64,000 nt of DNA from Oxynema aestuarii AP17. Lineage in GTDB: Bacteria > Cyanobacteriota > Cyanobacteriia > Cyanobacteriales > Laspinemataceae. Numbering within the stretch: position 1 is the first letter of the stretch; each line of letters opens with the position of its first letter. Under the pieces are notes generated by a model. That model ran no database searches, was not told where the DNA came from, and saw only the letters and a list, made by a program, of their open reading frames with translations. The position numbers and the translations under genes were made by a program. The stretch is taken from positions 5,621,299 through 5,685,298 of the forward strand of contig NZ_CP051167.1 in the NCBI RefSeq assembly GCF_012295525.1, written 5' to 3'. Positions 1 to 64,000 of this stretch are shown here, piece after piece.

Positions 1-855
1 CACCCATGTTTTGTCTACTTTCCACCCTACCCAATTTGCAAGTTTAGTATCGGCATTGTAAGACAGAGCGTATTGTGGCTTTTCTAGTAACAAATTGTTG
101 ACAGAAGTGCTACTTTCCAGATTCCATCTAGCCTCTGTAGGATTGGCAATTGCGAGGAAATCACTCTTAAAGAAAACGTTATCTATGTAAACGAAATCCC
201 CACCCTGTAAAGAAAAACTTATTTTTGCAGGTTTCCCTCGAAACTCGGCTATTTCTGAATCAGAAAGATGTAACTTGAGTTGAAAAGTTTCAAAACCTTT
301 GCGGCCAAATCCTATTTGATTTTCAATTTCTGAGTAAATTTCTTTAACGATCGGAATTTCTCGGCTATTAGTTTCGTCAATTAAAAAGTCTGCATCTCGA
401 TCGAGAGCGATGGTAACATTTTTGCTTTGACCCTCTATTGTTTCAAGTTTAACATTGAGTTCTCCACTCTCAACAGGAGCAAAAACATCAAATCGTAAAT
501 TTCCCCAATCCGGAACCATGAACCAATCATGAGTAGCTTGAGTTGGGTTGCCTCCTCCCAGTTGCAAAGCATAATTTGGAAGACCAGTAGAACCGGGAAT
601 ACCTGCCACATCAATTAAAGCGCTTTGTTTCAAGGGGTTAGTAGGCGTATCAATGTACCAACTAGGAATATTTTGGCTGCTGTACTTATAAACAATGGCA
701 TCAAAATTTCCATTAAATAGAGTGGGAACGGCAAAATCCCCCCGCATTCCAGGTATAGGATTGTTTTCTTGTTCGACTGAAACTCGCTTAGTTTTTAAAT
801 ATTCTCCCCAGCCGTCATTGGGATAGCTGAATTCTTGAATTTCGTCTTTGCTCAA
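1..855 (-). CDS. Partial CDS whose 3' end lies beyond the window edge. It encodes a secreted-type protein whose visible C-terminal part begins a Serratia/NucA-type non-specific endonuclease (Endonuclease_NS) domain.
   Basis: The third frame is open from about 1020 down to base 1 with no stop (my translation). A strong SD AAGGAGG (860-866) precedes TTG at 855, directly after the TAA stop of the upstream gene at 872-874. The tail ...PQYALSYNADTKLANWVGWKVDKTWV resembles the start of the Serratia nuclease domain (…YTLNNNSTTKFANWVAYHITKD…). The ORF track does not list it because it runs off the window. Confidence 0.5.
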   Translation of the reverse strand, partial: MSKDEIQEFSYPNDGWGEYLKTKRVSVEQENNPIPGMRGDFAVPTLFNGNFDAIVYKYSSQNIPSWYIDTPTNPLKQSALIDVAGIPGSTGLPNYALQLGGGNPTQATHDWFMVPDWGNLRFDVFAPVESGELNVKLETIEGQSKNVTIALDRDADFLIDETNSREIPIVKEIYSEIENQIGFGRKGFETFQLKLHLSDSEIAEFRGKPAKISFSLQGGDFVYIDNVFFKSDFLAIANPTEARWNLESSTSVNNLLLEKPQYALSYNADTKLANWVGWKVDKTWV

Positions 856-1237
856 CTTACCTCCTTCATAATTATATGGACGTAATTGATTGCCCCCACC
901 CAAAACTGAGTGGAACCAACCCGTACCAATCCCCTCCCAAGGAAGCCATCTCTTCACCGTGGCTAAAGTTAGCATTAGTGTGGTCTGGGGTGTACCAGGG
1001 TCGTTCGGAGGAGGACAAATCCCCTAAGCGACGATAAATCGTTTGCCCATTTTCTGAAGGAATTTGACTCAGATTGAGGTCTGCCGTTCCCGCATACCAC
1101 GCTGCTGCTGCTTGATGAGGACCACCTGTGTCTAGATTTTGGTCGAAGTTCGCCCAGGAACCCAAGTTCACATTCCAATCCGCTGTAGACAGTTCTTTGC
1201 CGTTGAGGGTATTATCCGTCCCTTTGTTCTGATAGTA

Positions 1238-2359
1238 TAGCAGTCCTAAATGATTCATGGAAGCTTTTTTTGTTATAATATACACGGAAGATTCTCAATA
1301 TCAGACAGACCTCATGAATATCATAGACGAGCTAGATAATTTCATTGAAAATACCACAAATACCAAAGAAATGAAGAGAGCATTGGCAGCCAAAATGAAA
1401 TTATCTGGTCAACCCTCTAAGAAAATTGAAGAAATATTAAATGTTTCTTCGAGCTTCGTTAGTCAATGGAAAAATAAAGCAATTTTTGAGGGTGTTGAGA
1501 GTTTGAATCTTCAATACAAAGGAAGTAAAGGCTATCTAAAACCGGAAGAAAAAACACAAATCACTTCATGGATAAGACAACAAGAGTATTTGAGATTGTC
1601 TGACTTAAAACGATATTTGCAGCAAGAATACAACGTGATTTATTCTTCAAATCAAAGTTATTATGACTTGCTGAAAGCGGCTGGCATGAGCTGGAAAAAG
1701 TCGCAAAAAAAGAATCCAGCCAAAGATGAAAAGCTAGTCAAAAAAAAAGAAGAAGAAATTCAAAAGAAGCTTAAGGACTGGGAAGAGGATATCAAAGCTG
1801 GAAAGCTTGCTGTGTTTATGATTGATGAATGTCATCTTCTTTGGGGAGACGTCTTGGGTTTTGTTTGGGGAAGAAAAGATATAAGAGTCGAAATTCCCAT
1901 TAAAAACCAAAAAAGTCGCCAAAGTTATTATGGCGCTTTAGATTACCAAACTCATGAATTTATTCTTCAAGAATACCCGAAAGCCGATACCGACAATACC
2001 ATTCAGTTTATACAATACTTACGAGAACAAAGACCGGGACAAAAATTAGCCATTTTTTGGGATGGTGCCAGGTATCACGACTCTCAACAATTTCGAGATT
2101 TTTTAAAAGAGCTAAATGAAGGCTTAGAAGAAGATGAATGGTTGATTACTTGTACGAAGTTTGCTCCGAATGCTCCCGAGCAAAATCCAGTTGAAGATAT
2201 TTGGCTGCAAACTAAAAATTTCTTGAGAACATTTTATTTTTTATGTGATTCATTTAAAAGAGTTAAAGAGCTATTCAAGATATTTGCTGATGGCCAAGTT
2301 TTTGATTTCCCTAAGCTATATTCTTATGGATTTTTGCCACAAATGACTTAGGATTGCTA
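1238..2359 (+). mobile_element. IS630/Tc1-mariner-family insertion sequence, copy 1 (1122 bp). Its termini are TAGCAGTCCTAAATGATTCAT … ATGACTTAGGATTGCTA, and it is flanked by a TA target duplication (1236-1237 and 2360-2361).
   Basis: It has imperfect terminal inverted repeats. The three copies in the window are 100 % identical. It is AT-rich compared with the flanking DNA. Confidence 0.85.
1257..2351 (+). CDS. IS630-family DDE transposase (364 aa) with an N-terminal HTH. The candidate catalytic residues are D(FMIDECH), D(FWDGARYHD) and E(NPVEDIW).
   Basis: The identical ORF is present three times. It has the Tc1/IS630-like DDE pattern, and TA target duplications flank each element. Confidence 0.8.
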   Translation: MEAFFVIIYTEDSQYQTDLMNIIDELDNFIENTTNTKEMKRALAAKMKLSGQPSKKIEEILNVSSSFVSQWKNKAIFEGVESLNLQYKGSKGYLKPEEKTQITSWIRQQEYLRLSDLKRYLQQEYNVIYSSNQSYYDLLKAAGMSWKKSQKKNPAKDEKLVKKKEEEIQKKLKDWEEDIKAGKLAVFMIDECHLLWGDVLGFVWGRKDIRVEIPIKNQKSRQSYYGALDYQTHEFILQEYPKADTDNTIQFIQYLREQRPGQKLAIFWDGARYHDSQQFRDFLKELNEGLEEDEWLITCTKFAPNAPEQNPVEDIWLQTKNFLRTFYFLCDSFKRVKELFKIFADGQVFDFPKLYSYGFLPQMT

Positions 2360-5054
2360 TAGTTATCCGCATAAGTCACATTGTCCCACACTACCACTTC
2401 CGGATCGAGGACAGTGCTGAAAACGGGTTCTGGAAAAGTCGGGTCGTAATCATACGGATCGATTGTAGTCATTTGGAGGTCGCGATTAGAAGCGTTGGTT
2501 CCCCCAGCATTCGGAAAATACGTCCCCAACCGCTGAATCATTTCCGTATTGACAACCGCACCTTGACCCAATCCAATAAAATGCAATGGCGAGTTAAAAA
2601 TATCTCCTTGGGTACGGATAAGATTGCCATTAGCATCATAAAGACCAGACCCCTCTCCAACTTTACCACCATATTGTTGGTCGAGTTTCACCAAGGAAGC
2701 AAACATTGAATCAGCCGCAGCTTCTGCAAAACCTCCGTTATAGAAACTGCTGGCATCGAGACCCTGCATCCAATCGGCTAACAATACCAGTGGTTTTTCT
2801 TCTATAGGTGTTGTGTTAGTCGCTACCCAACTATTCCCGTTTAAGGTGACAGATTGCCATCCCCCAGTGGAGGGATTGTATTTCATCACCGAACCGCCTG
2901 CTTCTTGAATTTTACTGGCAAGAGCATTAATTTGACTGTTAAGCAAGCGGTTATGTTCTTCATCATTCTGTGGTTCTACACCGCGAGTCAATACCGTCAC
3001 ACTCGTAAACGGACTGGATGAAGGACTTGGCGGTAAGGGAGTTTTAAACTGACTATCCTCAACAACCGGCGTCGGTGAGCCATTAATCACCGCTTCAACC
3101 GCCCAATAATACTCTTGGCCCGCCGTCAACATCCGGTCATCAGGCAGTGTAAATTGGTCTTTAGCACCCGCTTGAGAACCCCCATTCCAAGTCCACACCC
3201 CCTCTTTCCAAGTCGCCGTCAAAATGCGATTCGGATTGTAATCCCTTCCTGGAGTGGGTGAGTCTAATTCCGGCCAAATATCCCTTGGTAACAACCCCTC
3301 CCCTTCAGGAAACACACTTACATAAAGCCTCACCTCTTTTACATCATCCTCGTCAACAGGAGTTGCACAAACATCCGTCTCATCACCCTCCCCATTAAAA
3401 TTCCACTTAAACGTCGGCGTCAAAGTCTCCTCATCAAACACCCCAATCGGATTTTGCAGATTGACAATCGGTCGAGAAGACGCCGTTGCCACACTAAACG
3501 GACTTCCTCCCCCCAAAGAAATCGGCCCGGTGTGAGAATTATTAGGAACTCCATAAGGAATCTTCCTCGTAAAAGAATCGATCGCATTCCCAATATCCTT
3601 AAAATCAGCCGCCAGACTAATAGACGGATTGATATCATCAATCGGCTTCTCCTCAAACACCTCCAGTGGCGTACTATTAACCGTCTGGAGCATCTCCTTC
3701 ACATTAAAAACAAAGGTACTATCAATCCCCGGATAACTCGCCGTCAAATACTTATTATCGCTCGAAAGCGACACCCCATTCGTAAATCCATTGGGAATCG
3801 GTCGCGTCGCCGCCACCAAAGTCGGATTGGGTCCCAAAGCATCCTTAATAATCCCAATATTGCCACCGGCTTTCGAGCCATCCACACTCTCGATTCCACT
3901 GCCAATCATTCGACCATTACGACCTGCAACAAAAGCATAATCCGTGCCACTTTCCTCATCATACATCACCGCCACAGACACCGCTTCATTGACATCAAAA
4001 TAATCGGTCAAACCGCCTAAAGTTAACTGAGCGTAATGAGTAACCGCCTCAAAACTTAGCGGGTCATTATTGAGAATAGTCAGCACACCATACCCTTTTG
4101 GCTCCTCACCCCGGCTAGTAAACACCATCTTCGTAGGGTCGTAAGTAGCCGCCAGTCCTTCCACTCCATAACCCCCTTCAACCCGACCAATTTGTTGATG
4201 CCATTTGCGAGTATTTTGATTGGGGTCAGCCGGATTGTCAGGCCGATCGCGAGGGTCAATATTAAACACTAAAATTTGTCCCCGTCCCGTATCAGACCCC
4301 CCTGGAGTTGTAGCGAACAACCGCGTCCCATCACTGCTCATCGCCAGTTGACGCAAACCCAGACTCGCATTCTCGACTTCAATCGTACCAATGTACTGAT
4401 TGTAAAAATCCGAACTGGGATTGATATCAATAACGTAAATCGCCCCAGTTTTCCAATCCGCCACATAAGCGTATTCATCCCGACTGTCGATCGCAATTGC
4501 ACTGGGAATCGCATGAGAAGGCAAATCAATCCCATTGATTCCTTCCACATTAGGTTGAGCATCCAACTGTTTGAAAGCCGTCAAATCAACGAGAGCCACC
4601 TGTGCCGACTTATTCAGAGTCACATAAGCGCGAGAAGCATTGCTAGTTGCAGCGATAGCTCTCGGTCCATCTTCTCTGTTTGGCGACCCCACAGGAATAT
4701 CCGCTAACAGTAAATCTTTACTATCCGTCTGCGCGATAACTTGTTCCGGATTGAGCGTGTTGACCAGACTAATCGTATCACTTGTCTGACGCGGCACCAT
4801 CGCCATTTCCACACAACCATCAATCGGTATTTTGACCCGTTCCGTTTCCGTTTCCGTTTGAGTATCTATCACTGAATGAGTCGTTCTTTTCAGAGAAACC
4901 TCCGCTTCAGCCAGCGGAACAAAATCCGTCGTTACCGCAATTCGTTCTTGCTCTGGCTGGCTCAAAGGCGCAAGTATAGTACCCGGATAGACTTTACCTC
5001 CCAGGTGGAAATTTACCTCCAAATCATCGAGATTCGTTCCGAAATTACGACCTT

Positions 5055-8000
5055 CTAAATACAACACTCGTCCTTGTTGTTCGTCATACTGAAGTTGGAG
5101 CCGTTCCAGAACGGGTTGAGTATCGGGTACGGGTTGAGTTGGCACATCAAGCACAAGTTCAAGCTCACATTCAGTTCCGTCGTATATGGCAGTCCTACAG
5201 TGGGAATAGTCAATGTAGTCACACTTCTTTCCGACGCATCAAGCAAAACCGGAACTGAAGCCAAAGCCAATGCTCCCGCACCTATTAAACCACCGGGGAC
5301 AAAGTAATCTGGACGGGAATAAGTCAAAGGTGATAGTTTCGGATAGGCTAGTGCTATTCCCCCTACGGCAATCAACCCCAAACCGACGCCAGCACTAAAT
5401 CCGGCCAACCTTAAATGCGCTACAGAATAATCAAATTTGGGAATGGCAATGCTATATTCCCCCGATTCATAAGCACCCCGCCACGGAGGAGAAGTCGTAT
5501 AAATCATCCCATCATCGCCGACAATTCCCGATTCCACCATCGTCCAGATCGGGTGCATCGTCTCACTTCCGACCCATTTATCTCCTTGTTGGAGTGCTGG
5601 GAGTTCCCCTTTGCGAAGGAAAAACACTTCCGTGCCAGGTTCCACCCCAGCAGGTGCCGGAATTGCGAATTGCAACGGGAATTCTAACGGTTGTTCACCA
5701 ATATCTAAGTTAAAGGAGCCAGCGAAGGAGAATTTCTCTGGAATCTCCAAGGAAAGGTTCGATTCCTCAATTTGTCCAATACTGACTGGGGTTTCCTCTG
5801 TTAATGCTCCAGGCGGAACCATCACCATCGCGCCATCATCGGAACGTACTGCACCCCCATTCACTCCAATTGATGCTGTACCGGAAATGGGTTCAACCAC
5901 CCGCACTTCAATCGTTTCCTCTGCTGCACCATGAACCACTGTCACCGTCGCATATCCGGATGACAATGCTGTTATCTTTCCATCTTCAGAAATTCGTACC
6001 ACATTCTCATCGCTGACGTAATAGCGAGTTCCGCTTGCTGCAGCGCTCAAATCGGGAGAATCGCTGAGGGAATTTAACCGTAATTGTAATTGGCGTTTAG
6101 CTCCCGGAACTAAAGTGATAGCATCCGGATAGGGGTCAATTCCTTCAAATTCTGCCAGTGCGACATTAAACTCCGCATCGTTAGTTGGTGTGGGAGTCGC
6201 TCCAATACGAATTGCCGTTACTGCTTCTTCATCCCTGTAAGAGACTCGCACTACGGCGACGCCTTCAGCATTTTTAGCTGTTATCGTTCCATCGCTTTCA
6301 ACGGTTACTAAATCGGGATTGTCAGTGCTGTAGGTTAGTTCGCTGGCGGGGATAACCACCCCTTTGCGATCGGCAAAATTGGCAGTGACGACTAAATTTG
6401 TCGTGCCATCCGATCGCAACTGCACATCGCGCTCCACCACGTCTAAACTCAATAATGGTGCATCGCTAACTTTTACAGTTATGGTCTCATTTACCGACCG
6501 AACGCCGCCATCGTTGGCAACTAAATCGAAACTGGCCGTTCCGACAAAATCCGGAGCCGGTTGGAAAGAAAGAGTTGTGCCATCAGCGAGCAATTCTGCG
6601 GTTCCATTGAGTGCATTGCTGATGTGGTAGGTCACTCGATCGCCATCGGGGTCGGTGACTAACGAGGATAAGTCAATGGTGGCGGGTAAATTAGCACTCA
6701 CCAGAACTGAATCGTTGATGAGAATGGGTGCTTGGTTGGTCAATAAATCCGTGCCATCTTGGAGCAATAATTGCAAGCGACCGTTTTCGTCATAGAAGGC
6801 ATTCGCTCCACTGCGTCCTAATGGATCGAGTACCGAAGTTAAGTAATGGTCGAATGATTGATGGTAATCGAAATGGGTGGTGACGTTATCGCGATCGGTG
6901 ACAGCGACCAAATCACCTTTTTCGTCATATTGATAGCGAATGACTTGGTTATTGAAATCGGTGACGGTATTGATGCGACCTTTAGCATCGCGACCCAATG
7001 CGATCGCTTCTCCGGTGGAACTGAATATTCCAGCGTCAGAGAAGGTTAAGGAATAACCATCGGCGTCAGTAACTTTAAGTAAATCTCCACTTTTTGCATC
7101 AATTTCGGCGACAACTCCTTCTGGAGTGGTCAGGGTGTACTGACCGCCAAATCGTGAATTCTCTGGGTTATAAGGAACGCCTGCTAGGTCATAATAGTTA
7201 CCATCTGGACCTAATATTAGGCGGGTGTCTGGTACGGAAAGGGTCATTCCCGAACCGTTATCAGCAACGAAGGTGGGATGATACCAACGTGCAGCTCCAT
7301 CACCGTACAAACTGAGGAAAGAATTCAGGCGATCGCCGGTGGGTTCAAAGCGGAAGTCGATTCGTTCTCCATCGGGAAGGGTAACGTAAACGCGAGTGTC
7401 GTCAGTGAAGGCATTTTGAATGTCGAGTAATTCTTGCTCGAAACTGGGGGGAGGCACATTGGTTCGCAAGTCGGTATCGACTAATTCCATGCGCCATCCG
7501 TATCCAAAATCATCGGAATCTTCGGCGTTTAAGCTGTCATAAGTCCGAGTCAAAATGATGGGGAAACCTGTAATGGGAATTTCTACTAGATCGTTGAAAG
7601 AAAGGTTGAGGTTGCCTTGTTTTTCTCCACCCACTTCTATCCGCTCTTCTATTGTGGAACCATTGCCTCCTTTATCGTAAGCAGACAAGCGCAATACATA
7701 ACTATCGTTCTGCAAAATTGACGGATCGAAGGTTCCCAACACTCCATCCACAACCGATTCTGTTCCTCGGAAAATTTCTCGGAACTCGCTACTGCCTCCG
7801 GCTGCTACTTCTAGGGTATAATAATCCAAATTTTCATCTTCAACTGTCCCTACAATTTCCAGGGATGCAGTCACTGTTTCATCAAACAGACCCTCTGCTA
7901 ATGCTACCACTGGAGAATCGGGGTCTGAACTATCGATTGCGGTAATTTCTAAGGTGGATTCTGTGACGTTAAAAGCCGCATCATAAGCAACTGCTCGAAC

Positions 8001-10382
8001 CTTAATGTTACCAAATTCCTCTATTTTAATTTTAGCCGTCCCCAACCCGGATAGTTCTACGGGTTCATCATTAATAAAGAGTTGCATTCCGGTAATGCCG
8101 ACATTATCAGTTGCTTGAAGGAAGAAGGTGATTTCCGAGCCGATATCGGCACGATAATCATCATCGACAAGGTACACATTACTCGGCAAGAGTTGAATTT
8201 GGGGTGCTACATTATCTGCTGTAACTGTTAGATTGAAAGTTTGAGTGGCGGTAGTTCCCAACTCATCGATCGCTTCAATAGTTATCGCATGAGTTCCGAC
8301 ATTTTCAACCGTAGGAATCCAACGCAACCGTCCCAACTCATCTACACTCATTCCCAAAGCAATGGAAGCATCATCTAAGCGATAGGTTAAACTGCTACCA
8401 TTCGGGTCGGTTGCTTGAATGTCGTAACTGAACAGGCGATTTGGAATTGCGACAGTAGGCGGTTCATTCGTATTAAAAACGGGAGGTAAATCATTTTGAA
8501 CCGTTAAAGTAAATCCTTGTGCTGCACCCAAACGACCATCATTCACTCCCACCACAACTTGATGAGTGCCAAAAGTAGGAGAATCCCAACGCAGTTCGCC
8601 AGTATTGACATCCAAAGTCATCCCATTGGGAACCGAGATGGGTTGATAAATTAAACCATCATTATCTGCATCAGTTGCTTCAATTTGATAGCGGTAAGGT
8701 ACGCCAGTGGCGGCGAAATATTTGGCGGTGGAGGTAATGACGGGTGGATGGTTAATGGCATCTGACCCGACTTCTATGGTGTAGGTTTGTCGGTTCACTC
8801 CATTTTGGCCGTCAATAACTAACACTTCCACTTCTACCGAACCCGACTGTTGTGCGGTTGGCGTCCAAGTAATCAATCCAGTTTCCGGGTCGATTTGCAT
8901 CCCATCGGGTGCAATTCCCAAACTGTAGCGTCCTCCATCATTTTCGAGGTCAGTGGAAGCGATTTGATAGCGATAATCAGTTCCGACAGCGGCGGCGGTG
9001 ATGGGGACAGAAACAATTTCTGGGGGAGTGTTGATTCCTCGAACTGTGAGGTCAAATTCTTGACCCACAAAATGTCCGGTTGCATCAGTGACGCGAATGG
9101 CAATCGTATGTTCGCCGATTTGGGTGGCGTTGGGTTGCCAAGATAGCATTCCGGAGTTGGGGTCAATAACCATTCCAGAAGGTGCTTTATCTAAAGTCCA
9201 TAACAGCAAATCGCCATCGGGGTCGAATCCAACAAGTTGATATTGATAAACCCGTTCTAAGTTGGTAATTAGATTTGGGGTGGAGGTGATGCTAGGTGCG
9301 CGATTGACAGTTTGATTCGATACATTTAACGTCCAGGATAAAGTGGTAGTATCTTCGCCGTCGTTAACTTCTAGAGAGATAGGATGGGAACCGAATTGAG
9401 AGGGAGTTGGCGTCCAAATGATGCGACCCTGAGAATCCAATTCCATTCCGGCGGGGGATTGAAGGAAGTTGAAGGTTAGGGGGTCGCCATCAGAATCCGT
9501 CAGCGGTAACTGATATAAATAAGTGGAACCGATGCGAACCGAACTGCGGGGGGTGGCGGTAATTTCTGGGGGGGTATTCGGACGCGGTTCGACTACAGTG
9601 GCGGTAATCGTTTGAGATGCTTCTCCACCGAGACTATCAATTGCTTTAACGGTGAATTGAAACTCGCCGGTTTGGGAGGGAGTCCAACGCAGAATGCCAG
9701 TGTCGGGATTGAGGGTAGCGCCAGTTGGGGGATTGACTAACTCGTAACGAATCTCAGCATCGCCATCCGCATCGAGTGCATTGAGACGATATTCAAATAG
9801 TTTACCGCGTTGAGGTTGAATGAATGTGGGTGAAGAGTTGGTAAATGCGGGGAGATTGTTGACAGGTGTCAACTTGACTTGGAACGATTGTAAATCGACT
9901 CCACCTAAATTATCTTGCACTCGCACTAAAACATTATAAACCCCCGAAGCAAGGTAAATACTGTTTGATTCACTCCGTTGGATTACAGTAGGTTTCCAAA
10001 CAATAACTCCAGTTTCGGAATCGATTGTCATTCCCTCTGGTTTTAACGGTAAATCATAAACTAAATTATCAGCATTGGGATCCTTTGCTATAGCGTTATA
10101 CCGAAAGAAACTTGACTCAAAAATCTCAGTGGGCGGAGTGCTGGTGAAACTAGGAGGTAGGTTAGAAGGGGGGTTCTCACGTTCGCCATTGCCAAAGTTG
10201 ATATTTTCTACAACTTGACCCGATTCTAATTTAACTGTATGAGCACGCTCTAATCCAAGAATCTGAGTGACTTTAATGTTATCAATTACCGCTCCATAAC
10301 TATCTCCTACTGTAGAATAAAACTCAATTGTTGTATTGTTACTGTTAGCAGTAAACTGCCAAGTTTGGGGTTGATACTGCAT
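5055..10382 (-). CDS. Giant cell-surface protein fragment (1775 aa). The N-terminal 40 aa are the 3' part of a DUF642 domain. This is followed by about 8-10 cadherin-like/He_PIG Ig repeats, a Big_2 domain, and a Gly/Ala-rich hydrophobic C-terminal region. It is the downstream half of a gene split by the MITE and IS copy 2.
   Basis: The repeats follow the pattern PP.I.S.P…Y.Y.…A.D.D.D.L.Y.L…P.GM.ID..TG.I.W.P. The N-terminus …QTWQFTANSNNTTIEFYSTVGDSYGAVIDNIKV is the conserved C-terminal end of DUF642. Confidence 0.7.
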   Translation of the reverse strand: MQYQPQTWQFTANSNNTTIEFYSTVGDSYGAVIDNIKVTQILGLERAHTVKLESGQVVENINFGNGERENPPSNLPPSFTSTPPTEIFESSFFRYNAIAKDPNADNLVYDLPLKPEGMTIDSETGVIVWKPTVIQRSESNSIYLASGVYNVLVRVQDNLGGVDLQSFQVKLTPVNNLPAFTNSSPTFIQPQRGKLFEYRLNALDADGDAEIRYELVNPPTGATLNPDTGILRWTPSQTGEFQFTVKAIDSLGGEASQTITATVVEPRPNTPPEITATPRSSVRIGSTYLYQLPLTDSDGDPLTFNFLQSPAGMELDSQGRIIWTPTPSQFGSHPISLEVNDGEDTTTLSWTLNVSNQTVNRAPSITSTPNLITNLERVYQYQLVGFDPDGDLLLWTLDKAPSGMVIDPNSGMLSWQPNATQIGEHTIAIRVTDATGHFVGQEFDLTVRGINTPPEIVSVPITAAAVGTDYRYQIASTDLENDGGRYSLGIAPDGMQIDPETGLITWTPTAQQSGSVEVEVLVIDGQNGVNRQTYTIEVGSDAINHPPVITSTAKYFAATGVPYRYQIEATDADNDGLIYQPISVPNGMTLDVNTGELRWDSPTFGTHQVVVGVNDGRLGAAQGFTLTVQNDLPPVFNTNEPPTVAIPNRLFSYDIQATDPNGSSLTYRLDDASIALGMSVDELGRLRWIPTVENVGTHAITIEAIDELGTTATQTFNLTVTADNVAPQIQLLPSNVYLVDDDYRADIGSEITFFLQATDNVGITGMQLFINDEPVELSGLGTAKIKIEEFGNIKVRAVAYDAAFNVTESTLEITAIDSSDPDSPVVALAEGLFDETVTASLEIVGTVEDENLDYYTLEVAAGGSSEFREIFRGTESVVDGVLGTFDPSILQNDSYVLRLSAYDKGGNGSTIEERIEVGGEKQGNLNLSFNDLVEIPITGFPIILTRTYDSLNAEDSDDFGYGWRMELVDTDLRTNVPPPSFEQELLDIQNAFTDDTRVYVTLPDGERIDFRFEPTGDRLNSFLSLYGDGAARWYHPTFVADNGSGMTLSVPDTRLILGPDGNYYDLAGVPYNPENSRFGGQYTLTTPEGVVAEIDAKSGDLLKVTDADGYSLTFSDAGIFSSTGEAIALGRDAKGRINTVTDFNNQVIRYQYDEKGDLVAVTDRDNVTTHFDYHQSFDHYLTSVLDPLGRSGANAFYDENGRLQLLLQDGTDLLTNQAPILINDSVLVSANLPATIDLSSLVTDPDGDRVTYHISNALNGTAELLADGTTLSFQPAPDFVGTASFDLVANDGGVRSVNETITVKVSDAPLLSLDVVERDVQLRSDGTTNLVVTANFADRKGVVIPASELTYSTDNPDLVTVESDGTITAKNAEGVAVVRVSYRDEEAVTAIRIGATPTPTNDAEFNVALAEFEGIDPYPDAITLVPGAKRQLQLRLNSLSDSPDLSAAASGTRYYVSDENVVRISEDGKITALSSGYATVTVVHGAAEETIEVRVVEPISGTASIGVNGGAVRSDDGAMVMVPPGALTEETPVSIGQIEESNLSLEIPEKFSFAGSFNLDIGEQPLEFPLQFAIPAPAGVEPGTEVFFLRKGELPALQQGDKWVGSETMHPIWTMVESGIVGDDGMIYTTSPPWRGAYESGEYSIAIPKFDYSVAHLRLAGFSAGVGLGLIAVGGIALAYPKLSPLTYSRPDYFVPGGLIGAGALALASVPVLLDASERSVTTLTIPTVGLPYTTELNVSLNLCLMCQLNPYPILNPFWNGSNFSMTNNKDECCI

Positions 10383-10386
10383 ATTA

Positions 10387-10487
10387 TAGCATTCCTAAAT
10401 CAGTCGAGTCAGGGCGATCCACCTGAAACCCCTGGGAGTGGGAGCATCTTGCTCCCTACATAGGTTACAAATCATTTAGGATTGCTA
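10387..10487. mobile_element. 101-bp MITE derived from the IS630-family element. It has the same termini (TAGCATTCCTAAAT…ATTTAGGATTGCTA) and is flanked by TA. It shares the TA at 10488-10489 with IS copy 2.
   Basis: Its ends match the IS terminal repeats at 12-13 of 15 positions. The internal about 70 bp are unrelated to the IS interior. A third TA lies at 10385-10386. Confidence 0.7.
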
Positions 10488-10489
10488 TA

Positions 10490-11611
10490 TAGCAGTCCTA
10501 AATGATTCATGGAAGCTTTTTTTGTTATAATATACACGGAAGATTCTCAATATCAGACAGACCTCATGAATATCATAGACGAGCTAGATAATTTCATTGA
10601 AAATACCACAAATACCAAAGAAATGAAGAGAGCATTGGCAGCCAAAATGAAATTATCTGGTCAACCCTCTAAGAAAATTGAAGAAATATTAAATGTTTCT
10701 TCGAGCTTCGTTAGTCAATGGAAAAATAAAGCAATTTTTGAGGGTGTTGAGAGTTTGAATCTTCAATACAAAGGAAGTAAAGGCTATCTAAAACCGGAAG
10801 AAAAAACACAAATCACTTCATGGATAAGACAACAAGAGTATTTGAGATTGTCTGACTTAAAACGATATTTGCAGCAAGAATACAACGTGATTTATTCTTC
10901 AAATCAAAGTTATTATGACTTGCTGAAAGCGGCTGGCATGAGCTGGAAAAAGTCGCAAAAAAAGAATCCAGCCAAAGATGAAAAGCTAGTCAAAAAAAAA
11001 GAAGAAGAAATTCAAAAGAAGCTTAAGGACTGGGAAGAGGATATCAAAGCTGGAAAGCTTGCTGTGTTTATGATTGATGAATGTCATCTTCTTTGGGGAG
11101 ACGTCTTGGGTTTTGTTTGGGGAAGAAAAGATATAAGAGTCGAAATTCCCATTAAAAACCAAAAAAGTCGCCAAAGTTATTATGGCGCTTTAGATTACCA
11201 AACTCATGAATTTATTCTTCAAGAATACCCGAAAGCCGATACCGACAATACCATTCAGTTTATACAATACTTACGAGAACAAAGACCGGGACAAAAATTA
11301 GCCATTTTTTGGGATGGTGCCAGGTATCACGACTCTCAACAATTTCGAGATTTTTTAAAAGAGCTAAATGAAGGCTTAGAAGAAGATGAATGGTTGATTA
11401 CTTGTACGAAGTTTGCTCCGAATGCTCCCGAGCAAAATCCAGTTGAAGATATTTGGCTGCAAACTAAAAATTTCTTGAGAACATTTTATTTTTTATGTGA
11501 TTCATTTAAAAGAGTTAAAGAGCTATTCAAGATATTTGCTGATGGCCAAGTTTTTGATTTCCCTAAGCTATATTCTTATGGATTTTTGCCACAAATGACT
11601 TAGGATTGCTA
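10490..11611 (+). mobile_element. IS630-family insertion sequence, copy 2, identical to copy 1. It is inserted in tandem with the MITE inside a DUF642 domain of the giant gene.
   Basis: The sequence is identical to copy 1, with TA at 10488-10489 and 11612-11613. Confidence 0.85.
10509..11603 (+). CDS. IS630-family transposase (copy 2).
   Basis: The 364-aa ORF is identical to the copy-1 transposase. Confidence 0.8.
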   Translation: MEAFFVIIYTEDSQYQTDLMNIIDELDNFIENTTNTKEMKRALAAKMKLSGQPSKKIEEILNVSSSFVSQWKNKAIFEGVESLNLQYKGSKGYLKPEEKTQITSWIRQQEYLRLSDLKRYLQQEYNVIYSSNQSYYDLLKAAGMSWKKSQKKNPAKDEKLVKKKEEEIQKKLKDWEEDIKAGKLAVFMIDECHLLWGDVLGFVWGRKDIRVEIPIKNQKSRQSYYGALDYQTHEFILQEYPKADTDNTIQFIQYLREQRPGQKLAIFWDGARYHDSQQFRDFLKELNEGLEEDEWLITCTKFAPNAPEQNPVEDIWLQTKNFLRTFYFLCDSFKRVKELFKIFADGQVFDFPKLYSYGFLPQMT

Positions 11612-14600
11612 TATTTTTATTGCCACTACCAATCCCTACAAATTCTGCCGACTGACCAGCTGCGGTTACAGTCATTGGTCTTTCGCTTCCTGCAGCAAGA
11701 AAACCATGAGCTGATAAGTCAAAAGTTACGAGGTAATCTTCGCCAGGAATAGTGTTAATCGTTTGTTTAATTCCCCCCGGACCTGGTGTACCATCAAGGT
11801 CAATACTATAATCACCATCAGAGGCTTGCCATAAACCTGTACCACAATGATCGACCGACCTCAGCATCACGTCCCAGCCTTCAAGTGTAGTCGAATTATA
11901 TCTTACTATTGTCCATGAATTTTTCGGGGCTGGTCCTCTTTCAAAACTCCCATTCTGAATTAAGTTTTCACCGATCGCCGGACTTAATAAAGGAAAGGTT
12001 TGTTCTAAACTAGAGGGAACTATTTCTCGAATCGTATAGGTATCCGCTGTCAAATTGGTAAATTGATAGGAGCCGGTTTCGTCTGTTAAAGGAGTGGCGG
12101 GATTATCTGTACTTGTTTTTGTGCTTGGTTCCTCAACATCTAACCTTCCATTATTATTCAAATCTAAATAAATTTCTACTCCAGCTAGTCCACTTTCTTC
12201 TGGGTCGAAAACACTGTTTTTATTAGAATCTAACCATTTAATTCCGCGAATTTCCCCTAAATCCGTCTGGTGGGCAACACTCAATTGAAAAATCTGAGTA
12301 TCAATTCCACCCTGAGTATCTTGCACCTCAACCGCAATCTCATATTCTCCCACATTGTCATCGGTTAAGTCGTTCCAACGAATTTCTCCAGTAATTGGGT
12401 CAACCGTCATTCCATCGGGAGGATTCACCAAGGAATAAGTCAGTTGGTCGTTTTCAGGGTCGAGCGCTCGGACTGAATAAAGATAATCGCTCCCCACATT
12501 GACTCGTTGTGAGGGTTCGCTAATAATAATTGGTGCGTAGTTCCCAGGCTTTTCTTGGATTAAAATATTGAAGGATTGCGTTACTTTTCCACCCCTGCCA
12601 TCTTCGGCATTCAGCGTTACTTTCTGTAAGCCTAGTTGTTGGGTATTGGGTTGCCAAGTTAAGGTTTGAGTTTCGGAATCAAAACTCATTCCTTCGGGCG
12701 CATTCATAACAGAAAAAGTCAGTTTATCCCTATCTGGGTCAGTAGCACTAATTTGATAGCGATACGGTTGATTGATATAAGCATCCACCACCGGCGTGGA
12801 CGTGAATATAGGGGGTCGATTCGGCGGAATTTCCGTCACTGACAGGGTAAAGCTTTGAACGTCTTTCCCCCCACGAGAATCCACTACCTCTACAACAACA
12901 GCATGAGTTCCAATCTCCTCAACCGTCGTCTCCCAAGTTATCACCCCAGTTTCTGAGTCAATTATCATCCCATTGGGAGCTGATAATAACGAATAACTCA
13001 ACCCATCATTATTCGCATCTTTGGCAATAACTTCATACCGATAAGAATTCCCTCCAATCGCTTCTAGTGGCGGTTTGCTTTCGATAACCGGGTCAGCATT
13101 TAACTGTCCAAGTACCGCCAATTCATAAGTAAATTGAACTCGATTGGGGTTGAAGAAGGTTAGCGAACCCAACTCAGTTATTTCAGTCGGGTCTAACTTT
13201 CCATCCTCGGCCAATTCAGAGAAATTATAATACGGCACTCCTTCTGGGGTAAATCCATCTGGGTTGCGCAGTAAAACTGTGGGGTCACTGATATTAGAAA
13301 CCGCCACCAATAAAGGCCCATCTACGCTATAATTGCCTTCATTGCGAATGGCAACTTCCGCATACAGTTCGTTGCTACTTTCATCAAAGCGGGTGCTTCT
13401 GTATTCTAAGGGGTTTGAAGGCGTAATATCAGTCAGCTTGCCAAACTCGGCTAACTCAATCGGCTGACTGCGATGATTGTCTTCACCGCTACTGACTGGC
13501 GGTTGTTGCTGAGTGCTTCCCACCAAGTTCAGGTTGCGGATGCTGACTGAGGTAGTCGTGTCGCGATCGCCATTCACCAATCGCAATACTAAATTAGCAC
13601 TTCCCGGACTCACCCCATTCAAATTGAGCGTCACCGTACCCGTACTTTCATTATATTCAACGCCAGCGGCTAATTTCGGTTCTTCCCCTTCGGTTAAATT
13701 AAAGAAAGCATCTCCCGAACCAATGGTATGCACCAAAGAATTCCCTTCTGCATCCAAAAGAGCGACTTCAAACGCATCGTTAATTGCATTACTATCGCTC
13801 CTGTCGAAATTGAGTGCAGCCAATGTAAAGACTAACTGAGAAGAAGTCTGTGGAATAGTCAATTCTTCTCGATGACTGACTGAAAAGTTTTCCCCTTCTA
13901 CCAAAACGATATCATCAACATTGCTAACTTCTGTGCGAGTAATGATGCGACTGGTAACGGTGGAATTGCCTGCGTCGTCAAGGGTTTGAATGGTAAAGGA
14001 ATTTTCCCCAACAGTAAGGTCAATTCCTGCAAAAGAGAATTGTCCCGTTGTATCCGCCGTGACGGTTGTGCCGGTTTCGATTAAAGTGACGGTAGCATTG
14101 GGTTCTGTCGTCCCTGTCAGGGTTACAGGTGATGCAGCGGTTTGAGCGTCGCCAGGGATATCGGTGTCGGATGCGGGGTCTAAGTCAAATGTCAGCGGAG
14201 GCGCGGTGGTATCTAGGGTAAAGTCATACTGGTACTCGGTAATGTTTCCCCATTCGTCAATGGCCTGCAAGTATAATGTGTGAGAGCCATCGGGGAGTGA
14301 ATCGCCGTAAATGGTGGCAAGTTGGGAAGGGGTGAGGGTAAAGTCGCCGGTTTCTAAAAGTTGCGAGTCAATGTTGATGAAGGAAGAGTTGTCAAAACTG
14401 GCAGTAAAACTAACAATGTGGAGAGGGTTGGTGAGAGTGCCAGTAATAGTCGGGTTGTAGGTTTTGCGATCGCTATCGGATATGCCAGTATCTTCTGCAA
14501 GTTTTGCGGTGATGATGGGAGACTGGTTGTTCTGTTCTGCGTAAGAAACGATTTGCTGTCCAATTTCAGAATTGCGCCAATCTGAATCGGGAGCAATCAC

Positions 14601-15146
14601 TTCATCCAGGTTAGTCACGATTCCGGTTGCAGCTGACATTTTGAAGGTGATATCGTTAAAGTCGGCATCCCCTCCAGGCAACCGTAAATCTTCCCAGGCA
14701 AATAAGTTCCCATCTCCAGTGACATCAACGAGTTGAGGTTGATGCAACGCTCGTTCCGGGTCACTGGGAGTTAACGAAAGGAAGGGTTTTTTGCTGCCAG
14801 TAACTTGCGGATTGTCAAAGAGTTCTTGGAGGGTGCCGTCAGGAATTAAAATTAAGCCAAATTCTGTTCCTTCCGGTAAAGAGAAAGTTTTCTCTCCTGA
14901 TTTGATGCCACGATTCCAATTGTAAGCTTCCAATTTTCCATCGAGTTTAGCCGCTTCTGTGGAGTCGGATATCAGAACATAACCTTCGTCGGAATTGGAG
15001 AGAGAACGTCTAGCGATTTCTTGGAAGAATTCAGCAGACCCCCATTCATATTCCGAGAGTCCAGCCATATTGAACAAACCGACAGTGCCTTGATAATAGC
15101 CGCCATCGAAGATGTATTCGATGTTAATAGAGCCAGTTTCTCCCAC
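11568..15146 (-). CDS. Giant cell-surface protein, upstream half (annotated from GTG at 15146). It contains a DUF4114 domain, He_PIG/cadherin-like Ig repeats, an SdrD-B-like domain, and the N-terminal two-thirds of a DUF642 domain that is truncated by IS copy 2. The last 8 codons come from the IS end. The same frame stays open upstream to about 16304 with no canonical start codon, across an acidic S/T/E/D repeat region.
   Basis: The DUF4114 motif is …DGGYYQGTVGLF…DLRLPGGDADFNDITF. SdrD-B is …GIKWLDSNKNSVFDPEESGLAGVEIYLD. DUF642 is LIQNGSFERGP…DYSIDLDG…YLVTFDLSAHG. By manual translation I found no stop in frame from 15147 to about 16304. Confidence 0.7.
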   Translation of the reverse strand: MGETGSINIEYIFDGGYYQGTVGLFNMAGLSEYEWGSAEFFQEIARRSLSNSDEGYVLISDSTEAAKLDGKLEAYNWNRGIKSGEKTFSLPEGTEFGLILIPDGTLQELFDNPQVTGSKKPFLSLTPSDPERALHQPQLVDVTGDGNLFAWEDLRLPGGDADFNDITFKMSAATGIVTNLDEVIAPDSDWRNSEIGQQIVSYAEQNNQSPIITAKLAEDTGISDSDRKTYNPTITGTLTNPLHIVSFTASFDNSSFINIDSQLLETGDFTLTPSQLATIYGDSLPDGSHTLYLQAIDEWGNITEYQYDFTLDTTAPPLTFDLDPASDTDIPGDAQTAASPVTLTGTTEPNATVTLIETGTTVTADTTGQFSFAGIDLTVGENSFTIQTLDDAGNSTVTSRIITRTEVSNVDDIVLVEGENFSVSHREELTIPQTSSQLVFTLAALNFDRSDSNAINDAFEVALLDAEGNSLVHTIGSGDAFFNLTEGEEPKLAAGVEYNESTGTVTLNLNGVSPGSANLVLRLVNGDRDTTTSVSIRNLNLVGSTQQQPPVSSGEDNHRSQPIELAEFGKLTDITPSNPLEYRSTRFDESSNELYAEVAIRNEGNYSVDGPLLVAVSNISDPTVLLRNPDGFTPEGVPYYNFSELAEDGKLDPTEITELGSLTFFNPNRVQFTYELAVLGQLNADPVIESKPPLEAIGGNSYRYEVIAKDANNDGLSYSLLSAPNGMIIDSETGVITWETTVEEIGTHAVVVEVVDSRGGKDVQSFTLSVTEIPPNRPPIFTSTPVVDAYINQPYRYQISATDPDRDKLTFSVMNAPEGMSFDSETQTLTWQPNTQQLGLQKVTLNAEDGRGGKVTQSFNILIQEKPGNYAPIIISEPSQRVNVGSDYLYSVRALDPENDQLTYSLVNPPDGMTVDPITGEIRWNDLTDDNVGEYEIAVEVQDTQGGIDTQIFQLSVAHQTDLGEIRGIKWLDSNKNSVFDPEESGLAGVEIYLDLNNNGRLDVEEPSTKTSTDNPATPLTDETGSYQFTNLTADTYTIREIVPSSLEQTFPLLSPAIGENLIQNGSFERGPAPKNSWTIVRYNSTTLEGWDVMLRSVDHCGTGLWQASDGDYSIDLDGTPGPGGIKQTINTIPGEDYLVTFDLSAHGFLAAGSERPMTVTAAGQSAEFVGIGSGNKNIAILSHLWQKSIRI

Positions 15147-16249
15147 TTGGAAAACCCCTTGGGAGAAGTTGGGGAAGGTTGGTTCGATTTCAGTAGGTAC
15201 GGTTTGAGCAACAACGTTGATGGTGAGGGAGTTGCTGTCGGATGGGGAGTCGTTATCTTCTAGAACAACTGATGCAGTTTCTCCGGAATCTGATGTAGAT
15301 TCGGTTGGATTGGATGTAGCGGGTGGAGCGGAGGGTTTAATTGCGGACGATTCGGTTTGAGATGAGTTGGGTCCTGAAGTGGGATCGATAATGAATTCGG
15401 TTGAAGCTGATGAAGTTGTCGAGGCTACTAAGTCTTCTTCAGCTAAATCGAGAGGTTCATCCTCATCTGAGTTGAAATCTGTGTCATCTGTGGTTAAAGA
15501 TGAGGAATTTGTTTCGGTTGAATCGAGTGAAGATTCTTCTGAATCTGGGGTCTCTTCTGCACTAGCAGGGGTGGTTGCTGAGTCGGACGAGGCAGGAGAT
15601 TCAGCCAGTATATCCTCATCCGATTGAAGAGCATTGGATGTTTCTTCTTCGCTGCTTTCATCCGCAAATTCTGTCGAATCAACTGTATCGGAGTTGGACT
15701 GGATTGAGGAGGAAGTTTCTAAGTTGGATTCTGTCGCTTCAACTGTGTCGGAGTCTGATACCGTTGAAGTTTCATCAGGAGATTCGGTCGGTTCGGATGT
15801 TTCAGTTGAAATCGAACTGGATTCTGTTAAATTGGATGTATCGGAGTCGCTAAGGATTGACGGTGAGGTTTCGGTTGAAACTGACGTGGATTCTACTCCG
15901 TTGTTGGGGTCGTCCGGTAAGAGAATGGACGATTCAGTTTCTTCAGGAATTGAAGTGAATTCAGTCGGCTCAACTGTTGTCTCATCAGATAGGAGAGTTT
16001 CTGATTCAGTTTCTTCGGGAATTGAGGTAGATTCTACCCCGTTGTCAGTGCTATCAATGTCAAGGTTTGACTCTACGGTTGAATCGTCCGCCGCTATTTC
16101 ATCACCATTCGGTTCTAACCCGTCAATTGTTTCTGAAACTTCGTCTGAAGCGCTTTCTGGGGTCGATTGAAGTAAAGCGGATTGTTCTTGGACGTAGGTG
16201 ATTATTTCTTGTCCGCTGGGAGTCGTGCGCCAGTCTAAATTAGGATTAA

Positions 16250-17119
16250 TTAATTCATCAAGGACTGTGGCGGTTCCGGTAGCTCCAAATAGGAAAAGAT
16301 GAGGTCATTGTAGTCGAGATCGCTTCCCACATCAACTCGCAAGTCTTCCATGACAAACAAATTGCCCTCTCCGGTGACATCAGCAATTTGTCCCACATGA
16401 AAGGCATCTTCTGGGTTGGCGGTGGCGAGGGAAAATAAAGGTCGTTTGTTCCCAGTCAATTCCGGATTTTCTTGAACTTCTTCGATTGTCCCATTGGGAA
16501 CAAGGATGATGCCAAATTTATCTCCAGGCTGCATCAAGAAGGTTTTGTTTCCTTCGTGTTTTCCCCAATTAAAATTGGTGGCTTCTTCTAAATCTCCGGT
16601 AAATTTGGCGGCTTCATTGGCGTCAGAGATGACGATATAACCTTGTTCGGAATGACTTAGCGCTCTTTTGGCAGCTTCTTTAATAAATTCTGCACTTCCC
16701 GGGACAAATTCTTCCATCCCGGTTAAACTGAAGATACCAATTTCACTTTGGTAAGCACCACCATCGTAGAGGAATTCGATGTTGACTTGTCCAGTATTGC
16801 CTACGACAAATATTCCAGATGTGAAGTCGGTATTTTGGACGGATGGAAGTGCTTCGCCGGTGAGGGGATCTATTGGAGAGTTGTTATCTGAACTGGGGAG
16901 TATGCTCGACTCAATATTATTAACTGATACTCCGTCGGTCAGCGAGGTGTCCTCAACTCCATATTGAGAGTTTATTGGGAATAACTCGCTACCAGTTGGC
17001 GGAGATTCTAATGGCTTTATTGGGTTGTTAAATGGGTCTACGGGATTGTCAACTAACCCGGATATTAAGGGGTCTCCCTGCGAGTCAGGAAATAACGATT
17101 CATTGTTTAAAATTTGCAT
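16250..17119 (-). CDS. DUF4114-domain protein (289 aa). It is a paralogue of the DUF4114 domain at the start of ORF 11568..15146. It is probably the true 5' end of the giant gene, separated from the long downstream frame by a -1 frame change within 16253-16304.
   Basis: …GQVNIEFLYDGGAYQSEIGIF…GNLFVMEDLRVDVGSDLDYNDLIF matches the downstream DUF4114 domain. The stop at 16250 overlaps the open downstream frame. Confidence 0.6.
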   Translation of the reverse strand: MQILNNESLFPDSQGDPLISGLVDNPVDPFNNPIKPLESPPTGSELFPINSQYGVEDTSLTDGVSVNNIESSILPSSDNNSPIDPLTGEALPSVQNTDFTSGIFVVGNTGQVNIEFLYDGGAYQSEIGIFSLTGMEEFVPGSAEFIKEAAKRALSHSEQGYIVISDANEAAKFTGDLEEATNFNWGKHEGNKTFLMQPGDKFGIILVPNGTIEEVQENPELTGNKRPLFSLATANPEDAFHVGQIADVTGEGNLFVMEDLRVDVGSDLDYNDLIFSYLELPEPPQSLMN

Positions 17120-17320
17120 GACGAGTTTCCATCCGTGCTTGTAGTTTAGATGGTGCTGCGTCCTGGCTTTTTTTGTAAAAAGTAGGATGCTCTAAGCGAA
17201 TTTTAAAAAACTTGAAAACTAATTTAACAACTCTATGCAATTTCCCTATCCGCACTTTTACTGAAGTTTTTAAGTTTTTTTGGGGAAGTTTTTGCCTAGG
17301 CTGTGTAAACTTTTCAGTAT

Positions 17321-17350
17321 TTTTACTTAGTTTTACTTAATTTTACTTAG
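17321..17350. repeat. Three tandem copies of a 10-bp unit (TTTTACTTAG/TTTTACTTAA/TTTTACTTAG) in the AT-rich region upstream of the giant gene.
   Basis: Read directly from the sequence. Confidence 0.7.
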
Positions 17351-18088
17351 GTTTAGCAATTAATTTGATACAATCTTTCTTTATAGAATGGGCTTTTGAA
17401 TGAATTTTAATCCTTGTAAATTAATGCAAAAAAAGTGACGAAAAACTGTTTTTGCCTGGGAAAAACATTGTTTTTGAGTAAGAATACTGATTTGGTTATA
17501 CAGAATACAGGAGTAGTGAGGGAAGGGGGATTTAATCGGGACGGTGGAGTTGGAGGGGTTGATGAGGGAGCCACAACCAAAGCGAAAAAGTTGGTGAGGG
17601 TAGCGCCAGGGGCGTCGCTCCCGTTCAGGAACGATTCCAGTTGCGAGCGCGAGGTTCGCTTCGGATCGCCATACCCGATCCCACATCAGTGTGCTTGTTA
17701 GTAGGCAGTTTCAGTTTTTCTTTGCCCGCGATGCTCCCCATCCCTGATTGCCAGCAACTATACCGGCAGGAACTGAAAACAGCAGCTTGTGTTAGGCGAT
17801 CGCAATCAGCTTGGACGACAAGAGCGCGATTAGAGGTCAAGCCAGTTTCCCAAATCCTTCCTTCCCCAGATAAGGCAAGCATGGATGGGTTGAACACAAG
17901 TCGGGCCAAAAATAATCGGAGACTTTTGGATAAACTGCCACAACGCATTCGGACAAGACAGAGCGATCGCCATCGCATAAAAATGGAGCAACCCTTGCGC
18001 TGTAAGGCTGCGAGGCTCCCGACGAGTTTGGGTGGGTTCAGCGATTTTGGTTGAGCCTCGCAACAGGGGTGGCAACCGTGGAAAGGAA

Positions 18089-18412
18089 TCACCAAAAATC
18101 TAGCTGGATCTGTGTCGGCGGGTCGAACTCGCCGGTTACCCGAGAGCAGATAGCCGGACCATACAGCTTTAACAGCCGGAGCAAATCCTCCAACTCTTCT
18201 CGGGTCATTGCGAATTTAGTAGGTTTCCCATAGCGGCGCTTGATGAATCCTCGCAACTCAGCCTTATCCAGCCCTTCAGCCGCCAGTTTGAGAAACAAAG
18301 CGTGGGCCAATTTCAGCAGTTCGTGGGAAGTCAGTTCGGTTGATGTTAGCTGGTCGGTGGGAGTCGCCACCTTGACCTTGCCAGCCAGAATCCGCACCAG
18401 CGATCGCAACAT
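18089..18412 (-). CDS. Hypothetical small protein (107 aa), probably mobile-element-associated. Iteron-like direct repeats lie in its upstream region.
   Basis: Supported only by the ORF and its context. It has no recognisable domain. Confidence 0.35.
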   Translation of the reverse strand: MLRSLVRILAGKVKVATPTDQLTSTELTSHELLKLAHALFLKLAAEGLDKAELRGFIKRRYGKPTKFAMTREELEDLLRLLKLYGPAICSRVTGEFDPPTQIQLDFW

Positions 18413-18448
18413 GGGAGTGGGGAGATGATTGCGATTGAAGTCAGCTGC

Positions 18449-18613
18449 TAAATTAAATGTCGTCTTGCCAAATTAATATCGCTGAACTTGATAGACAGCA
18501 ATCCCTCTGTGCATAAAGGTTCAGGCTATTTTTACACGAGGACCCACCCCAAACTAGGCTTGACAAATTAAATGTCGTCTTTTGTAATTTTGACCAATTA
18601 GATGTCGTTTCTT
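18449..18613. promoter_or_regulatory. Iteron-like direct repeats: AAATTAAATGTCGTCTT twice (18449, 18565) and CCAATTAGATGTCGTTTCTT once (18594).
   Basis: The units were found by eye. They lie upstream of the minus-strand ORF 18089..18412 and next to IS copy 3. Confidence 0.45.
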
Positions 18614-18733
18614 GTAAAAGGTATTGGCAAGCGATTGTAAGTAGGCTTCTTCTGCGCCATCGGCAACTGTTTAATCATTAATCAGATAACTGCCGAAACC
18701 GTGGGAGAAGCACCGACAAACTGATTGATGCTA

Positions 18734-19855
18734 TAGCAGTCCTAAATGATTCATGGAAGCTTTTTTTGTTATAATATACACGGAAGATTCTCAATATCAG
18801 ACAGACCTCATGAATATCATAGACGAGCTAGATAATTTCATTGAAAATACCACAAATACCAAAGAAATGAAGAGAGCATTGGCAGCCAAAATGAAATTAT
18901 CTGGTCAACCCTCTAAGAAAATTGAAGAAATATTAAATGTTTCTTCGAGCTTCGTTAGTCAATGGAAAAATAAAGCAATTTTTGAGGGTGTTGAGAGTTT
19001 GAATCTTCAATACAAAGGAAGTAAAGGCTATCTAAAACCGGAAGAAAAAACACAAATCACTTCATGGATAAGACAACAAGAGTATTTGAGATTGTCTGAC
19101 TTAAAACGATATTTGCAGCAAGAATACAACGTGATTTATTCTTCAAATCAAAGTTATTATGACTTGCTGAAAGCGGCTGGCATGAGCTGGAAAAAGTCGC
19201 AAAAAAAGAATCCAGCCAAAGATGAAAAGCTAGTCAAAAAAAAAGAAGAAGAAATTCAAAAGAAGCTTAAGGACTGGGAAGAGGATATCAAAGCTGGAAA
19301 GCTTGCTGTGTTTATGATTGATGAATGTCATCTTCTTTGGGGAGACGTCTTGGGTTTTGTTTGGGGAAGAAAAGATATAAGAGTCGAAATTCCCATTAAA
19401 AACCAAAAAAGTCGCCAAAGTTATTATGGCGCTTTAGATTACCAAACTCATGAATTTATTCTTCAAGAATACCCGAAAGCCGATACCGACAATACCATTC
19501 AGTTTATACAATACTTACGAGAACAAAGACCGGGACAAAAATTAGCCATTTTTTGGGATGGTGCCAGGTATCACGACTCTCAACAATTTCGAGATTTTTT
19601 AAAAGAGCTAAATGAAGGCTTAGAAGAAGATGAATGGTTGATTACTTGTACGAAGTTTGCTCCGAATGCTCCCGAGCAAAATCCAGTTGAAGATATTTGG
19701 CTGCAAACTAAAAATTTCTTGAGAACATTTTATTTTTTATGTGATTCATTTAAAAGAGTTAAAGAGCTATTCAAGATATTTGCTGATGGCCAAGTTTTTG
19801 ATTTCCCTAAGCTATATTCTTATGGATTTTTGCCACAAATGACTTAGGATTGCTA
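18734..19855 (+). mobile_element. IS630-family insertion sequence, copy 3, identical to copies 1 and 2, with TA duplications at 18732-18733 and 19856-19857. It is inserted in non-coding DNA.
   Basis: The sequence is identical to the other copies. Confidence 0.85.
18753..19847 (+). CDS. IS630-family transposase (copy 3).
   Basis: The 364-aa ORF is identical to the other two transposases. Confidence 0.8.
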   Translation: MEAFFVIIYTEDSQYQTDLMNIIDELDNFIENTTNTKEMKRALAAKMKLSGQPSKKIEEILNVSSSFVSQWKNKAIFEGVESLNLQYKGSKGYLKPEEKTQITSWIRQQEYLRLSDLKRYLQQEYNVIYSSNQSYYDLLKAAGMSWKKSQKKNPAKDEKLVKKKEEEIQKKLKDWEEDIKAGKLAVFMIDECHLLWGDVLGFVWGRKDIRVEIPIKNQKSRQSYYGALDYQTHEFILQEYPKADTDNTIQFIQYLREQRPGQKLAIFWDGARYHDSQQFRDFLKELNEGLEEDEWLITCTKFAPNAPEQNPVEDIWLQTKNFLRTFYFLCDSFKRVKELFKIFADGQVFDFPKLYSYGFLPQMT

Positions 19856-19912
19856 TATAGCGACATTAATCTGTCAACGGCGACAAATAATGTGGCAACC
19901 GATACGATCGCT

Positions 19913-19998
19913 AACCTGCCTTTCGTTGGCAGTTTAGGGATTGAGGCAGGCGATCGCCAACCTGCCTTTCGTTGGCAGTTTAGGGATTGAGGCAGGCG
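19913..19998. repeat. 2 × 46-bp perfect tandem duplication (AACCTGCCTTTCGTTGGCAGTTTAGGGATTGAGGCAGGCG), each unit bounded by HIP1-like GATCGC.
   Basis: Read directly. The two units are adjacent with no spacer, so this is not a CRISPR array. Confidence 0.7.
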
Positions 19999-20962
19999 CT
20001 CTCCGGTCTGGGCGAGTTGTAGATTTGGGCGGCGAACTGTTTTTTTCTCGGTAAAAGCGAATGCGCTCCCGGGCTTCGTCAAAATTTCGATCTCGTCACC
20101 TCCCCCCCATAATTGTTGCCGAGCACAGCGCACTGCACCAGGGTCAGCCGACAATAGCCCGAGCGCACCCCACACTGGCATTGACCCCGCCTATAAAGCG
20201 GGGTCGGTGGGTTAACAGTCAGCAGTAGAGTGGCGATCAGCAATCAAATCTAAGACTTTAGGTTGCCAGTGAACGCAAGCGCCACTCCATTGGTCGCGTG
20301 GTGGTGTTTAAGACTTGAGCGCATTCACGACCGGAGTTCAGTGAGTTGCCAGATGGTTTTTTTCAGTGCGAGCGCTTCGATTGGAGTCCGAGCGGGGCTT
20401 CGAGGTGGGCTGGCATTGCTCGCGTCCCACCACGCAAGCATCCTGGGCAATCCACTCGCTTTTGCGATCGCCTTCTAAAAATGCTGAAAAACGTCAACAT
20501 TCGTCAACTAACATTGCCCCGTTACGGCAGTGGCGGGGGTAGCGGTTGCCTGGGAAAATAACCGAAAAAAATCAACTTTTATCAACCCAGCCCCTTCATG
20601 TGAAAACCTGGAGTACGAGTTTTACACTCTTGCCCATAACCTGTTTACGAGTCGAATCATGGCAAAACCGCTCATGCGGACGCGGTTCAAGAGCGCCCTA
20701 CGAAACAAAGCAGATGCGGATGCCGGTGCCGCTTTTTCGCAGGTGATGGAACTGTGAGATCGCTACCGTGAGTTTATCGAAGCTGGGGGTTTTCCCGCTT
20801 CCTCGCGCCACCGATGCTGGAGTCTCGTTTGCTTGCAGGGTGACCCTCTTGCGATCGCAATGGCTACCCTCAAGCCTAGTTTAATTTTCATGTTCTTGAT
20901 TTCAAAGAGCGAGTAGGAAGAGAGGAATTACCCGAAGTTTAGCGGGTTGATAGGTTTTAGTT

Positions 20963-23900
20963 TCATGCGGTAGAAACCGCCACAGCCTCCGTACAGGCGA
21001 TCTCAACGCTATGAGCCGGAACAGTAACCGTTCCCATATCCGGCACTCGGATAATTACGTGCCATTCATTACGCCTGTAAGGATTTTGGAAGGGTTCCCC
21101 GTCAGCACGGCCTACCCACTGCCCCCAGTCGGGCCTAGGGTTGGTGGCGTCAGGGGCGATCGTAAACCATTTCCCCTTCCAGGTTTCGGCATCGGAGGCG
21201 ACTTCAGTCATGGGTTCGGGGTCTGCCATTGTTTCGGATTCTGGGGTGGGTTGGGTATCTATAGCGCTGTTTGCTGTATTAAATTCTGTACCATTTTCTA
21301 CTGGATTATATAGTTCACCCACAAAAATGGTACAGTCATTGGCGGCTTGTAATCCTTTGTCCGCATACGTTCTAGCTACTGCCCTAGCTACTGCTTTCCA
21401 GTTGGCCGTCTCCGAGAGTGAATAGTCGATTTGGTAGAGATTTTTCTTTTTGTTTTTGCCCCGCTGTTGTTGGGCACATCGGAGGCGAATCCCGAATAAT
21501 CCAAGGATCCAATTGAAGGATCGGATCGGATTCTGCGCGGGCATCCTTCCGCCTAGTCGGGCCCGAATCTGCGGATCCTTTCTCCATCGGTCAGCGATCG
21601 CCTGCACTTCCGGGTCATCTTTAGATTTAGGTGTTTTGAATACCTCTAAAATGCCCAATTCAGCCAAAGCCCTCACCTCCCCCAGATATGAGCGGAATTG
21701 ATAGGCTCTAAACCCTTCGCGCTTAATCCAAGATTCGGAGGTGGTAGATTTGGCGGTTTCCTGCTGCTGGAACAAAAACCACCGTTTTGCCTGCGATCGG
21801 GTATCCCTATTTTCCAAGTACCAGCGGATAAACTCGGGGGACCATTGCGGGTCTAGGTCAATTTCTGGGAGCGACATCCGGATCGAATGTCGGATCACCT
21901 TGGGGCGGTCCTCACGGTTGCAGCCTTTCTTCAATCTTGTAAATTCATCATCGTCAATGTTGTCGGCTTCATGAGCGCCGATCGCCTCCCTGTCTTTGAT
22001 TTCGTCTTTGGCATTTTTGAATTGAGCCAGCGCCTCGGGATCGGCTTCAACTGCTGCCTCAATTACCTCGCTTCCGTTGACTTCTAAGAGCCAGCGCAAG
22101 CATTCTCGCAGATTGGCTTTTTCATAGTTAGCCTTAGCCCGCTCCCAGTAGGCTTGGCGGCAATCGGGGGAATTGAGTTGGGTCTGCCAATTGTCGAACG
22201 TGCCGTGCCCCTCCCCGAAGGAATCCCAGAGGTTTTGAGCCAGACCAAACCGGATTGTGCGTTCGATCGCCCTGGGGGTGTACTGCCCTCCCTCTCCTAA
22301 TCCTTTAGGATTTACCCAAACATGACGCTCGCAACAGTCACGAATCCGCCAGACCATTTGGCTCAGGAGGTCAGCAGAAAGCACCCCATGAAAAATGCAG
22401 AACTGGGCATCAAACCAATCAGGCACCGAGATATCCACCCCACTCATGGCTGATGGGGAATAAATGAATCGGGTGATTTTGTTGGACAATATCGCCTCAT
22501 TTGGGTCTTTTAGGATCGACTTCATCCAATCCTCGGGTACTGTCGTCGAATCGACCCGATAGCCCTCCAAAATGCCCATAGCCGTGAGAGTTTCGTCAAG
22601 AGCCTCACAAGTTTTCTGGGAGTCACTCGCAATCGCGAATCGTTTCCCCTGTGTCGCCAGTTCGATAATCTGCTTAAGGATTGAGCTAAAGTTTCCAGCC
22701 TTTACGTCACCCTCGACAAGACTTCCTAGATGAAAATGGATCGGCGTCTTGGGGGTGACTGGTTTGGCGATTTTGGTTAGCTCAAGATGGGGTGCAACTG
22801 TCTGTAGGTATTCGCAGTGGCGATCGCCCAAGTATCCATCAAGTGCAACGATTGCCTTGCTGTGCTGTAGGGCATCATGCCAATTGGATTCGATAAATCT
22901 TTGCTCTGCCAATGGCCGGGACGTGAGGGTGCTTCCATCCACGAATTCTCGAATGATGGCTGTGGCTTCATCCAGTACGATGATGGCATCCTCCAAGTGC
23001 TGAGGCTTGAAGCGGTGCAGAGACTGGATACAAAAAAGGTGATGCCCTAAAGGGTCGGGTGCAAAGAAGAATTCATCATCCTCACTGCGGAAGTGCAGCC
23101 CCTTTACTTTCTCAGCAGTTTGGATCAGAAGAGTGTTTGACACCCCCAGGTAAAGGATTTTATGCTTACCCTTAAATGCTGATGCCAGCTTCACAAGCGC
23201 GGTGGTTTTGCCCGCGCCCATCCCGGCCCGGACTGCGGTAATCTTCCCTAGAATCTCATCAGGATCTAGATCCACCCAATCCCCTTGGATTAGGCGATCA
23301 GGCGTGAACTGGTAGCATTTTTCCCATTGCTGTCGCTGCTGTTGAGCCTTCCATGCTTGCTTCTCTTCATCCGTGAATTCGTGTCGCTTGGGGTTGGCTT
23401 CTTGAAGGGGGCCAAAAAATTCGGCTGCGGGCTTGAGCTTGATCGCCGTGCCTTCCGGCAACTCATCGCAGTCGGGCTGGGATTTATCGTTCCACTGACC
23501 CCAGTCAGCGAACTGAAGCTCAATCCCTTCCTTATCTAAGAGGGCTTTTAAATTTCGGTAAGATGCTTTGACGTGGGCATTAACCCGGCTCCCCCCATCC
23601 GGCCAAAAGATGGCCTTTTTAATCCCAAAATCTTTGATGGCCTTCTGGGTGATGAGTGCGGGGAAATTCCCCCCGGCTGCACCGAGCCATAAGCCTGAGC
23701 GCAACGATTGGGCTATATCCGGCTTGAGGATGCCTTCGGAAAAGTTGCCTATGCCGTCGATTGCCGTACCCAATGCGGTGATAGGCATCTCGCCGTTTGG
23801 CAGCTTCGAGTCGAGAGGCGACTTGCTCCAAATGTACTTACCGCCTGCGATTTGACCAAAGCCAGAGGGGTCTTTTCTCCACTGGAAGCCGATAATTTTG

Positions 23901-25864
23901 TCACCCCAGAAGGCAGGGCAAATCATGCCGCCGCGCTCTGAACTCCCAAATGACCCAAGCTCGATCGCCTCTGCGGACAATCCCCGTGCTTTTAAATTTT
24001 GATAATGTCTATCCGACAGTGGGCGAGATTTTAGGTATTGGCGGTATTGCCGATCACGTTCTGCAAAAGCCTCCTCTAGGCGATCAGTTGCCTCAATCTT
24101 GCGGGCTTGTTCCTGTTTCTGAGCCTGTACCCTGATGCGTTGCTGGCGTTCCCATTCCTGGCGCTTCTCTTCTGTCCAGCGATCGTACTTGCGAATCATC
24201 ACGGGTAACCCGTAACGACCGCCGAGGGGGCGCAGGTGGAATTGGGGGATGAGTCCGGCGTGCAATAGGGAACTTTTGCCGACGCCGGAGGGTCCGTAAA
24301 CGATCGCGAGTTTATGTGAGGTTTGGCTGAGGCGATCTTTGATTAAAAAATCGACATCGTCCTGGCGCCCGGAAAGGGCGAAGGTGGGGGCGAGGTCGCC
24401 GCTTGGGTCGCGTTGTCTCAGTTGCGGTTGCACTTGTCCGGCGCCGATGAATGCCAGCAAGCCGTATTGATAACCGAGGCGTTGTTGAATTTGCTTGATG
24501 GCAAAGGCTTTGCGGTACTCTTGCTGCTGGTAGTACAGTTGGTGCAAGGTGGCTAAGATGCGGTTGATGTAGAGCTCGGGGTCGAAGTCGGGTCGTCGTT
24601 CGGTGGCGGTTGTCGCCTCGGTGTCGATGCCGACGATTTCCCGGGCTTGTTCTAAAGCGGCGATCGCCCCTTCCCACTCTTTTAATTCTTGCAAGTTTAA
24701 CGCAATTAACAATAAATAGTAAGCCTGCGGCATCCCTGGGGACGGCTCAATTTTGGCCACGGTGGCGAGGGCCGATTGCGCCCACTTTCCCCCTTGTGTC
24801 CACTGCTGCCGATGGTAGGCTACTTCTGCTAAAAAGCCGTAATATCGGGCTTCCCGAAGCGGGTCGGGATGTTGGCGATGTTCGCTTAACTTCTGGTGGG
24901 CGAAGGCTTCTAACTCGTCCCACCCCTGCATCTGCTGCAAAACCGCCCCGAGTTCGACGGCATACTTGAGTTTCAAATCTTCCCGTCCGGCAATTTGGAG
25001 GGTGTCGAGACAGGCTTGCATCGCCTGTTTGGCTTCGTTCCACTGCGCTTGGCGCTGGTGACAGGCGGCAATATAAAAATGGGCGATCGCCTGTCTTTCT
25101 AGAGCTTGGGTACGAGTGAGGGCGATCGCTTCCCCCTGCCAAAAACTCAAACTTTTGTGATAGTCTTGCAAGGCTTGTTCGAGTTCTCCCCCCAGATAAG
25201 CGCGCCATCCTGCCATAAAATTGAGACAGGCGTTTAACTCGGGAGACCATTGCACCCGGCGCCGTTCTAATTCCTGGACAGCAAAGTTGATTTCTTGTTG
25301 TTCGACGGGACTAAAAATTTCCTCGGGGGACATCAATTCCCCGCCTTCAATGATGATTTTAAACCCTTTTTCTCCTCGATTTTTTAAAAATTGCAGCAGG
25401 CGATCGTCGCTCATCGAAAAATTGAGACTAATTCCCCAACTTTTAAAATCTTTAATGACCCGAGTAAACTGTTTAGAAATTTCGTCATTGACCCAAATAA
25501 TGACAGGGAATGCAAAGTTTTGCCGAAACTGTTCTCGCGCGTGATTGGTAGCACTTAAAATTGCTTCAATTTCTGTCAGTTCTTCCAATCCATAAACCAT
25601 GACTGCTTTGGCAGGGGTTTCGGCGATCGCCCTCGCGATCGGATTGTACAGATCGGCGATCGGGTTTTCTAGAGGAATTTCGAGAATAGGAAAAGGAGAT
25701 TTTTCTTGCAAGCGGCGGATCGATTGCTGTCGAAAGTCCCTGAAGTTGCAGCGCGCAAAAATTAGAGCAAATTCTCCCTCAGATAACTCTAGAGTATTAA
25801 TAATTTGATCTAGAATTTGTTCGCTATTGGGGTCGAGTGTCCCTGCATTGTGCGTGGTGTCCAT
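20963..25864 (-). CDS. Large multidomain protein, about 1630 aa. From the N-terminus it has an unknown domain of about 190 aa, TPR-like helical repeats, an orphan P-loop (AIVYGPSGVGKSSLLHAGLIP) with no obvious Walker B, a coiled coil, a DUF3854 (Toprim/primase-like) domain, and a P-loop NTPase (GMGAGKTT…IVLDEA, SF3/D5-type helicase-like). After that comes a long C-terminal region of the kind seen in cyanobacterial plasmid replication proteins. The likely start is ATG at 25864; the GTG at 25882 used by the ORF track lies inside a repeat element.
   Basis: Motifs were read from the translation. The protein sits in a plasmid- or ICE-like context with an IS, iteron-like repeats and a dispersed repeat. 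Confidence 0.65.
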   Translation of the reverse strand: MDTTHNAGTLDPNSEQILDQIINTLELSEGEFALIFARCNFRDFRQQSIRRLQEKSPFPILEIPLENPIADLYNPIARAIAETPAKAVMVYGLEELTEIEAILSATNHAREQFRQNFAFPVIIWVNDEISKQFTRVIKDFKSWGISLNFSMSDDRLLQFLKNRGEKGFKIIIEGGELMSPEEIFSPVEQQEINFAVQELERRRVQWSPELNACLNFMAGWRAYLGGELEQALQDYHKSLSFWQGEAIALTRTQALERQAIAHFYIAACHQRQAQWNEAKQAMQACLDTLQIAGREDLKLKYAVELGAVLQQMQGWDELEAFAHQKLSEHRQHPDPLREARYYGFLAEVAYHRQQWTQGGKWAQSALATVAKIEPSPGMPQAYYLLLIALNLQELKEWEGAIAALEQAREIVGIDTEATTATERRPDFDPELYINRILATLHQLYYQQQEYRKAFAIKQIQQRLGYQYGLLAFIGAGQVQPQLRQRDPSGDLAPTFALSGRQDDVDFLIKDRLSQTSHKLAIVYGPSGVGKSSLLHAGLIPQFHLRPLGGRYGLPVMIRKYDRWTEEKRQEWERQQRIRVQAQKQEQARKIEATDRLEEAFAERDRQYRQYLKSRPLSDRHYQNLKARGLSAEAIELGSFGSSERGGMICPAFWGDKIIGFQWRKDPSGFGQIAGGKYIWSKSPLDSKLPNGEMPITALGTAIDGIGNFSEGILKPDIAQSLRSGLWLGAAGGNFPALITQKAIKDFGIKKAIFWPDGGSRVNAHVKASYRNLKALLDKEGIELQFADWGQWNDKSQPDCDELPEGTAIKLKPAAEFFGPLQEANPKRHEFTDEEKQAWKAQQQRQQWEKCYQFTPDRLIQGDWVDLDPDEILGKITAVRAGMGAGKTTALVKLASAFKGKHKILYLGVSNTLLIQTAEKVKGLHFRSEDDEFFFAPDPLGHHLFCIQSLHRFKPQHLEDAIIVLDEATAIIREFVDGSTLTSRPLAEQRFIESNWHDALQHSKAIVALDGYLGDRHCEYLQTVAPHLELTKIAKPVTPKTPIHFHLGSLVEGDVKAGNFSSILKQIIELATQGKRFAIASDSQKTCEALDETLTAMGILEGYRVDSTTVPEDWMKSILKDPNEAILSNKITRFIYSPSAMSGVDISVPDWFDAQFCIFHGVLSADLLSQMVWRIRDCCERHVWVNPKGLGEGGQYTPRAIERTIRFGLAQNLWDSFGEGHGTFDNWQTQLNSPDCRQAYWERAKANYEKANLRECLRWLLEVNGSEVIEAAVEADPEALAQFKNAKDEIKDREAIGAHEADNIDDDEFTRLKKGCNREDRPKVIRHSIRMSLPEIDLDPQWSPEFIRWYLENRDTRSQAKRWFLFQQQETAKSTTSESWIKREGFRAYQFRSYLGEVRALAELGILEVFKTPKSKDDPEVQAIADRWRKDPQIRARLGGRMPAQNPIRSFNWILGLFGIRLRCAQQQRGKNKKKNLYQIDYSLSETANWKAVARAVARTYADKGLQAANDCTIFVGELYNPVENGTEFNTANSAIDTQPTPESETMADPEPMTEVASDAETWKGKWFTIAPDATNPRPDWGQWVGRADGEPFQNPYRRNEWHVIIRVPDMGTVTVPAHSVEIACTEAVAVSTA

Positions 25865-25874
25865 GGTTTTTTTA

Positions 25875-26104
25875 TACAGCACTCGGGCATCTTAGTGAGG
25901 TACAGTGCCGATCCCCTTCTATCCCCCCAACCCCCCTTTGAAAGGGGGGCGAAGGAGGGTTAGGGGGGAACGAGGAAAGTAGGGGTTTGGTAATCCAACC
26001 CCTACCTGGCGAGGGGGATTTAGGCGGATCTAGAGGAAAGTCCCCCTTTTTAAGGGGGATTTAGGGGGATCTAAATGTTTTGCATAGCAGAGGAAAATGC
26101 TATA
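25875..26104. repeat. Copy A of a dispersed MITE-like repeat. Its terminus is TACAGCACTCGGG…, its interior has G/C palindromes, and its conserved 3' module is GTCCCCCTTTTTAAGGGGGATTTAGGGGGATCTAAATGTTTTGCATAGCAGAGGAAAATGCT.
   Basis: Three copies occur in the window (also at 42881 and 53435). The ends form short inverted repeats (CTACAGCA…TGCTGTAG). Confidence 0.65.
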
Positions 26105-26181
26105 TGGAAGTTTGGGGTGACTTTAATCCCCTCAGTTCCCCTTGAGAAGGGGGGCTTTTGAAAAGGGAATTTTGGGAAATT

Positions 26182-27522
26182 TCATGTGAGTTCGGGGGCG
26201 TCTTCTAAGAGGGGATTGAGATCGAACCAGCGACCGAATTCGTTGGTGCGATATTCAAAAACGAATAAACTCCTTAAAAGGATTTGATATTGATCTTCTC
26301 CGGTCACTTTTTTAGTTTGCGAGACTTTTTTAAGTAACTCCCATTCCAGTTCGGTAATTGCCAGCATCAGGTCATCTCGTTCTTGACGAATGGCAATTTC
26401 GAGGCGATCGCGGGTAATCGGTAATTGCTTGCTTTGTTGCAAACAGCGAAATAACAAACTGAGTAAATTTCGCACGTGACCGCCACTGATACCACAGAGG
26501 CGATCGAGGGTTTCGGGACGGTCAACAACCTCGGTGATGCGATCGCGCCGTTGTTTTGGCGACAGTTTGGGAAAAGCGCGGGCTAAAATCGCCTGTCTTA
26601 ATAATTCTAACCCTTTTTCACAGTTTTGACCGTCGGCTAACTTCACCGGAACCATCGGTAAGACCATCGGCGCATTACCTCCCCCTAAACGCTTTTTTAA
26701 TGCTTCCCGTTCGTTAGAAAACATCAACACGAGGGGGATGGTATAAACCACATGACATTTTAATTCCTTTAACTGTTCTCCTCGGGTAATAAATAAATAT
26801 TCGACCGCACTTTTATCATCCGATCTTTTACGATTGTCTACGCGATCGAGACTGTCGATAATAATGACCAGTCCTTCTTTTCCTTGCTTCTTTAATTGAA
26901 GGTTAGCAGGTTGGATTAAATCGCCGTTAATCGCCTGTAGTAAGGTATTTGTTTTCGGTTCTAAATAGTCGCGCAGGCGATCGCGCATTTGTGGACTATC
27001 TTTAGTTTTGGCAACAATCTTACCCAGGTTAACTTTAGCACCAAGAAAAGAAATTTCTGGATTAAACTCCATTTCTGCTTTCAGTTCGATGGGAGTGAGC
27101 AGAAACTGCACGCATTGTTCTAAAAGCTCATTAAAATAACCGGGTTTGAGGTTGAGGCTTTGCTGTTCTAAAGTATCGAGAACTTTTTGGGCGATCGCCA
27201 ATAAAACATCGGTGACGTCCACATCTCCCATTTCCAAATCGTCGCGGGTGTCGATATAAACGACAACAAAACCCTGTTTTTCTAGCTCGAATTTTAAGCG
27301 CAATAACTCGGTCGATTTACCACAACCAATATGTCCGGTGAAAAGCTGACAAGTCGGATCTGGAGAAAGGAGGGAGATCGTTTCTCCGAGTTGTTCGACA
27401 ATATCCGTACCTCTGACGGAAGTAAAATCAATGTAATAATCTTTATCCTCAGGTCTCTCAATCCAGATGGTTTTGCTGGGATTGCAGGCGCGAAAAAAGC
27501 GTTTAAACTCATTTCTATCCAT
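26182..27522 (-). CDS. ORC/Cdc6-like or AAA_16-type P-loop ATPase with Walker A TGHIGCGKSTELL and Walker B LVIIIDSLDR. The C-terminal half looks like a lid/winged-helix region.
   Basis: Motifs were read from the translation. The start is ATG at 27522 (MDRNEF…); the longer ORF-track start is less likely. Confidence 0.55.
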   Translation of the reverse strand: MDRNEFKRFFRACNPSKTIWIERPEDKDYYIDFTSVRGTDIVEQLGETISLLSPDPTCQLFTGHIGCGKSTELLRLKFELEKQGFVVVYIDTRDDLEMGDVDVTDVLLAIAQKVLDTLEQQSLNLKPGYFNELLEQCVQFLLTPIELKAEMEFNPEISFLGAKVNLGKIVAKTKDSPQMRDRLRDYLEPKTNTLLQAINGDLIQPANLQLKKQGKEGLVIIIDSLDRVDNRKRSDDKSAVEYLFITRGEQLKELKCHVVYTIPLVLMFSNEREALKKRLGGGNAPMVLPMVPVKLADGQNCEKGLELLRQAILARAFPKLSPKQRRDRITEVVDRPETLDRLCGISGGHVRNLLSLLFRCLQQSKQLPITRDRLEIAIRQERDDLMLAITELEWELLKKVSQTKKVTGEDQYQILLRSLFVFEYRTNEFGRWFDLNPLLEDAPELT

Positions 27523-27693
27523 GATGTGATTTCCATCATTGGGGATGGGCGATCGGATGGCGTCGGGATAGCACCTTTTCGAGGTTTGGCTCGATCGTAT
27601 TCTACTTTTGAGGAATTGTCCCGGGAAATGTAACATTTATTTGCCTCCGGGGGCGCAACCAGAACACCCCCGGTACAAACATCGGTACAAACA

Positions 27694-28404
27694 TTAAGAA
27701 ATCTGCGGTTTCCAGGCTTCTAAAGTCCACGCCATTTCCCAAAACATCCACTCGTAGCGACTGCTAATCGTGAAAATTTCATCGAGACGGCGGAACGTTT
27801 TCTCATCCTCGGGGGTGATGCGATTGAGGGTGGTCCGCAACCACGTTCCGACTTCTTCAAAGCTGGGATCGGCGTAGGTTTGAATCCAATTGCGATAGGG
27901 ATGGTCGGCGGGCGGGTCGCCGAGGCTCACAAAGTGCTTGCCGATTTCGGCATAAATCCAGGCGCAGGGGAGAGTGGCGGTGATAATTTCGGGTAAAGTA
28001 CCGTTGTTAACGACGCTCAATAGATGTCTTGTATAAGCGTAATTGGTCGGCGCGAGGGGGGTTGCCTCCATTTGTGCGATCGTCAAACCGAACTCGCGGG
28101 CGAAGGTTTCGTGCAGTTCCCGTTCGACGCGGATGGTGTCGAGGGCGAGTTGGCACATTTTTTCCATGACGGCGGGTTCGTCGCTGGCGATCGCCCCGGC
28201 GGCGAAAATTTTAGTGAGTTGTTCGAGAAACCGGGCATCTTGAAGGATGTAAAACTCGAAGTTTTCCCGAGGTAAGCTGCCATTCCCCAGGGCTTCAACA
28301 AAGGGATGGTCGAACTGTCGTTCCCAGATCGATCGGCTGTTTTGGAAGAGGCGATCGCACAACGTCCCGGGTTCGGCGCCGACGCGCTTGGAAAGGTCTA
28401 GCAT
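27694..28404 (-). CDS. tenA: TenA/THI-4 family thiaminase II / aminopyrimidine salvage protein.
   Basis: …FVEALGNGSLPRENFEFYILQDARFLEQL… matches the TenA fold signature. Starting at the internal ATG (MLDLSKR) gives an 18-nt gap to the upstream gene. Confidence 0.6.
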   Translation of the reverse strand: MLDLSKRVGAEPGTLCDRLFQNSRSIWERQFDHPFVEALGNGSLPRENFEFYILQDARFLEQLTKIFAAGAIASDEPAVMEKMCQLALDTIRVERELHETFAREFGLTIAQMEATPLAPTNYAYTRHLLSVVNNGTLPEIITATLPCAWIYAEIGKHFVSLGDPPADHPYRNWIQTYADPSFEEVGTWLRTTLNRITPEDEKTFRRLDEIFTISSRYEWMFWEMAWTLEAWKPQIS

Positions 28405-28421
28405 AGTTGCAACTGAAGGAT

Positions 28422-29225
28422 TTAGGGTGAATGGGTCGCGATCGATCTTACACAAAGAACGGTTTCGAGGCGATCGCCCGCGATCTGTACCCGAATCGCC
28501 CGCGCCTGAATCCCCCGATCTGCGGCGCGATCGAGGTTGAAGCGACGGGCGACGGCGTTTAACCCGCGCACGAATTGCCCGGGGGCGGGGCGATCGTTGA
28601 CTAAGACTTGCGGTTCACTCAATTCTAATTGCCGTCCGTCGATCCATCTAAACCCAGTTTTAATCGTCAGTTTGAGGCGATCGCTGTAGCCTTTTTCGGC
28701 GAGTTGGGTCTCGAAAACAATGCGATTATTTTCTAATAGCTCAATTTGCGGATCGACGAGGGTATAACGGCTGGCATTTTGCCGCAGTAAGGGGGAATCA
28801 AAAATTTCAGTGGCTACAGTTTGCAGGGTATTCAAAAACTCGGGCGATCGCAAAGCCCGATTGAGGTCAGTTTCGGTTAACACTAAATGAATGGCGGCGA
28901 TCGCGGGGCGTTCCAAACTCTCCACGGCGCGATCGCGCGATCCCCGGCGCAATTTCTCTAAATCGACGGCGATCGGATCGGTTTCGATGTCTAAGGTATC
29001 GATTCTTAAATCTGGCAAAACGTACAATCCCCGACCCGCCAAACGAAACCGATCGATCTTGCCTCGAATCACTTGATAGTTCGGGGTATTATCGATTCTT
29101 ACTTCTAAGACTTCCACCCCGTGGAGGCGATCGCGCAATTCGCGTTCGATGACGGTATCGGAAACTGTATTAACGGGGGAAATAACTGTTAATAAGCTTG
29201 AAAACAGGATCGTTAGAAATTCCAC
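28422..29225 (-). CDS. DUF2993-family (lipid-binding-like) cyanobacterial protein.
   Basis: The assignment rests on length, composition and weak family recall only. Confidence 0.35.
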   Translation of the reverse strand: MEFLTILFSSLLTVISPVNTVSDTVIERELRDRLHGVEVLEVRIDNTPNYQVIRGKIDRFRLAGRGLYVLPDLRIDTLDIETDPIAVDLEKLRRGSRDRAVESLERPAIAAIHLVLTETDLNRALRSPEFLNTLQTVATEIFDSPLLRQNASRYTLVDPQIELLENNRIVFETQLAEKGYSDRLKLTIKTGFRWIDGRQLELSEPQVLVNDRPAPGQFVRGLNAVARRFNLDRAADRGIQARAIRVQIAGDRLETVLCVRSIATHSP

Positions 29226-29346
29226 GGCTTTTTATGACACTACTAATAGTAACCCGGCAATGCCGTGTCCCCACGTTCATTGCCGGGAAACTAGGAATGA
29301 CTGACCAAGTGGTTCGCCAAATTCAGAAACGCGATCGCTTCACCAG

Positions 29347-31017
29347 TTACGAACTGGCACCGACTAAGGATTTTTTAGCGGTGTCAATTGGAGCCGACAA
29401 AGCCGCTTCTAAGTCCCCACAACCGAGACGTTCTTCTAAAATATTCATCACTTCTCGCCCGAAATCGTTGGGATTGCGCCGCCATGCTTCGAGGCAAACT
29501 TCACCGAAGAAAGAGCCGAGGGGTTCGGGATTCCACAGCAATTTGCGGGCGGTCCACGGCATCAAACTCATGGGATTGTAACCGGGTTTGAGAATGTCGT
29601 TATCGAAGGCGTATTCTTCGAGATGGGTGTGCGGTTGTAAGCCGATGAAAAAGATGGCGGGTTCGACTTTATCGGCGCCGAAAATGCGTTCGAGTTCGCG
29701 ATGATAGGCGATCGTTTGGCGGATTGTCTCGAAAGTTTCGTCGATGACGTTGAAGGAATAATTAACGGAAACGAGGTCGTTAAATCCGGCAGCTTTGAGG
29801 TCGCGGCAGTTTTCTAAAACCGTTCGCAGGTTGTAACCCATTCGCATTTTGCGAACGAGTTCTTGAGACCCACTGGTAATGCCGATTTCAAAGTAATTCA
29901 TCCCGGTTTTAACCATAAGATCGCACAGTTCGGGAGTGAGGTTATCGGCGCGAATGTAGGCGGCCCAGTGAATATCTTTCATCCCGGAAGCGAGGATTTT
30001 TTGCAGTAGCTCGATCGCGTCGTCGATGAATTTACGGGCGGGGATAAATTGGGCGTCGGTAAACCAGAAGTTGCGAATGCCGCGATCGTAAAGTTGCCGC
30101 ATTTCGGCGACGACTTCATCGGCGGGATTGATGCGAACTTGCTTACCTTCGATGACGGTATAAATGCAGTAGCAGCAGTTATGGGGACAGCCGCGTTTGG
30201 TTTGGACGCCGATGTAAAAGTCGCTTTCTTGCAGGTAATAGTTGAAGGCGGGCCAGATGGTTTCGATGTAGTCGTAGTTGCAGGCAGTTTTCTCGAAGTC
30301 GGTCGGTTTTTCGTGGATCATGCGATCGCGCGGTTCGGTTTGACCGACGATATAACAGCGTTCGTCGTCGAGGGAATCGCCGCGCAGCAGTTTTTCGAGG
30401 AGGGCTTCTCCTTCGCCGACGGAGACGATCGTTCCGTCGGGTAAGCTTTTGCCGAGTTGTTCGTAGAAAACGCTGACGGCGCCGCCGCCGACGACGGCGC
30501 GGGCGTCGGGATTGTAGGTTTTCGCCCGTTTTAAGCCGCGTTTAATTAAGCCGAGGTTGCGCCACAGTTCCGTATAGTAAGCGGTGGTAATTCGTAAGCC
30601 GCCCAGGGCGCCCCGAAGTTTGACGAGGGGATTGCGGGCGTAATAGAACTCGAAGGCGTATTGCAAGGGGTTGCCGCCGCGTCCGCCAACGGGGGCGTAA
30701 ATTTGAATGTCGCGCCAGGAGAAGACGAGTAAGCTCGGTTTGAACTCGTCGATCGCCCGATCGAGGGCGCTGGCAAAGTCGAGGGGTGGGATCGTTCCCA
30801 GGTCGAAGATCTGTTGTTCGACGTCGGGAAAGAGTTTGTGAATGCGATCGGCGAGGTAGACGACCCCGATGGGGAAGATCGGATTGCACGGGAGGCGGAC
30901 GTAAAGGATGCGATCGGTATTCATTTGGGTTTGAGAGGTTAGGGTGTTCGGTGCGTTAAGTTTTCTGAAAAGTTTTTCATATAACTTCACGATATCATTC
31001 CTGTCTGGGATCTGCAT
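29347..31017 (-). CDS. B12-binding-domain radical SAM enzyme.
   Basis: It has an N-terminal B12-binding region (…FPIGVVYLADRI…) and a CxxxCxxC motif (RGCPHNCCYC). Confidence 0.65.
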   Translation of the reverse strand: MQIPDRNDIVKLYEKLFRKLNAPNTLTSQTQMNTDRILYVRLPCNPIFPIGVVYLADRIHKLFPDVEQQIFDLGTIPPLDFASALDRAIDEFKPSLLVFSWRDIQIYAPVGGRGGNPLQYAFEFYYARNPLVKLRGALGGLRITTAYYTELWRNLGLIKRGLKRAKTYNPDARAVVGGGAVSVFYEQLGKSLPDGTIVSVGEGEALLEKLLRGDSLDDERCYIVGQTEPRDRMIHEKPTDFEKTACNYDYIETIWPAFNYYLQESDFYIGVQTKRGCPHNCCYCIYTVIEGKQVRINPADEVVAEMRQLYDRGIRNFWFTDAQFIPARKFIDDAIELLQKILASGMKDIHWAAYIRADNLTPELCDLMVKTGMNYFEIGITSGSQELVRKMRMGYNLRTVLENCRDLKAAGFNDLVSVNYSFNVIDETFETIRQTIAYHRELERIFGADKVEPAIFFIGLQPHTHLEEYAFDNDILKPGYNPMSLMPWTARKLLWNPEPLGSFFGEVCLEAWRRNPNDFGREVMNILEERLGCGDLEAALSAPIDTAKKSLVGASS

Positions 31018-31393
31018 CGGTGGTGCGCGGCGATTGCGATCGGGATCTGCTTTTTAACGGCGAGGTTGAGGGAACTTGGCCAAAAGTTGTGTTATTCATG
31101 CACGAATTAACCGAGGGCTTCGATCGCCCCTCCCAGCTCGATAGGGCGATCGGTTAATTGCATTGATTGAGGTGGAAACCACGGCAGTTAGAACCGCGAT
31201 CGTGGGGCGATCGCGGCGGGCGCCGAATAACGATTCTGGCTGGAGCGGGTCGGGTTTTTAAAAAAATCTTAAATTATTCATCAACTAATTTTTAAGTCGA
31301 ACCGTTGAAGAGATTTATTTCAGTTGGTAGTCGCCTTTACAGCCAGCCGGGATCGGGGAGTGTTAGGGTAAAAAATGTAATAAATCGTTTTAG

Positions 31394-31807
31394 GTGCAAA
31401 ACTCCTTAATCGTCATGGCACAAATTCTCGATCCCCTCCCGTCTGACCGTTCCGGTCGTATTCTGTGCTGCTACGTGAATGCAACGAGCAAAATCCAAAT
31501 TGCTCGTATCAGCAATATCCCAAATTGGTATTTTGAGCGAGTTGTGTTCCCCGGACAACGGTTAGTTTTTGAAGCCTTTTCAGAAGCCCTTTTAGAAATT
31601 CATACGGGCATGATGGCGAGTGCGATTTTATCGGATAAAATCCCTTGCACGCGCTTGCGAATTGCAGATAACGACTCGTCGGGATCGGAGGACTCTGGCG
31701 ACCCGATCGAGGAACCAACGCGCCCACAACCCAGACGGGAGAGCTATGACAAACGTCCGGCGATTACCGATCCACTCGCGGTAGCCGCTTTAACGACGAT
31801 TGCATAA
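31394..31807 (+). CDS. DUF1830-family cyanobacterial protein.
   Basis: RILCCYVNATSKIQIARISNIPNWYFERVVFPGQRL is the conserved DUF1830 core. Confidence 0.5.
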   Translation: MQNSLIVMAQILDPLPSDRSGRILCCYVNATSKIQIARISNIPNWYFERVVFPGQRLVFEAFSEALLEIHTGMMASAILSDKIPCTRLRIADNDSSGSEDSGDPIEEPTRPQPRRESYDKRPAITDPLAVAALTTIA

Positions 31808-31941
31808 AATAAAACTTTTCTAATGTTTTCATAAGAGGTGGCGGTCCGGCAGCGATCGCCACCTCCTATTATGATGGAGATCGTGGAAAGGGTGCGGGTC
31901 GTACCCGATTGTTGGGATCGAAGCCATCTAAGTCATAAGTT

Positions 31942-32376
31942 GTGGATTTACCGTCATTTCTTTGGTTGTGGAAAATTGCCGCGTGGTCGATGGGTTTGAC
32001 GATCGCCGCTTACGTGGTTTTAGCGACGACGGGATGGTTCGTTTTTAGAGCGAGAAAAGCTCGCCGCCGCCGCGTTTTACTCAAATCGATCCATCAAACC
32101 GTGGGCGTGGCGATCGTCGGTTTAGTATTACTGTTATTGGCGATCGGGATAGTCGGAACCCTCGGTCACTACGGTTCTTTGGGTCATTCTGTCCATCTGG
32201 TTGCCGGGTTGAGTACGGTAGTCCTCGTCTTACTCTCGGCGTGGAGTTCTACTCAAATCGCCCCCCGGCGTCCGTGGGCCCGAACCGTCCATGTCAGCAC
32301 AAATGTTACGCTGTTTTTCGTGCTGGCGTGGGTCTCGTGGACCGGGTGGTCCGTGGTTCAGAAATACCTGCCGTGA
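31942..32376 (+). CDS. Small integral membrane protein (3-4 TM helices).
   Basis: Hydrophobic segments are present. Confidence 0.45.
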   Translation: MDLPSFLWLWKIAAWSMGLTIAAYVVLATTGWFVFRARKARRRRVLLKSIHQTVGVAIVGLVLLLLAIGIVGTLGHYGSLGHSVHLVAGLSTVVLVLLSAWSSTQIAPRRPWARTVHVSTNVTLFFVLAWVSWTGWSVVQKYLP

Positions 32377-32424
32377 ATTTTGCGATTCTCATATAACATA
32401 ATCAGGGTGTTTTCTTTGTAAAGT

Positions 32425-33015
32425 TTGGTTAACCCAGTGATGCAACGAGATCGCCTTCAAGGGGACTTGACCTTTCCCCGCACGTTTCGGATTTCTCCTT
32501 TAATTCGCCTGACTCTCGGCAGTCTCTATTTGGCGTTAACGTTGCCCTTGCCGTTTTTGGCGCGAGCGACCGAGGCGCCCGTCCCGGCGAGTGGCTTGGG
32601 GTTGGGGATCGCCATGGGCGCGATCGCCCTCTACGCCGCCTTCAGCGATCGCGTGACAGTCACCGAAGAGGCGATCGAAGTGAGCTATCCGGCGTGGGTG
32701 CCGCGTCTGTTCCGTAAAGGTTGGCGCCTGCGTTGGGACGAGGTCGCCGATCTCAAAGCGCGCACGACAGGTCAGGGCGGCTTGCTCTACTATTTTCTGA
32801 GCCAATCGGGACAGGGTTACTTACTGCCGATGCGGGTGGCGGGATTTGCCCAGTTGGCGCGCGCGGTGGAGGCGAAAACCGGGATCGATACGGCAGACGT
32901 GAAGCCGTTGTCGCAACCGTGGATGTATTTGATCTTGCTGGGACTGACGGTGTTGCTGCTACTCGTCGATGGTTGGACGATCGCCACCGCGATCGCATCG
33001 GAGCCTATCCTATAA
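32425..33015 (+). CDS. Integral membrane protein (hypothetical).
   Basis: Hydrophobic segments are present, and it shares strand and orientation with the downstream ABC ATPase. Confidence 0.45.
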   Translation: MVNPVMQRDRLQGDLTFPRTFRISPLIRLTLGSLYLALTLPLPFLARATEAPVPASGLGLGIAMGAIALYAAFSDRVTVTEEAIEVSYPAWVPRLFRKGWRLRWDEVADLKARTTGQGGLLYYFLSQSGQGYLLPMRVAGFAQLARAVEAKTGIDTADVKPLSQPWMYLILLGLTVLLLLVDGWTIATAIASEPIL

Positions 33016-33047
33016 TTTACGTATATGAAAGTTGAGAACTATCTCCC

Positions 33048-33818
33048 GTGTCCGAGTCTTCTCTATTAAAGCTCGAAGCCGTCAGCGTCCGCACCAAGTT
33101 AGGGTCGAGTTATTTACTCAACAAGATTTCCTTCGAGATCGAGGGTCCCGAGGACGGCGATCGCCCGTTACCCCGAGTGGCGATCGTCGGATCCAACGGC
33201 TCGGGGAAAACGACCTTATTGCGAATCCTCAACCGCTCCATCTCTCCGAGTGAGGGAACCGTTTATCTCGAAGGTCGTCCGGCCCGCGAGGTCGATCCCC
33301 TGCAATGGCGTCAGGACGTAGTGTTAGTGTTGCAAGAGGCGAAACTGTTGGGAATGACGGCGCGCGAGGCGATCGCCTATCCCTTGAAATTACGCAAGCT
33401 GGCACGATCGCACATTCAACAAAGGATGACCACCTGGATCGAGCGCCTCGAAATTCCCAACGAATGGCTCGATCGCGGGGAAACCCAACTTTCCGGAGGT
33501 CAGCGCCAATGGATCGCCCTCTGTCGCGCCTTAGTCCTCCAGCCGAAAATCTTACTCTTAGACGAACCGACCAGTGCCTTGGATAACAAGCGCACGGCTG
33601 AAATCTTGACCCTCCTCAAAACCCTTTCCGATACGGGCCAAACCACGACCGTCGTCGTCAACCATCAATTAGAATTTGTCGAACAATTTTGCGATCGCCT
33701 GCTCTACCTGCAAGAGGGCGAGCTTCGCAGCGATCTCGACAGCAGCCAGGTGGATTGGTCTGCCATCCGAGGGCAACTTCTCGAAGCCAAGATCGAGTCA
33801 GAGCGCGAGTGGAGCTAG
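33048..33818 (+). CDS. ABC transporter ATP-binding protein.
   Basis: Walker A GSNGSGKTT, ABC signature LSGGQRQ and Walker B LLLDEPTSALD are present. Confidence 0.8.
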   Translation: MSESSLLKLEAVSVRTKLGSSYLLNKISFEIEGPEDGDRPLPRVAIVGSNGSGKTTLLRILNRSISPSEGTVYLEGRPAREVDPLQWRQDVVLVLQEAKLLGMTAREAIAYPLKLRKLARSHIQQRMTTWIERLEIPNEWLDRGETQLSGGQRQWIALCRALVLQPKILLLDEPTSALDNKRTAEILTLLKTLSDTGQTTTVVVNHQLEFVEQFCDRLLYLQEGELRSDLDSSQVDWSAIRGQLLEAKIESEREWS

Positions 33819-33844
33819 CGATCGACGCTGGGGATCGCATCGGG

Positions 33845-34645
33845 TTAGCGCGCCTCGCTGACGCCGACCTGGGATAAATGACGCAAGGTTAATTTTTTGT
33901 GTTGGGAGACCTCTCCATGATGTTGTCCGTTATGTTGGTTGACTTTCCCGTTGCTGTTAATCATCTCCACATTGAAACGGTAACCGACATTGCGAACGGT
34001 TTGAATCAAACTCGGTTGGCGCGGGTCCGTTTCAATTTTTTTGCGTAAAGAGAGAACGTGAGTGTCGATCGTGCGGGGATTGTCAATGGCGTCGGGCCAA
34101 GCTCTGCGTAACAGTTCCGGGCGACTCATGGGAACGCCCCCCGCTTGGGCGAGGACGTAGAGCAGGCTGAATTCTTGAGGAGTCAAGTCGATCGACTCGT
34201 TTTTCATGCGAACGCGACGTTGAACCAAGTCAATTTGTAAATCGCCGTAGTCTAAAGCGGCGGGAGGAGTCATCCGTCGGTAACGGCGTACCATCGCTTC
34301 GATGCGAGCCAGAAACTCTTGCATTCCAAAGGGTTTGCGTAAGTAGTCGTCGGCTCCAGCTTTCAAGCCTTCGACGATATCGGCTTCCGTATTGCGCGCC
34401 GACAGGATCAAGATCATCGACGGTTGCTGTCCTTGCAGCCATCGGCAGAATTCGACCCCATCGCCGTCGGGCAGTTCGGAATCTAAAATCACCAGTGTCG
34501 GCTGGCGATTGCAGACGATCTCGCGTCCGTGGCGCAGGTCGGCGGCTTGATGGACGCCATAGCCGACTTGCTGTAAGTGCCACGCTAACAGCGATCGCAG
34601 ATGAGGATTGCCCTCGATAATTAAAATACTAATCGATCCAACCAC
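33845..34645 (-). CDS. OmpR-family two-component response regulator (receiver + winged-helix).
   Basis: The receiver domain is …LVILDSELPDGDG…, and …TVRNVGYRF is the C-terminal winged-helix signature. Confidence 0.8.
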   Translation of the reverse strand: MVGSISILIIEGNPHLRSLLAWHLQQVGYGVHQAADLRHGREIVCNRQPTLVILDSELPDGDGVEFCRWLQGQQPSMILILSARNTEADIVEGLKAGADDYLRKPFGMQEFLARIEAMVRRYRRMTPPAALDYGDLQIDLVQRRVRMKNESIDLTPQEFSLLYVLAQAGGVPMSRPELLRRAWPDAIDNPRTIDTHVLSLRKKIETDPRQPSLIQTVRNVGYRFNVEMINSNGKVNQHNGQHHGEVSQHKKLTLRHLSQVGVSEAR

Positions 34646-35497
34646 CAGTATTTTGTAGCATCACCAACCCCGTTCGTTCGGCGAAAGGGGAATTGACGCT
34701 ACCCTCCTTTTGCAGTTCTTGAACAATGGACAGGATGACCTGCGGCTCCTGTTTCGGTCTGTGCTGTCGGGCTTTCTCGCCGCATCGAGAATCCCCGTGG
34801 GGGGAGAAGGGCGATCGCTCGCCACGGCCCGCAGACTGCACTCGATCTCCGACTTCGCACTTCGAGCGATCGCCCTCGGTGCTTAGGTTTGCTGAAGTTC
34901 GAGCTAGTGAGATTTAGGTTAACAGAGCTTTTGTCAAGGTTTTGTAACTTCCGCTACCCAAAATAACACTCTTATGCTAGGGAAATGCGAAGACAGCGCC
35001 AAAACCGATCGGCTCCGACGATCGCCCTTCCCGACGAGTGAGTAGGGCGATCGCTTGGAGAGAAATTTGCTTATAGGTAAAATGTAAACAGGATCGGCAT
35101 CCAAGACGGTTCTGCTCGAACAATTTTGAATTCAATCCGATCTAAATTGTTTTCCATCGGCATCGATCCCGGGTTCGAGGGGCGATCCTCCTGTCCTCCT
35201 CCCTCCGATCGCCGGGGATCGATGCGCCCCCTCGGACATCGCCGATCGAAAACGAACAATTTGGACCGCGATCGCGTCAGTTAATCTCAAAAAGGCGACC
35301 CTTGGAGGAATTTCCCCCATCGAACCCGACTCTCAACCTCAATGGCTTCGCTATACTACTAAAGAATGTTGGAACGAGAATGTTGAAACCCCTGATTATA
35401 TCCACAATTGAAATTGTTCGCTGAGGATTCGCCTTAGCGTACGGGTAAATTCCTACAACCGTTGTATTTTGCATTTACCGACTTTGAGGACAAAACC

Positions 35498-35749
35498 ATG
35501 CTTCAGGATGCCACGACAATCCGCCACTACCAGAAGTTAACCGATTCTCTCGTCGATTTGTGGAATCGAGGGTATCGCTTTGACGATCTGAGACTCTATG
35601 TGGATGGATATATTACTGCATTGCGCCAAACGAACACGATCGAGCCGTATCTCGTTCACAGATTGGAAGAAGAACTCGCTCGTTTCATCTACGATCCGTC
35701 CAACTTCGAGGCGGTTCCCCAGCCGCAACCGGAAACGGGTTACTATTGA
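35498..35749 (+). CDS. Small conserved hypothetical protein.
   Basis: There is an ORF with an SD GAGGA 7 nt upstream of the ATG. Confidence 0.35.
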   Translation: MLQDATTIRHYQKLTDSLVDLWNRGYRFDDLRLYVDGYITALRQTNTIEPYLVHRLEEELARFIYDPSNFEAVPQPQPETGYY

Positions 35750-35988
35750 CGGCTTGAATCGAGCTCGTTCGGTCTAAAACCCCCATCCACAGCACGGAGA
35801 CGAAACCCAAGCGTACCGGATTCGCTGCTGTGGATTTTTGCGATCTCTCCAACATAGGGAGATCGCCTCGGCAAAACTGTCATCGGCGATACATTCGAGC
35901 CGCGATCGCCTTTTTGTGCGGCAAAAAGCCCCTCGGCGTGCAGAAAACAACGATCCGAAGGGCTAGTTTCACTCAAAACACTCAACGC

Positions 35989-36312
35989 TTAAGAAGCGAG
36001 AGCCACTTCTACCATTTGCGGCAATTCGCCACTTTGATAAAGCTCGATAATAATATCGGAACCGCCGACAAACTCGCCATTAATGTAAACTTGCGGGATC
36101 GTCGGCCAGTTAGAATACTCCTTAATGCCCTGGCGAATTTCGTAGTCTTCGAGAACGTCAAAGGTTTCAAAAGGAACGCCGAGGGTGTTAAAGATTTGGA
36201 CGACGTTATTCGAGAAACCGCATTGGGGCATTAACTTGTTGCCCTTCATGAAAATGGCGATTTTGCTGCCGTTGATAAAGCTTTCGATGCGTTGTTTGAG
36301 TTCTGGAGTCAT
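35989..36312 (-). CDS. grxD: Monothiol (CGFS-type) glutaredoxin, Grx4/GrxD family.
   Basis: The active-site motif CGFS and …TIPQVYINGEFVGGSDI are present. Confidence 0.85.
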   Translation of the reverse strand: MTPELKQRIESFINGSKIAIFMKGNKLMPQCGFSNNVVQIFNTLGVPFETFDVLEDYEIRQGIKEYSNWPTIPQVYINGEFVGGSDIIIELYQSGELPQMVEVALAS

Positions 36313-36402
36313 GATCGTGATTAAAATTGCGCTGTCGTCTGAAAAAGCGGTCGGTGGATCTGCGAAAATCCCACGCCAGTTTTAGTGTATCGTTCCCCGA
36401 GT

Positions 36403-36663
36403 TCAAGCGGCGCCGTGGGCGGCAGCCCAGGTTTTCGGGGTATACGTTTTCATCGTCAAGGCGTGGATGGCTTCAGAAGAAAGGGCGTCTTTCAATGCCC
36501 CATAAACAAGCTGGTGTTGCTTGACCAGACTTTGGCCTTCAAAAGCAGAAGAGACAACGATCACTTGGTAGTGATCCCGGGTTCCCGTTAAATCTTCCAC
36601 TTGAACCACCGCATCGGCTAATTGAGCTTCGAGGGTATTTTTAACTTGTTCGGGGCTGACCAT
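36403..36663 (-). CDS. bolA: BolA-family protein, the classic partner of monothiol Grx.
   Basis: The length and the motif …[12 protein letters not shown]…HALT fit BolA, and it is adjacent to a CGFS glutaredoxin. Confidence 0.7.
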
Positions 36664-37349
36664 TGCTCCTCCTTGGGATAGGGTGTACCTCTGACATCCT
36701 TCCGATACTGATGCTTCGCATACAGCGCGGGGTTCCCAAGCTAACCACTGCCCTTTCGAGGTAAGCCCTAATCAGGTCTTCCGTGGTTATGTCCTATCCG
36801 AGCGCACTAGCACTAGAAAATTGCCTGGCTATCTAGATACCCGCTTACGGATAGCGCTCTGGGCGTTTTCTCCATTTCAGGAGAGGTTCGGGTATGCCCT
36901 ACCCTACCTGCCTTACGGCGTAAATTCGCTTTTTCATTCAGCCGAGTGACGGCTTACTGAGCTGTTTTGAGAGCGATCGCTATAAGAATGCCCTTTACAA
37001 TTACTATTTTCCGTTCGAGAGTGCTGCATTGTTTCAGCAGGATTTTTACGGGTAGAACGCGAGCTTTCTCGCGGATTCAGGTCAAATCTGAATGACTTTA
37101 ATTTATCATTTAGACGCGATCGCCGATCGCCCCGAACGGACGATCGCCCGGGGATCGCCACTGCCTCGACGGGGGAGAGGGACGCCGGACTCCGAGGCGC
37201 TCTCCACGGCTGACCCTTTCCCTACAAGCCCGTCAAACCGGGGCGATCGCCCGATCGCCGCTCCTTCGCACAGACCCCCTCGGCGAGGGCGATTCGCAAA
37301 AATCTCCAACCTAATCCCCAATCGGATTGATAGCTGCGATTGGAAAGAT

Positions 37350-37967
37350 TTAATTTGAAGAGGTCGGTTGCTGGGGATAGGGAGAATCCACAAATCCGAG
37401 TTCGAGCAACTGTTGGTAAGCTTGTTGTCCCAAGTCGCGGGTCGGTTGTTGACTTTGAATAATTTGAATTAACAACGGAACCGCTAATTCCGGTTGATTT
37501 TGGGCGCGATGGACCAACGCCAACTGAAACGTAGCGCGATCGCGCATTTGTGCCGTTTCTAATGCCTTCGTGCGTTGGGCCGACGAAATCCGGTTATCGA
37601 TCCCGTTGAAACTCGAAGCGAGTTGCTGGTGAAAATTAGAAAGCTGATTGAAAATTTCCCGCGATTGCTGGAGCTTTTGAATCGCCAGGGCGTAATCTTG
37701 TTGGGCGACGGCATCCCCAGCTTCACTCATCAACCGTTCTCCGGCTTCGACACTGAGGAGGGTGTTGTCTTGAGCGAGGGGGCGCAAATTATTCGGATCC
37801 TCGATTTCCGGTTCGCTATTCGCCGCGCTCGGCGTCGAATTGTTCGATCCGGCAGGGGCTTGAATGCGATCGAAACTGTCCGGTTCCGAGACTTCTTGAG
37901 CGGAGGCGATCGCCCCTGGCAGCAGGAGAAGCGCCGTTAACAACGGTAAAGAGAACCACCCCGTCAT
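37350..37967 (-). CDS. Secreted hypothetical protein with a signal peptide (MTGWFSLPLLTALLLLPGAIASA).
   Basis: It has a signal peptide followed by low-complexity Q/A-rich sequence. Confidence 0.4.
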   Translation of the reverse strand: MTGWFSLPLLTALLLLPGAIASAQEVSEPDSFDRIQAPAGSNNSTPSAANSEPEIEDPNNLRPLAQDNTLLSVEAGERLMSEAGDAVAQQDYALAIQKLQQSREIFNQLSNFHQQLASSFNGIDNRISSAQRTKALETAQMRDRATFQLALVHRAQNQPELAVPLLIQIIQSQQPTRDLGQQAYQQLLELGFVDSPYPQQPTSSN

Positions 37968-38153
37968 GCGAGTTGGGTTGAGCTGGAAAGCAGATCCCAT
38001 AGAGTACCTTGGCGTGTGTGGAGAAAACACAATAGCGAGAAACGTAAAGTATCTTAACATTGCTAGGTCTCAAGTCAGTTCTTATCCCCAAAAACTTACC
38101 AGAGGCGTGGATGGAGATTTTAGATTTTAGATTTTAGATTGGAGGAATCGGGG

Positions 38154-40472
38154 ATGGCGAAGGGTCGCTCCTCGGAGGGGATCGACGTAAATCCTAGTCG
38201 TTTGTTCGCCAAGGGGGGCGATCGCCCGATCTATCTTTATTTTTTCCAGAGCCGCCATGCAAAACTGGATAAAAAGTGGCAGATATGGAGATATGGAGTC
38301 AAGCTCATGAGCGATCCTGTCAATCCGTCCGATCGCGTCCGTACTGACTGGCACGGGATCGGCGTCAACGACCGCGACCTCGGCACGATCCTGCAGCGCG
38401 GTGGCGAAGAATTAATCTTACTCAAACTCGAAGATCGCTTTACCGCCTCCCCCGCCGATCCCGAGGCGCCGCGAACCTGGATCGAGCGAGTCGGCGCTAC
38501 CCCCGTCAAACGAGTTCCCAACACCCCCCTCGAAGAATTCACCACCGACCCCGCCAACTTAGACCGCGCCATGCAACAGGCGCGAGACTTGCCCGAAATT
38601 GCTTTTGTCAGCCACGTCTACCGGGTAGAAAACAATCCGGGAAGCTGGGTTTACCTGACCGACGAACTGACGATCCAATTTGCCCGAGATGTGGATACCG
38701 AGCGCGTCGCGGCGATCGTGGCGGCGGTCGGCGTGCAAGTTCAACGGCCCTTAGCCGGGATTCCCAACACCTTTATCTGCAAAGTCAGCCGCGACGCCAC
38801 CGAAAACCCGGTCAAAATTGCCAATCGGCTGATGCGCGACGAGGGCGTCCTCACCGCCGAACCGAACATCTCGATCGCCTCGGTCCACCACTACCAACCC
38901 AAAGACCCCCTCTATTCCCAACAGTGGTATCTCTTCAATCGGGGTGGGTCGGCCCTGTCCCCAGAAGCCCACATCGACATTGAAAAAGCCTGGGACATTA
39001 CCCGAGGGATTCGATCGGTCGTGGTCGCCATCGCCGACGACTCGATCGACCTCAACCACCCGGATTTTCAGGGGGCGGGCAAGATCGTCGCCCCGCGAGA
39101 CTTCAAAGACCGCGATTTTCTGCCCCTTCCCGAACAACAGTCCGACAATCACGGAACCGGGTGCGCCGGAGTCGCCGTCGCCGAAGAAACTGGGGAGGGA
39201 GTGGTCGGCGTCGCCCCCGGTTGCGCCTTGATGCCCCTTCGCACCACGGGGTATCTCGACGACGACGCGATCGAGCAGTTGTTCGATTGGGCGATCCAAA
39301 AAGGGGCCGCCGTGATTTCCTGTAGCTGGGGACCGTCCGCCGTTTACTTTCCCCTCTCCTTGCGCCAGCGCGCCGTCATCACCCGCGCCGCCACCGAAGG
39401 ACGCAACGGGAAAGGCTGTGTCATCGTGTTCGCGGCGGGGAATGCCAATCGCCCGATTGACGGTACGGTGAACGAACGGGGATGGCCCAAGGACGTGTTG
39501 AGCGGTCCGACTCAGTGGCTCAACGGTTTCGCGATTCACCCGGACGCGATCGCCGTTTCCGCCTCCACCTCGCTCAATAAAAAAGCCGCCTATAGTAACT
39601 GGGGGAAAAGTATTTGCGTGTGCGCGCCGAGTAATAACGCGCCGCCGGGAATGTGGCTGCCCGAAACTGGCCCGGTGGCGACGCCGCCGGAAATTCGCCA
39701 CAGTATGCCCGGTTTGGGGGTGTTTACGACCGATCGCGTCGGCGTTGCCGGATACGACCAAACCGACTATACCGGGTATTTTGGTGGCACGTCGAGCGCC
39801 TGTCCGGTGGTGGCGGGAGTGGCGGCGTTGGTGCTGTCGGTCAATCCCGACTTGACGGCGGCCCAGGTCAAGCAGATTTTGCAACAGAGTGCGGATAAAA
39901 TTGTCGATCGCGATACGGACCCGCAGTTAGGTCACTGTCTCGGTTGTTACGACGATGACGGTCACTGCGACTGGTTCGGTTACGGCAAAGTCAATGCGTA
40001 TAAAGCGGTACGGACGGCCCGGCGCTTGTTCGCTCAGCCGTTTGTGGGAACGCGACAAGTCCACGGAAAAAATAACCGCCGGGTGGAGATTCCCGACGGG
40101 GTGACCGGACAAGAACGGGGGTTTTCTCTCAATTGGTTCGGCGATCGCGATCGCGCCGGAGTGACCAGCGAAATTGCCATCGACGAGAACAGTGTCGTCC
40201 GCGATTTGCGGGTCAGAGTGGCGATCGAGCATGGTTTTGCCGGGGATTTGGAACTGTATTTAACGGCCCCGGACGGTCAAACGGTGCAGTTACAAGACCG
40301 AACCCTCGGCAATCCGGGGAAAGTCGATCGCCTCTATTCCTTGGAAACTACGCCGACGTTGAGAAAACTCTGCAATCGGAGTGCGAAGGGAGTGTGGAAG
40401 TTATGGGCGATCGATTGCGTTCCCGGGGATACGGGATGGATCGATCGCTGGGAGTTGACCCTTACGGTTTGA
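38154..40472 (+). CDS. Subtilisin-like serine protease (S8) with an N-terminal about 250-aa domain and a C-terminal proprotein-convertase P-domain.
   Basis: The catalytic triad contexts are DDSIDLNHPDF, HGTGCAGV and GTSSACPVVAG. The P-domain is …DLRVRVAIEHGFAGDLELYLTAPDG. The SD GGAGG lies 8 nt upstream of the ATG at 38154. Confidence 0.8.
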   Translation: MAKGRSSEGIDVNPSRLFAKGGDRPIYLYFFQSRHAKLDKKWQIWRYGVKLMSDPVNPSDRVRTDWHGIGVNDRDLGTILQRGGEELILLKLEDRFTASPADPEAPRTWIERVGATPVKRVPNTPLEEFTTDPANLDRAMQQARDLPEIAFVSHVYRVENNPGSWVYLTDELTIQFARDVDTERVAAIVAAVGVQVQRPLAGIPNTFICKVSRDATENPVKIANRLMRDEGVLTAEPNISIASVHHYQPKDPLYSQQWYLFNRGGSALSPEAHIDIEKAWDITRGIRSVVVAIADDSIDLNHPDFQGAGKIVAPRDFKDRDFLPLPEQQSDNHGTGCAGVAVAEETGEGVVGVAPGCALMPLRTTGYLDDDAIEQLFDWAIQKGAAVISCSWGPSAVYFPLSLRQRAVITRAATEGRNGKGCVIVFAAGNANRPIDGTVNERGWPKDVLSGPTQWLNGFAIHPDAIAVSASTSLNKKAAYSNWGKSICVCAPSNNAPPGMWLPETGPVATPPEIRHSMPGLGVFTTDRVGVAGYDQTDYTGYFGGTSSACPVVAGVAALVLSVNPDLTAAQVKQILQQSADKIVDRDTDPQLGHCLGCYDDDGHCDWFGYGKVNAYKAVRTARRLFAQPFVGTRQVHGKNNRRVEIPDGVTGQERGFSLNWFGDRDRAGVTSEIAIDENSVVRDLRVRVAIEHGFAGDLELYLTAPDGQTVQLQDRTLGNPGKVDRLYSLETTPTLRKLCNRSAKGVWKLWAIDCVPGDTGWIDRWELTLTV

Positions 40473-40497
40473 CCCGACCCGCCGAGGCGGTTGAGGA

Positions 40498-41223
40498 TTA
40501 CGCCGCCTGGGGTTCTAAAGCGCTCGGATCGCCTCGTTCCAAGGCTTCTAGAGCGCTTTGCAGGTGCGATCGCAACTGTTCGGCCCCGCGCTTATTCCCG
40601 GCGCTGACATATTCGGCGACGCGCAGGGGATCGCCGATCCGAATCTCGACATCGCACCCCCACGAGGGGAACGGATCGCTGTAGTGTAGCGAAATCGGCA
40701 CGATCTGGACGCCGAGATCCGCTTGACTCGCTTCTGCTTGCACGGCGAGACGGGTCAACCCCGGTTTGAGGCGGTGGAGTTGACCGTCGCGGAAGATATT
40801 CCCTTCGGGAAAAATCACCAGCATTTGGCGATCGTGCAGCAGTTCGATTCCGTGGCGCAAACTGGCAATTCCCGGATTTTCCGTGTCGATGGGAAACCCC
40901 CCCAACCGCCGGATAAACCAGCCTTGCACTCCTTTAACTTCATTGGCGGTGACCATGTAGCGCAAATCCCGTCCGGTCACGTGGCGTCCGGTCGCATACG
41001 CTACCAGGATCGGGTCCCAACGCGATCGGTGGGTGGGGGCCAGCACGATCGGGCCGTCGCTGGGAAGGCGGTCTCGTCCGCGAACGGCGATCGTCCCAAA
41101 GTAGGCGGGAAGGACGAGGAAGCGTCCCAAGGGATAGACGAGGCGACCCAACCAGGGATCGATTTTCGAGTCGATGTTGTCGAGTTCGAGGGCGGTTTGT
41201 GGACTGGGGGAAAAGAAACGCAT
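40498..41223 (-). CDS. 1-acyl-sn-glycerol-3-phosphate acyltransferase (PlsC/LPLAT family).
   Basis: The HX4D motif (HRSRWD) and the FPEG motif are present. Confidence 0.7.
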   Translation of the reverse strand: MRFFSPSPQTALELDNIDSKIDPWLGRLVYPLGRFLVLPAYFGTIAVRGRDRLPSDGPIVLAPTHRSRWDPILVAYATGRHVTGRDLRYMVTANEVKGVQGWFIRRLGGFPIDTENPGIASLRHGIELLHDRQMLVIFPEGNIFRDGQLHRLKPGLTRLAVQAEASQADLGVQIVPISLHYSDPFPSWGCDVEIRIGDPLRVAEYVSAGNKRGAEQLRSHLQSALEALERGDPSALEPQAA

Positions 41224-41316
41224 GATGATGGGGAAGATCGAAACAGTCGGCTATGTGCGAACGCACGCATCGAGACACGTGAATTTGAGTGTAGCGGCGA
41301 TCGCCCGTCCCCGACC

Positions 41317-41838
41317 CTACGGATCGGACAGTTGTTCGACTGGCGCCGAACGCTTCCCGGTTTTACGGGCGCGACGGCGCCCAAACCAGCTTTGTAATTG
41401 CTCTCTACAGTCTCGTTCGGCAATTCCGGCCAAAACTTCCAAACGATGGAAACAACAGGCACTATCGGGCAAATTTGCTGCGGTACGGATGGCTCCTGCT
41501 TTGGGGTCGTCTGCCCCGTAAACGAGCAGTTTGAGCCGGGATTGGGCGATCGCCGCCGCGCACATCGGACAAGGTTCGAGGGTGACGTAGAGGGTGCAAT
41601 CATTTAAATGCCAATTTTGCAACACTTTTCCCGCTTCGCGCAACGCTACAATTTCCGCATGGGCGGTGGGGTCGCAGTCCCGTTCCCGTCGATTTTCCCC
41701 CCGCGCGATCGCCTCTCCTTTTTTATTAATAATCAGGGCACCGACGGGAATTTCTCCCGCTTCTCCCGCACGTTCGGCGAGGGTTAACGCCTGTTGCATC
41801 CACTGGCGATGGAAGGAATAAGGGCGATCGCAAATCAT
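41317..41838 (-). CDS. tadA: tRNA-specific adenosine deaminase (CDA-fold zinc deaminase).
   Basis: HAE (…TAHAEIVAL…) and PCPMC zinc ligands are present. Confidence 0.8.
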   Translation of the reverse strand: MICDRPYSFHRQWMQQALTLAERAGEAGEIPVGALIINKKGEAIARGENRRERDCDPTAHAEIVALREAGKVLQNWHLNDCTLYVTLEPCPMCAAAIAQSRLKLLVYGADDPKAGAIRTAANLPDSACCFHRLEVLAGIAERDCREQLQSWFGRRRARKTGKRSAPVEQLSDP

Positions 41839-41942
41839 GGGAATTCTAGATTTTAGATTCTTGGATAATTTAACGGTCGCACTCCGTCGATTAAAGTCGA
41901 TGAAACATGCCTGTCAATCGATTGATTGTTCACTGGAATAAC

Positions 41943-42359
41943 TTAGAGATTGCCCGATTGACAAGCCGAACAATCCGCCGGATAGGGCGATTGATAGGTC
42001 TGCGATCGCTTCCCAAAAAGAGTATAGCGGCGATCGCGAACTTGCTCGTAAAGACGATCGCCCGTCCATTTCAAACCGGGAAGCGATCGATATGCGGTCA
42101 CAAACCCTTCGCCACCGGGTAACAATCGCCCAATTTCTTCGGCTGCATCACTTCCCTGCCACCGTTTTTCTAACCGATCTCCATCGATTAAAATCATCCC
42201 CAATTCGCAATCCTCTGGGGTGATTTGCAACTTTTGCAAACTCCGTTCGTCTTGCATGGGAATATAGCGAAAGCGATCGCCTTTATCCAGAGATTCCAAC
42301 AGTTGTACTAAATTGGAACATAAATTGCAATTGCCATCGTAAATCACAATATAAGTCAC
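41943..42359 (-). CDS. DCC-family thiol-disulfide oxidoreductase (DUF393).
   Basis: The N-terminus has YDGNCNLC. Confidence 0.6.
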   Translation of the reverse strand: MTYIVIYDGNCNLCSNLVQLLESLDKGDRFRYIPMQDERSLQKLQITPEDCELGMILIDGDRLEKRWQGSDAAEEIGRLLPGGEGFVTAYRSLPGLKWTGDRLYEQVRDRRYTLFGKRSQTYQSPYPADCSACQSGNL

Positions 42360-42417
42360 GATCTTTATGCGGTAATAGAGATAAAAAACGCCAATCGACT
42401 ATAGAGATTGTCTGAAA

Positions 42418-42735
42418 TCAAACCGTTGCTTCCGCCGCTAATAAAGGATCGAGTTGACCTTGACTATCCAATGCGTAAAGATCGTCACAACCGCCGATAT
42501 GGCGATCGTTAATAAAAATTTGGGGAACCGTACGCCGTCCGTTCGCCCGTTCGGCCATTTTAACCCGCGCCGCCCCATCTCCATCGATTTTATACTCGAC
42601 AAAGTTCACCCCTTTCCAAGACAGCAGCAGTTTGGCGCGAATGCAATAGGGACAAGTTTGCCAGGTGTAAATTTCTACCTTGGCTTTGATATTTTCTGGA
42701 TGGCGACCGAACAGACGATTAATCAATTGCATCAT
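42418..42735 (-). CDS. grxC: Dithiol glutaredoxin (CPYC type).
   Basis: …TCPYCIRAK… and …TVPQIFI…GGCDDL are present. Confidence 0.8.
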   Translation of the reverse strand: MMQLINRLFGRHPENIKAKVEIYTWQTCPYCIRAKLLLSWKGVNFVEYKIDGDGAARVKMAERANGRRTVPQIFINDRHIGGCDDLYALDSQGQLDPLLAAEATV

Positions 42736-42880
42736 GGTTTTAATTTGGGTTGTATTATGGCGATAACAATTCTCATCCCACTCGGCTAAACTCTCAACTA
42801 TGTCCGCAGAAGACAGACGTCATCAATTGACAAGCTTGTTAGAAGGTCGAGCCTTGTTATCAAGTTATTCTGGAATATTC

Positions 42881-43015
42881 TACAGCACTCGGGCGTCTGA
42901 TGAGGGGGATTGCGGGGGGAACGAGCAAAGTCCCCCTTTTTAAGGGGGATTTAGGGGGATTTAGGAGGATTTAGGGGGATCTAAATGTCTTGCATAGCAG
43001 AGGAAAATGCTGTAG
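42881..43015. repeat. Copy B of the dispersed MITE-like repeat (135 bp). It begins TACAGCACTCGGG and ends …AAAATGCTGTAG.
   Basis: It shares the 5' and 3' modules with copies A and C. Confidence 0.65.
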
Positions 43016-43167
43016 CGTCTTTTCAAGAGTTTGTAAATGAATCCCCCCTCCTCGATCGCTTGAATCTAAGATAAATCTTGTAATCGACCTTAACAATTCA
43101 CAAACTCCCTGTAGAGATACGGCATTGTCGTATCCTAATTTTATCGCATTTTTGATTTAAATCAATC

Positions 43168-43683
43168 TTATTTAGTAATGATTTTGACTCCTGCTTCGCC
43201 GATGATGCAAATCGTATGGGTGAACAAAAAAGAATTGGGGATTAAAATCTTTTTTTCCTTATCTTTTAAAGTAGTATAGCGCAAGTCTATTTCAGTAACC
43301 GTTCCTTCAAAGTTGGAAACAGAAATGCGATCGCCTCGCCGGAAAGGGCGATAAATTAAAATTAACGAACCAGCAACTAAATTAGATAAAATATCTTTTA
43401 ACGCCAAACCGACCGCAAATCCAGTCAAGCCCAAACCAGCCACGATCGCCGAAATATCAATTCCCAATGTTCCCAAGGCGGTAATTAACCCAAAAATGAG
43501 AATCACTGCACTACTAATTTGTTGAATTAACTTAAGGGCATCGGGATTTAATTGACTATTGCGCGCCAGGGGACGCATCAATCTTTTTAAAAGATAGCTG
43601 GACAACCAAAAAGCTAAAAAGATCGCCAGACTGGCGGCAAGTTTAGGAAGAAAGAGAATAATTTGACGAATCAGTTCAGTCAA
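43168..43683 (-). CDS. Small MscS-family mechanosensitive channel.
   Basis: It has TM helices followed by …GDRISVSNFEGTVTEIDLRYTTL…. Confidence 0.65.
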   Translation of the reverse strand: MTELIRQIILFLPKLAASLAIFLAFWLSSYLLKRLMRPLARNSQLNPDALKLIQQISSAVILIFGLITALGTLGIDISAIVAGLGLTGFAVGLALKDILSNLVAGSLILIYRPFRRGDRISVSNFEGTVTEIDLRYTTLKDKEKKILIPNSFLFTHTICIIGEAGVKIITK

Positions 43684-43939
43684 GATCGAGTTGAGGTTAA
43701 AAGACAGGTCGAATTCAGAGATCGCCCACTGTTCTTATTGTGGGAATCATGCAGATATAATACCATTTTTGAAAAATAATGAGAGACCGAGGGGAGGGAC
43801 ACGGCACTGCCGTGTCCCTACAGGCGATCCATCTCGATCGAGTTTTTAGAAAATTGGTATAAAATAGCAGCAAAGCCTCAATCTTTCACGGTCTCTCAAT
43901 CCCGATATTGTTGCCCTTTATTGTCTATAGCCTCTTCCG

Positions 43940-46552
43940 TTACAACCAATTCCCTACCAAAACATACGGCCCCCAATAAATCGGGTGTTGATATTCGGGA
44001 ATCTTCAATAAATTAATTTGAGCTTGTCGTAACGCTTCGGCTTTGGTCAGGGTAGAACGGTTCAGTTGGCGGTAAAATTCGACCATTAAAGGAGCGGTAG
44101 CGGCATCGTCGATATACCATAAAGTAGCGAGGGTACTGCGCGCCCCGGCTTTAATGGCAATTCCTGCCAAACCGAGGGCGGCGCGACTGTCGCCACTGGC
44201 GGTTTCACAAGCGCTGAGAACGAGTAATTCGATCGCCTCGTCGCTGCTGCTAGTGCGTTCGCGAACCCGCAATAAGTTATCGAATTCGTTGACATTAATG
44301 CGCTCGTCCCAAGCAAGAATAAATGTATCTTCGGCTTGAGAACTAAATTGACCGTGAGTGGCAATATGGACGATTTCAAAAGGAGTTTTGAGGAGACTTT
44401 CTCGCAGTTGAGACCGGGTAAAGTTTTCGTTGAGTAAGAGAAGTCCGGGTAGGGTTTGATGGATTTCCCGGATTTCGGTTTTGACGTAAGGAAGGGCGGA
44501 AAACCCCGATCGCGCTTCGCTGATTCCGGCGGTGAGGGCTTTTAAGTTCGACTGTTTTAAAGGATTGGGTTTGAGAATTTGCAAGCCGGGAGTGAGGGCG
44601 ATCGCGTAATTTTCGATCAGGAACTGTTCGCCGTCGTAGAGGGTTGACATGGGAATGTTGCGAAACAAGCCGTCGGGGACGAATACGAGGGTTTGAACGT
44701 CGGCGGCGGCGAGCTCGGCGGCGATCGGTTCGATCAGCCATTGATACACTTGATTGCCGTATTGTAAGTAATTAAAAGAGCTACGTTTGACTAAACTTTG
44801 ACGCAGTCGGATCAGGGTTTGTTCGACTTCAGATTTAGCAACGGCGTGGCTGAAGTGACGCAAAGGTTGCCCGGGAAGGGAGACAATCGTATGCAGGCGG
44901 TTTTCTAAAATCAGGGGATAAAAAATACTGGCGTGGGGGTCTACGCGATCGATTTCCACGGGTTGGGTGTCGAGACAAGCATCGCGAAAGAAGTTGTCGA
45001 GTTCGGCAAGTTGGAGGGCTTCGACGACTTTGAGGGCCTGACGCAGACGATCTTGAGTGGGTTGACGATCGCCCTCACCTTGTAGCAAAATGCCGAGGAG
45101 TTCGCGGTAAACGGGTTCGACGCGATCGCGGAAGGAAAACTGCACTTCGCGATTGACGGTGACCAAATCGTAACGAATGGCTTGCAGGGATTTCACCGCT
45201 TCGCTGTAGGCGACGATCGCCCGTTCCCGGTCGTCATGGGCGATCGCGAGGCGTCCGAGTTGCCACTGCCAGCGATAGGCGATATCGGCGGCATCGATTT
45301 GCTGTGCTAAGAGCAATGCGCGCTCGGTGAGCTGCCTCGCGTCGGCAATTTGACCATTTTGCTCGTAAAGATGGCCGAGGCTGCCTAAAGCGTGGGAGAG
45401 GGCGCGTTTGTCTTGCAGGTGTTCGGCGGTCCGCACGGCGTCGGCGAACAGGCGGGCGATCGCTTCTTGGGGTAGGGGGGTTCGCGTAGGATCTCCAATG
45501 GAGAATCGCCGATCGAACTGTGCCAATTCGCTCAAACTTTGGGCGAAATTAATCTGGGCGTACACTTGAGATCGTCCGGGGTGCAGGCGATCGAGCTGTG
45601 CGGGAAGGCGATCGATCGTTTCGGTCACGATCGCTTGTGCTTGCGCGTCGCCCCCTTCTAACAGGCGAATGGCGATCGCGAGGGCATTAAGATCGGCTTC
45701 GACGGCGACGCGATCGCTGGTGGCGGCGGCGTCTCGGTAAGCCTGCAACGCCGTGGTCAGGTCGTCGTCGGCGCGGGCGGTATTGCCCAAATCGAGCAGG
45801 ATTTGGCCGATGAGATCGCGGCGTTGCTCGCCGGATAATTGTCGGGCGAGGCTCAAACTACTTTGCAAGACTTGGCGCGATCGCTCCAAATCGCCGACCA
45901 AACGCAAAGCATTGCCCAAAGCGCGCAAACTCTCACTTCTCAGGGCGAGGTCCGGTTCGTTACTGAGCCGATGGTGGAGGGCTTCGAGGCGATCGCGCGA
46001 TCGCCGATAAAAGCCCAATCCCTGCAAGGCTTGAGCCAGGGAGATTTCGACGCGATCCGCAGCGAGACGATCGCCCGCTTCGCGGTAGGCGGCGATCGCC
46101 GCTTCCCAGGTGTCCGCAGCGCGTTCGAGTTGTCCCCGGTCGAACTCCAAATGACCGCGCGCGTTGAGCGCTTGCGCCAGAACCCGCCTTCGCGCTTCCG
46201 GGGGGATTTCACCGGAATTGACCAGGCTCAAACTGCGGGCGATCGCCATTTCGGCGCGCTTCCACTCCCCTAATTCCCGCCAGGTCGTCCCTAAATTACT
46301 CAGGGCGATCGCGACGGGGGTCGGATCGCGACGGTCCGCACGCGATCGCGCCGCCTCTTGCCACACTTCCACCGCTTGCTGAAATTGCCCGCGATCGTAA
46401 AATAGCCGTCCCCGTTCGATCCATCCCGGGTTCGCCGGATCCGACGCCGACCCACGGAGACTCAAAGGCCCCGCGATCGCCACCATACAAAGGAATCCGA
46501 GCATTAAAAAGGATTGGAAATCACGGAAAAATAAATGCCGTTTTCTTGCCAC
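43940..46552 (-). CDS. Secreted TPR-repeat + CHAT (caspase-HetF-associated) domain protein.
   Basis: It has a signal peptide and N-terminal TPRs. The C-terminal CHAT His/Cys dyad contexts are …VHIATHGQF… and …LLVLSACETASG…. Confidence 0.7.
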   Translation of the reverse strand: MARKRHLFFRDFQSFLMLGFLCMVAIAGPLSLRGSASDPANPGWIERGRLFYDRGQFQQAVEVWQEAARSRADRRDPTPVAIALSNLGTTWRELGEWKRAEMAIARSLSLVNSGEIPPEARRRVLAQALNARGHLEFDRGQLERAADTWEAAIAAYREAGDRLAADRVEISLAQALQGLGFYRRSRDRLEALHHRLSNEPDLALRSESLRALGNALRLVGDLERSRQVLQSSLSLARQLSGEQRRDLIGQILLDLGNTARADDDLTTALQAYRDAAATSDRVAVEADLNALAIAIRLLEGGDAQAQAIVTETIDRLPAQLDRLHPGRSQVYAQINFAQSLSELAQFDRRFSIGDPTRTPLPQEAIARLFADAVRTAEHLQDKRALSHALGSLGHLYEQNGQIADARQLTERALLLAQQIDAADIAYRWQWQLGRLAIAHDDRERAIVAYSEAVKSLQAIRYDLVTVNREVQFSFRDRVEPVYRELLGILLQGEGDRQPTQDRLRQALKVVEALQLAELDNFFRDACLDTQPVEIDRVDPHASIFYPLILENRLHTIVSLPGQPLRHFSHAVAKSEVEQTLIRLRQSLVKRSSFNYLQYGNQVYQWLIEPIAAELAAADVQTLVFVPDGLFRNIPMSTLYDGEQFLIENYAIALTPGLQILKPNPLKQSNLKALTAGISEARSGFSALPYVKTEIREIHQTLPGLLLLNENFTRSQLRESLLKTPFEIVHIATHGQFSSQAEDTFILAWDERINVNEFDNLLRVRERTSSSDEAIELLVLSACETASGDSRAALGLAGIAIKAGARSTLATLWYIDDAATAPLMVEFYRQLNRSTLTKAEALRQAQINLLKIPEYQHPIYWGPYVLVGNWL

Positions 46553-48360
46553 GTTCGATCTCTAGAATTGATATCGACAAGTGGAACCCCCCAATCCACA
46601 CGAGCGCGTAATTTATCGCTCAACTGCAGTTGCAATCCCATCCCTAATGACACTAACGTATTGGAATCCGGGTTTTGCTGACCGTCGGAATTCCACGCCG
46701 TACCGACATCGATAAAAGGCGCCAGATGTACCATAAATTCTCGCCCTCGGGTGCGGTAAAGCGGAAGGCGCACTTCTGCGGAGGCAAAGGCGCCGTTATC
46801 GGCGAGCAGGGCATCTTGACGGTAGCCGCGCACGCTTTCAAAACCGCCCAAGCCGAATTGTTCCAGGGGGACGAGGGCTTCCGGACTCAGTTGCACGTCA
46901 CCGCGTAGCAACAGGGTCGCGGCCCCGCGCGGATCCCCCGTTTGTCCGCCGAGTACCCGCAGCCACTGTACCTGTCCGCGCCACGTCAAAAAGCGGCTGT
47001 CCGGTTCGGAACTGTTGACCGTGGCGTCAAACCAACCGACGCCGAGGCTGAACTGCGATCGCGCCGCCAACACTTGGCGAGAACTGCGTTCGGTCCATTC
47101 TTGGAAAAAGCGTAACGCCGAAATCCGCGTTTCGCCGTCGTCGTCGGCCCCGGGAGAGAGGGGAAAATCGACCCCGAGGAGGGAGGTTTGACTCGATCGC
47201 CGTGCGGCGGTCAACCCGAGGGCAAATTCTCGGGTCGGGGTTTCTAAAAACGGTTGGCGCAAGGTGACTTCGCTGGTGCGCGATTTGGCTTCGATATCGA
47301 CGCGATCGAACGGCGGCTCGATAATTTCACTCGACGTGCGACTGTGGGAAAAGTTGAGGGTGCCGTTACGCGAGTTAATCGGGAAGGTGTAGTCGAAATC
47401 CCACTGGTCGCTGCCTTCCGTGCGCGCGTAAGCGGCTCCAAAGGCATCGCCAAACCCGAATAAGTTGCCGTGATTGAGGTTAATTTCTTGCCGGAAGGTG
47501 CCGACACTCGGCGATCGCCCGTTATCGATTTTGAACTCGGCCCCGAAGGCGCGCGCTTCTTCGATCTGCACTTCGAGCAGGTTTTCCCCGGTGCGCGTCC
47601 CGGCGGACAGTTCCGCCGATAAATTTTCGATCAGGGGGTTGAGTTGCAACAGTTGCAACGCTTCGAGGAGTTCTTCGATATTGACGGGTTTTTGACCGGC
47701 CCGTTCCAAACGAGAGCGGATGTAGTTGGGACTGAGACGATTGGTTCCACTCACTTGGATCTCTTCGAGTCCGCCTTCGACCACTTGGATTTTGACGATC
47801 CCGTTTTCTAAGGTTTGGGGCGGAATTAAGGCCCCAGTGGTGATGTAACCCCGCTCGTTGTAATATTCGGTGACTGCGGAACGCGCTTGCAACAGTTCTG
47901 CAAACGATAAGGGGCGATTGATAAAGCTGGAAAGCAGATCTTCTAATTCTTCATCGCTGAAAATCGTGCTACCGAGTACCTCGAAGCCATCGACTTCGAT
48001 GGTCGTCGGAATCTCCCCGGTCGCATCCGGCGCCGCGTCCGGATCGGAGGGGGATACGCTGGGCGGTCGCAACAGTTCTTCCGGCGGCGGTAACAGTGGC
48101 GGTTGTTCCGGTAAGGGTTCGGAGGGGGGTAGGGGGTTGGGAATGTCTGTCGGTACGTTTTGGGCGATCGCCCGCTCCACCGAGGTTACCGATGCGACCA
48201 ACATGATCGGGAGTGAGAAAAGAGAGGAAAGCTTAAATAAAGGATGGCGCCCGTTTTCTAAGTTCAAACCGATCCGGTTTAAGGATCGATCCCCGGTTTC
48301 GGTTGGGCTTTGCCGCCGCCGAACTAGAAAGGTCGCCAAAAACTGTTGTGTTGGAAACAT
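46504..48360 (-). CDS. ShlB/FhaC/HecB-type two-partner-secretion outer-membrane transporter (TpsB) with POTRA domains.
   Basis: It has a signal peptide and a POTRA-like …VDGFEVLGSTIFSDEELEDL…. It ends in the aromatic …NPF typical of a beta-barrel, and overlaps the downstream CHAT gene by 49 nt. Confidence 0.7.
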   Translation of the reverse strand: MFPTQQFLATFLVRRRQSPTETGDRSLNRIGLNLENGRHPLFKLSSLFSLPIMLVASVTSVERAIAQNVPTDIPNPLPPSEPLPEQPPLLPPPEELLRPPSVSPSDPDAAPDATGEIPTTIEVDGFEVLGSTIFSDEELEDLLSSFINRPLSFAELLQARSAVTEYYNERGYITTGALIPPQTLENGIVKIQVVEGGLEEIQVSGTNRLSPNYIRSRLERAGQKPVNIEELLEALQLLQLNPLIENLSAELSAGTRTGENLLEVQIEEARAFGAEFKIDNGRSPSVGTFRQEINLNHGNLFGFGDAFGAAYARTEGSDQWDFDYTFPINSRNGTLNFSHSRTSSEIIEPPFDRVDIEAKSRTSEVTLRQPFLETPTREFALGLTAARRSSQTSLLGVDFPLSPGADDDGETRISALRFFQEWTERSSRQVLAARSQFSLGVGWFDATVNSSEPDSRFLTWRGQVQWLRVLGGQTGDPRGAATLLLRGDVQLSPEALVPLEQFGLGGFESVRGYRQDALLADNGAFASAEVRLPLYRTRGREFMVHLAPFIDVGTAWNSDGQQNPDSNTLVSLGMGLQLQLSDKLRARVDWGVPLVDINSRDRTWQENGIYFSVISNPF

Positions 48361-48850
48361 CTTAATTTAGTACACTCAAGCAAATGAGTTGGATCGGGTT
48401 GGCAAATTTAATTGGTAGATTGGTTCGCTCCAATTTTATGCATCTGCACCCAGCAATTCACTCTATTTTAGGTCTCGATTCCCTGGTTAGAGACAACAAT
48501 TATTGAAAATTAAAATATGAGGTTTCTCAAGCCTCAGCCCGGATCGTTTTTTTCTATTTCATTAAAACTTAACCGGGCGATCGCGCCGAGACCCCTCTAA
48601 ATTTTTCGGCCATTGCCACCCCATTGCGGCCATCCTACCCGACAAAAATAACTTTAACCCTTTCTTCCTTCCTCTGTCACGATCCGGGCGGGCGATCGCG
48701 ATTGATTCCGATTCCCGTTTGTCGATAAATATAAATCTTTTGAGGGATGTTTTATTTATATTTCAGGGTTGATTTGAGAAGATATAGCGATCTAATTGAG
48801 TCGGTGTTCGCAGATAAAAGCGAGACATAGAAAACCCCGACAGGCGATCG

Positions 48851-49552
48851 TTATCTGCCTTCTCCCTCTCGTTCTAACTGCTGCACGAAGGCTCGATGCG
48901 CCGGACTGGCCAATCCCGCTTGCAACGTCGCCATCAGTGCCCCCATCTCTCCCGCCAGGAGTTGGGGAACCGCCAGCCACAAGCCCGGAAAGACCCCACT
49001 GCGAACGATCCCGTCTCCGTCGGGAACTCGGGAAATATACTCTTCTCCTTCCAAGCCAAACCAATCGAATTTTCGATCCATCACTTGCCATACCCAATAT
49101 TCCCGAACCCGATTGCGTCGATACACTCGTTTTTTATCGCGCAAGTCAATCGAAGCCGTACTCGCCGCAATTTCGACAATTAATTCCGGTGCCCCTTCGA
49201 TGTATCCCTCCTCACCGAGGGAACTTTGACCGCCAGAGGGGCGATCGATGAGTAACACCGCATCCGGTTGGGGTTCGTTGTCGAGATCGAGACGCACGCT
49301 CGGATTATCGCCCAAACGCACTCCCGGCGTCGCCATCTTGTAATTCCAAAGCCAACCGATTATGTTGGCATCAGGTTCGGCATGGGCTTCAAATCTCAAA
49401 GGTGAGGCCATGTAAACAATTCCTTCGATCAATTCCGCTTTTTTCACGGAGGGCATTGCTCGGTAACGTCGCTCGAATTCACGACGGGAGAGCAAATCGC
49501 CATTTTCGAGGATCGGCGGAGTTTGAGGATGAGAAGGGGTGAGCGAAGTCAT
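48851..49552 (-). CDS. Uma2-family endonuclease (DUF820).
   Basis: …EYWVWQV…DRKFDWF… is a typical Uma2 core, and the family is abundant in cyanobacteria. Confidence 0.6.
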   Translation of the reverse strand: MTSLTPSHPQTPPILENGDLLSRREFERRYRAMPSVKKAELIEGIVYMASPLRFEAHAEPDANIIGWLWNYKMATPGVRLGDNPSVRLDLDNEPQPDAVLLIDRPSGGQSSLGEEGYIEGAPELIVEIAASTASIDLRDKKRVYRRNRVREYWVWQVMDRKFDWFGLEGEEYISRVPDGDGIVRSGVFPGLWLAVPQLLAGEMGALMATLQAGLASPAHRAFVQQLEREGEGR

Positions 49553-49593
49553 CGGTTGGAGGGGTTCGCTATCGAGATCGGGTTCAATTCAGA

Positions 49594-51012
49594 TTATCTT
49601 AGCCGTTGAAGGGCGGCAAATGCCTCGGAGCGAGCAAAATCGGCGCAATGGCTCACAAAGCGAGCGGGAATTTCCGATCGATCGCCCCAGTGCAAGTGCA
49701 GGTAAGAGGCGTGCAGGGTTTGAGAAGTTCCGTGCCATCCTTCATCGCCGAGGGGTTGGGGGCGATCGTAACGGGATTTTTGGAAGATGGGGGAGTGCGG
49801 TTCGCGGGTGAGGTGCGATCGGTGAAACTCGTGGGCGCAAACGGTTTCGCCCTTTGCCAGGATCGGTGTCGGCTGAAGGGCGATCGCCTTGCGATAACCG
49901 AGAGTCAAGCGAGAACCCATTTGGGCCGTTGTCGGTAAAATTCCGACCATCGGCCAGCTTTGCCCGTCAAAATCGACTAAATGTTCGCACAAATACATCA
50001 AACCGCCACATTCGGCATAGGTCGGCATTCCCGCCGCGATCGCCCCCCGAACTAGATCTCGCAGGCGGTCGTTGGCGGCGAGGGATTCGGCAAAGATTTC
50101 TGGAAAGCCCCCACCGAAGTATAAGCCGTTCGTTCCTTCGGGAAGGCGATCGTCGGCGAGGGGACTCCAGGAGACTAATTCAGCTCCGGCGTCGCGCAGG
50201 CGGTCGAGATTGTCCGGATAGTAGAAACTGAAGGCCCGATCGCGCGCTACGGCGATCGTCACTCGCGCAGACTCGGCGATCTCCGCCAGGGCAGGGCAAT
50301 CGCCCCTAGGGGTTCGGGCCACTTGTAATAAGGGGAAGAGTAAATCCCAGTTAAACGACCGGGCGGCGAGGTGGGCGAGGCGATCGAACAGGGCGTCGAG
50401 ATCGGGCAGTTCGGCAGTCGGAACTAAGCCGAGATGGCGGTCGGGAATGGCGATCGCGTCCTGGCGGCGCAAAATGCCCAAAATCGGCAATCCCAAGGGT
50501 TCTAGGGCATTTTCGAGCAGTTCGCAGTGACGATCGCTCGCCACTCGATTGAGTATGACTCCGGCGATCTTGACGCGCGGGTCAAAATGGCAGTAACCGT
50601 GGGCGATCGCCGCTACGGAACCCGACAGACGGGCGCAATCGACGGTCAACACTACGGGTAAATCGAGCAATCGGGCAATATGGGCCGTACTGGCAAAATC
50701 GCCCTCGGGGCGATCGCCGTCAGGAGCATTGACGCCGTCAAATAAGCCCATCACCCCTTCGACTAGGGCAAATTCGACCGCCGGGACGTGGCGATCGAAG
50801 CAGCGACAGACGTAATCGGGAGACGTCAGTACCGGGTCTAAATTGCGACAGGGACGCCCGGTGACGTACTCGTGAAACATCGGATCGATATAGTCCGGCC
50901 CGACTTTAAACGATTGAACGGAAGATCCTTGGCGTTGTAAATACGCCAGCAGTGACAGGGCGATCGTCGTTTTCCCCGCCCCACTGCGTTCGCCTGCAAT
51001 CACTACAGCCAT
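49594..51012 (-). CDS. cbiA: Cobyrinate a,c-diamide synthase (CobB/CbiA): MinD-like ATPase + glutamine amidotransferase.
   Basis: The N-terminal P-loop MAVVIAGERSGAGKTT and the C-terminal GATase …ECGGLMYL are present. The start is taken at the internal ATG. Confidence 0.75.
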   Translation of the reverse strand: MAVVIAGERSGAGKTTIALSLLAYLQRQGSSVQSFKVGPDYIDPMFHEYVTGRPCRNLDPVLTSPDYVCRCFDRHVPAVEFALVEGVMGLFDGVNAPDGDRPEGDFASTAHIARLLDLPVVLTVDCARLSGSVAAIAHGYCHFDPRVKIAGVILNRVASDRHCELLENALEPLGLPILGILRRQDAIAIPDRHLGLVPTAELPDLDALFDRLAHLAARSFNWDLLFPLLQVARTPRGDCPALAEIAESARVTIAVARDRAFSFYYPDNLDRLRDAGAELVSWSPLADDRLPEGTNGLYFGGGFPEIFAESLAANDRLRDLVRGAIAAGMPTYAECGGLMYLCEHLVDFDGQSWPMVGILPTTAQMGSRLTLGYRKAIALQPTPILAKGETVCAHEFHRSHLTREPHSPIFQKSRYDRPQPLGDEGWHGTSQTLHASYLHLHWGDRSEIPARFVSHCADFARSEAFAALQRLR

Positions 51013-51530
51013 CGATGAAGTTCTCTTGATTTGCACGCGATTCGTCGCGATCGACGATCGCTCCTCTGTTATTCTCCCATTAGCGTCGCCCCCGGCGCCG
51101 GACGAGCCCCCGGCGATCGCGGGACGATTGTTGAAAAGATGCGACGAACCGAGAAGCTCTGGTCTTATCTTCTTCTTTGTTAAATCCCGAACCAACTGTT
51201 TCTAAATCCCCCAAAAACCTCCTACTTTAGCTATGAATTAGCAGTGGTTTAGTAACAAAACAAAGGGCTGCTGGATAGAAATTGAACATTGAACGTCGCG
51301 ATCGAGCGGTCATCTTAGACAATCGGGATATCAATTTTTGCATATCGGAACAAAGAATGACAATTGAAATCGTTCCCGATCTTCCACTATCCCCCCAATT
51401 TTGTTTATGACAATAATCAAGATTAACATCGGTAAAAATGCTCCGGCAGAATGTTTCCTAGCCTGACATTTTCCTTTTCATTGGTTAAACTAAAATAACA
51501 CAATTCCATCTCAACCCTTAACGCTAATCA

Positions 51531-53372
51531 GTGGATATGAAAGCTAACTATACCCTCAGTCAATCCTTAATTGCCGCAGACAGTCCCTCAACCGTAGACT
51601 TACTGATTACCTTTCAAGGATCGGAGTCGGATCGACAGAACTTCTCTCGTCGTCCCCTGAATCTTAGCTTAGTCTTAGATCGTTCGGGATCGATGGCGGG
51701 AGCTCCGCTACGATATGCCATTCAAGCTGCCCAAAATCTTATCGATCGCCTCACCGATGATGATTTTGTTTCGGTGGTAATTTATGATGACATCGCCGAG
51801 GTAATTATTCCCCCACAATTAGTGACTGATAAAGCCGCCATAAAAACCAAAATTGGTAAAATTCGCGCCCGGGGCTGCACCAATTTAAGTGGCGGCTGGT
51901 TATTGGGATGCAGTCAAGTTCAAGCGAACCAAAGTCCGGAACGGATTAATCGCGTCTTACTTTTAACTGATGGATTGGCAAATTATGGGATTCGAGATCC
52001 GAAAGTGCTAACCAAAACAGCCCTAGAAAAAGCTGAGGCGGATATTGTCACCACAACATTAGGGTTTGGTGATTCTTTTAACGAAGATTTACTGATTAAT
52101 ATAGCAAATGCCGCCCGGGGAAATTTCTATTTTATTCAGTCTCCCGATGACGCCTCCCAAGTGTTTGACATTGAGATGGAAAGTTTGGTGTCGATTGTGG
52201 CGCAAAATCTCAAGGTGAAGCTACAACCGGAAGAATTTGTTGAAGTTGGTGAGATTCTCAATAACTATCGTTTTTCCCAAGTGGGGAATACGGTAGAAGT
52301 TCTCTTGGGGGATGTGTATGGCGTCGAACAAAAGCCCTTAGCGATTCCCTTAACCGTGTCGCCGCGATCGCTATCGGGAATGACGACGATTGCTACGGTG
52401 ACGTATGACTATCAAACCATTGTCGAAGGGAGTATTCAAGAGATTAGCGATCGGTTTTCCATTACCTTAACCGTCGGTTCAGAAGCAGAAGCCCAAGACA
52501 TCGAACCCGATCCGCAAGTTTTAGAACAAACCTCTCAGTTAAGAATTGCCAAATTGAAAGATGAAGCTGTTTCTCTTGCGGACAAAGGAAACTTTGAACA
52601 AGCGGTGGTTAAGCTGCGAGAGACAATTGAGGAACTCAAACGCAAGACATTAGATGAATTCTTTGATATTGCGGAAGAAATAGCCCAACTGGACTACTAT
52701 GCCCAATGTTTAGAAAATCGAAAATTCGATCGCGCCATCCGCAAAGAAATGCGCGATCAATCCTATCAAACTAAAACCCGCGATCGCGAAGATTTAAAGT
52801 TACGGGGTACGACAACAGGTGCAGCCAGTGGGTTAGAGGTAACAACGAATCCCGATAGCGGTGTTTTAGTTAAATGCGAACGGGTGGGAGGTAAGCTACG
52901 AGTTCGAGTAATTTCTGAGGGATATAATTCGGATTTAAACGTGCAGTTTCCTCGCAGTATCCGCGAACAAGATGTTACCTATGTCGTGGATGAAATCACC
53001 CTATCTGCGAATGGCACATTTTATCGCGCTTCCGGAACGATTCGCCGCCTCGTTAAACCGGGTGAAGAAAAAGTATCTACCCAAAAAACCGCTCAAAAAG
53101 GGAAAAAACTACAAACCGCTAAAGCCCAAGGAACGGCGACCGATCTGGAAACCACCGATACGGTCGGAGATGGCGTTTTAGTTCAGTGTATTCAGGACGG
53201 TAAAAAACTGCGAGCCAGAGTGGTTTCGGATGGCTATAATCCTGACTACAACATCCGTTTTCCGCGCAATATCCGAGAGGAAGGCATCTTATATGTGGTT
53301 GATGAAGTGAAGGAAAATCCCCAGGGAGGGTCTTATATTGCCTATGGAAAAATCCGCCGATTAGTTCAGTAG
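51531..53372 (+). CDS. von Willebrand factor A (VWA) domain protein. It carries two tandem copies of an unassigned about 90-aa C-terminal domain.
   Basis: The MIDAS motif is DRSGSM. The C-terminal internal duplication is GVLVKCERVGGKLRVRVISEGYNSD… versus GVLVQCIQDGKKLRARVVSDGYNPD…. Confidence 0.65.
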   Translation: MDMKANYTLSQSLIAADSPSTVDLLITFQGSESDRQNFSRRPLNLSLVLDRSGSMAGAPLRYAIQAAQNLIDRLTDDDFVSVVIYDDIAEVIIPPQLVTDKAAIKTKIGKIRARGCTNLSGGWLLGCSQVQANQSPERINRVLLLTDGLANYGIRDPKVLTKTALEKAEADIVTTTLGFGDSFNEDLLINIANAARGNFYFIQSPDDASQVFDIEMESLVSIVAQNLKVKLQPEEFVEVGEILNNYRFSQVGNTVEVLLGDVYGVEQKPLAIPLTVSPRSLSGMTTIATVTYDYQTIVEGSIQEISDRFSITLTVGSEAEAQDIEPDPQVLEQTSQLRIAKLKDEAVSLADKGNFEQAVVKLRETIEELKRKTLDEFFDIAEEIAQLDYYAQCLENRKFDRAIRKEMRDQSYQTKTRDREDLKLRGTTTGAASGLEVTTNPDSGVLVKCERVGGKLRVRVISEGYNSDLNVQFPRSIREQDVTYVVDEITLSANGTFYRASGTIRRLVKPGEEKVSTQKTAQKGKKLQTAKAQGTATDLETTDTVGDGVLVQCIQDGKKLRARVVSDGYNPDYNIRFPRNIREEGILYVVDEVKENPQGGSYIAYGKIRRLVQ

Positions 53373-53434
53373 TGGTCAGCACCCGGTCACTGAGGGGCGG
53401 GATTCTGACAGGTTTTCCTTTTGTTTTGCTTAAT

Positions 53435-53635
53435 TACAGCACTCGGGTGTCTGATGAGCTACAGTGCCGATCCCCCTATCCCCCCTTCGCCCCCTATCCC
53501 CCCTTCGCCCCCCTTTCAAAGGGGGGTTGGGGGGATGGTTGGGGGGATTTCGGGGGCAACGAGCAAAGTCCCCCTTATCTAAGGGGGATTTAGGGGGATC
53601 TAAATGTTTTGCATAGCAGAGGAAAATGCTGTAAG
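53435..53635. repeat. Copy C of the dispersed MITE-like repeat (201 bp).
   Basis: It shares the termini and the 80-bp 3' module with copies A and B. Confidence 0.65.
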
Positions 53636-53906
53636 TCGCTGCCATTGTGGGAATTAATCGAGCCTGAGAGAGATATTAACGCTTGCTGTTGCCTCAACTC
53701 CTGTGGCGGCGGCTATCCACCGAGGATAATGGCGATCGAAGGGTGACTTATGGTAGCTTCGAGGGGCGATCGCCCAATTGCCAATTACAGTATCATCAAC
53801 CCCGATCGCCGCGATCGGGACAATTTACCCCTTCCCCTTGACCTTCTCCTTAACTGGAGACTTTACCCTAGAAAAGCAGCCTGAATTGAACCGGGGAGGT
53901 CACACC

Positions 53907-55373
53907 ATGAAACGCAGACAATTCTTAACCCTGAGTGGTTCGACTGTCGCCGCCGTCCTCCTCAGTCGTTGTGCCTCCAATAACACGACCCAAGCGCGAC
54001 CGTCTCCCACGGTGATTTCCTCGAAAGGCGGTTTGCTCGATGTAGACTTAGAAGCTCTTTCGATGAATACCACCCTCTCCGGTCGTCAATTTCACTTGCT
54101 GGGCTATAACGATCGCATTCCCGGCCCACTTTTACAAGCCCAACCCGGCGATACCGTGCGCCTGCGCTTCACCAACCGCATCGGTCAACCGACCAACCTG
54201 CACTATCACGGCTTGCACGTTCCGCCGACGGGCAACGCCGATAACGTCTTTTTAAAAATCCCCTCCGGAGAAACCTTAACCTATGAATTTACCCTGCCTG
54301 AAAACCATCCGGCAGGCTTGTTCTGGTATCATCCCCACTATCACGGTTACGTTGCCGATCAAGTCTTTGGCGGTTTGGCAGGCGCCTTTATCGTGCGTGG
54401 CGAACTCGACGAAATCCCCGAAATTAAAGCAGCAACAGAACACGTCCTCCTTCTCAAAGATTACGATCCCGACGCGGGCAGGATCGGCAGTCGCGCGACG
54501 AGGGGCATGATGGGCGCTCATATGGCGCAAATGAGAGGTCGCGAGGGCGCCGTCGTCACGGTCAACGGCGAAATTCAGCCCACTTTTAACCTCTCTGCCG
54601 GGGGATTGTTGCGGTTGCGCCTGCTCAATGCGTCGAGTTCTCGCTTTTACCGTCTCTCTTTAGAAGAACATCCCTTTTATTTAATCGCTACCGATGGCGG
54701 TGCTATTGCCGAACCCGTGGAATTGCGCGAACTGCTGCTTTCTCCGGGAGAACGGGCGGAGGTTCTGGTACGTGGCGATCGCGAACCGGGCCAATATCGC
54801 TTACTTAATTTACCCTACGATCGCGGCGGCATGGGCATGATGGGCGGCATGATGGGGCGCGGCCCGGGAGGTTCGGCGAATGTGACCGAAACCTTAGCCA
54901 CCATCACTTATCACGGTCAAACCGACGTTCTCCCCCTTCCCAAAACCTTAATTCCCGTAGAAACCTTGCCGGAACCGACACAAACCCGCCGTTTTCTGCT
55001 CAATCACGGGATGAATCCCGGTCGAGGAATGGTTTTTTTAATTAACGGTCGCGCTTTCGACCACCAGCGCATCGATACAACTGTAGGACTGAATACGGTT
55101 GAAGAGTGGGAATTGATCAATACTGGAGTGATGGACCATCCCTTCCATCTCCATACCAATCACTTTCAAATCGCTAGTGTCAATGGCACGCCGCCACCCT
55201 ATCGCGCTTGGAAAGATACAGTATTGGTGCCGTTCGGCCAAAGCGTTCGCATCCGCATTCCCTTCCGCGACTTTGGGGGGAAAACGGTTTATCACTGCCA
55301 TATTTTAGATCACGAAGATTTGGGAATGATGGGAATGTTAGCAATTCAAGATGAAGTAGCGATCGTCAAATAA
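53907..55373 (+). CDS. Multicopper oxidase (laccase/CueO-like) with a twin-arginine signal.
   Basis: The Tat motif is MKRRQFLTL, and the SD GGGGAGG is upstream. The copper ligand motifs are HYHGLH, WYHPHYH, HPFHLH and HCHILDHEDLGMM. Confidence 0.85.
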   Translation: MKRRQFLTLSGSTVAAVLLSRCASNNTTQARPSPTVISSKGGLLDVDLEALSMNTTLSGRQFHLLGYNDRIPGPLLQAQPGDTVRLRFTNRIGQPTNLHYHGLHVPPTGNADNVFLKIPSGETLTYEFTLPENHPAGLFWYHPHYHGYVADQVFGGLAGAFIVRGELDEIPEIKAATEHVLLLKDYDPDAGRIGSRATRGMMGAHMAQMRGREGAVVTVNGEIQPTFNLSAGGLLRLRLLNASSSRFYRLSLEEHPFYLIATDGGAIAEPVELRELLLSPGERAEVLVRGDREPGQYRLLNLPYDRGGMGMMGGMMGRGPGGSANVTETLATITYHGQTDVLPLPKTLIPVETLPEPTQTRRFLLNHGMNPGRGMVFLINGRAFDHQRIDTTVGLNTVEEWELINTGVMDHPFHLHTNHFQIASVNGTPPPYRAWKDTVLVPFGQSVRIRIPFRDFGGKTVYHCHILDHEDLGMMGMLAIQDEVAIVK

Positions 55374-55786
55374 ATCCTAAAATTGATGTCAATTTATCTC
55401 AAAGCGTATCGAACAAACCAATAAGTTTTCAGCCCTGTTTTACAATGAAGGCGCGCCGATATCATTACCCGTCAGCACCCCACTCTGAAGAACGGGGGCT
55501 TCATGCCTCTAGCTTCAGGTCGCTGACCCGCCTAGATCCTTTGAGGACTAAGTTATTGGCAAGGGTCAAAGACCTACCTTGAAGTGCTTGCCAGCTTCAA
55601 GCTCTAGAACCGAATCGTTCAACGGTCCGACGAGGGGTAAGACCGTGCGACTTGGAAAGTACCGACCAATAACATGGGCGAGGCAAACATCACCCCGAAA
55701 GGGAGTTTTGGAGATAACCCTCTCCATCGGAGGGGCAACTCTACCCCTCCACAGTTATCCGATGGAACTCGGCGCTCTGATGCCGC

Positions 55787-56458
55787 TTGAGTCGGTTTTG
55801 TTCCCGGCTCTCAAGAGACAGGGCGTCCAACCATCCAGGAGATTTACGTGAGGTCAAGATCGTGGCTTATACCTGCAACCTAGGAACCGGACAACAAGTT
55901 TATCTCGAAAATCAGGGAGTACAAACCGTTGTCACCCTCGTCAGCAGCAGTGCAGGACAACAGCAGCAAGCGAGTAACGGCTTTTCTACCGGATCGTGGA
56001 CTGCCCCCCCATCCCTGTACCGAACCCCCAATGGTTTTGTCATCCAAATTGACAGCGAAAGGGGTCAATATTTCGTGCAGCTTCAAAGCGGTGGCGCGAT
56101 GAGCATGATGAGTTCTCAACCGTCTTTAAATAACGCTCAAACTCTGCAAGTTCAACAAGCATCGAGTGCTTCTTTTTCTGGGTCTTCCAGTCAGCCGATG
56201 GAACCCATGAAGCCAATGGAATCGATGCAGCCGATGGAACCCATGAAGCCGATGGAACCCATGAAGCCGATGAAAATGGGGAACATGGAAATGCAGACCA
56301 ATCCCATGCAAATGAAAATGGGAAATATGGAAATGAAAATGGGCGATTCTTCCTCGGATCGATCGCAACAATCCGGGCGTCATTTCTGTTCTCAATGTGG
56401 GGCGGCGGTGAAACCGGACGATCGCTTTTGTGCTAATTGCGGTCATCACTTAAATTAG
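55787..56458 (+). CDS. Met-rich (MxPMxPM repeats) protein with a C-terminal zinc-ribbon (CSQCGAAVKPDDRFCANCGHHL). It is possibly a copper-binding partner of the adjacent multicopper oxidase. The start is uncertain: TTG at 55787, or GTG at about 55868.
   Basis: The Met motifs are MEPMKPMESMQPMEPMKPMEPMKPMKMGNMEMQTNPMQMKMGNMEMKMG, and there is a zinc-ribbon CxxC…CxxC. Confidence 0.5.
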   Translation: MSRFCSRLSRDRASNHPGDLREVKIVAYTCNLGTGQQVYLENQGVQTVVTLVSSSAGQQQQASNGFSTGSWTAPPSLYRTPNGFVIQIDSERGQYFVQLQSGGAMSMMSSQPSLNNAQTLQVQQASSASFSGSSSQPMEPMKPMESMQPMEPMKPMEPMKPMKMGNMEMQTNPMQMKMGNMEMKMGDSSSDRSQQSGRHFCSQCGAAVKPDDRFCANCGHHLN

Positions 56459-56585
56459 AGAATCCCTAGGGCGATTATCGTTAACCTAGGGGAATTGAAG
56501 GAGAGGCGATCGCCTCAACTCAGGCAAGGTTAGAATGAAATATTCTATCAATTGAGGATACGTTGGATACGTTTAGGATACGGGG

Positions 56586-57374
56586 TTGAGCGATCGCGTC
56601 ATGTCTTCTGCTCTCGATTACGAAAAAATTGCCCATCTTTACGACTCTTATTTACACTTCGAGAACGATTTACCTTTCTTTCTCGAAGAATGTCAAAAAA
56701 CGAACGGTTCGGTCTTGGAATTGACCTGCGGAACTGGACGAATTTCGATTCCTTTGTTGGAAGCTGGGGTCTCCTTGACGTGCGTAGATGCTTCCCCGGC
56801 AATGTTAGAGATTTTCCGACAAAAAATAGCAGGAAAATCCCTCGATCCCGCGATTATTTTGGCCGACATGGCCGATCTCCAATTAGACTCGAAATTTGAT
56901 TTGGTTTTGCTACCGTTCCAAAGCTTTCACGAACTCCATACCGCCGCCGAACGAGAACGAACCCTCGCCGGAATTTACGATTGTCTCAATCCCGACGGAC
57001 GGTTTATTTGTACCCTGCACAATCCCAAAACTCGCCTTGAAGCGATCGCGCGCGGTACGACGGAGTACGGACCTTTTCCTCGCCTAGATGGGTCGGGTTC
57101 GGTGCGTTTATCTGTCGCCTTAGAATATGCAGCAGATACGGGAATTGTTAGTGGGTTTCAAACGATTTACGAATTAGATTCAGGCGATCGCATCATCGCA
57201 GAACATCGCGTTTCCATTCGATTTTCTCTGATAGAATTAGAGGGGTTTCAAACTCTCTTAAAATCGATGAATTTCTCGATCGAAACGATTTATGGAAACT
57301 ACGATCGCTCTCCTTTAATTACAGAAACCAGCCCTTACGCGATCGTTTGTTCGTGTAAATGGAGCATGAATTAG
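56586..57374 (+). CDS. Class I SAM-dependent methyltransferase.
   Basis: Motif I is VLELTCGTGRISIPLL. Confidence 0.65.
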   Translation: MSDRVMSSALDYEKIAHLYDSYLHFENDLPFFLEECQKTNGSVLELTCGTGRISIPLLEAGVSLTCVDASPAMLEIFRQKIAGKSLDPAIILADMADLQLDSKFDLVLLPFQSFHELHTAAERERTLAGIYDCLNPDGRFICTLHNPKTRLEAIARGTTEYGPFPRLDGSGSVRLSVALEYAADTGIVSGFQTIYELDSGDRIIAEHRVSIRFSLIELEGFQTLLKSMNFSIETIYGNYDRSPLITETSPYAIVCSCKWSMN

Positions 57375-57500
57375 TTTTTTGTCGTTGCGAGTGACCCTAG
57401 CTGTCACTTCTCCTTCCCACACAAGGAAAAACTTACCGGATCCTCAAATATTACTAGATAGATAATTAAAAATCTAATACCCTCTAAAATCTAAGCTTAC

Positions 57501-60500
57501 ATGTCCATCAAAGTCGCCTTAAACCATCAGAAAATCTACCAGTTCGATCGCCCGGTGACCGTCGGTCCCCATATGGTTCGCTTGCGACCCTCCCCGCACT
57601 GTCGTACTCCGGTTTGCAGTTACAGCTTTAAAGTCATTCCAGAAGATTACTTACTAACCTGGCGACAAGATCCTTACGGAAACTACTTTGCAAAATTAAA
57701 CTTCCCTAATCGTACCGAAAAATTGAAGTTTGAAGTCGATCTGATTGTCGAACTGCAACCGATTAATCCATTCGATTTTTTGTTAGAACATTATGCCGTT
57801 AACTATCCTTTCAAGTACGGCGATCGCCTCGCCAAAGATTTAGCGCCCTTCTTGGAAACTAGCGAAGCCAGTCCCTTACTCGATTCTTATTTAAAAAACT
57901 TAGATTATGCTTCAAATTTTACCATAAACTTTTTAACCGCGCTCAATAGCCAATTACAGCAAGATATTAAATACGAAATCCGCCTCGAAGAAGGAATTCA
58001 AACATGTGAAGAAACTCTCGATCGCCGGATCGGTTCCTGTCGGGATACGGCGTGGTTATTCGTACAGATTTTGCGCCATTTGGGGTTGGCGGCGCGCTTT
58101 GTTTCCGGTTATTTAATCCAACTGGCGGCGGACGAACCGCCCCTCGACGGTCCGGAGGGTACCGCAGAAGATACGGCAGATCTGCACGCCTGGACGGAAG
58201 TGTACCTTCCCGGGGCGGGATGGGTCGGTCTGGATCCGACCTCGGGGATGTTAGCCGCCGAAGGACACATTCCCTTATTCTGTAGCGCTCACTCAGTGAG
58301 TGCGGCTCCAATTGCCGGATCGATCGAGCAGTGTGAGAGTCAACTGCACTTCGCGATCGCCGTTTCCCGCTTTGAAGAGCGATCGCGGGTGACCAAACCC
58401 TACACGGACGAGCAATGGCAGGAGATCGATCGCCTCGGGCAAACCGTAGAACGCGCCTTGCAAGAGGCCGACGTGCGCCTGACGATGGGCGGCGAGCCGA
58501 CCTTCGTATCGATCGACGATTATACTTCCCTCGAATGGCGCACCGGGGCAATGGGTCGAGACAAACGGCGGTTGGGGGAAATCCTCTTAAAACGGCTGCG
58601 CGATCGCTTCGCCCCCGGGGGTCTGCTGCACTACGGACAAGGCAAGTGGTATCCCGGCGAAAGCTTACCGCGCTGGGCGCTGGGCTGTTACTGGCGCGCC
58701 GACGAGCTGCCCTTGTGGCACGATCGCAGCCTGTTTGCCGAACCCGACGGCGATCGCTCCGCCACGATCGCCGACGCCCGCCGCTTCATGCTCGCCTTAG
58801 CCGATACCCTCGGGGTCGATCGCGATTGTGCGATCGCCGCGTGCGATCCTGCCCTTCCCCAACAGCCGAGCGCTTACGTGCTACCACTTTTACGCAGTCC
58901 GCAAGGCTGGATCTCCTGTGAATGGCAACTGCCCCACCCCTCTTTATATTTAGTTCCCGGCGATTCCCCTGCCGGATATCGCTTGCCCCTCAACGCGATC
59001 GCCTGGGTCGAAGCCGATCGATTGATGCGAGAATCCGACGGCAAAGGGGACGAACCCCTACCCCCGCCTCGCCGGGCCGAGCCCCACACCATTAACGTCG
59101 CCTTGTGCGTCGAACTGCGCGACGGGATCCTCTGGGTCTTCATCCCGCCGATCCAAATCCTCGACAACTACATCGATTTAATCGCCGCGATCGAACAGAC
59201 CGCCAGCCAAACCGCGATCGCCGTGCGTCTCGAAGGCTATCCGCCACCGCGCGATCGTCGCCTGGTCGGCTTCCAAATCACCCCGGATCCCGGCGTCCTC
59301 GAAGTCAACTTACATCCCGCCAGCCATTGGGACGACCTCGTGCGTCATACCCGGATCCTCTACGAAGAAGCCCGTCTCTGTCGCTTGGGAACCGAAAAAT
59401 TCATGCTCGACGGACGCCGGATCGGTACCGGAGGCGGTTCGCACCTGACCCTCGGCGGCTTGAGTGTCGCCGACAGCCCTCTGTTACGGCGCCCGGACTT
59501 ACTCGCCAGCTTAATCGCTTACTGGCAACACCATCCCAGTCTGTCTTACTTATTTTCCTCATTGTTTGTCGGGCCGACCAGTCAAGCGCCCCGCATCGAC
59601 GAAGCCCGTCACGATAGCTTGTACGAATTAGAAATTGCGATCGCCCAAATCCAAGCCCGACCGGAGATCCCGCCCCCCGTTGTCGATGCACTCCTGTCCA
59701 ACTGGCTCGTGGATGTCACCGGAAATCGCCACCGTTGCGAATTCTGCATCGACAAACTCTATCCTGTCAACGCCCCCAACAATCAATGGGGACTCCTGGA
59801 ACTGCGCGCCTTTGAAATGCCCCCCCATCCCGATATGTCCCTGGTGTTGGCATTGTTGGTGCGCGCCCTCGTCGCCCGCTTTTGGCAGCAACCCTACCAG
59901 CGTCCTTTCGTGCGCTGGGGAACCGCCTTGCACGATAAATTTGTTTTACCCTACTATCTCGAACGCGACCTCGCCGATATATTGCTGGAGTTGAAAATGG
60001 CGGGTTATGCCTTCGATTTAGCCTGGTTTGCGCCGTTTTTAGAGTTTCGCTTTCCGTACTACGGCGAAATCGTCGGCGAAGGGGTGCGCTTGGAATTGCG
60101 ATCGGCGATCGAACCGTGGCACGTTCTCGCCGAAGACGCCACCGCCCGGGGAACCGCCCGCTATGTCGATTCTTCGATGGAACGAGTCCAAGTGAAACTG
60201 TCTCAAGCCGTCCCCGGTCGCCACTGGGTCACTTGCAACGGCTATCCCGTTCCGTTACAACCGACGGGGGTACAAGGGGAGTTCGTCGCGGGGGTTCGCT
60301 ACCGGGCTCGCAAAATTTCCCAAGTCTTGCATCCGGCGATCGCCCCCCACGTTCCTTTGACCTTCGATTTAGTCGATACCTGGGTCGGACGGGCGATCGG
60401 TGGCTGTCAACTGTACGCCGACAATCCTAATGGGATGGAGTGGACCGCCTTACCCGTCAACTCCCGCGAAGCCCAATCGCGCCAACTCGCCCGCTTTATC

Positions 60501-60596
60501 CCTCACGGGCACAGCCCCGGGATTTTGGAGATCCCTCCCCTAGAACGGAGTCAAGAATATCCCAATACCCTAGATTTGCGACGGGTCGGGTTTTAG
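57501..60596 (+). CDS. Large transglutaminase-family protein (Bact_transglu_N + transglutaminase core + DUF2126-type C-terminal region).
   Basis: The N-terminus is MSIKVALNHQKIYQFDRPV…VRLRP, and the transglutaminase core is …GSCRDTAWLFVQILRHLGLAARFVSGY…. Confidence 0.7.
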   Translation: MSIKVALNHQKIYQFDRPVTVGPHMVRLRPSPHCRTPVCSYSFKVIPEDYLLTWRQDPYGNYFAKLNFPNRTEKLKFEVDLIVELQPINPFDFLLEHYAVNYPFKYGDRLAKDLAPFLETSEASPLLDSYLKNLDYASNFTINFLTALNSQLQQDIKYEIRLEEGIQTCEETLDRRIGSCRDTAWLFVQILRHLGLAARFVSGYLIQLAADEPPLDGPEGTAEDTADLHAWTEVYLPGAGWVGLDPTSGMLAAEGHIPLFCSAHSVSAAPIAGSIEQCESQLHFAIAVSRFEERSRVTKPYTDEQWQEIDRLGQTVERALQEADVRLTMGGEPTFVSIDDYTSLEWRTGAMGRDKRRLGEILLKRLRDRFAPGGLLHYGQGKWYPGESLPRWALGCYWRADELPLWHDRSLFAEPDGDRSATIADARRFMLALADTLGVDRDCAIAACDPALPQQPSAYVLPLLRSPQGWISCEWQLPHPSLYLVPGDSPAGYRLPLNAIAWVEADRLMRESDGKGDEPLPPPRRAEPHTINVALCVELRDGILWVFIPPIQILDNYIDLIAAIEQTASQTAIAVRLEGYPPPRDRRLVGFQITPDPGVLEVNLHPASHWDDLVRHTRILYEEARLCRLGTEKFMLDGRRIGTGGGSHLTLGGLSVADSPLLRRPDLLASLIAYWQHHPSLSYLFSSLFVGPTSQAPRIDEARHDSLYELEIAIAQIQARPEIPPPVVDALLSNWLVDVTGNRHRCEFCIDKLYPVNAPNNQWGLLELRAFEMPPHPDMSLVLALLVRALVARFWQQPYQRPFVRWGTALHDKFVLPYYLERDLADILLELKMAGYAFDLAWFAPFLEFRFPYYGEIVGEGVRLELRSAIEPWHVLAEDATARGTARYVDSSMERVQVKLSQAVPGRHWVTCNGYPVPLQPTGVQGEFVAGVRYRARKISQVLHPAIAPHVPLTFDLVDTWVGRAIGGCQLYADNPNGMEWTALPVNSREAQSRQLARFIPHGHSPGILEIPPLERSQEYPNTLDLRRVGF

Positions 60597-61417
60597 ATTG
60601 TAGAGTTTAGAGTTTAGATGACTCCGACTCCCTACGGCCTACTCCTCCTCTCCCTCCCCGAAAAAACTCCCCCCAAATATTGACTCGGCTCCTGACGATG
60701 CGCTAATCTCTTCTTTGCTAGTGGAGTTATCTTTAACTAAAGTTGCGTGAGCTTTAGGGCGATCGCACGCTCCCCAGCAGATTTTAACTCTCGTGAAGCT
60801 TCGACACTGCGGACGGATGATGGCGAATGCACCGCATCAAATCGGTCGTCAAGCTCTGCCGTTCTAGTTCTGACAGCCAATGTTGAAAAAAAATCGACTT
60901 GCCAAAAGTGACTGTGTTAAGATATTAGTTGATAGGGAGCTTTTCGACCGAATTGCAATGGTTGAGGTAGCCTCTCAAGTGCTAACTTCCAAATGCATGA
61001 TGAGCGTCGGCTCTTCATGAGGCTAACCTTGCAACTGCCGAGGTCAGTGCGAATCCTCTCTGGAACTCGGTCGGCGCGAGCCGAAAAAAGCTGAACTTCA
61101 CATCCTTAAGGTATTTCCCAGACGAGTGTCATCCAAGGGTTGAATCGACATCTAGCGCAAACCCAACTTACGGGGAGATGAGTCAAACAAGCCTAGACGT
61201 CCTTCCTAGTATGTCTCTAGTGCAGACGATCGATCGAGGCACAGTGTTGCTTGCAACCGTAGCCCACTGACTTTTGCGCCCCCGGACCTAGTCCCAGCTC
61301 GCCTAGACTCGGCGGTAATTTACTCCGCAAAGAGGAAGGGCAAGCTCGTGCAAAATTAGGATTTACCGTTTCGGAAAGTTGTTGACAACTAAGTCTTTGC
61401 AAAATTAAAGAGGTATT

Positions 61418-61633
61418 ATGACCCAGCAGGTTCTTCACCCAATGGTGAAATTCCAGCGCCAAGTGCGATCGCTAGTGGAATCAAAAGTCCTCAAGCCGAC
61501 GGACAGCATCTGGAAAATAGCGCTTCTGTATGGGGATGAATGGGGTTATTGGAAAAAAGAGTTAGAAGAATTTGAATTTTCCACCCAAGACCCGATTCAA
61601 GAATTACTCGCGGTAGACGCTTGGGAAGAATAA
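61418..61633 (+). CDS. Small hypothetical protein (71 aa).
   Basis: An SD AAGAGG lies 4 nt upstream of the ATG. It has no recognisable domain. Confidence 0.3.
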   Translation: MTQQVLHPMVKFQRQVRSLVESKVLKPTDSIWKIALLYGDEWGYWKKELEEFEFSTQDPIQELLAVDAWEE

Positions 61634-62265
61634 TCGCGATCGCGTACCGAGGGCGAACCAACGCCCTCGATTTTGATGGTTTCTAGAATAAGAGACAACG
61701 GCCACATCAAGGCCATCAGAGTTATTCAAAAACCGAATGCGATCTCGGACATGCCGTAAACAGCAGGGCGATCGCCAGAATTACCGAAGAGTTAACCCCA
61801 ATTGAGATCTAGCGGTTCTTACTCGTGAACATATCCAATTCAACAACACGAGAGTATCGGCGAGTCAATGGAGAATGGCTATAAATGTTGACAAGCTCGA
61901 TGTTGCCAATATCGAGCTTGTCAGCATTGGTTTTGGCCAGTTAATGGCTATTTTTGACAAGGGGCTGGCTTTTGTGAAAGGTCACACCCTACTCCGTTGA
62001 GAGTGTAGCAACAACCCGCAAGAACCAACGTTCTCGATCCACAGCATTTCAACGGCTTGGTTAGGCGTAGATTTCCGTCCTGACAACGGGATCTTGAGCT
62101 ACTCTAGTAAATCCTTGACTGGCATTCATCCCCACCTTGCAATCAAGGTGGAGTATTGGAACTGACATTCTTGATAAATAAAATTTATTTGAATATTGAT
62201 TGTTTTCGTAGTGAATTGAATCGATAGATCTTAGAGAACGGCCCTGGAGAACGGCCACATCGATC

Positions 62266-62334
62266 TTAAAATCTAAAATCTAAACTCTAAAATCTAAACT
62301 CTAAAATCTAAACTCTAAAATCTGAAATCTAAAC
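62266..62334. repeat. STRR-like heptanucleotide tandem array (about 10 units of AAAATCT/AAACTCT).
   Basis: Read directly. Shorter arrays of the same heptamer lie at 38115-38140, 41848-41865, 57468-57493 and 60590-60630. Confidence 0.8.
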
Positions 62335-62400
62335 GTCCTGCCTGAAACCGTGGGAAGCAGGCGAAAATCTATAATAAAATCTAAAACTTTAGGTTAAAGC

Positions 62401-64000
62401 TATGAAACCTTGGAATATATCGATCGCGCTGCTGACGCTGCTGATGGCGATCGCTTCCCCGACCATTGCGGAAGTTCCCGCCCGTTCCAAGCCAATTTTA
62501 ACCCAGAGAGACGGGGAAGACACCCGACCCATCGAACCGACCAGTCCCAGGGAAGAAAGCACCGAAGTCGAACCCCCACCAGAAAACGAAGCCGAAACCA
62601 CAGAAGAAACGGAAGAATCGGCAGAAGATGCCGAAAAAGAAGCTGAAAAAGCCGCCAGACGCGAACGATTGGAAATTCTCGCCGAGGGCGATCGCCTCTA
62701 CCAAGCCGGAGACATTGCCGGGGCCGAAGCCTTATACCAACAAGTCAAACCGCCCTTTTCTAGCGAAGGAAATGCCCGAGGCATCGCCAGCTTGCCAGAC
62801 GCGACCGCCGACCCGACCCAGTTATCGCCAAAAGGGGGCGTTTACTGGCGCGAAGCACAAGCGGGATGGGAACAAAAACTCGAAACGCGCATTTTCGTTC
62901 CCCTAGAATTTTTAGTCGAAGAAGACCCCGAATTTATTCCCGGACACTTACTGTTAGCCGAAGCTTATACCCATTACGAACAACCGGAAAAAGCCGTCGA
63001 AGTTTTAGAACGGGCGACCACGTTTTATCCAAATAATCCCGAACTGTTGCGGGCAAAAATAGAAGTTTTAGGCAATACCGAACAATGGCTGGAAGCTTCG
63101 ATCGCCGCGCGCCAATTTGCCCTCCTCAATCCCGACCATCCCGACGCCGAAGAATTCACCCGCTTAGCCGACGAGAACTTTGATAAATTCCGTTCTCACG
63201 TTCGCAAGCAACTCGCCGGAAATGCGATCGGTAACGTCTTGACCGGGGCGTTTAGCGTCGTTTTGACAGGCAATCCATTAGGCGCGCTTTCCGCCGTAGA
63301 AACCTTAATTTTACTCGCCCGGGGAGAATCGGCGATCGGCAATAGTATCGCCAACCAAGCCAAAGAAAATCTCGAATTGATTGAAGACGAGCAAGTTGTT
63401 AACTATATCGAAGATTTGGGACAAAAACTCGCAAAACTAAGCGGTCGCGATGATTTTGAATACGAGTTTTACGTCATAAAAGATAAAAATCTCAATGCCT
63501 TTGCCCTTCCTGGCGGCAAAGTTTTTGTGAATGCCGGAGCCATTTTACACACCGATTCCGAAGCCGAACTCGCCGGATTGTTGACCCACGAACTCGCCCA
63601 CGCCGTCTTATCCCATGGCTTCCAAATGGTGACTCACGGGAACCTTTTAAGTAATATGTTTCGTCATTTGCCTTTTGGCGGAACCGTTGCCAATTTATTA
63701 GTATTGGACTACAGCCGCGATATGGAAGTTCAAGCGGATGTTTTAGGAACCCGGTTGCTGACTTCGGCAGGTTATGCGGCGGACGGACTGCGAAATTTGA
63801 TGGTAGAACTGCGCGAACAATATGGTGAGGGAAGTTCATTTTTACGATTTATGTCTTCTCACCCGTTAACCCAAGATCGAATCGATTATCTAGAAAGTTT
63901 AATCGAAAATGGCGGTTATAATCGTTTTGCGTATGAAGGGGTGGAACGACATCAAGAAATTAGGCAGCGTGTCGCCGAATTGATGAAAGACGAACTCGAT
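62401..64000 (+). CDS. Partial CDS that runs off the window: M48-family zinc metalloprotease with TPR-like repeats (BepA/YfgC-like) and a signal peptide.
   Basis: My translation found no stop before the window end. It has a signal peptide MKPWNISIALLTLLMAIASP and the HExxH motif HELAHAVLSHG. The ORF track does not list it because it lacks a stop. Confidence 0.7.

Follow-up and report, generated by a model that had tools for sequence, protein, structure and literature searches.

Three intergenic repeats of Oxynema aestuarii AP17 as very probable decayed copies of an IS630/Tc1-mariner-type MITE

Three dispersed repeats in a 64,000-nucleotide stretch of the Oxynema aestuarii AP17 chromosome (the window) are very probably decayed copies of an IS630/Tc1-mariner-type MITE. 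Their arms are homologous to the terminal inverted repeats (TIRs) of IS630-family insertion sequences (ISs), the copies are flanked by TA, a related empty site exists, close relatives differ in the presence of one copy, and elements nearly identical to the canonical form occur across cyanobacterial families. These observations bear out the original prediction of a MITE-like dispersed repeat. In the ancestral unit of ~139 nt, two 33-nt TIRs, the left one reading TA followed by CAGCACTT..CGCT.T.ATGAGGTACAGTGC and the right one ..TGTATTGCATAGCAGAGGAAAATGCTG followed by TA, enclose a palindromic core of ~73 nt.

The copies in the window

The sequence TACAGCACTCGGG is found at 25875, 42881 and 53435 without a mismatch and has no further match in the window at up to two mismatches, while TTGCATAGCAGAGGAAAATGCT is found at 26080, 42990 and 53609 with an expectation of zero in shuffled sequence. 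The count of three proposed earlier is therefore exact, with all copies on the + strand and, as also proposed, between genes (Table 1). The boundaries given earlier were correct for 25875–26104; the right ends placed at 43015 and 53635 took in flanking bases and are corrected to 43014 and 53633. The copies in the window are 134–230 nt long and the canonical form is 139 nt, all below the size of 600 bp that bounds MITEs, and there is no open reading frame inside.

Table 1 Features of the three copies (window coordinates; element ends are quoted with the TA on each side)
Feature	Position	Strand	Description
Copy 1	25875..26104	+	230 nt including TA at both ends
Copy 1 neighbours			P-loop ATPase gene stop (-) / nSTAND1 NTPase gene ATG at 25864 (-)
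Copy 1 left TIR	25875..25909	+	TA + CAGCACTCGGGCATCTTAGTGAGGTACAGTGCC
Copy 1 expanded G/C-run core	25910..26071	+	
Copy 1 62-nt block	~25973-26034		bracketed by 9-nt direct repeat GAGGAAAGT
Copy 1 right TIR	26072..26104	+	TAAATGTTTTGCATAGCAGAGGAAAATGCTA + TA; terminal G -> A
Copy 2	42881..43014	+	134 nt; MscS stop (-) / glutaredoxin start (-)
Copy 2 10-nt tandem array	42943..42980	+	unit AGGGGGATTT, 3.8 copies
Copy 2 right TIR	42982..43014	+	by TTGCATAGCAGAGGAAAATGCT match and TIR comparison
Copy 3	53435..53633	+	199 nt; VWA-domain gene stop (+) / multicopper oxidase gene (+)
Copy 3 left TIR	53435..53468	+	27/31 identical to IS TIR; score 18, shuffle maximum 9
Copy 3 18-nt tandem	53472-53512	+	unit CCCCCTATCCCCCCTTCG x2.3
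Copy 3 12-nt tandem	53525-53548	+	unit GGTTGGGGGGAT x2
Copy 3 right TIR	53601..53633	+	by TTGCATAGCAGAGGAAAATGCT match and TIR comparison

One copy had been thought to overlap the GTG start of a primase-helicase gene. This overlap is an artefact of extending the open reading frame, as the GTG is out of frame in a close relative and an ATG is called there instead; that ATG corresponds to window position 25864, which leaves copy 1 outside the gene and 10 nt upstream of its start codon. The gene product is an NTPase of the nSTAND1 type whose resemblance to a helicase is weak, and any effects on neighbouring genes would be by-products of insertion.

The block common to the three copies is ~45 nt with one mismatch, so that the description of 80 strictly conserved bp was overstated. 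The 62-mer quoted as shared is exact in copy 1 only: relative to it, copy 2 has a 20-nt insertion (two extra copies of GGGGGATTTA) and a T>C change, and copy 3 differs in the hairpin loop (TTATCTAA). What had been taken for a conserved 3' module does recur, but it combines the right TIR with one half, the right-hand one, of a G/C-run core that is widespread, and of the two hairpins assigned to it the ATTTAG/CTAAAT pair is confined to the Oxynema copies, being missing from relatives in other genera. The similarity is not limited to G/C runs, as both terminal segments are of mixed composition. The interiors vary as predicted, and the differences comprise 10-, 12- and 18-nt duplications and the 62-nt block. 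In a close relative (L039) the orthologue of copy 1 is 180 nt long and lacks this block, and the orthologue of copy 2 in the relative lacks two of the 10-nt units. The idea that the repeats are substrates for recombination or slippage holds only insofar as their interiors change by tandem duplication.

Terminal inverted repeats and TA target sites

Each end of the element carries a diverged TIR of ~33 nt rather than the 8-bp inverted repeat first proposed. The variable first and last bases (A..T, C..G, T..A) lie outside the element, where they form part of a palindromic NTAN target around the duplicated TA. TA is present on both sides of 8/8 copies (three in the window, two in Roseofilum, two in Okeania and one in Dapis) and likewise flanks MITEs of Anabaena and Nostoc PCC 7120 and the three ISs compared below; complementary bases outside the TAs complete the NTAN palindrome in 6/9 independent insertions. 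The target of IS630, according to what Tenzen and Ohtsubo reportedly found, is CTAG, with the TA duplicated.

Homology to ISs is clearest in the left arms, which are identical at 24–28 of 31 positions to the TIRs of IS630-family ISs (score 17–20, shuffle maximum 9–12); copy 1 reaches 28/31 against the Oscillatoria IS (L045; score 20, shuffle maximum 12). The ISs used for comparison, annotated as 'IS630 family transposase' and located in Nostoc sp. C057 (p057_H), Oscillatoria nigro-viridis PCC 7112 (pOSC7112.02) and Nostoc edaphicum (pNe_5), are 1,018–1,021 bp long, match at 28–30/34 positions between their own TIRs and encode HTH_Tnp_IS630 and DDE_3 domains. They have in common with the MITE the terminal TA, the ends CAGCAC...ATGAGGTACAGT, a similar TIR length (31–34 nt) and the TA flanks. 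The MITE differs from them in having no transposase gene, a right arm that is far more diverged and, as its interior, a 73-nt G/C-run palindrome without similarity to the ISs.

The right arms match the IS TIR at 19–22/31 positions, an identity of only ~65%. They also match a core-less MITE of Nostoc PCC 7120, 105 nt long, at its right end (22–23/32 positions; p<=0.0005), and this match persists when the terminal 7 nt are left out (p<=0.002–0.008). Core-less MITEs of ~105–108 nt occur in several Nostocales (Nostoc sp. PCC 7120 pCC7120alpha at 349.8 kb, Anabaena cylindrica PCC 7122 pANACY.04 and Dolichospermum UHCC 0315A); both of their arms are homologous to those of the Oxynema element, and they are likewise TA-flanked, intergenic and foldback, whereas their interior is unrelated to it and lacks the G/C-run core. 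They may belong to the Nezha family (Zhou et al. 2008), whose TIRs are shared with ISNpu3 (PMC3184786) and whose members are reported to be 130–170 bp long, as against ~105–108 nt here.

Canonical relatives of 139 nt form long, imperfect palindromes: their two halves can be aligned as inverted repeats (z = 7–15 relative to shuffles), and either strand folds into one hairpin (DNA z = -5.4 and -4.7). Arm complementarity within the MITEs is limited to 19–23 of ~34 positions, and the outer arms by themselves match at 21–23/33.

No IS with TACAGCA...TGCTGTA ends is present in the 277 kb examined, which includes ~106 kb of this Oxynema genome. The resident IS630-family IS, of which the window holds three identical copies, was considered as the cognate element and rejected: its TIRs are unrelated (score 2–3, the level of shuffles), and the relatedness of its transposase is confined to the region of the DDE motif.

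Relatives, movement and alternative roles

The same ends bound canonical 139-nt elements of Roseofilum, Okeania and Dapis, which are 94–98% identical across families; Dapis and Roseofilum, members of different families, share 97.8%. Taking the element and one TA out of a Roseofilum locus (L009) leaves a sequence that matches a paralogous repeat across 86 nt with two mismatches; the paralogous empty site reads TC instead of TA. Within the genus, copy 3 is missing from the orthologous spacer downstream of the VWA gene in a close relative (L033; ~96% protein identity), where both flanks align. The boundaries at this site are imprecise, the window containing the element plus 42 extra nt against 9 nt in the relative, and since the site is not clean the difference could also reflect deletion in the relative. 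Four further assemblies, of the same species and its relative, also contain copy 2, and short-read contigs of the same species end inside or beside it, as expected of a multicopy repeat. Where the element was seen, its copy number is 1–3 per genome by an exact 20-mer search, a count biased toward the conserved right terminus.

The original prediction also held that the repeats could act as terminators, attenuators or small RNAs. These suggestions are unsupported: the copies belong to no Rfam family, differ in orientation relative to transcription, show no compensatory changes and lack any consistent sign of a promoter or terminator. Rfam covariance models gave no match at the gathering threshold, returning only sub-threshold miRNA-precursor hairpins on both strands. 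Compensatory substitutions are lacking, as changes that separate clades fall at non-corresponding positions of the two arms, and the stems of the G/C runs contain mismatches without compensating changes.

We consider it improbable that the elements are cis-acting signals, that is, terminators, attenuators or mRNA-stabilising hairpins retained between genes for that role. Such a role would fit the great stability of the G/C hairpins, the location of all copies between co-directional genes and the Okeania and Dapis elements that begin 1 nt past a stop codon. On the - strand of copy 1, which is the strand transcribed there, the C5-loop-G5 hairpin followed by CTTTCCTC also scored as terminator-like; this score is, however, marginal and limited to one of the three copies, and total counts do not exceed those in shuffles. 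Copies 1 and 2 are moreover antisense to flanking transcription whereas copy 3 and the Okeania and Dapis copies are sense, the arms lack compensatory changes, and copy 3 is dispensable, as a close relative lacks it between the same genes. A cis-acting role would also leave the TIR homology and the TA duplication unexplained.

That the elements are small-RNA genes is hardly credible. The near-identity of the right-hand ~45 nt in the three copies and the highly structured sequence would be in keeping with such genes, but no promoter-like site lies in or beside any copy, the Rfam search was negative, and the conservation of the right end, which coincides with the transposon TIR, equals the general divergence between the two Oxynema lineages (2/63, against a few percent in the flanks).

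We propose that the MITE is moved in trans. A cognate IS of ~1,020 bp, whose 31-bp TIRs the arms resemble, would provide a DDE transposase of the IS630 family; this enzyme would bind the arms and excise or copy the element, which would then insert at TA with a preference for palindromic NTAN, and repair would duplicate the TA. Inserted copies then decay: their arms diverge independently, and the G/C-run interior changes fast through replication slippage and unequal exchange, to which we ascribe the 10-, 12- and 18-nt duplications, the 62-nt block and the partial deletion of copy 2. The identity of the mobilising transposase is something that we infer, as are its presence in Oxynema and the present mobility of any Oxynema copy. 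Copy 2 is probably immobile because deletion has removed the left-hand half of its core together with the inner part of its left arm.

The G/C-run core in unrelated MITEs

The core of ~73 nt has the form GATC-C6-TAG-C6-loop-G6-spacer-C5-loop-G5-ATTTA-G5-GATC and pairs two hairpin units of ~31 nt as an inverted doublet around a short spacer. It is set between three unrelated TIR pairs, the IS630-type arms and two others in Nostoc and Pseudanabaena. The first of these others belongs to a MITE family of Nostoc sp. C052, N. flagelliforme and Kovacikia (TIR AGAAGATGTTTGAAAAGT) and the second to an element of Pseudanabaena galeata (TIR TTTAGAAACCATTTAAGAATT); both carry the same ~73-nt core in their centre, with 76–89% identity over it. 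Their TIRs are unrelated to those of the Oxynema element, so that they presumably use a different transposase; similarity of their right arms to that of the Oxynema element was tested and rejected. Elsewhere in the Oxynema genome (L014) core units stand bare and in tandem, and the core sequence is conserved beyond its C/G runs in at least five cyanobacterial orders.

Small dispersed repeats of this general kind in Nostoc were reportedly described by Elhai et al. in 2008. Like these and like the REPINs/BIMEs of proteobacteria (PMC3116915), the core forms mosaics with other modules of repeats and is built of short G/C hairpin units arranged as an inverted doublet; the window unit is distinguished from them by its DDE-type TIRs and the TA duplication. 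As a further alternative, the whole element could be REP/REPIN-like, a hairpin-repeat inverted doublet that a Y1 (HUH, RAYT-type) transposase, rather than a DDE enzyme, moves in single-stranded form. The doublet structure, the bare and tandem units in the same genome, their occurrence in many cyanobacterial orders and the IS200/IS605-type genes of this genome (TnpB, L013) are all compatible with this. HUH transposition creates no target duplication. The repeat unit of the window, in contrast, includes 33-nt arms that are homologous to the TIRs of the IS630 family and have TA duplications at their outer ends. No RAYT/TnpA gene was identified near any copy, nor a RAYT gene in the sequence examined, in a survey short of a systematic search; we therefore regard a REPIN nature of the whole element as very improbable. 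For the core alone it may apply.

As MITEs, then, the repeats are ordinary, and what is exceptional is the core common to unrelated MITEs across cyanobacteria. We suggest only tentatively, and with the balance leaning against it, that the core may be an entity of its own, either a REPIN-like mobile or hitch-hiking module within unrelated MITEs or a selected cargo. A module of this type would be a tiny palindrome that comes to lie in the middle of unrelated MITEs by insertion or by capture; as cargo, the core would aid the persistence or transposition of the MITEs that carry it, for example through hairpin or cruciform extrusion.

Repeat copies in the window and their relatives

The three repeats belong to a real repeat family, a type I MITE of the IS630 family with a widespread cyanobacterial palindromic core. 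They lie at the positions given in the original prediction and share a + strand orientation: the 13-mer TACAGCACTCGGG is found only at 25875, 42881 and 53435 and the 22-mer TTGCATAGCAGAGGAAAATGCT only at 26080, 42990 and 53609, with a chance expectation of none. Because the ends that they share are of mixed composition, the similarity reaches beyond the G/C runs. The 3' module, described earlier as strictly conserved, is less uniform than that, as the block common to all three copies measures ~45 nt with one mismatch. The 62-mer quoted for it is exact in copy 1, carries a 20-nt insertion and one substitution in copy 2 and has a different hairpin loop in copy 3. The variable first and last bases (A..T, C..G and T..A in copies 1, 2 and 3) are outside the repeat.

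We scanned one genome per species with the right-terminal 20-mer and recovered full-length relatives with both ends at two loci in Roseofilum acuticapitatum, as a tandem pair in Okeania sp. SIO2C9, and in Dapis sp. BLCC M229. The remaining 20-mer matches were due to chance, in unrelated bacteria; a metagenome scan returned only chance matches within coding sequence, and neither a scan of viral contigs nor BLAST of a phage database gave a match. The relatives are 139 nt long (one is 133 nt) and follow a basic plan in which a left arm of 33 nt and a right arm of 33 nt enclose a core of ~73 nt bounded by GATC...GATC. The halves of the element are mutual inverted repeats (z = 7-15 against shuffles), and each strand of the unit folds as a single long hairpin (DNA z = -5.4 and -4.7).

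The 139-nt plan recurs in the Oxynema copies in derived form. Copy 3 contains tandem duplications of 18 nt and 12 nt; copy 2 has a 10-nt array, and both its inner left arm and its left core half are deleted; copy 1 holds an additional 62-nt block with a 9-nt direct repeat on both sides. Their termini persist while the G/C-run interiors change fast by slippage. In Okeania, the members of the tandem pair (L007 7743-8000 and L006 1-235) are separated by a duplicated 37 nt of the 3' end of the upstream gene, whereas the orthologous site in Dapis has a single copy (L008 651-789), and therefore the duplication took element and flank together.

Co-directional gene pairs flank all three copies, and a start codon lies 10 nt downstream of copy 1. 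MscS, next to copy 2, shares 99% identity with the Oxynema aestuarii AP17 protein, which places the window in an Oxynema strain. The proposed overlap of copy 1 with an annotated GTG start did not withstand comparison with an Oxynema relative, in which this GTG is out of frame and the gene is called from an ATG equivalent to window 25864; the start of the nSTAND NTPase gene should be reannotated to the ATG. On the other side, the longest ORF of the ATPase gene (window 26182-27636, - strand, 484 aa) probably has an over-extended 5' end; its homologues are of 432-448 aa and cover ~90% of it.

Coordinates of the repeat copies, core-containing elements and other features (loci marked L lie outside the window)
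Feature	Position	Strand	Details
Copy 1	25875-26104	+	Limits include both TA
Copy 1 neighbours		both -	P-loop ATPase gene and nSTAND1 NTPase gene
Copy 2	42881-43014	+	Limits include both TA
Copy 2 neighbours		both -	MscS and glutaredoxin
Copy 3	53435-53633	+	Limits include both TA
Copy 3 neighbours		both +	VWA-domain gene and multicopper oxidase gene
Resident IS	1236-2361, 10488-11613, 18732-19857	+	1,126 bp; three 100% identical copies
MITE with resident-IS TIRs	10385-10489	+	105 nt; TATAGCATTCCTAAAT...ATTTAGGATTGCTATA
HEARO (IscB omega-RNA-type) RNA	55471-55693	+	Full-length; 121 bits vs gathering score 83
Core between TIRs, Nostoc sp. C052 and its relatives	L017 356-520		TIRs AGAAGATGTTTGAAAAGT, 18 nt, 94% complementary
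Core between TIRs, Pseudanabaena galeata	L020 375-521		TIRs TTTAGAAACCATTTAAGAATT, 21 nt, 90%
Bare core units and tandem half-units, elsewhere in the Oxynema chromosome	L014 428-606		~65-nt period

Insertion sites and the source of the arms

Every copy and every IS has TA on both sides, and in 6/9 independent insertions the next outward base is complementary, giving ATAT, CTAG or TTAA targets. IS630 elements are known to duplicate TA within NTAN, and the flanks agree with this. At one Roseofilum locus (L009) the element sits inside a copy of a local repeat; once it is removed along with one TA, the remaining sequence agrees with the paralogue over 86 nt except for 2 mismatches, and at one of these the paralogue reads TC instead of TA. 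The Oxynema relative JGI 3300040801 (~96% protein identity) has copies 1 and 2 at orthologous sites with different interiors and lacks copy 3 although both flanks align; this junction is imprecise, with the element plus 42 nt in the window versus 9 nt in the relative. For copies 1 and 2 no clean orthologous empty site was found, the sites being occupied in every relative compared; in more distant relatives synteny is lost or the sequences diverge straight past the stop codon. Dapis and Roseofilum share 97.8% identity in the 139-nt form, and the element family is 94-98% identical between Roseofilum and Okeania/Dapis, which represent different cyanobacterial families. This near-identity fits recent horizontal spread between families.

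BLAST with the arms alone recovered an Anabaena cylindrica element of 108 nt whose 16-bp TIRs (TACAGCACTTCCCGCT) are perfect and which is flanked by TA; following it up, we reached genes annotated as IS630-family transposases in Nostoc sp. C057, Oscillatoria nigro-viridis PCC 7112 and Nostoc edaphicum. The Nostoc and Oscillatoria ISs are 1,018-1,021 bp long, TA-flanked, and encode HTH_Tnp_IS630 and DDE_3 domains; their TIRs of ~31 bp read TA|CAGCACTTCCGGrTGTTATGAGGTACArT. The left arms of copies 1 and 3 match this TIR at 27-28/31 positions (score 18-20; shuffle maximum 9-12) and the canonical left arm at 24/31. Right arms match it weakly (19-22/31) and align at 22-23/32 positions with the right end of a core-less 105-nt MITE of Nostoc PCC 7120 (p<=0.0005), with the common signature TGTATTGCATA...GCTGTA; when the terminal 7 nt are left out, the match has p<=0.002-0.008. 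Since the left arm matches the IS and the right arm the PCC 7120 MITE, both arms derive from one IS630-type TIR lineage. Local alignment (p = 0.1-0.9) ruled out that the right arm is a fragment of its counterpart in the Nostoc C052-type MITE.

The arms are complementary at 19-23 of ~34 positions in the MITEs versus 28-30/34 in the autonomous ISs, which is the appearance of decaying TIRs. Between the Oxynema and the canonical clade, the left arm differs at positions 10, 13-15, 19 and 25 and the right arm at 24, 26 and from 31 onward, with no compensatory substitutions among these differences. The cognate IS would be ~1 kb long with TACAGCAC...GTGCTGTA ends; a pair search of 277 kb (including ~106 kb of the Oxynema genome) yielded no full IS with TACAGCA/TGCTGTA ends. 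It is possible that the arm lineage is the published Nezha/ISNpu3 pair; the core and TIR strings had no occurrence in the literature searched.

The IS resident in the window was ruled out as the autonomous partner: its TIR, TATAGCAGTCCTAAAT, resembles the arms at shuffle level, and its transposase is akin to the Nostoc and Oscillatoria enzymes only around the DDE motif. It is a different IS630-family member that encodes a 364-aa transposase (HTH_33 and DDE_3), and is flanked by TA, and its copies are next to, or inside, giant Ig/cadherin-domain adhesin-like genes (ORFs of 1,775 and 1,192 aa). The identity of its copies suggests recent activity. A MITE with the same TIRs directly abuts the second IS copy, with a TA common to both, and its interior hairpin (GGGAGCATCTTGCTCCC) recurs in the repeats that flank the L009 element of Roseofilum. 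Two tandem 46-nt units (CGATCGCTAACCTGCCTTTCGTTGGCAGTTTAGGGATTGAGGCAGG) lie at window 19905-19996 (+), immediately to the right of the third IS copy.

Regulatory and RNA readings

The repeats had also been proposed to act as terminators, attenuators or small-RNA genes. Promoter and terminator scans gave no consistent signal, the one marginal terminator-like site being on the - strand of copy 1, and the copies differ in orientation relative to transcription, which speaks against a regulatory role. At the gathering threshold Rfam matched nothing except an unrelated HEARO RNA, and permissive scans of both strands returned only sub-threshold miRNA-precursor hairpins. A hammerhead ribozyme, considered because copies 2 and 3 carry CTGATGAG with GAAAGTC nearby, was ruled out, as the motif varies between elements (CTTAGTGAG in copy 1; CTCATGAG/CTCATAAG in the relatives) and has no Rfam match. 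The three loci should be annotated as MITE insertions, not regulatory RNAs. The HEARO RNA is an orphan: instead of an IscB ORF, it is followed by ORFs for a zinc-ribbon protein and a methyltransferase. The 223-aa zinc-ribbon ORF contains an in-frame tandem repeat with a 9-nt period (window 56192-56281, +) that encodes Met/Pro-rich repeats.

The palindromic core and its distribution

MITEs are well documented in cyanobacteria (PMC2779907, PMC3542288, PMC3184786), and an IS630-type MITE is therefore of an already known kind. Plasmid BLAST of the 139-nt unit produced matches confined to the central ~73 nt, in Nostoc, Kovacikia, Leptolyngbya, Pseudanabaena, Synechocystis, Oscillatoria, Allocoleopsis, Anabaena, Aulosira and others. 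One palindromic core is found free-standing as well as in MITEs whose ends are of three unrelated kinds, and there are Nostocales MITEs that have our arms without the core. Because the core is present in MITEs with unrelated TIRs and our arms in core-less MITEs, arms and core combine independently.

At orthologous Synechocystis plasmid loci (~400-570) PCC 7339 (L022) has an intact core, which in PCC 7338 (L021) is interrupted by ~94 nt. The ...TTTTCAAACACACTCTTA end of the interrupting sequence resembles the TIR of the Nostoc C052-type MITE, and the PCC 7338 arrangement is a nested insertion or a rearrangement inside the core.

The core may be self-mobile, captured by recombination, or a selected cargo. 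Independent mobility or selection would make it a cyanobacterial equivalent of REP/REPIN-type modules and a case of bacterial MITEs assembled from modules.
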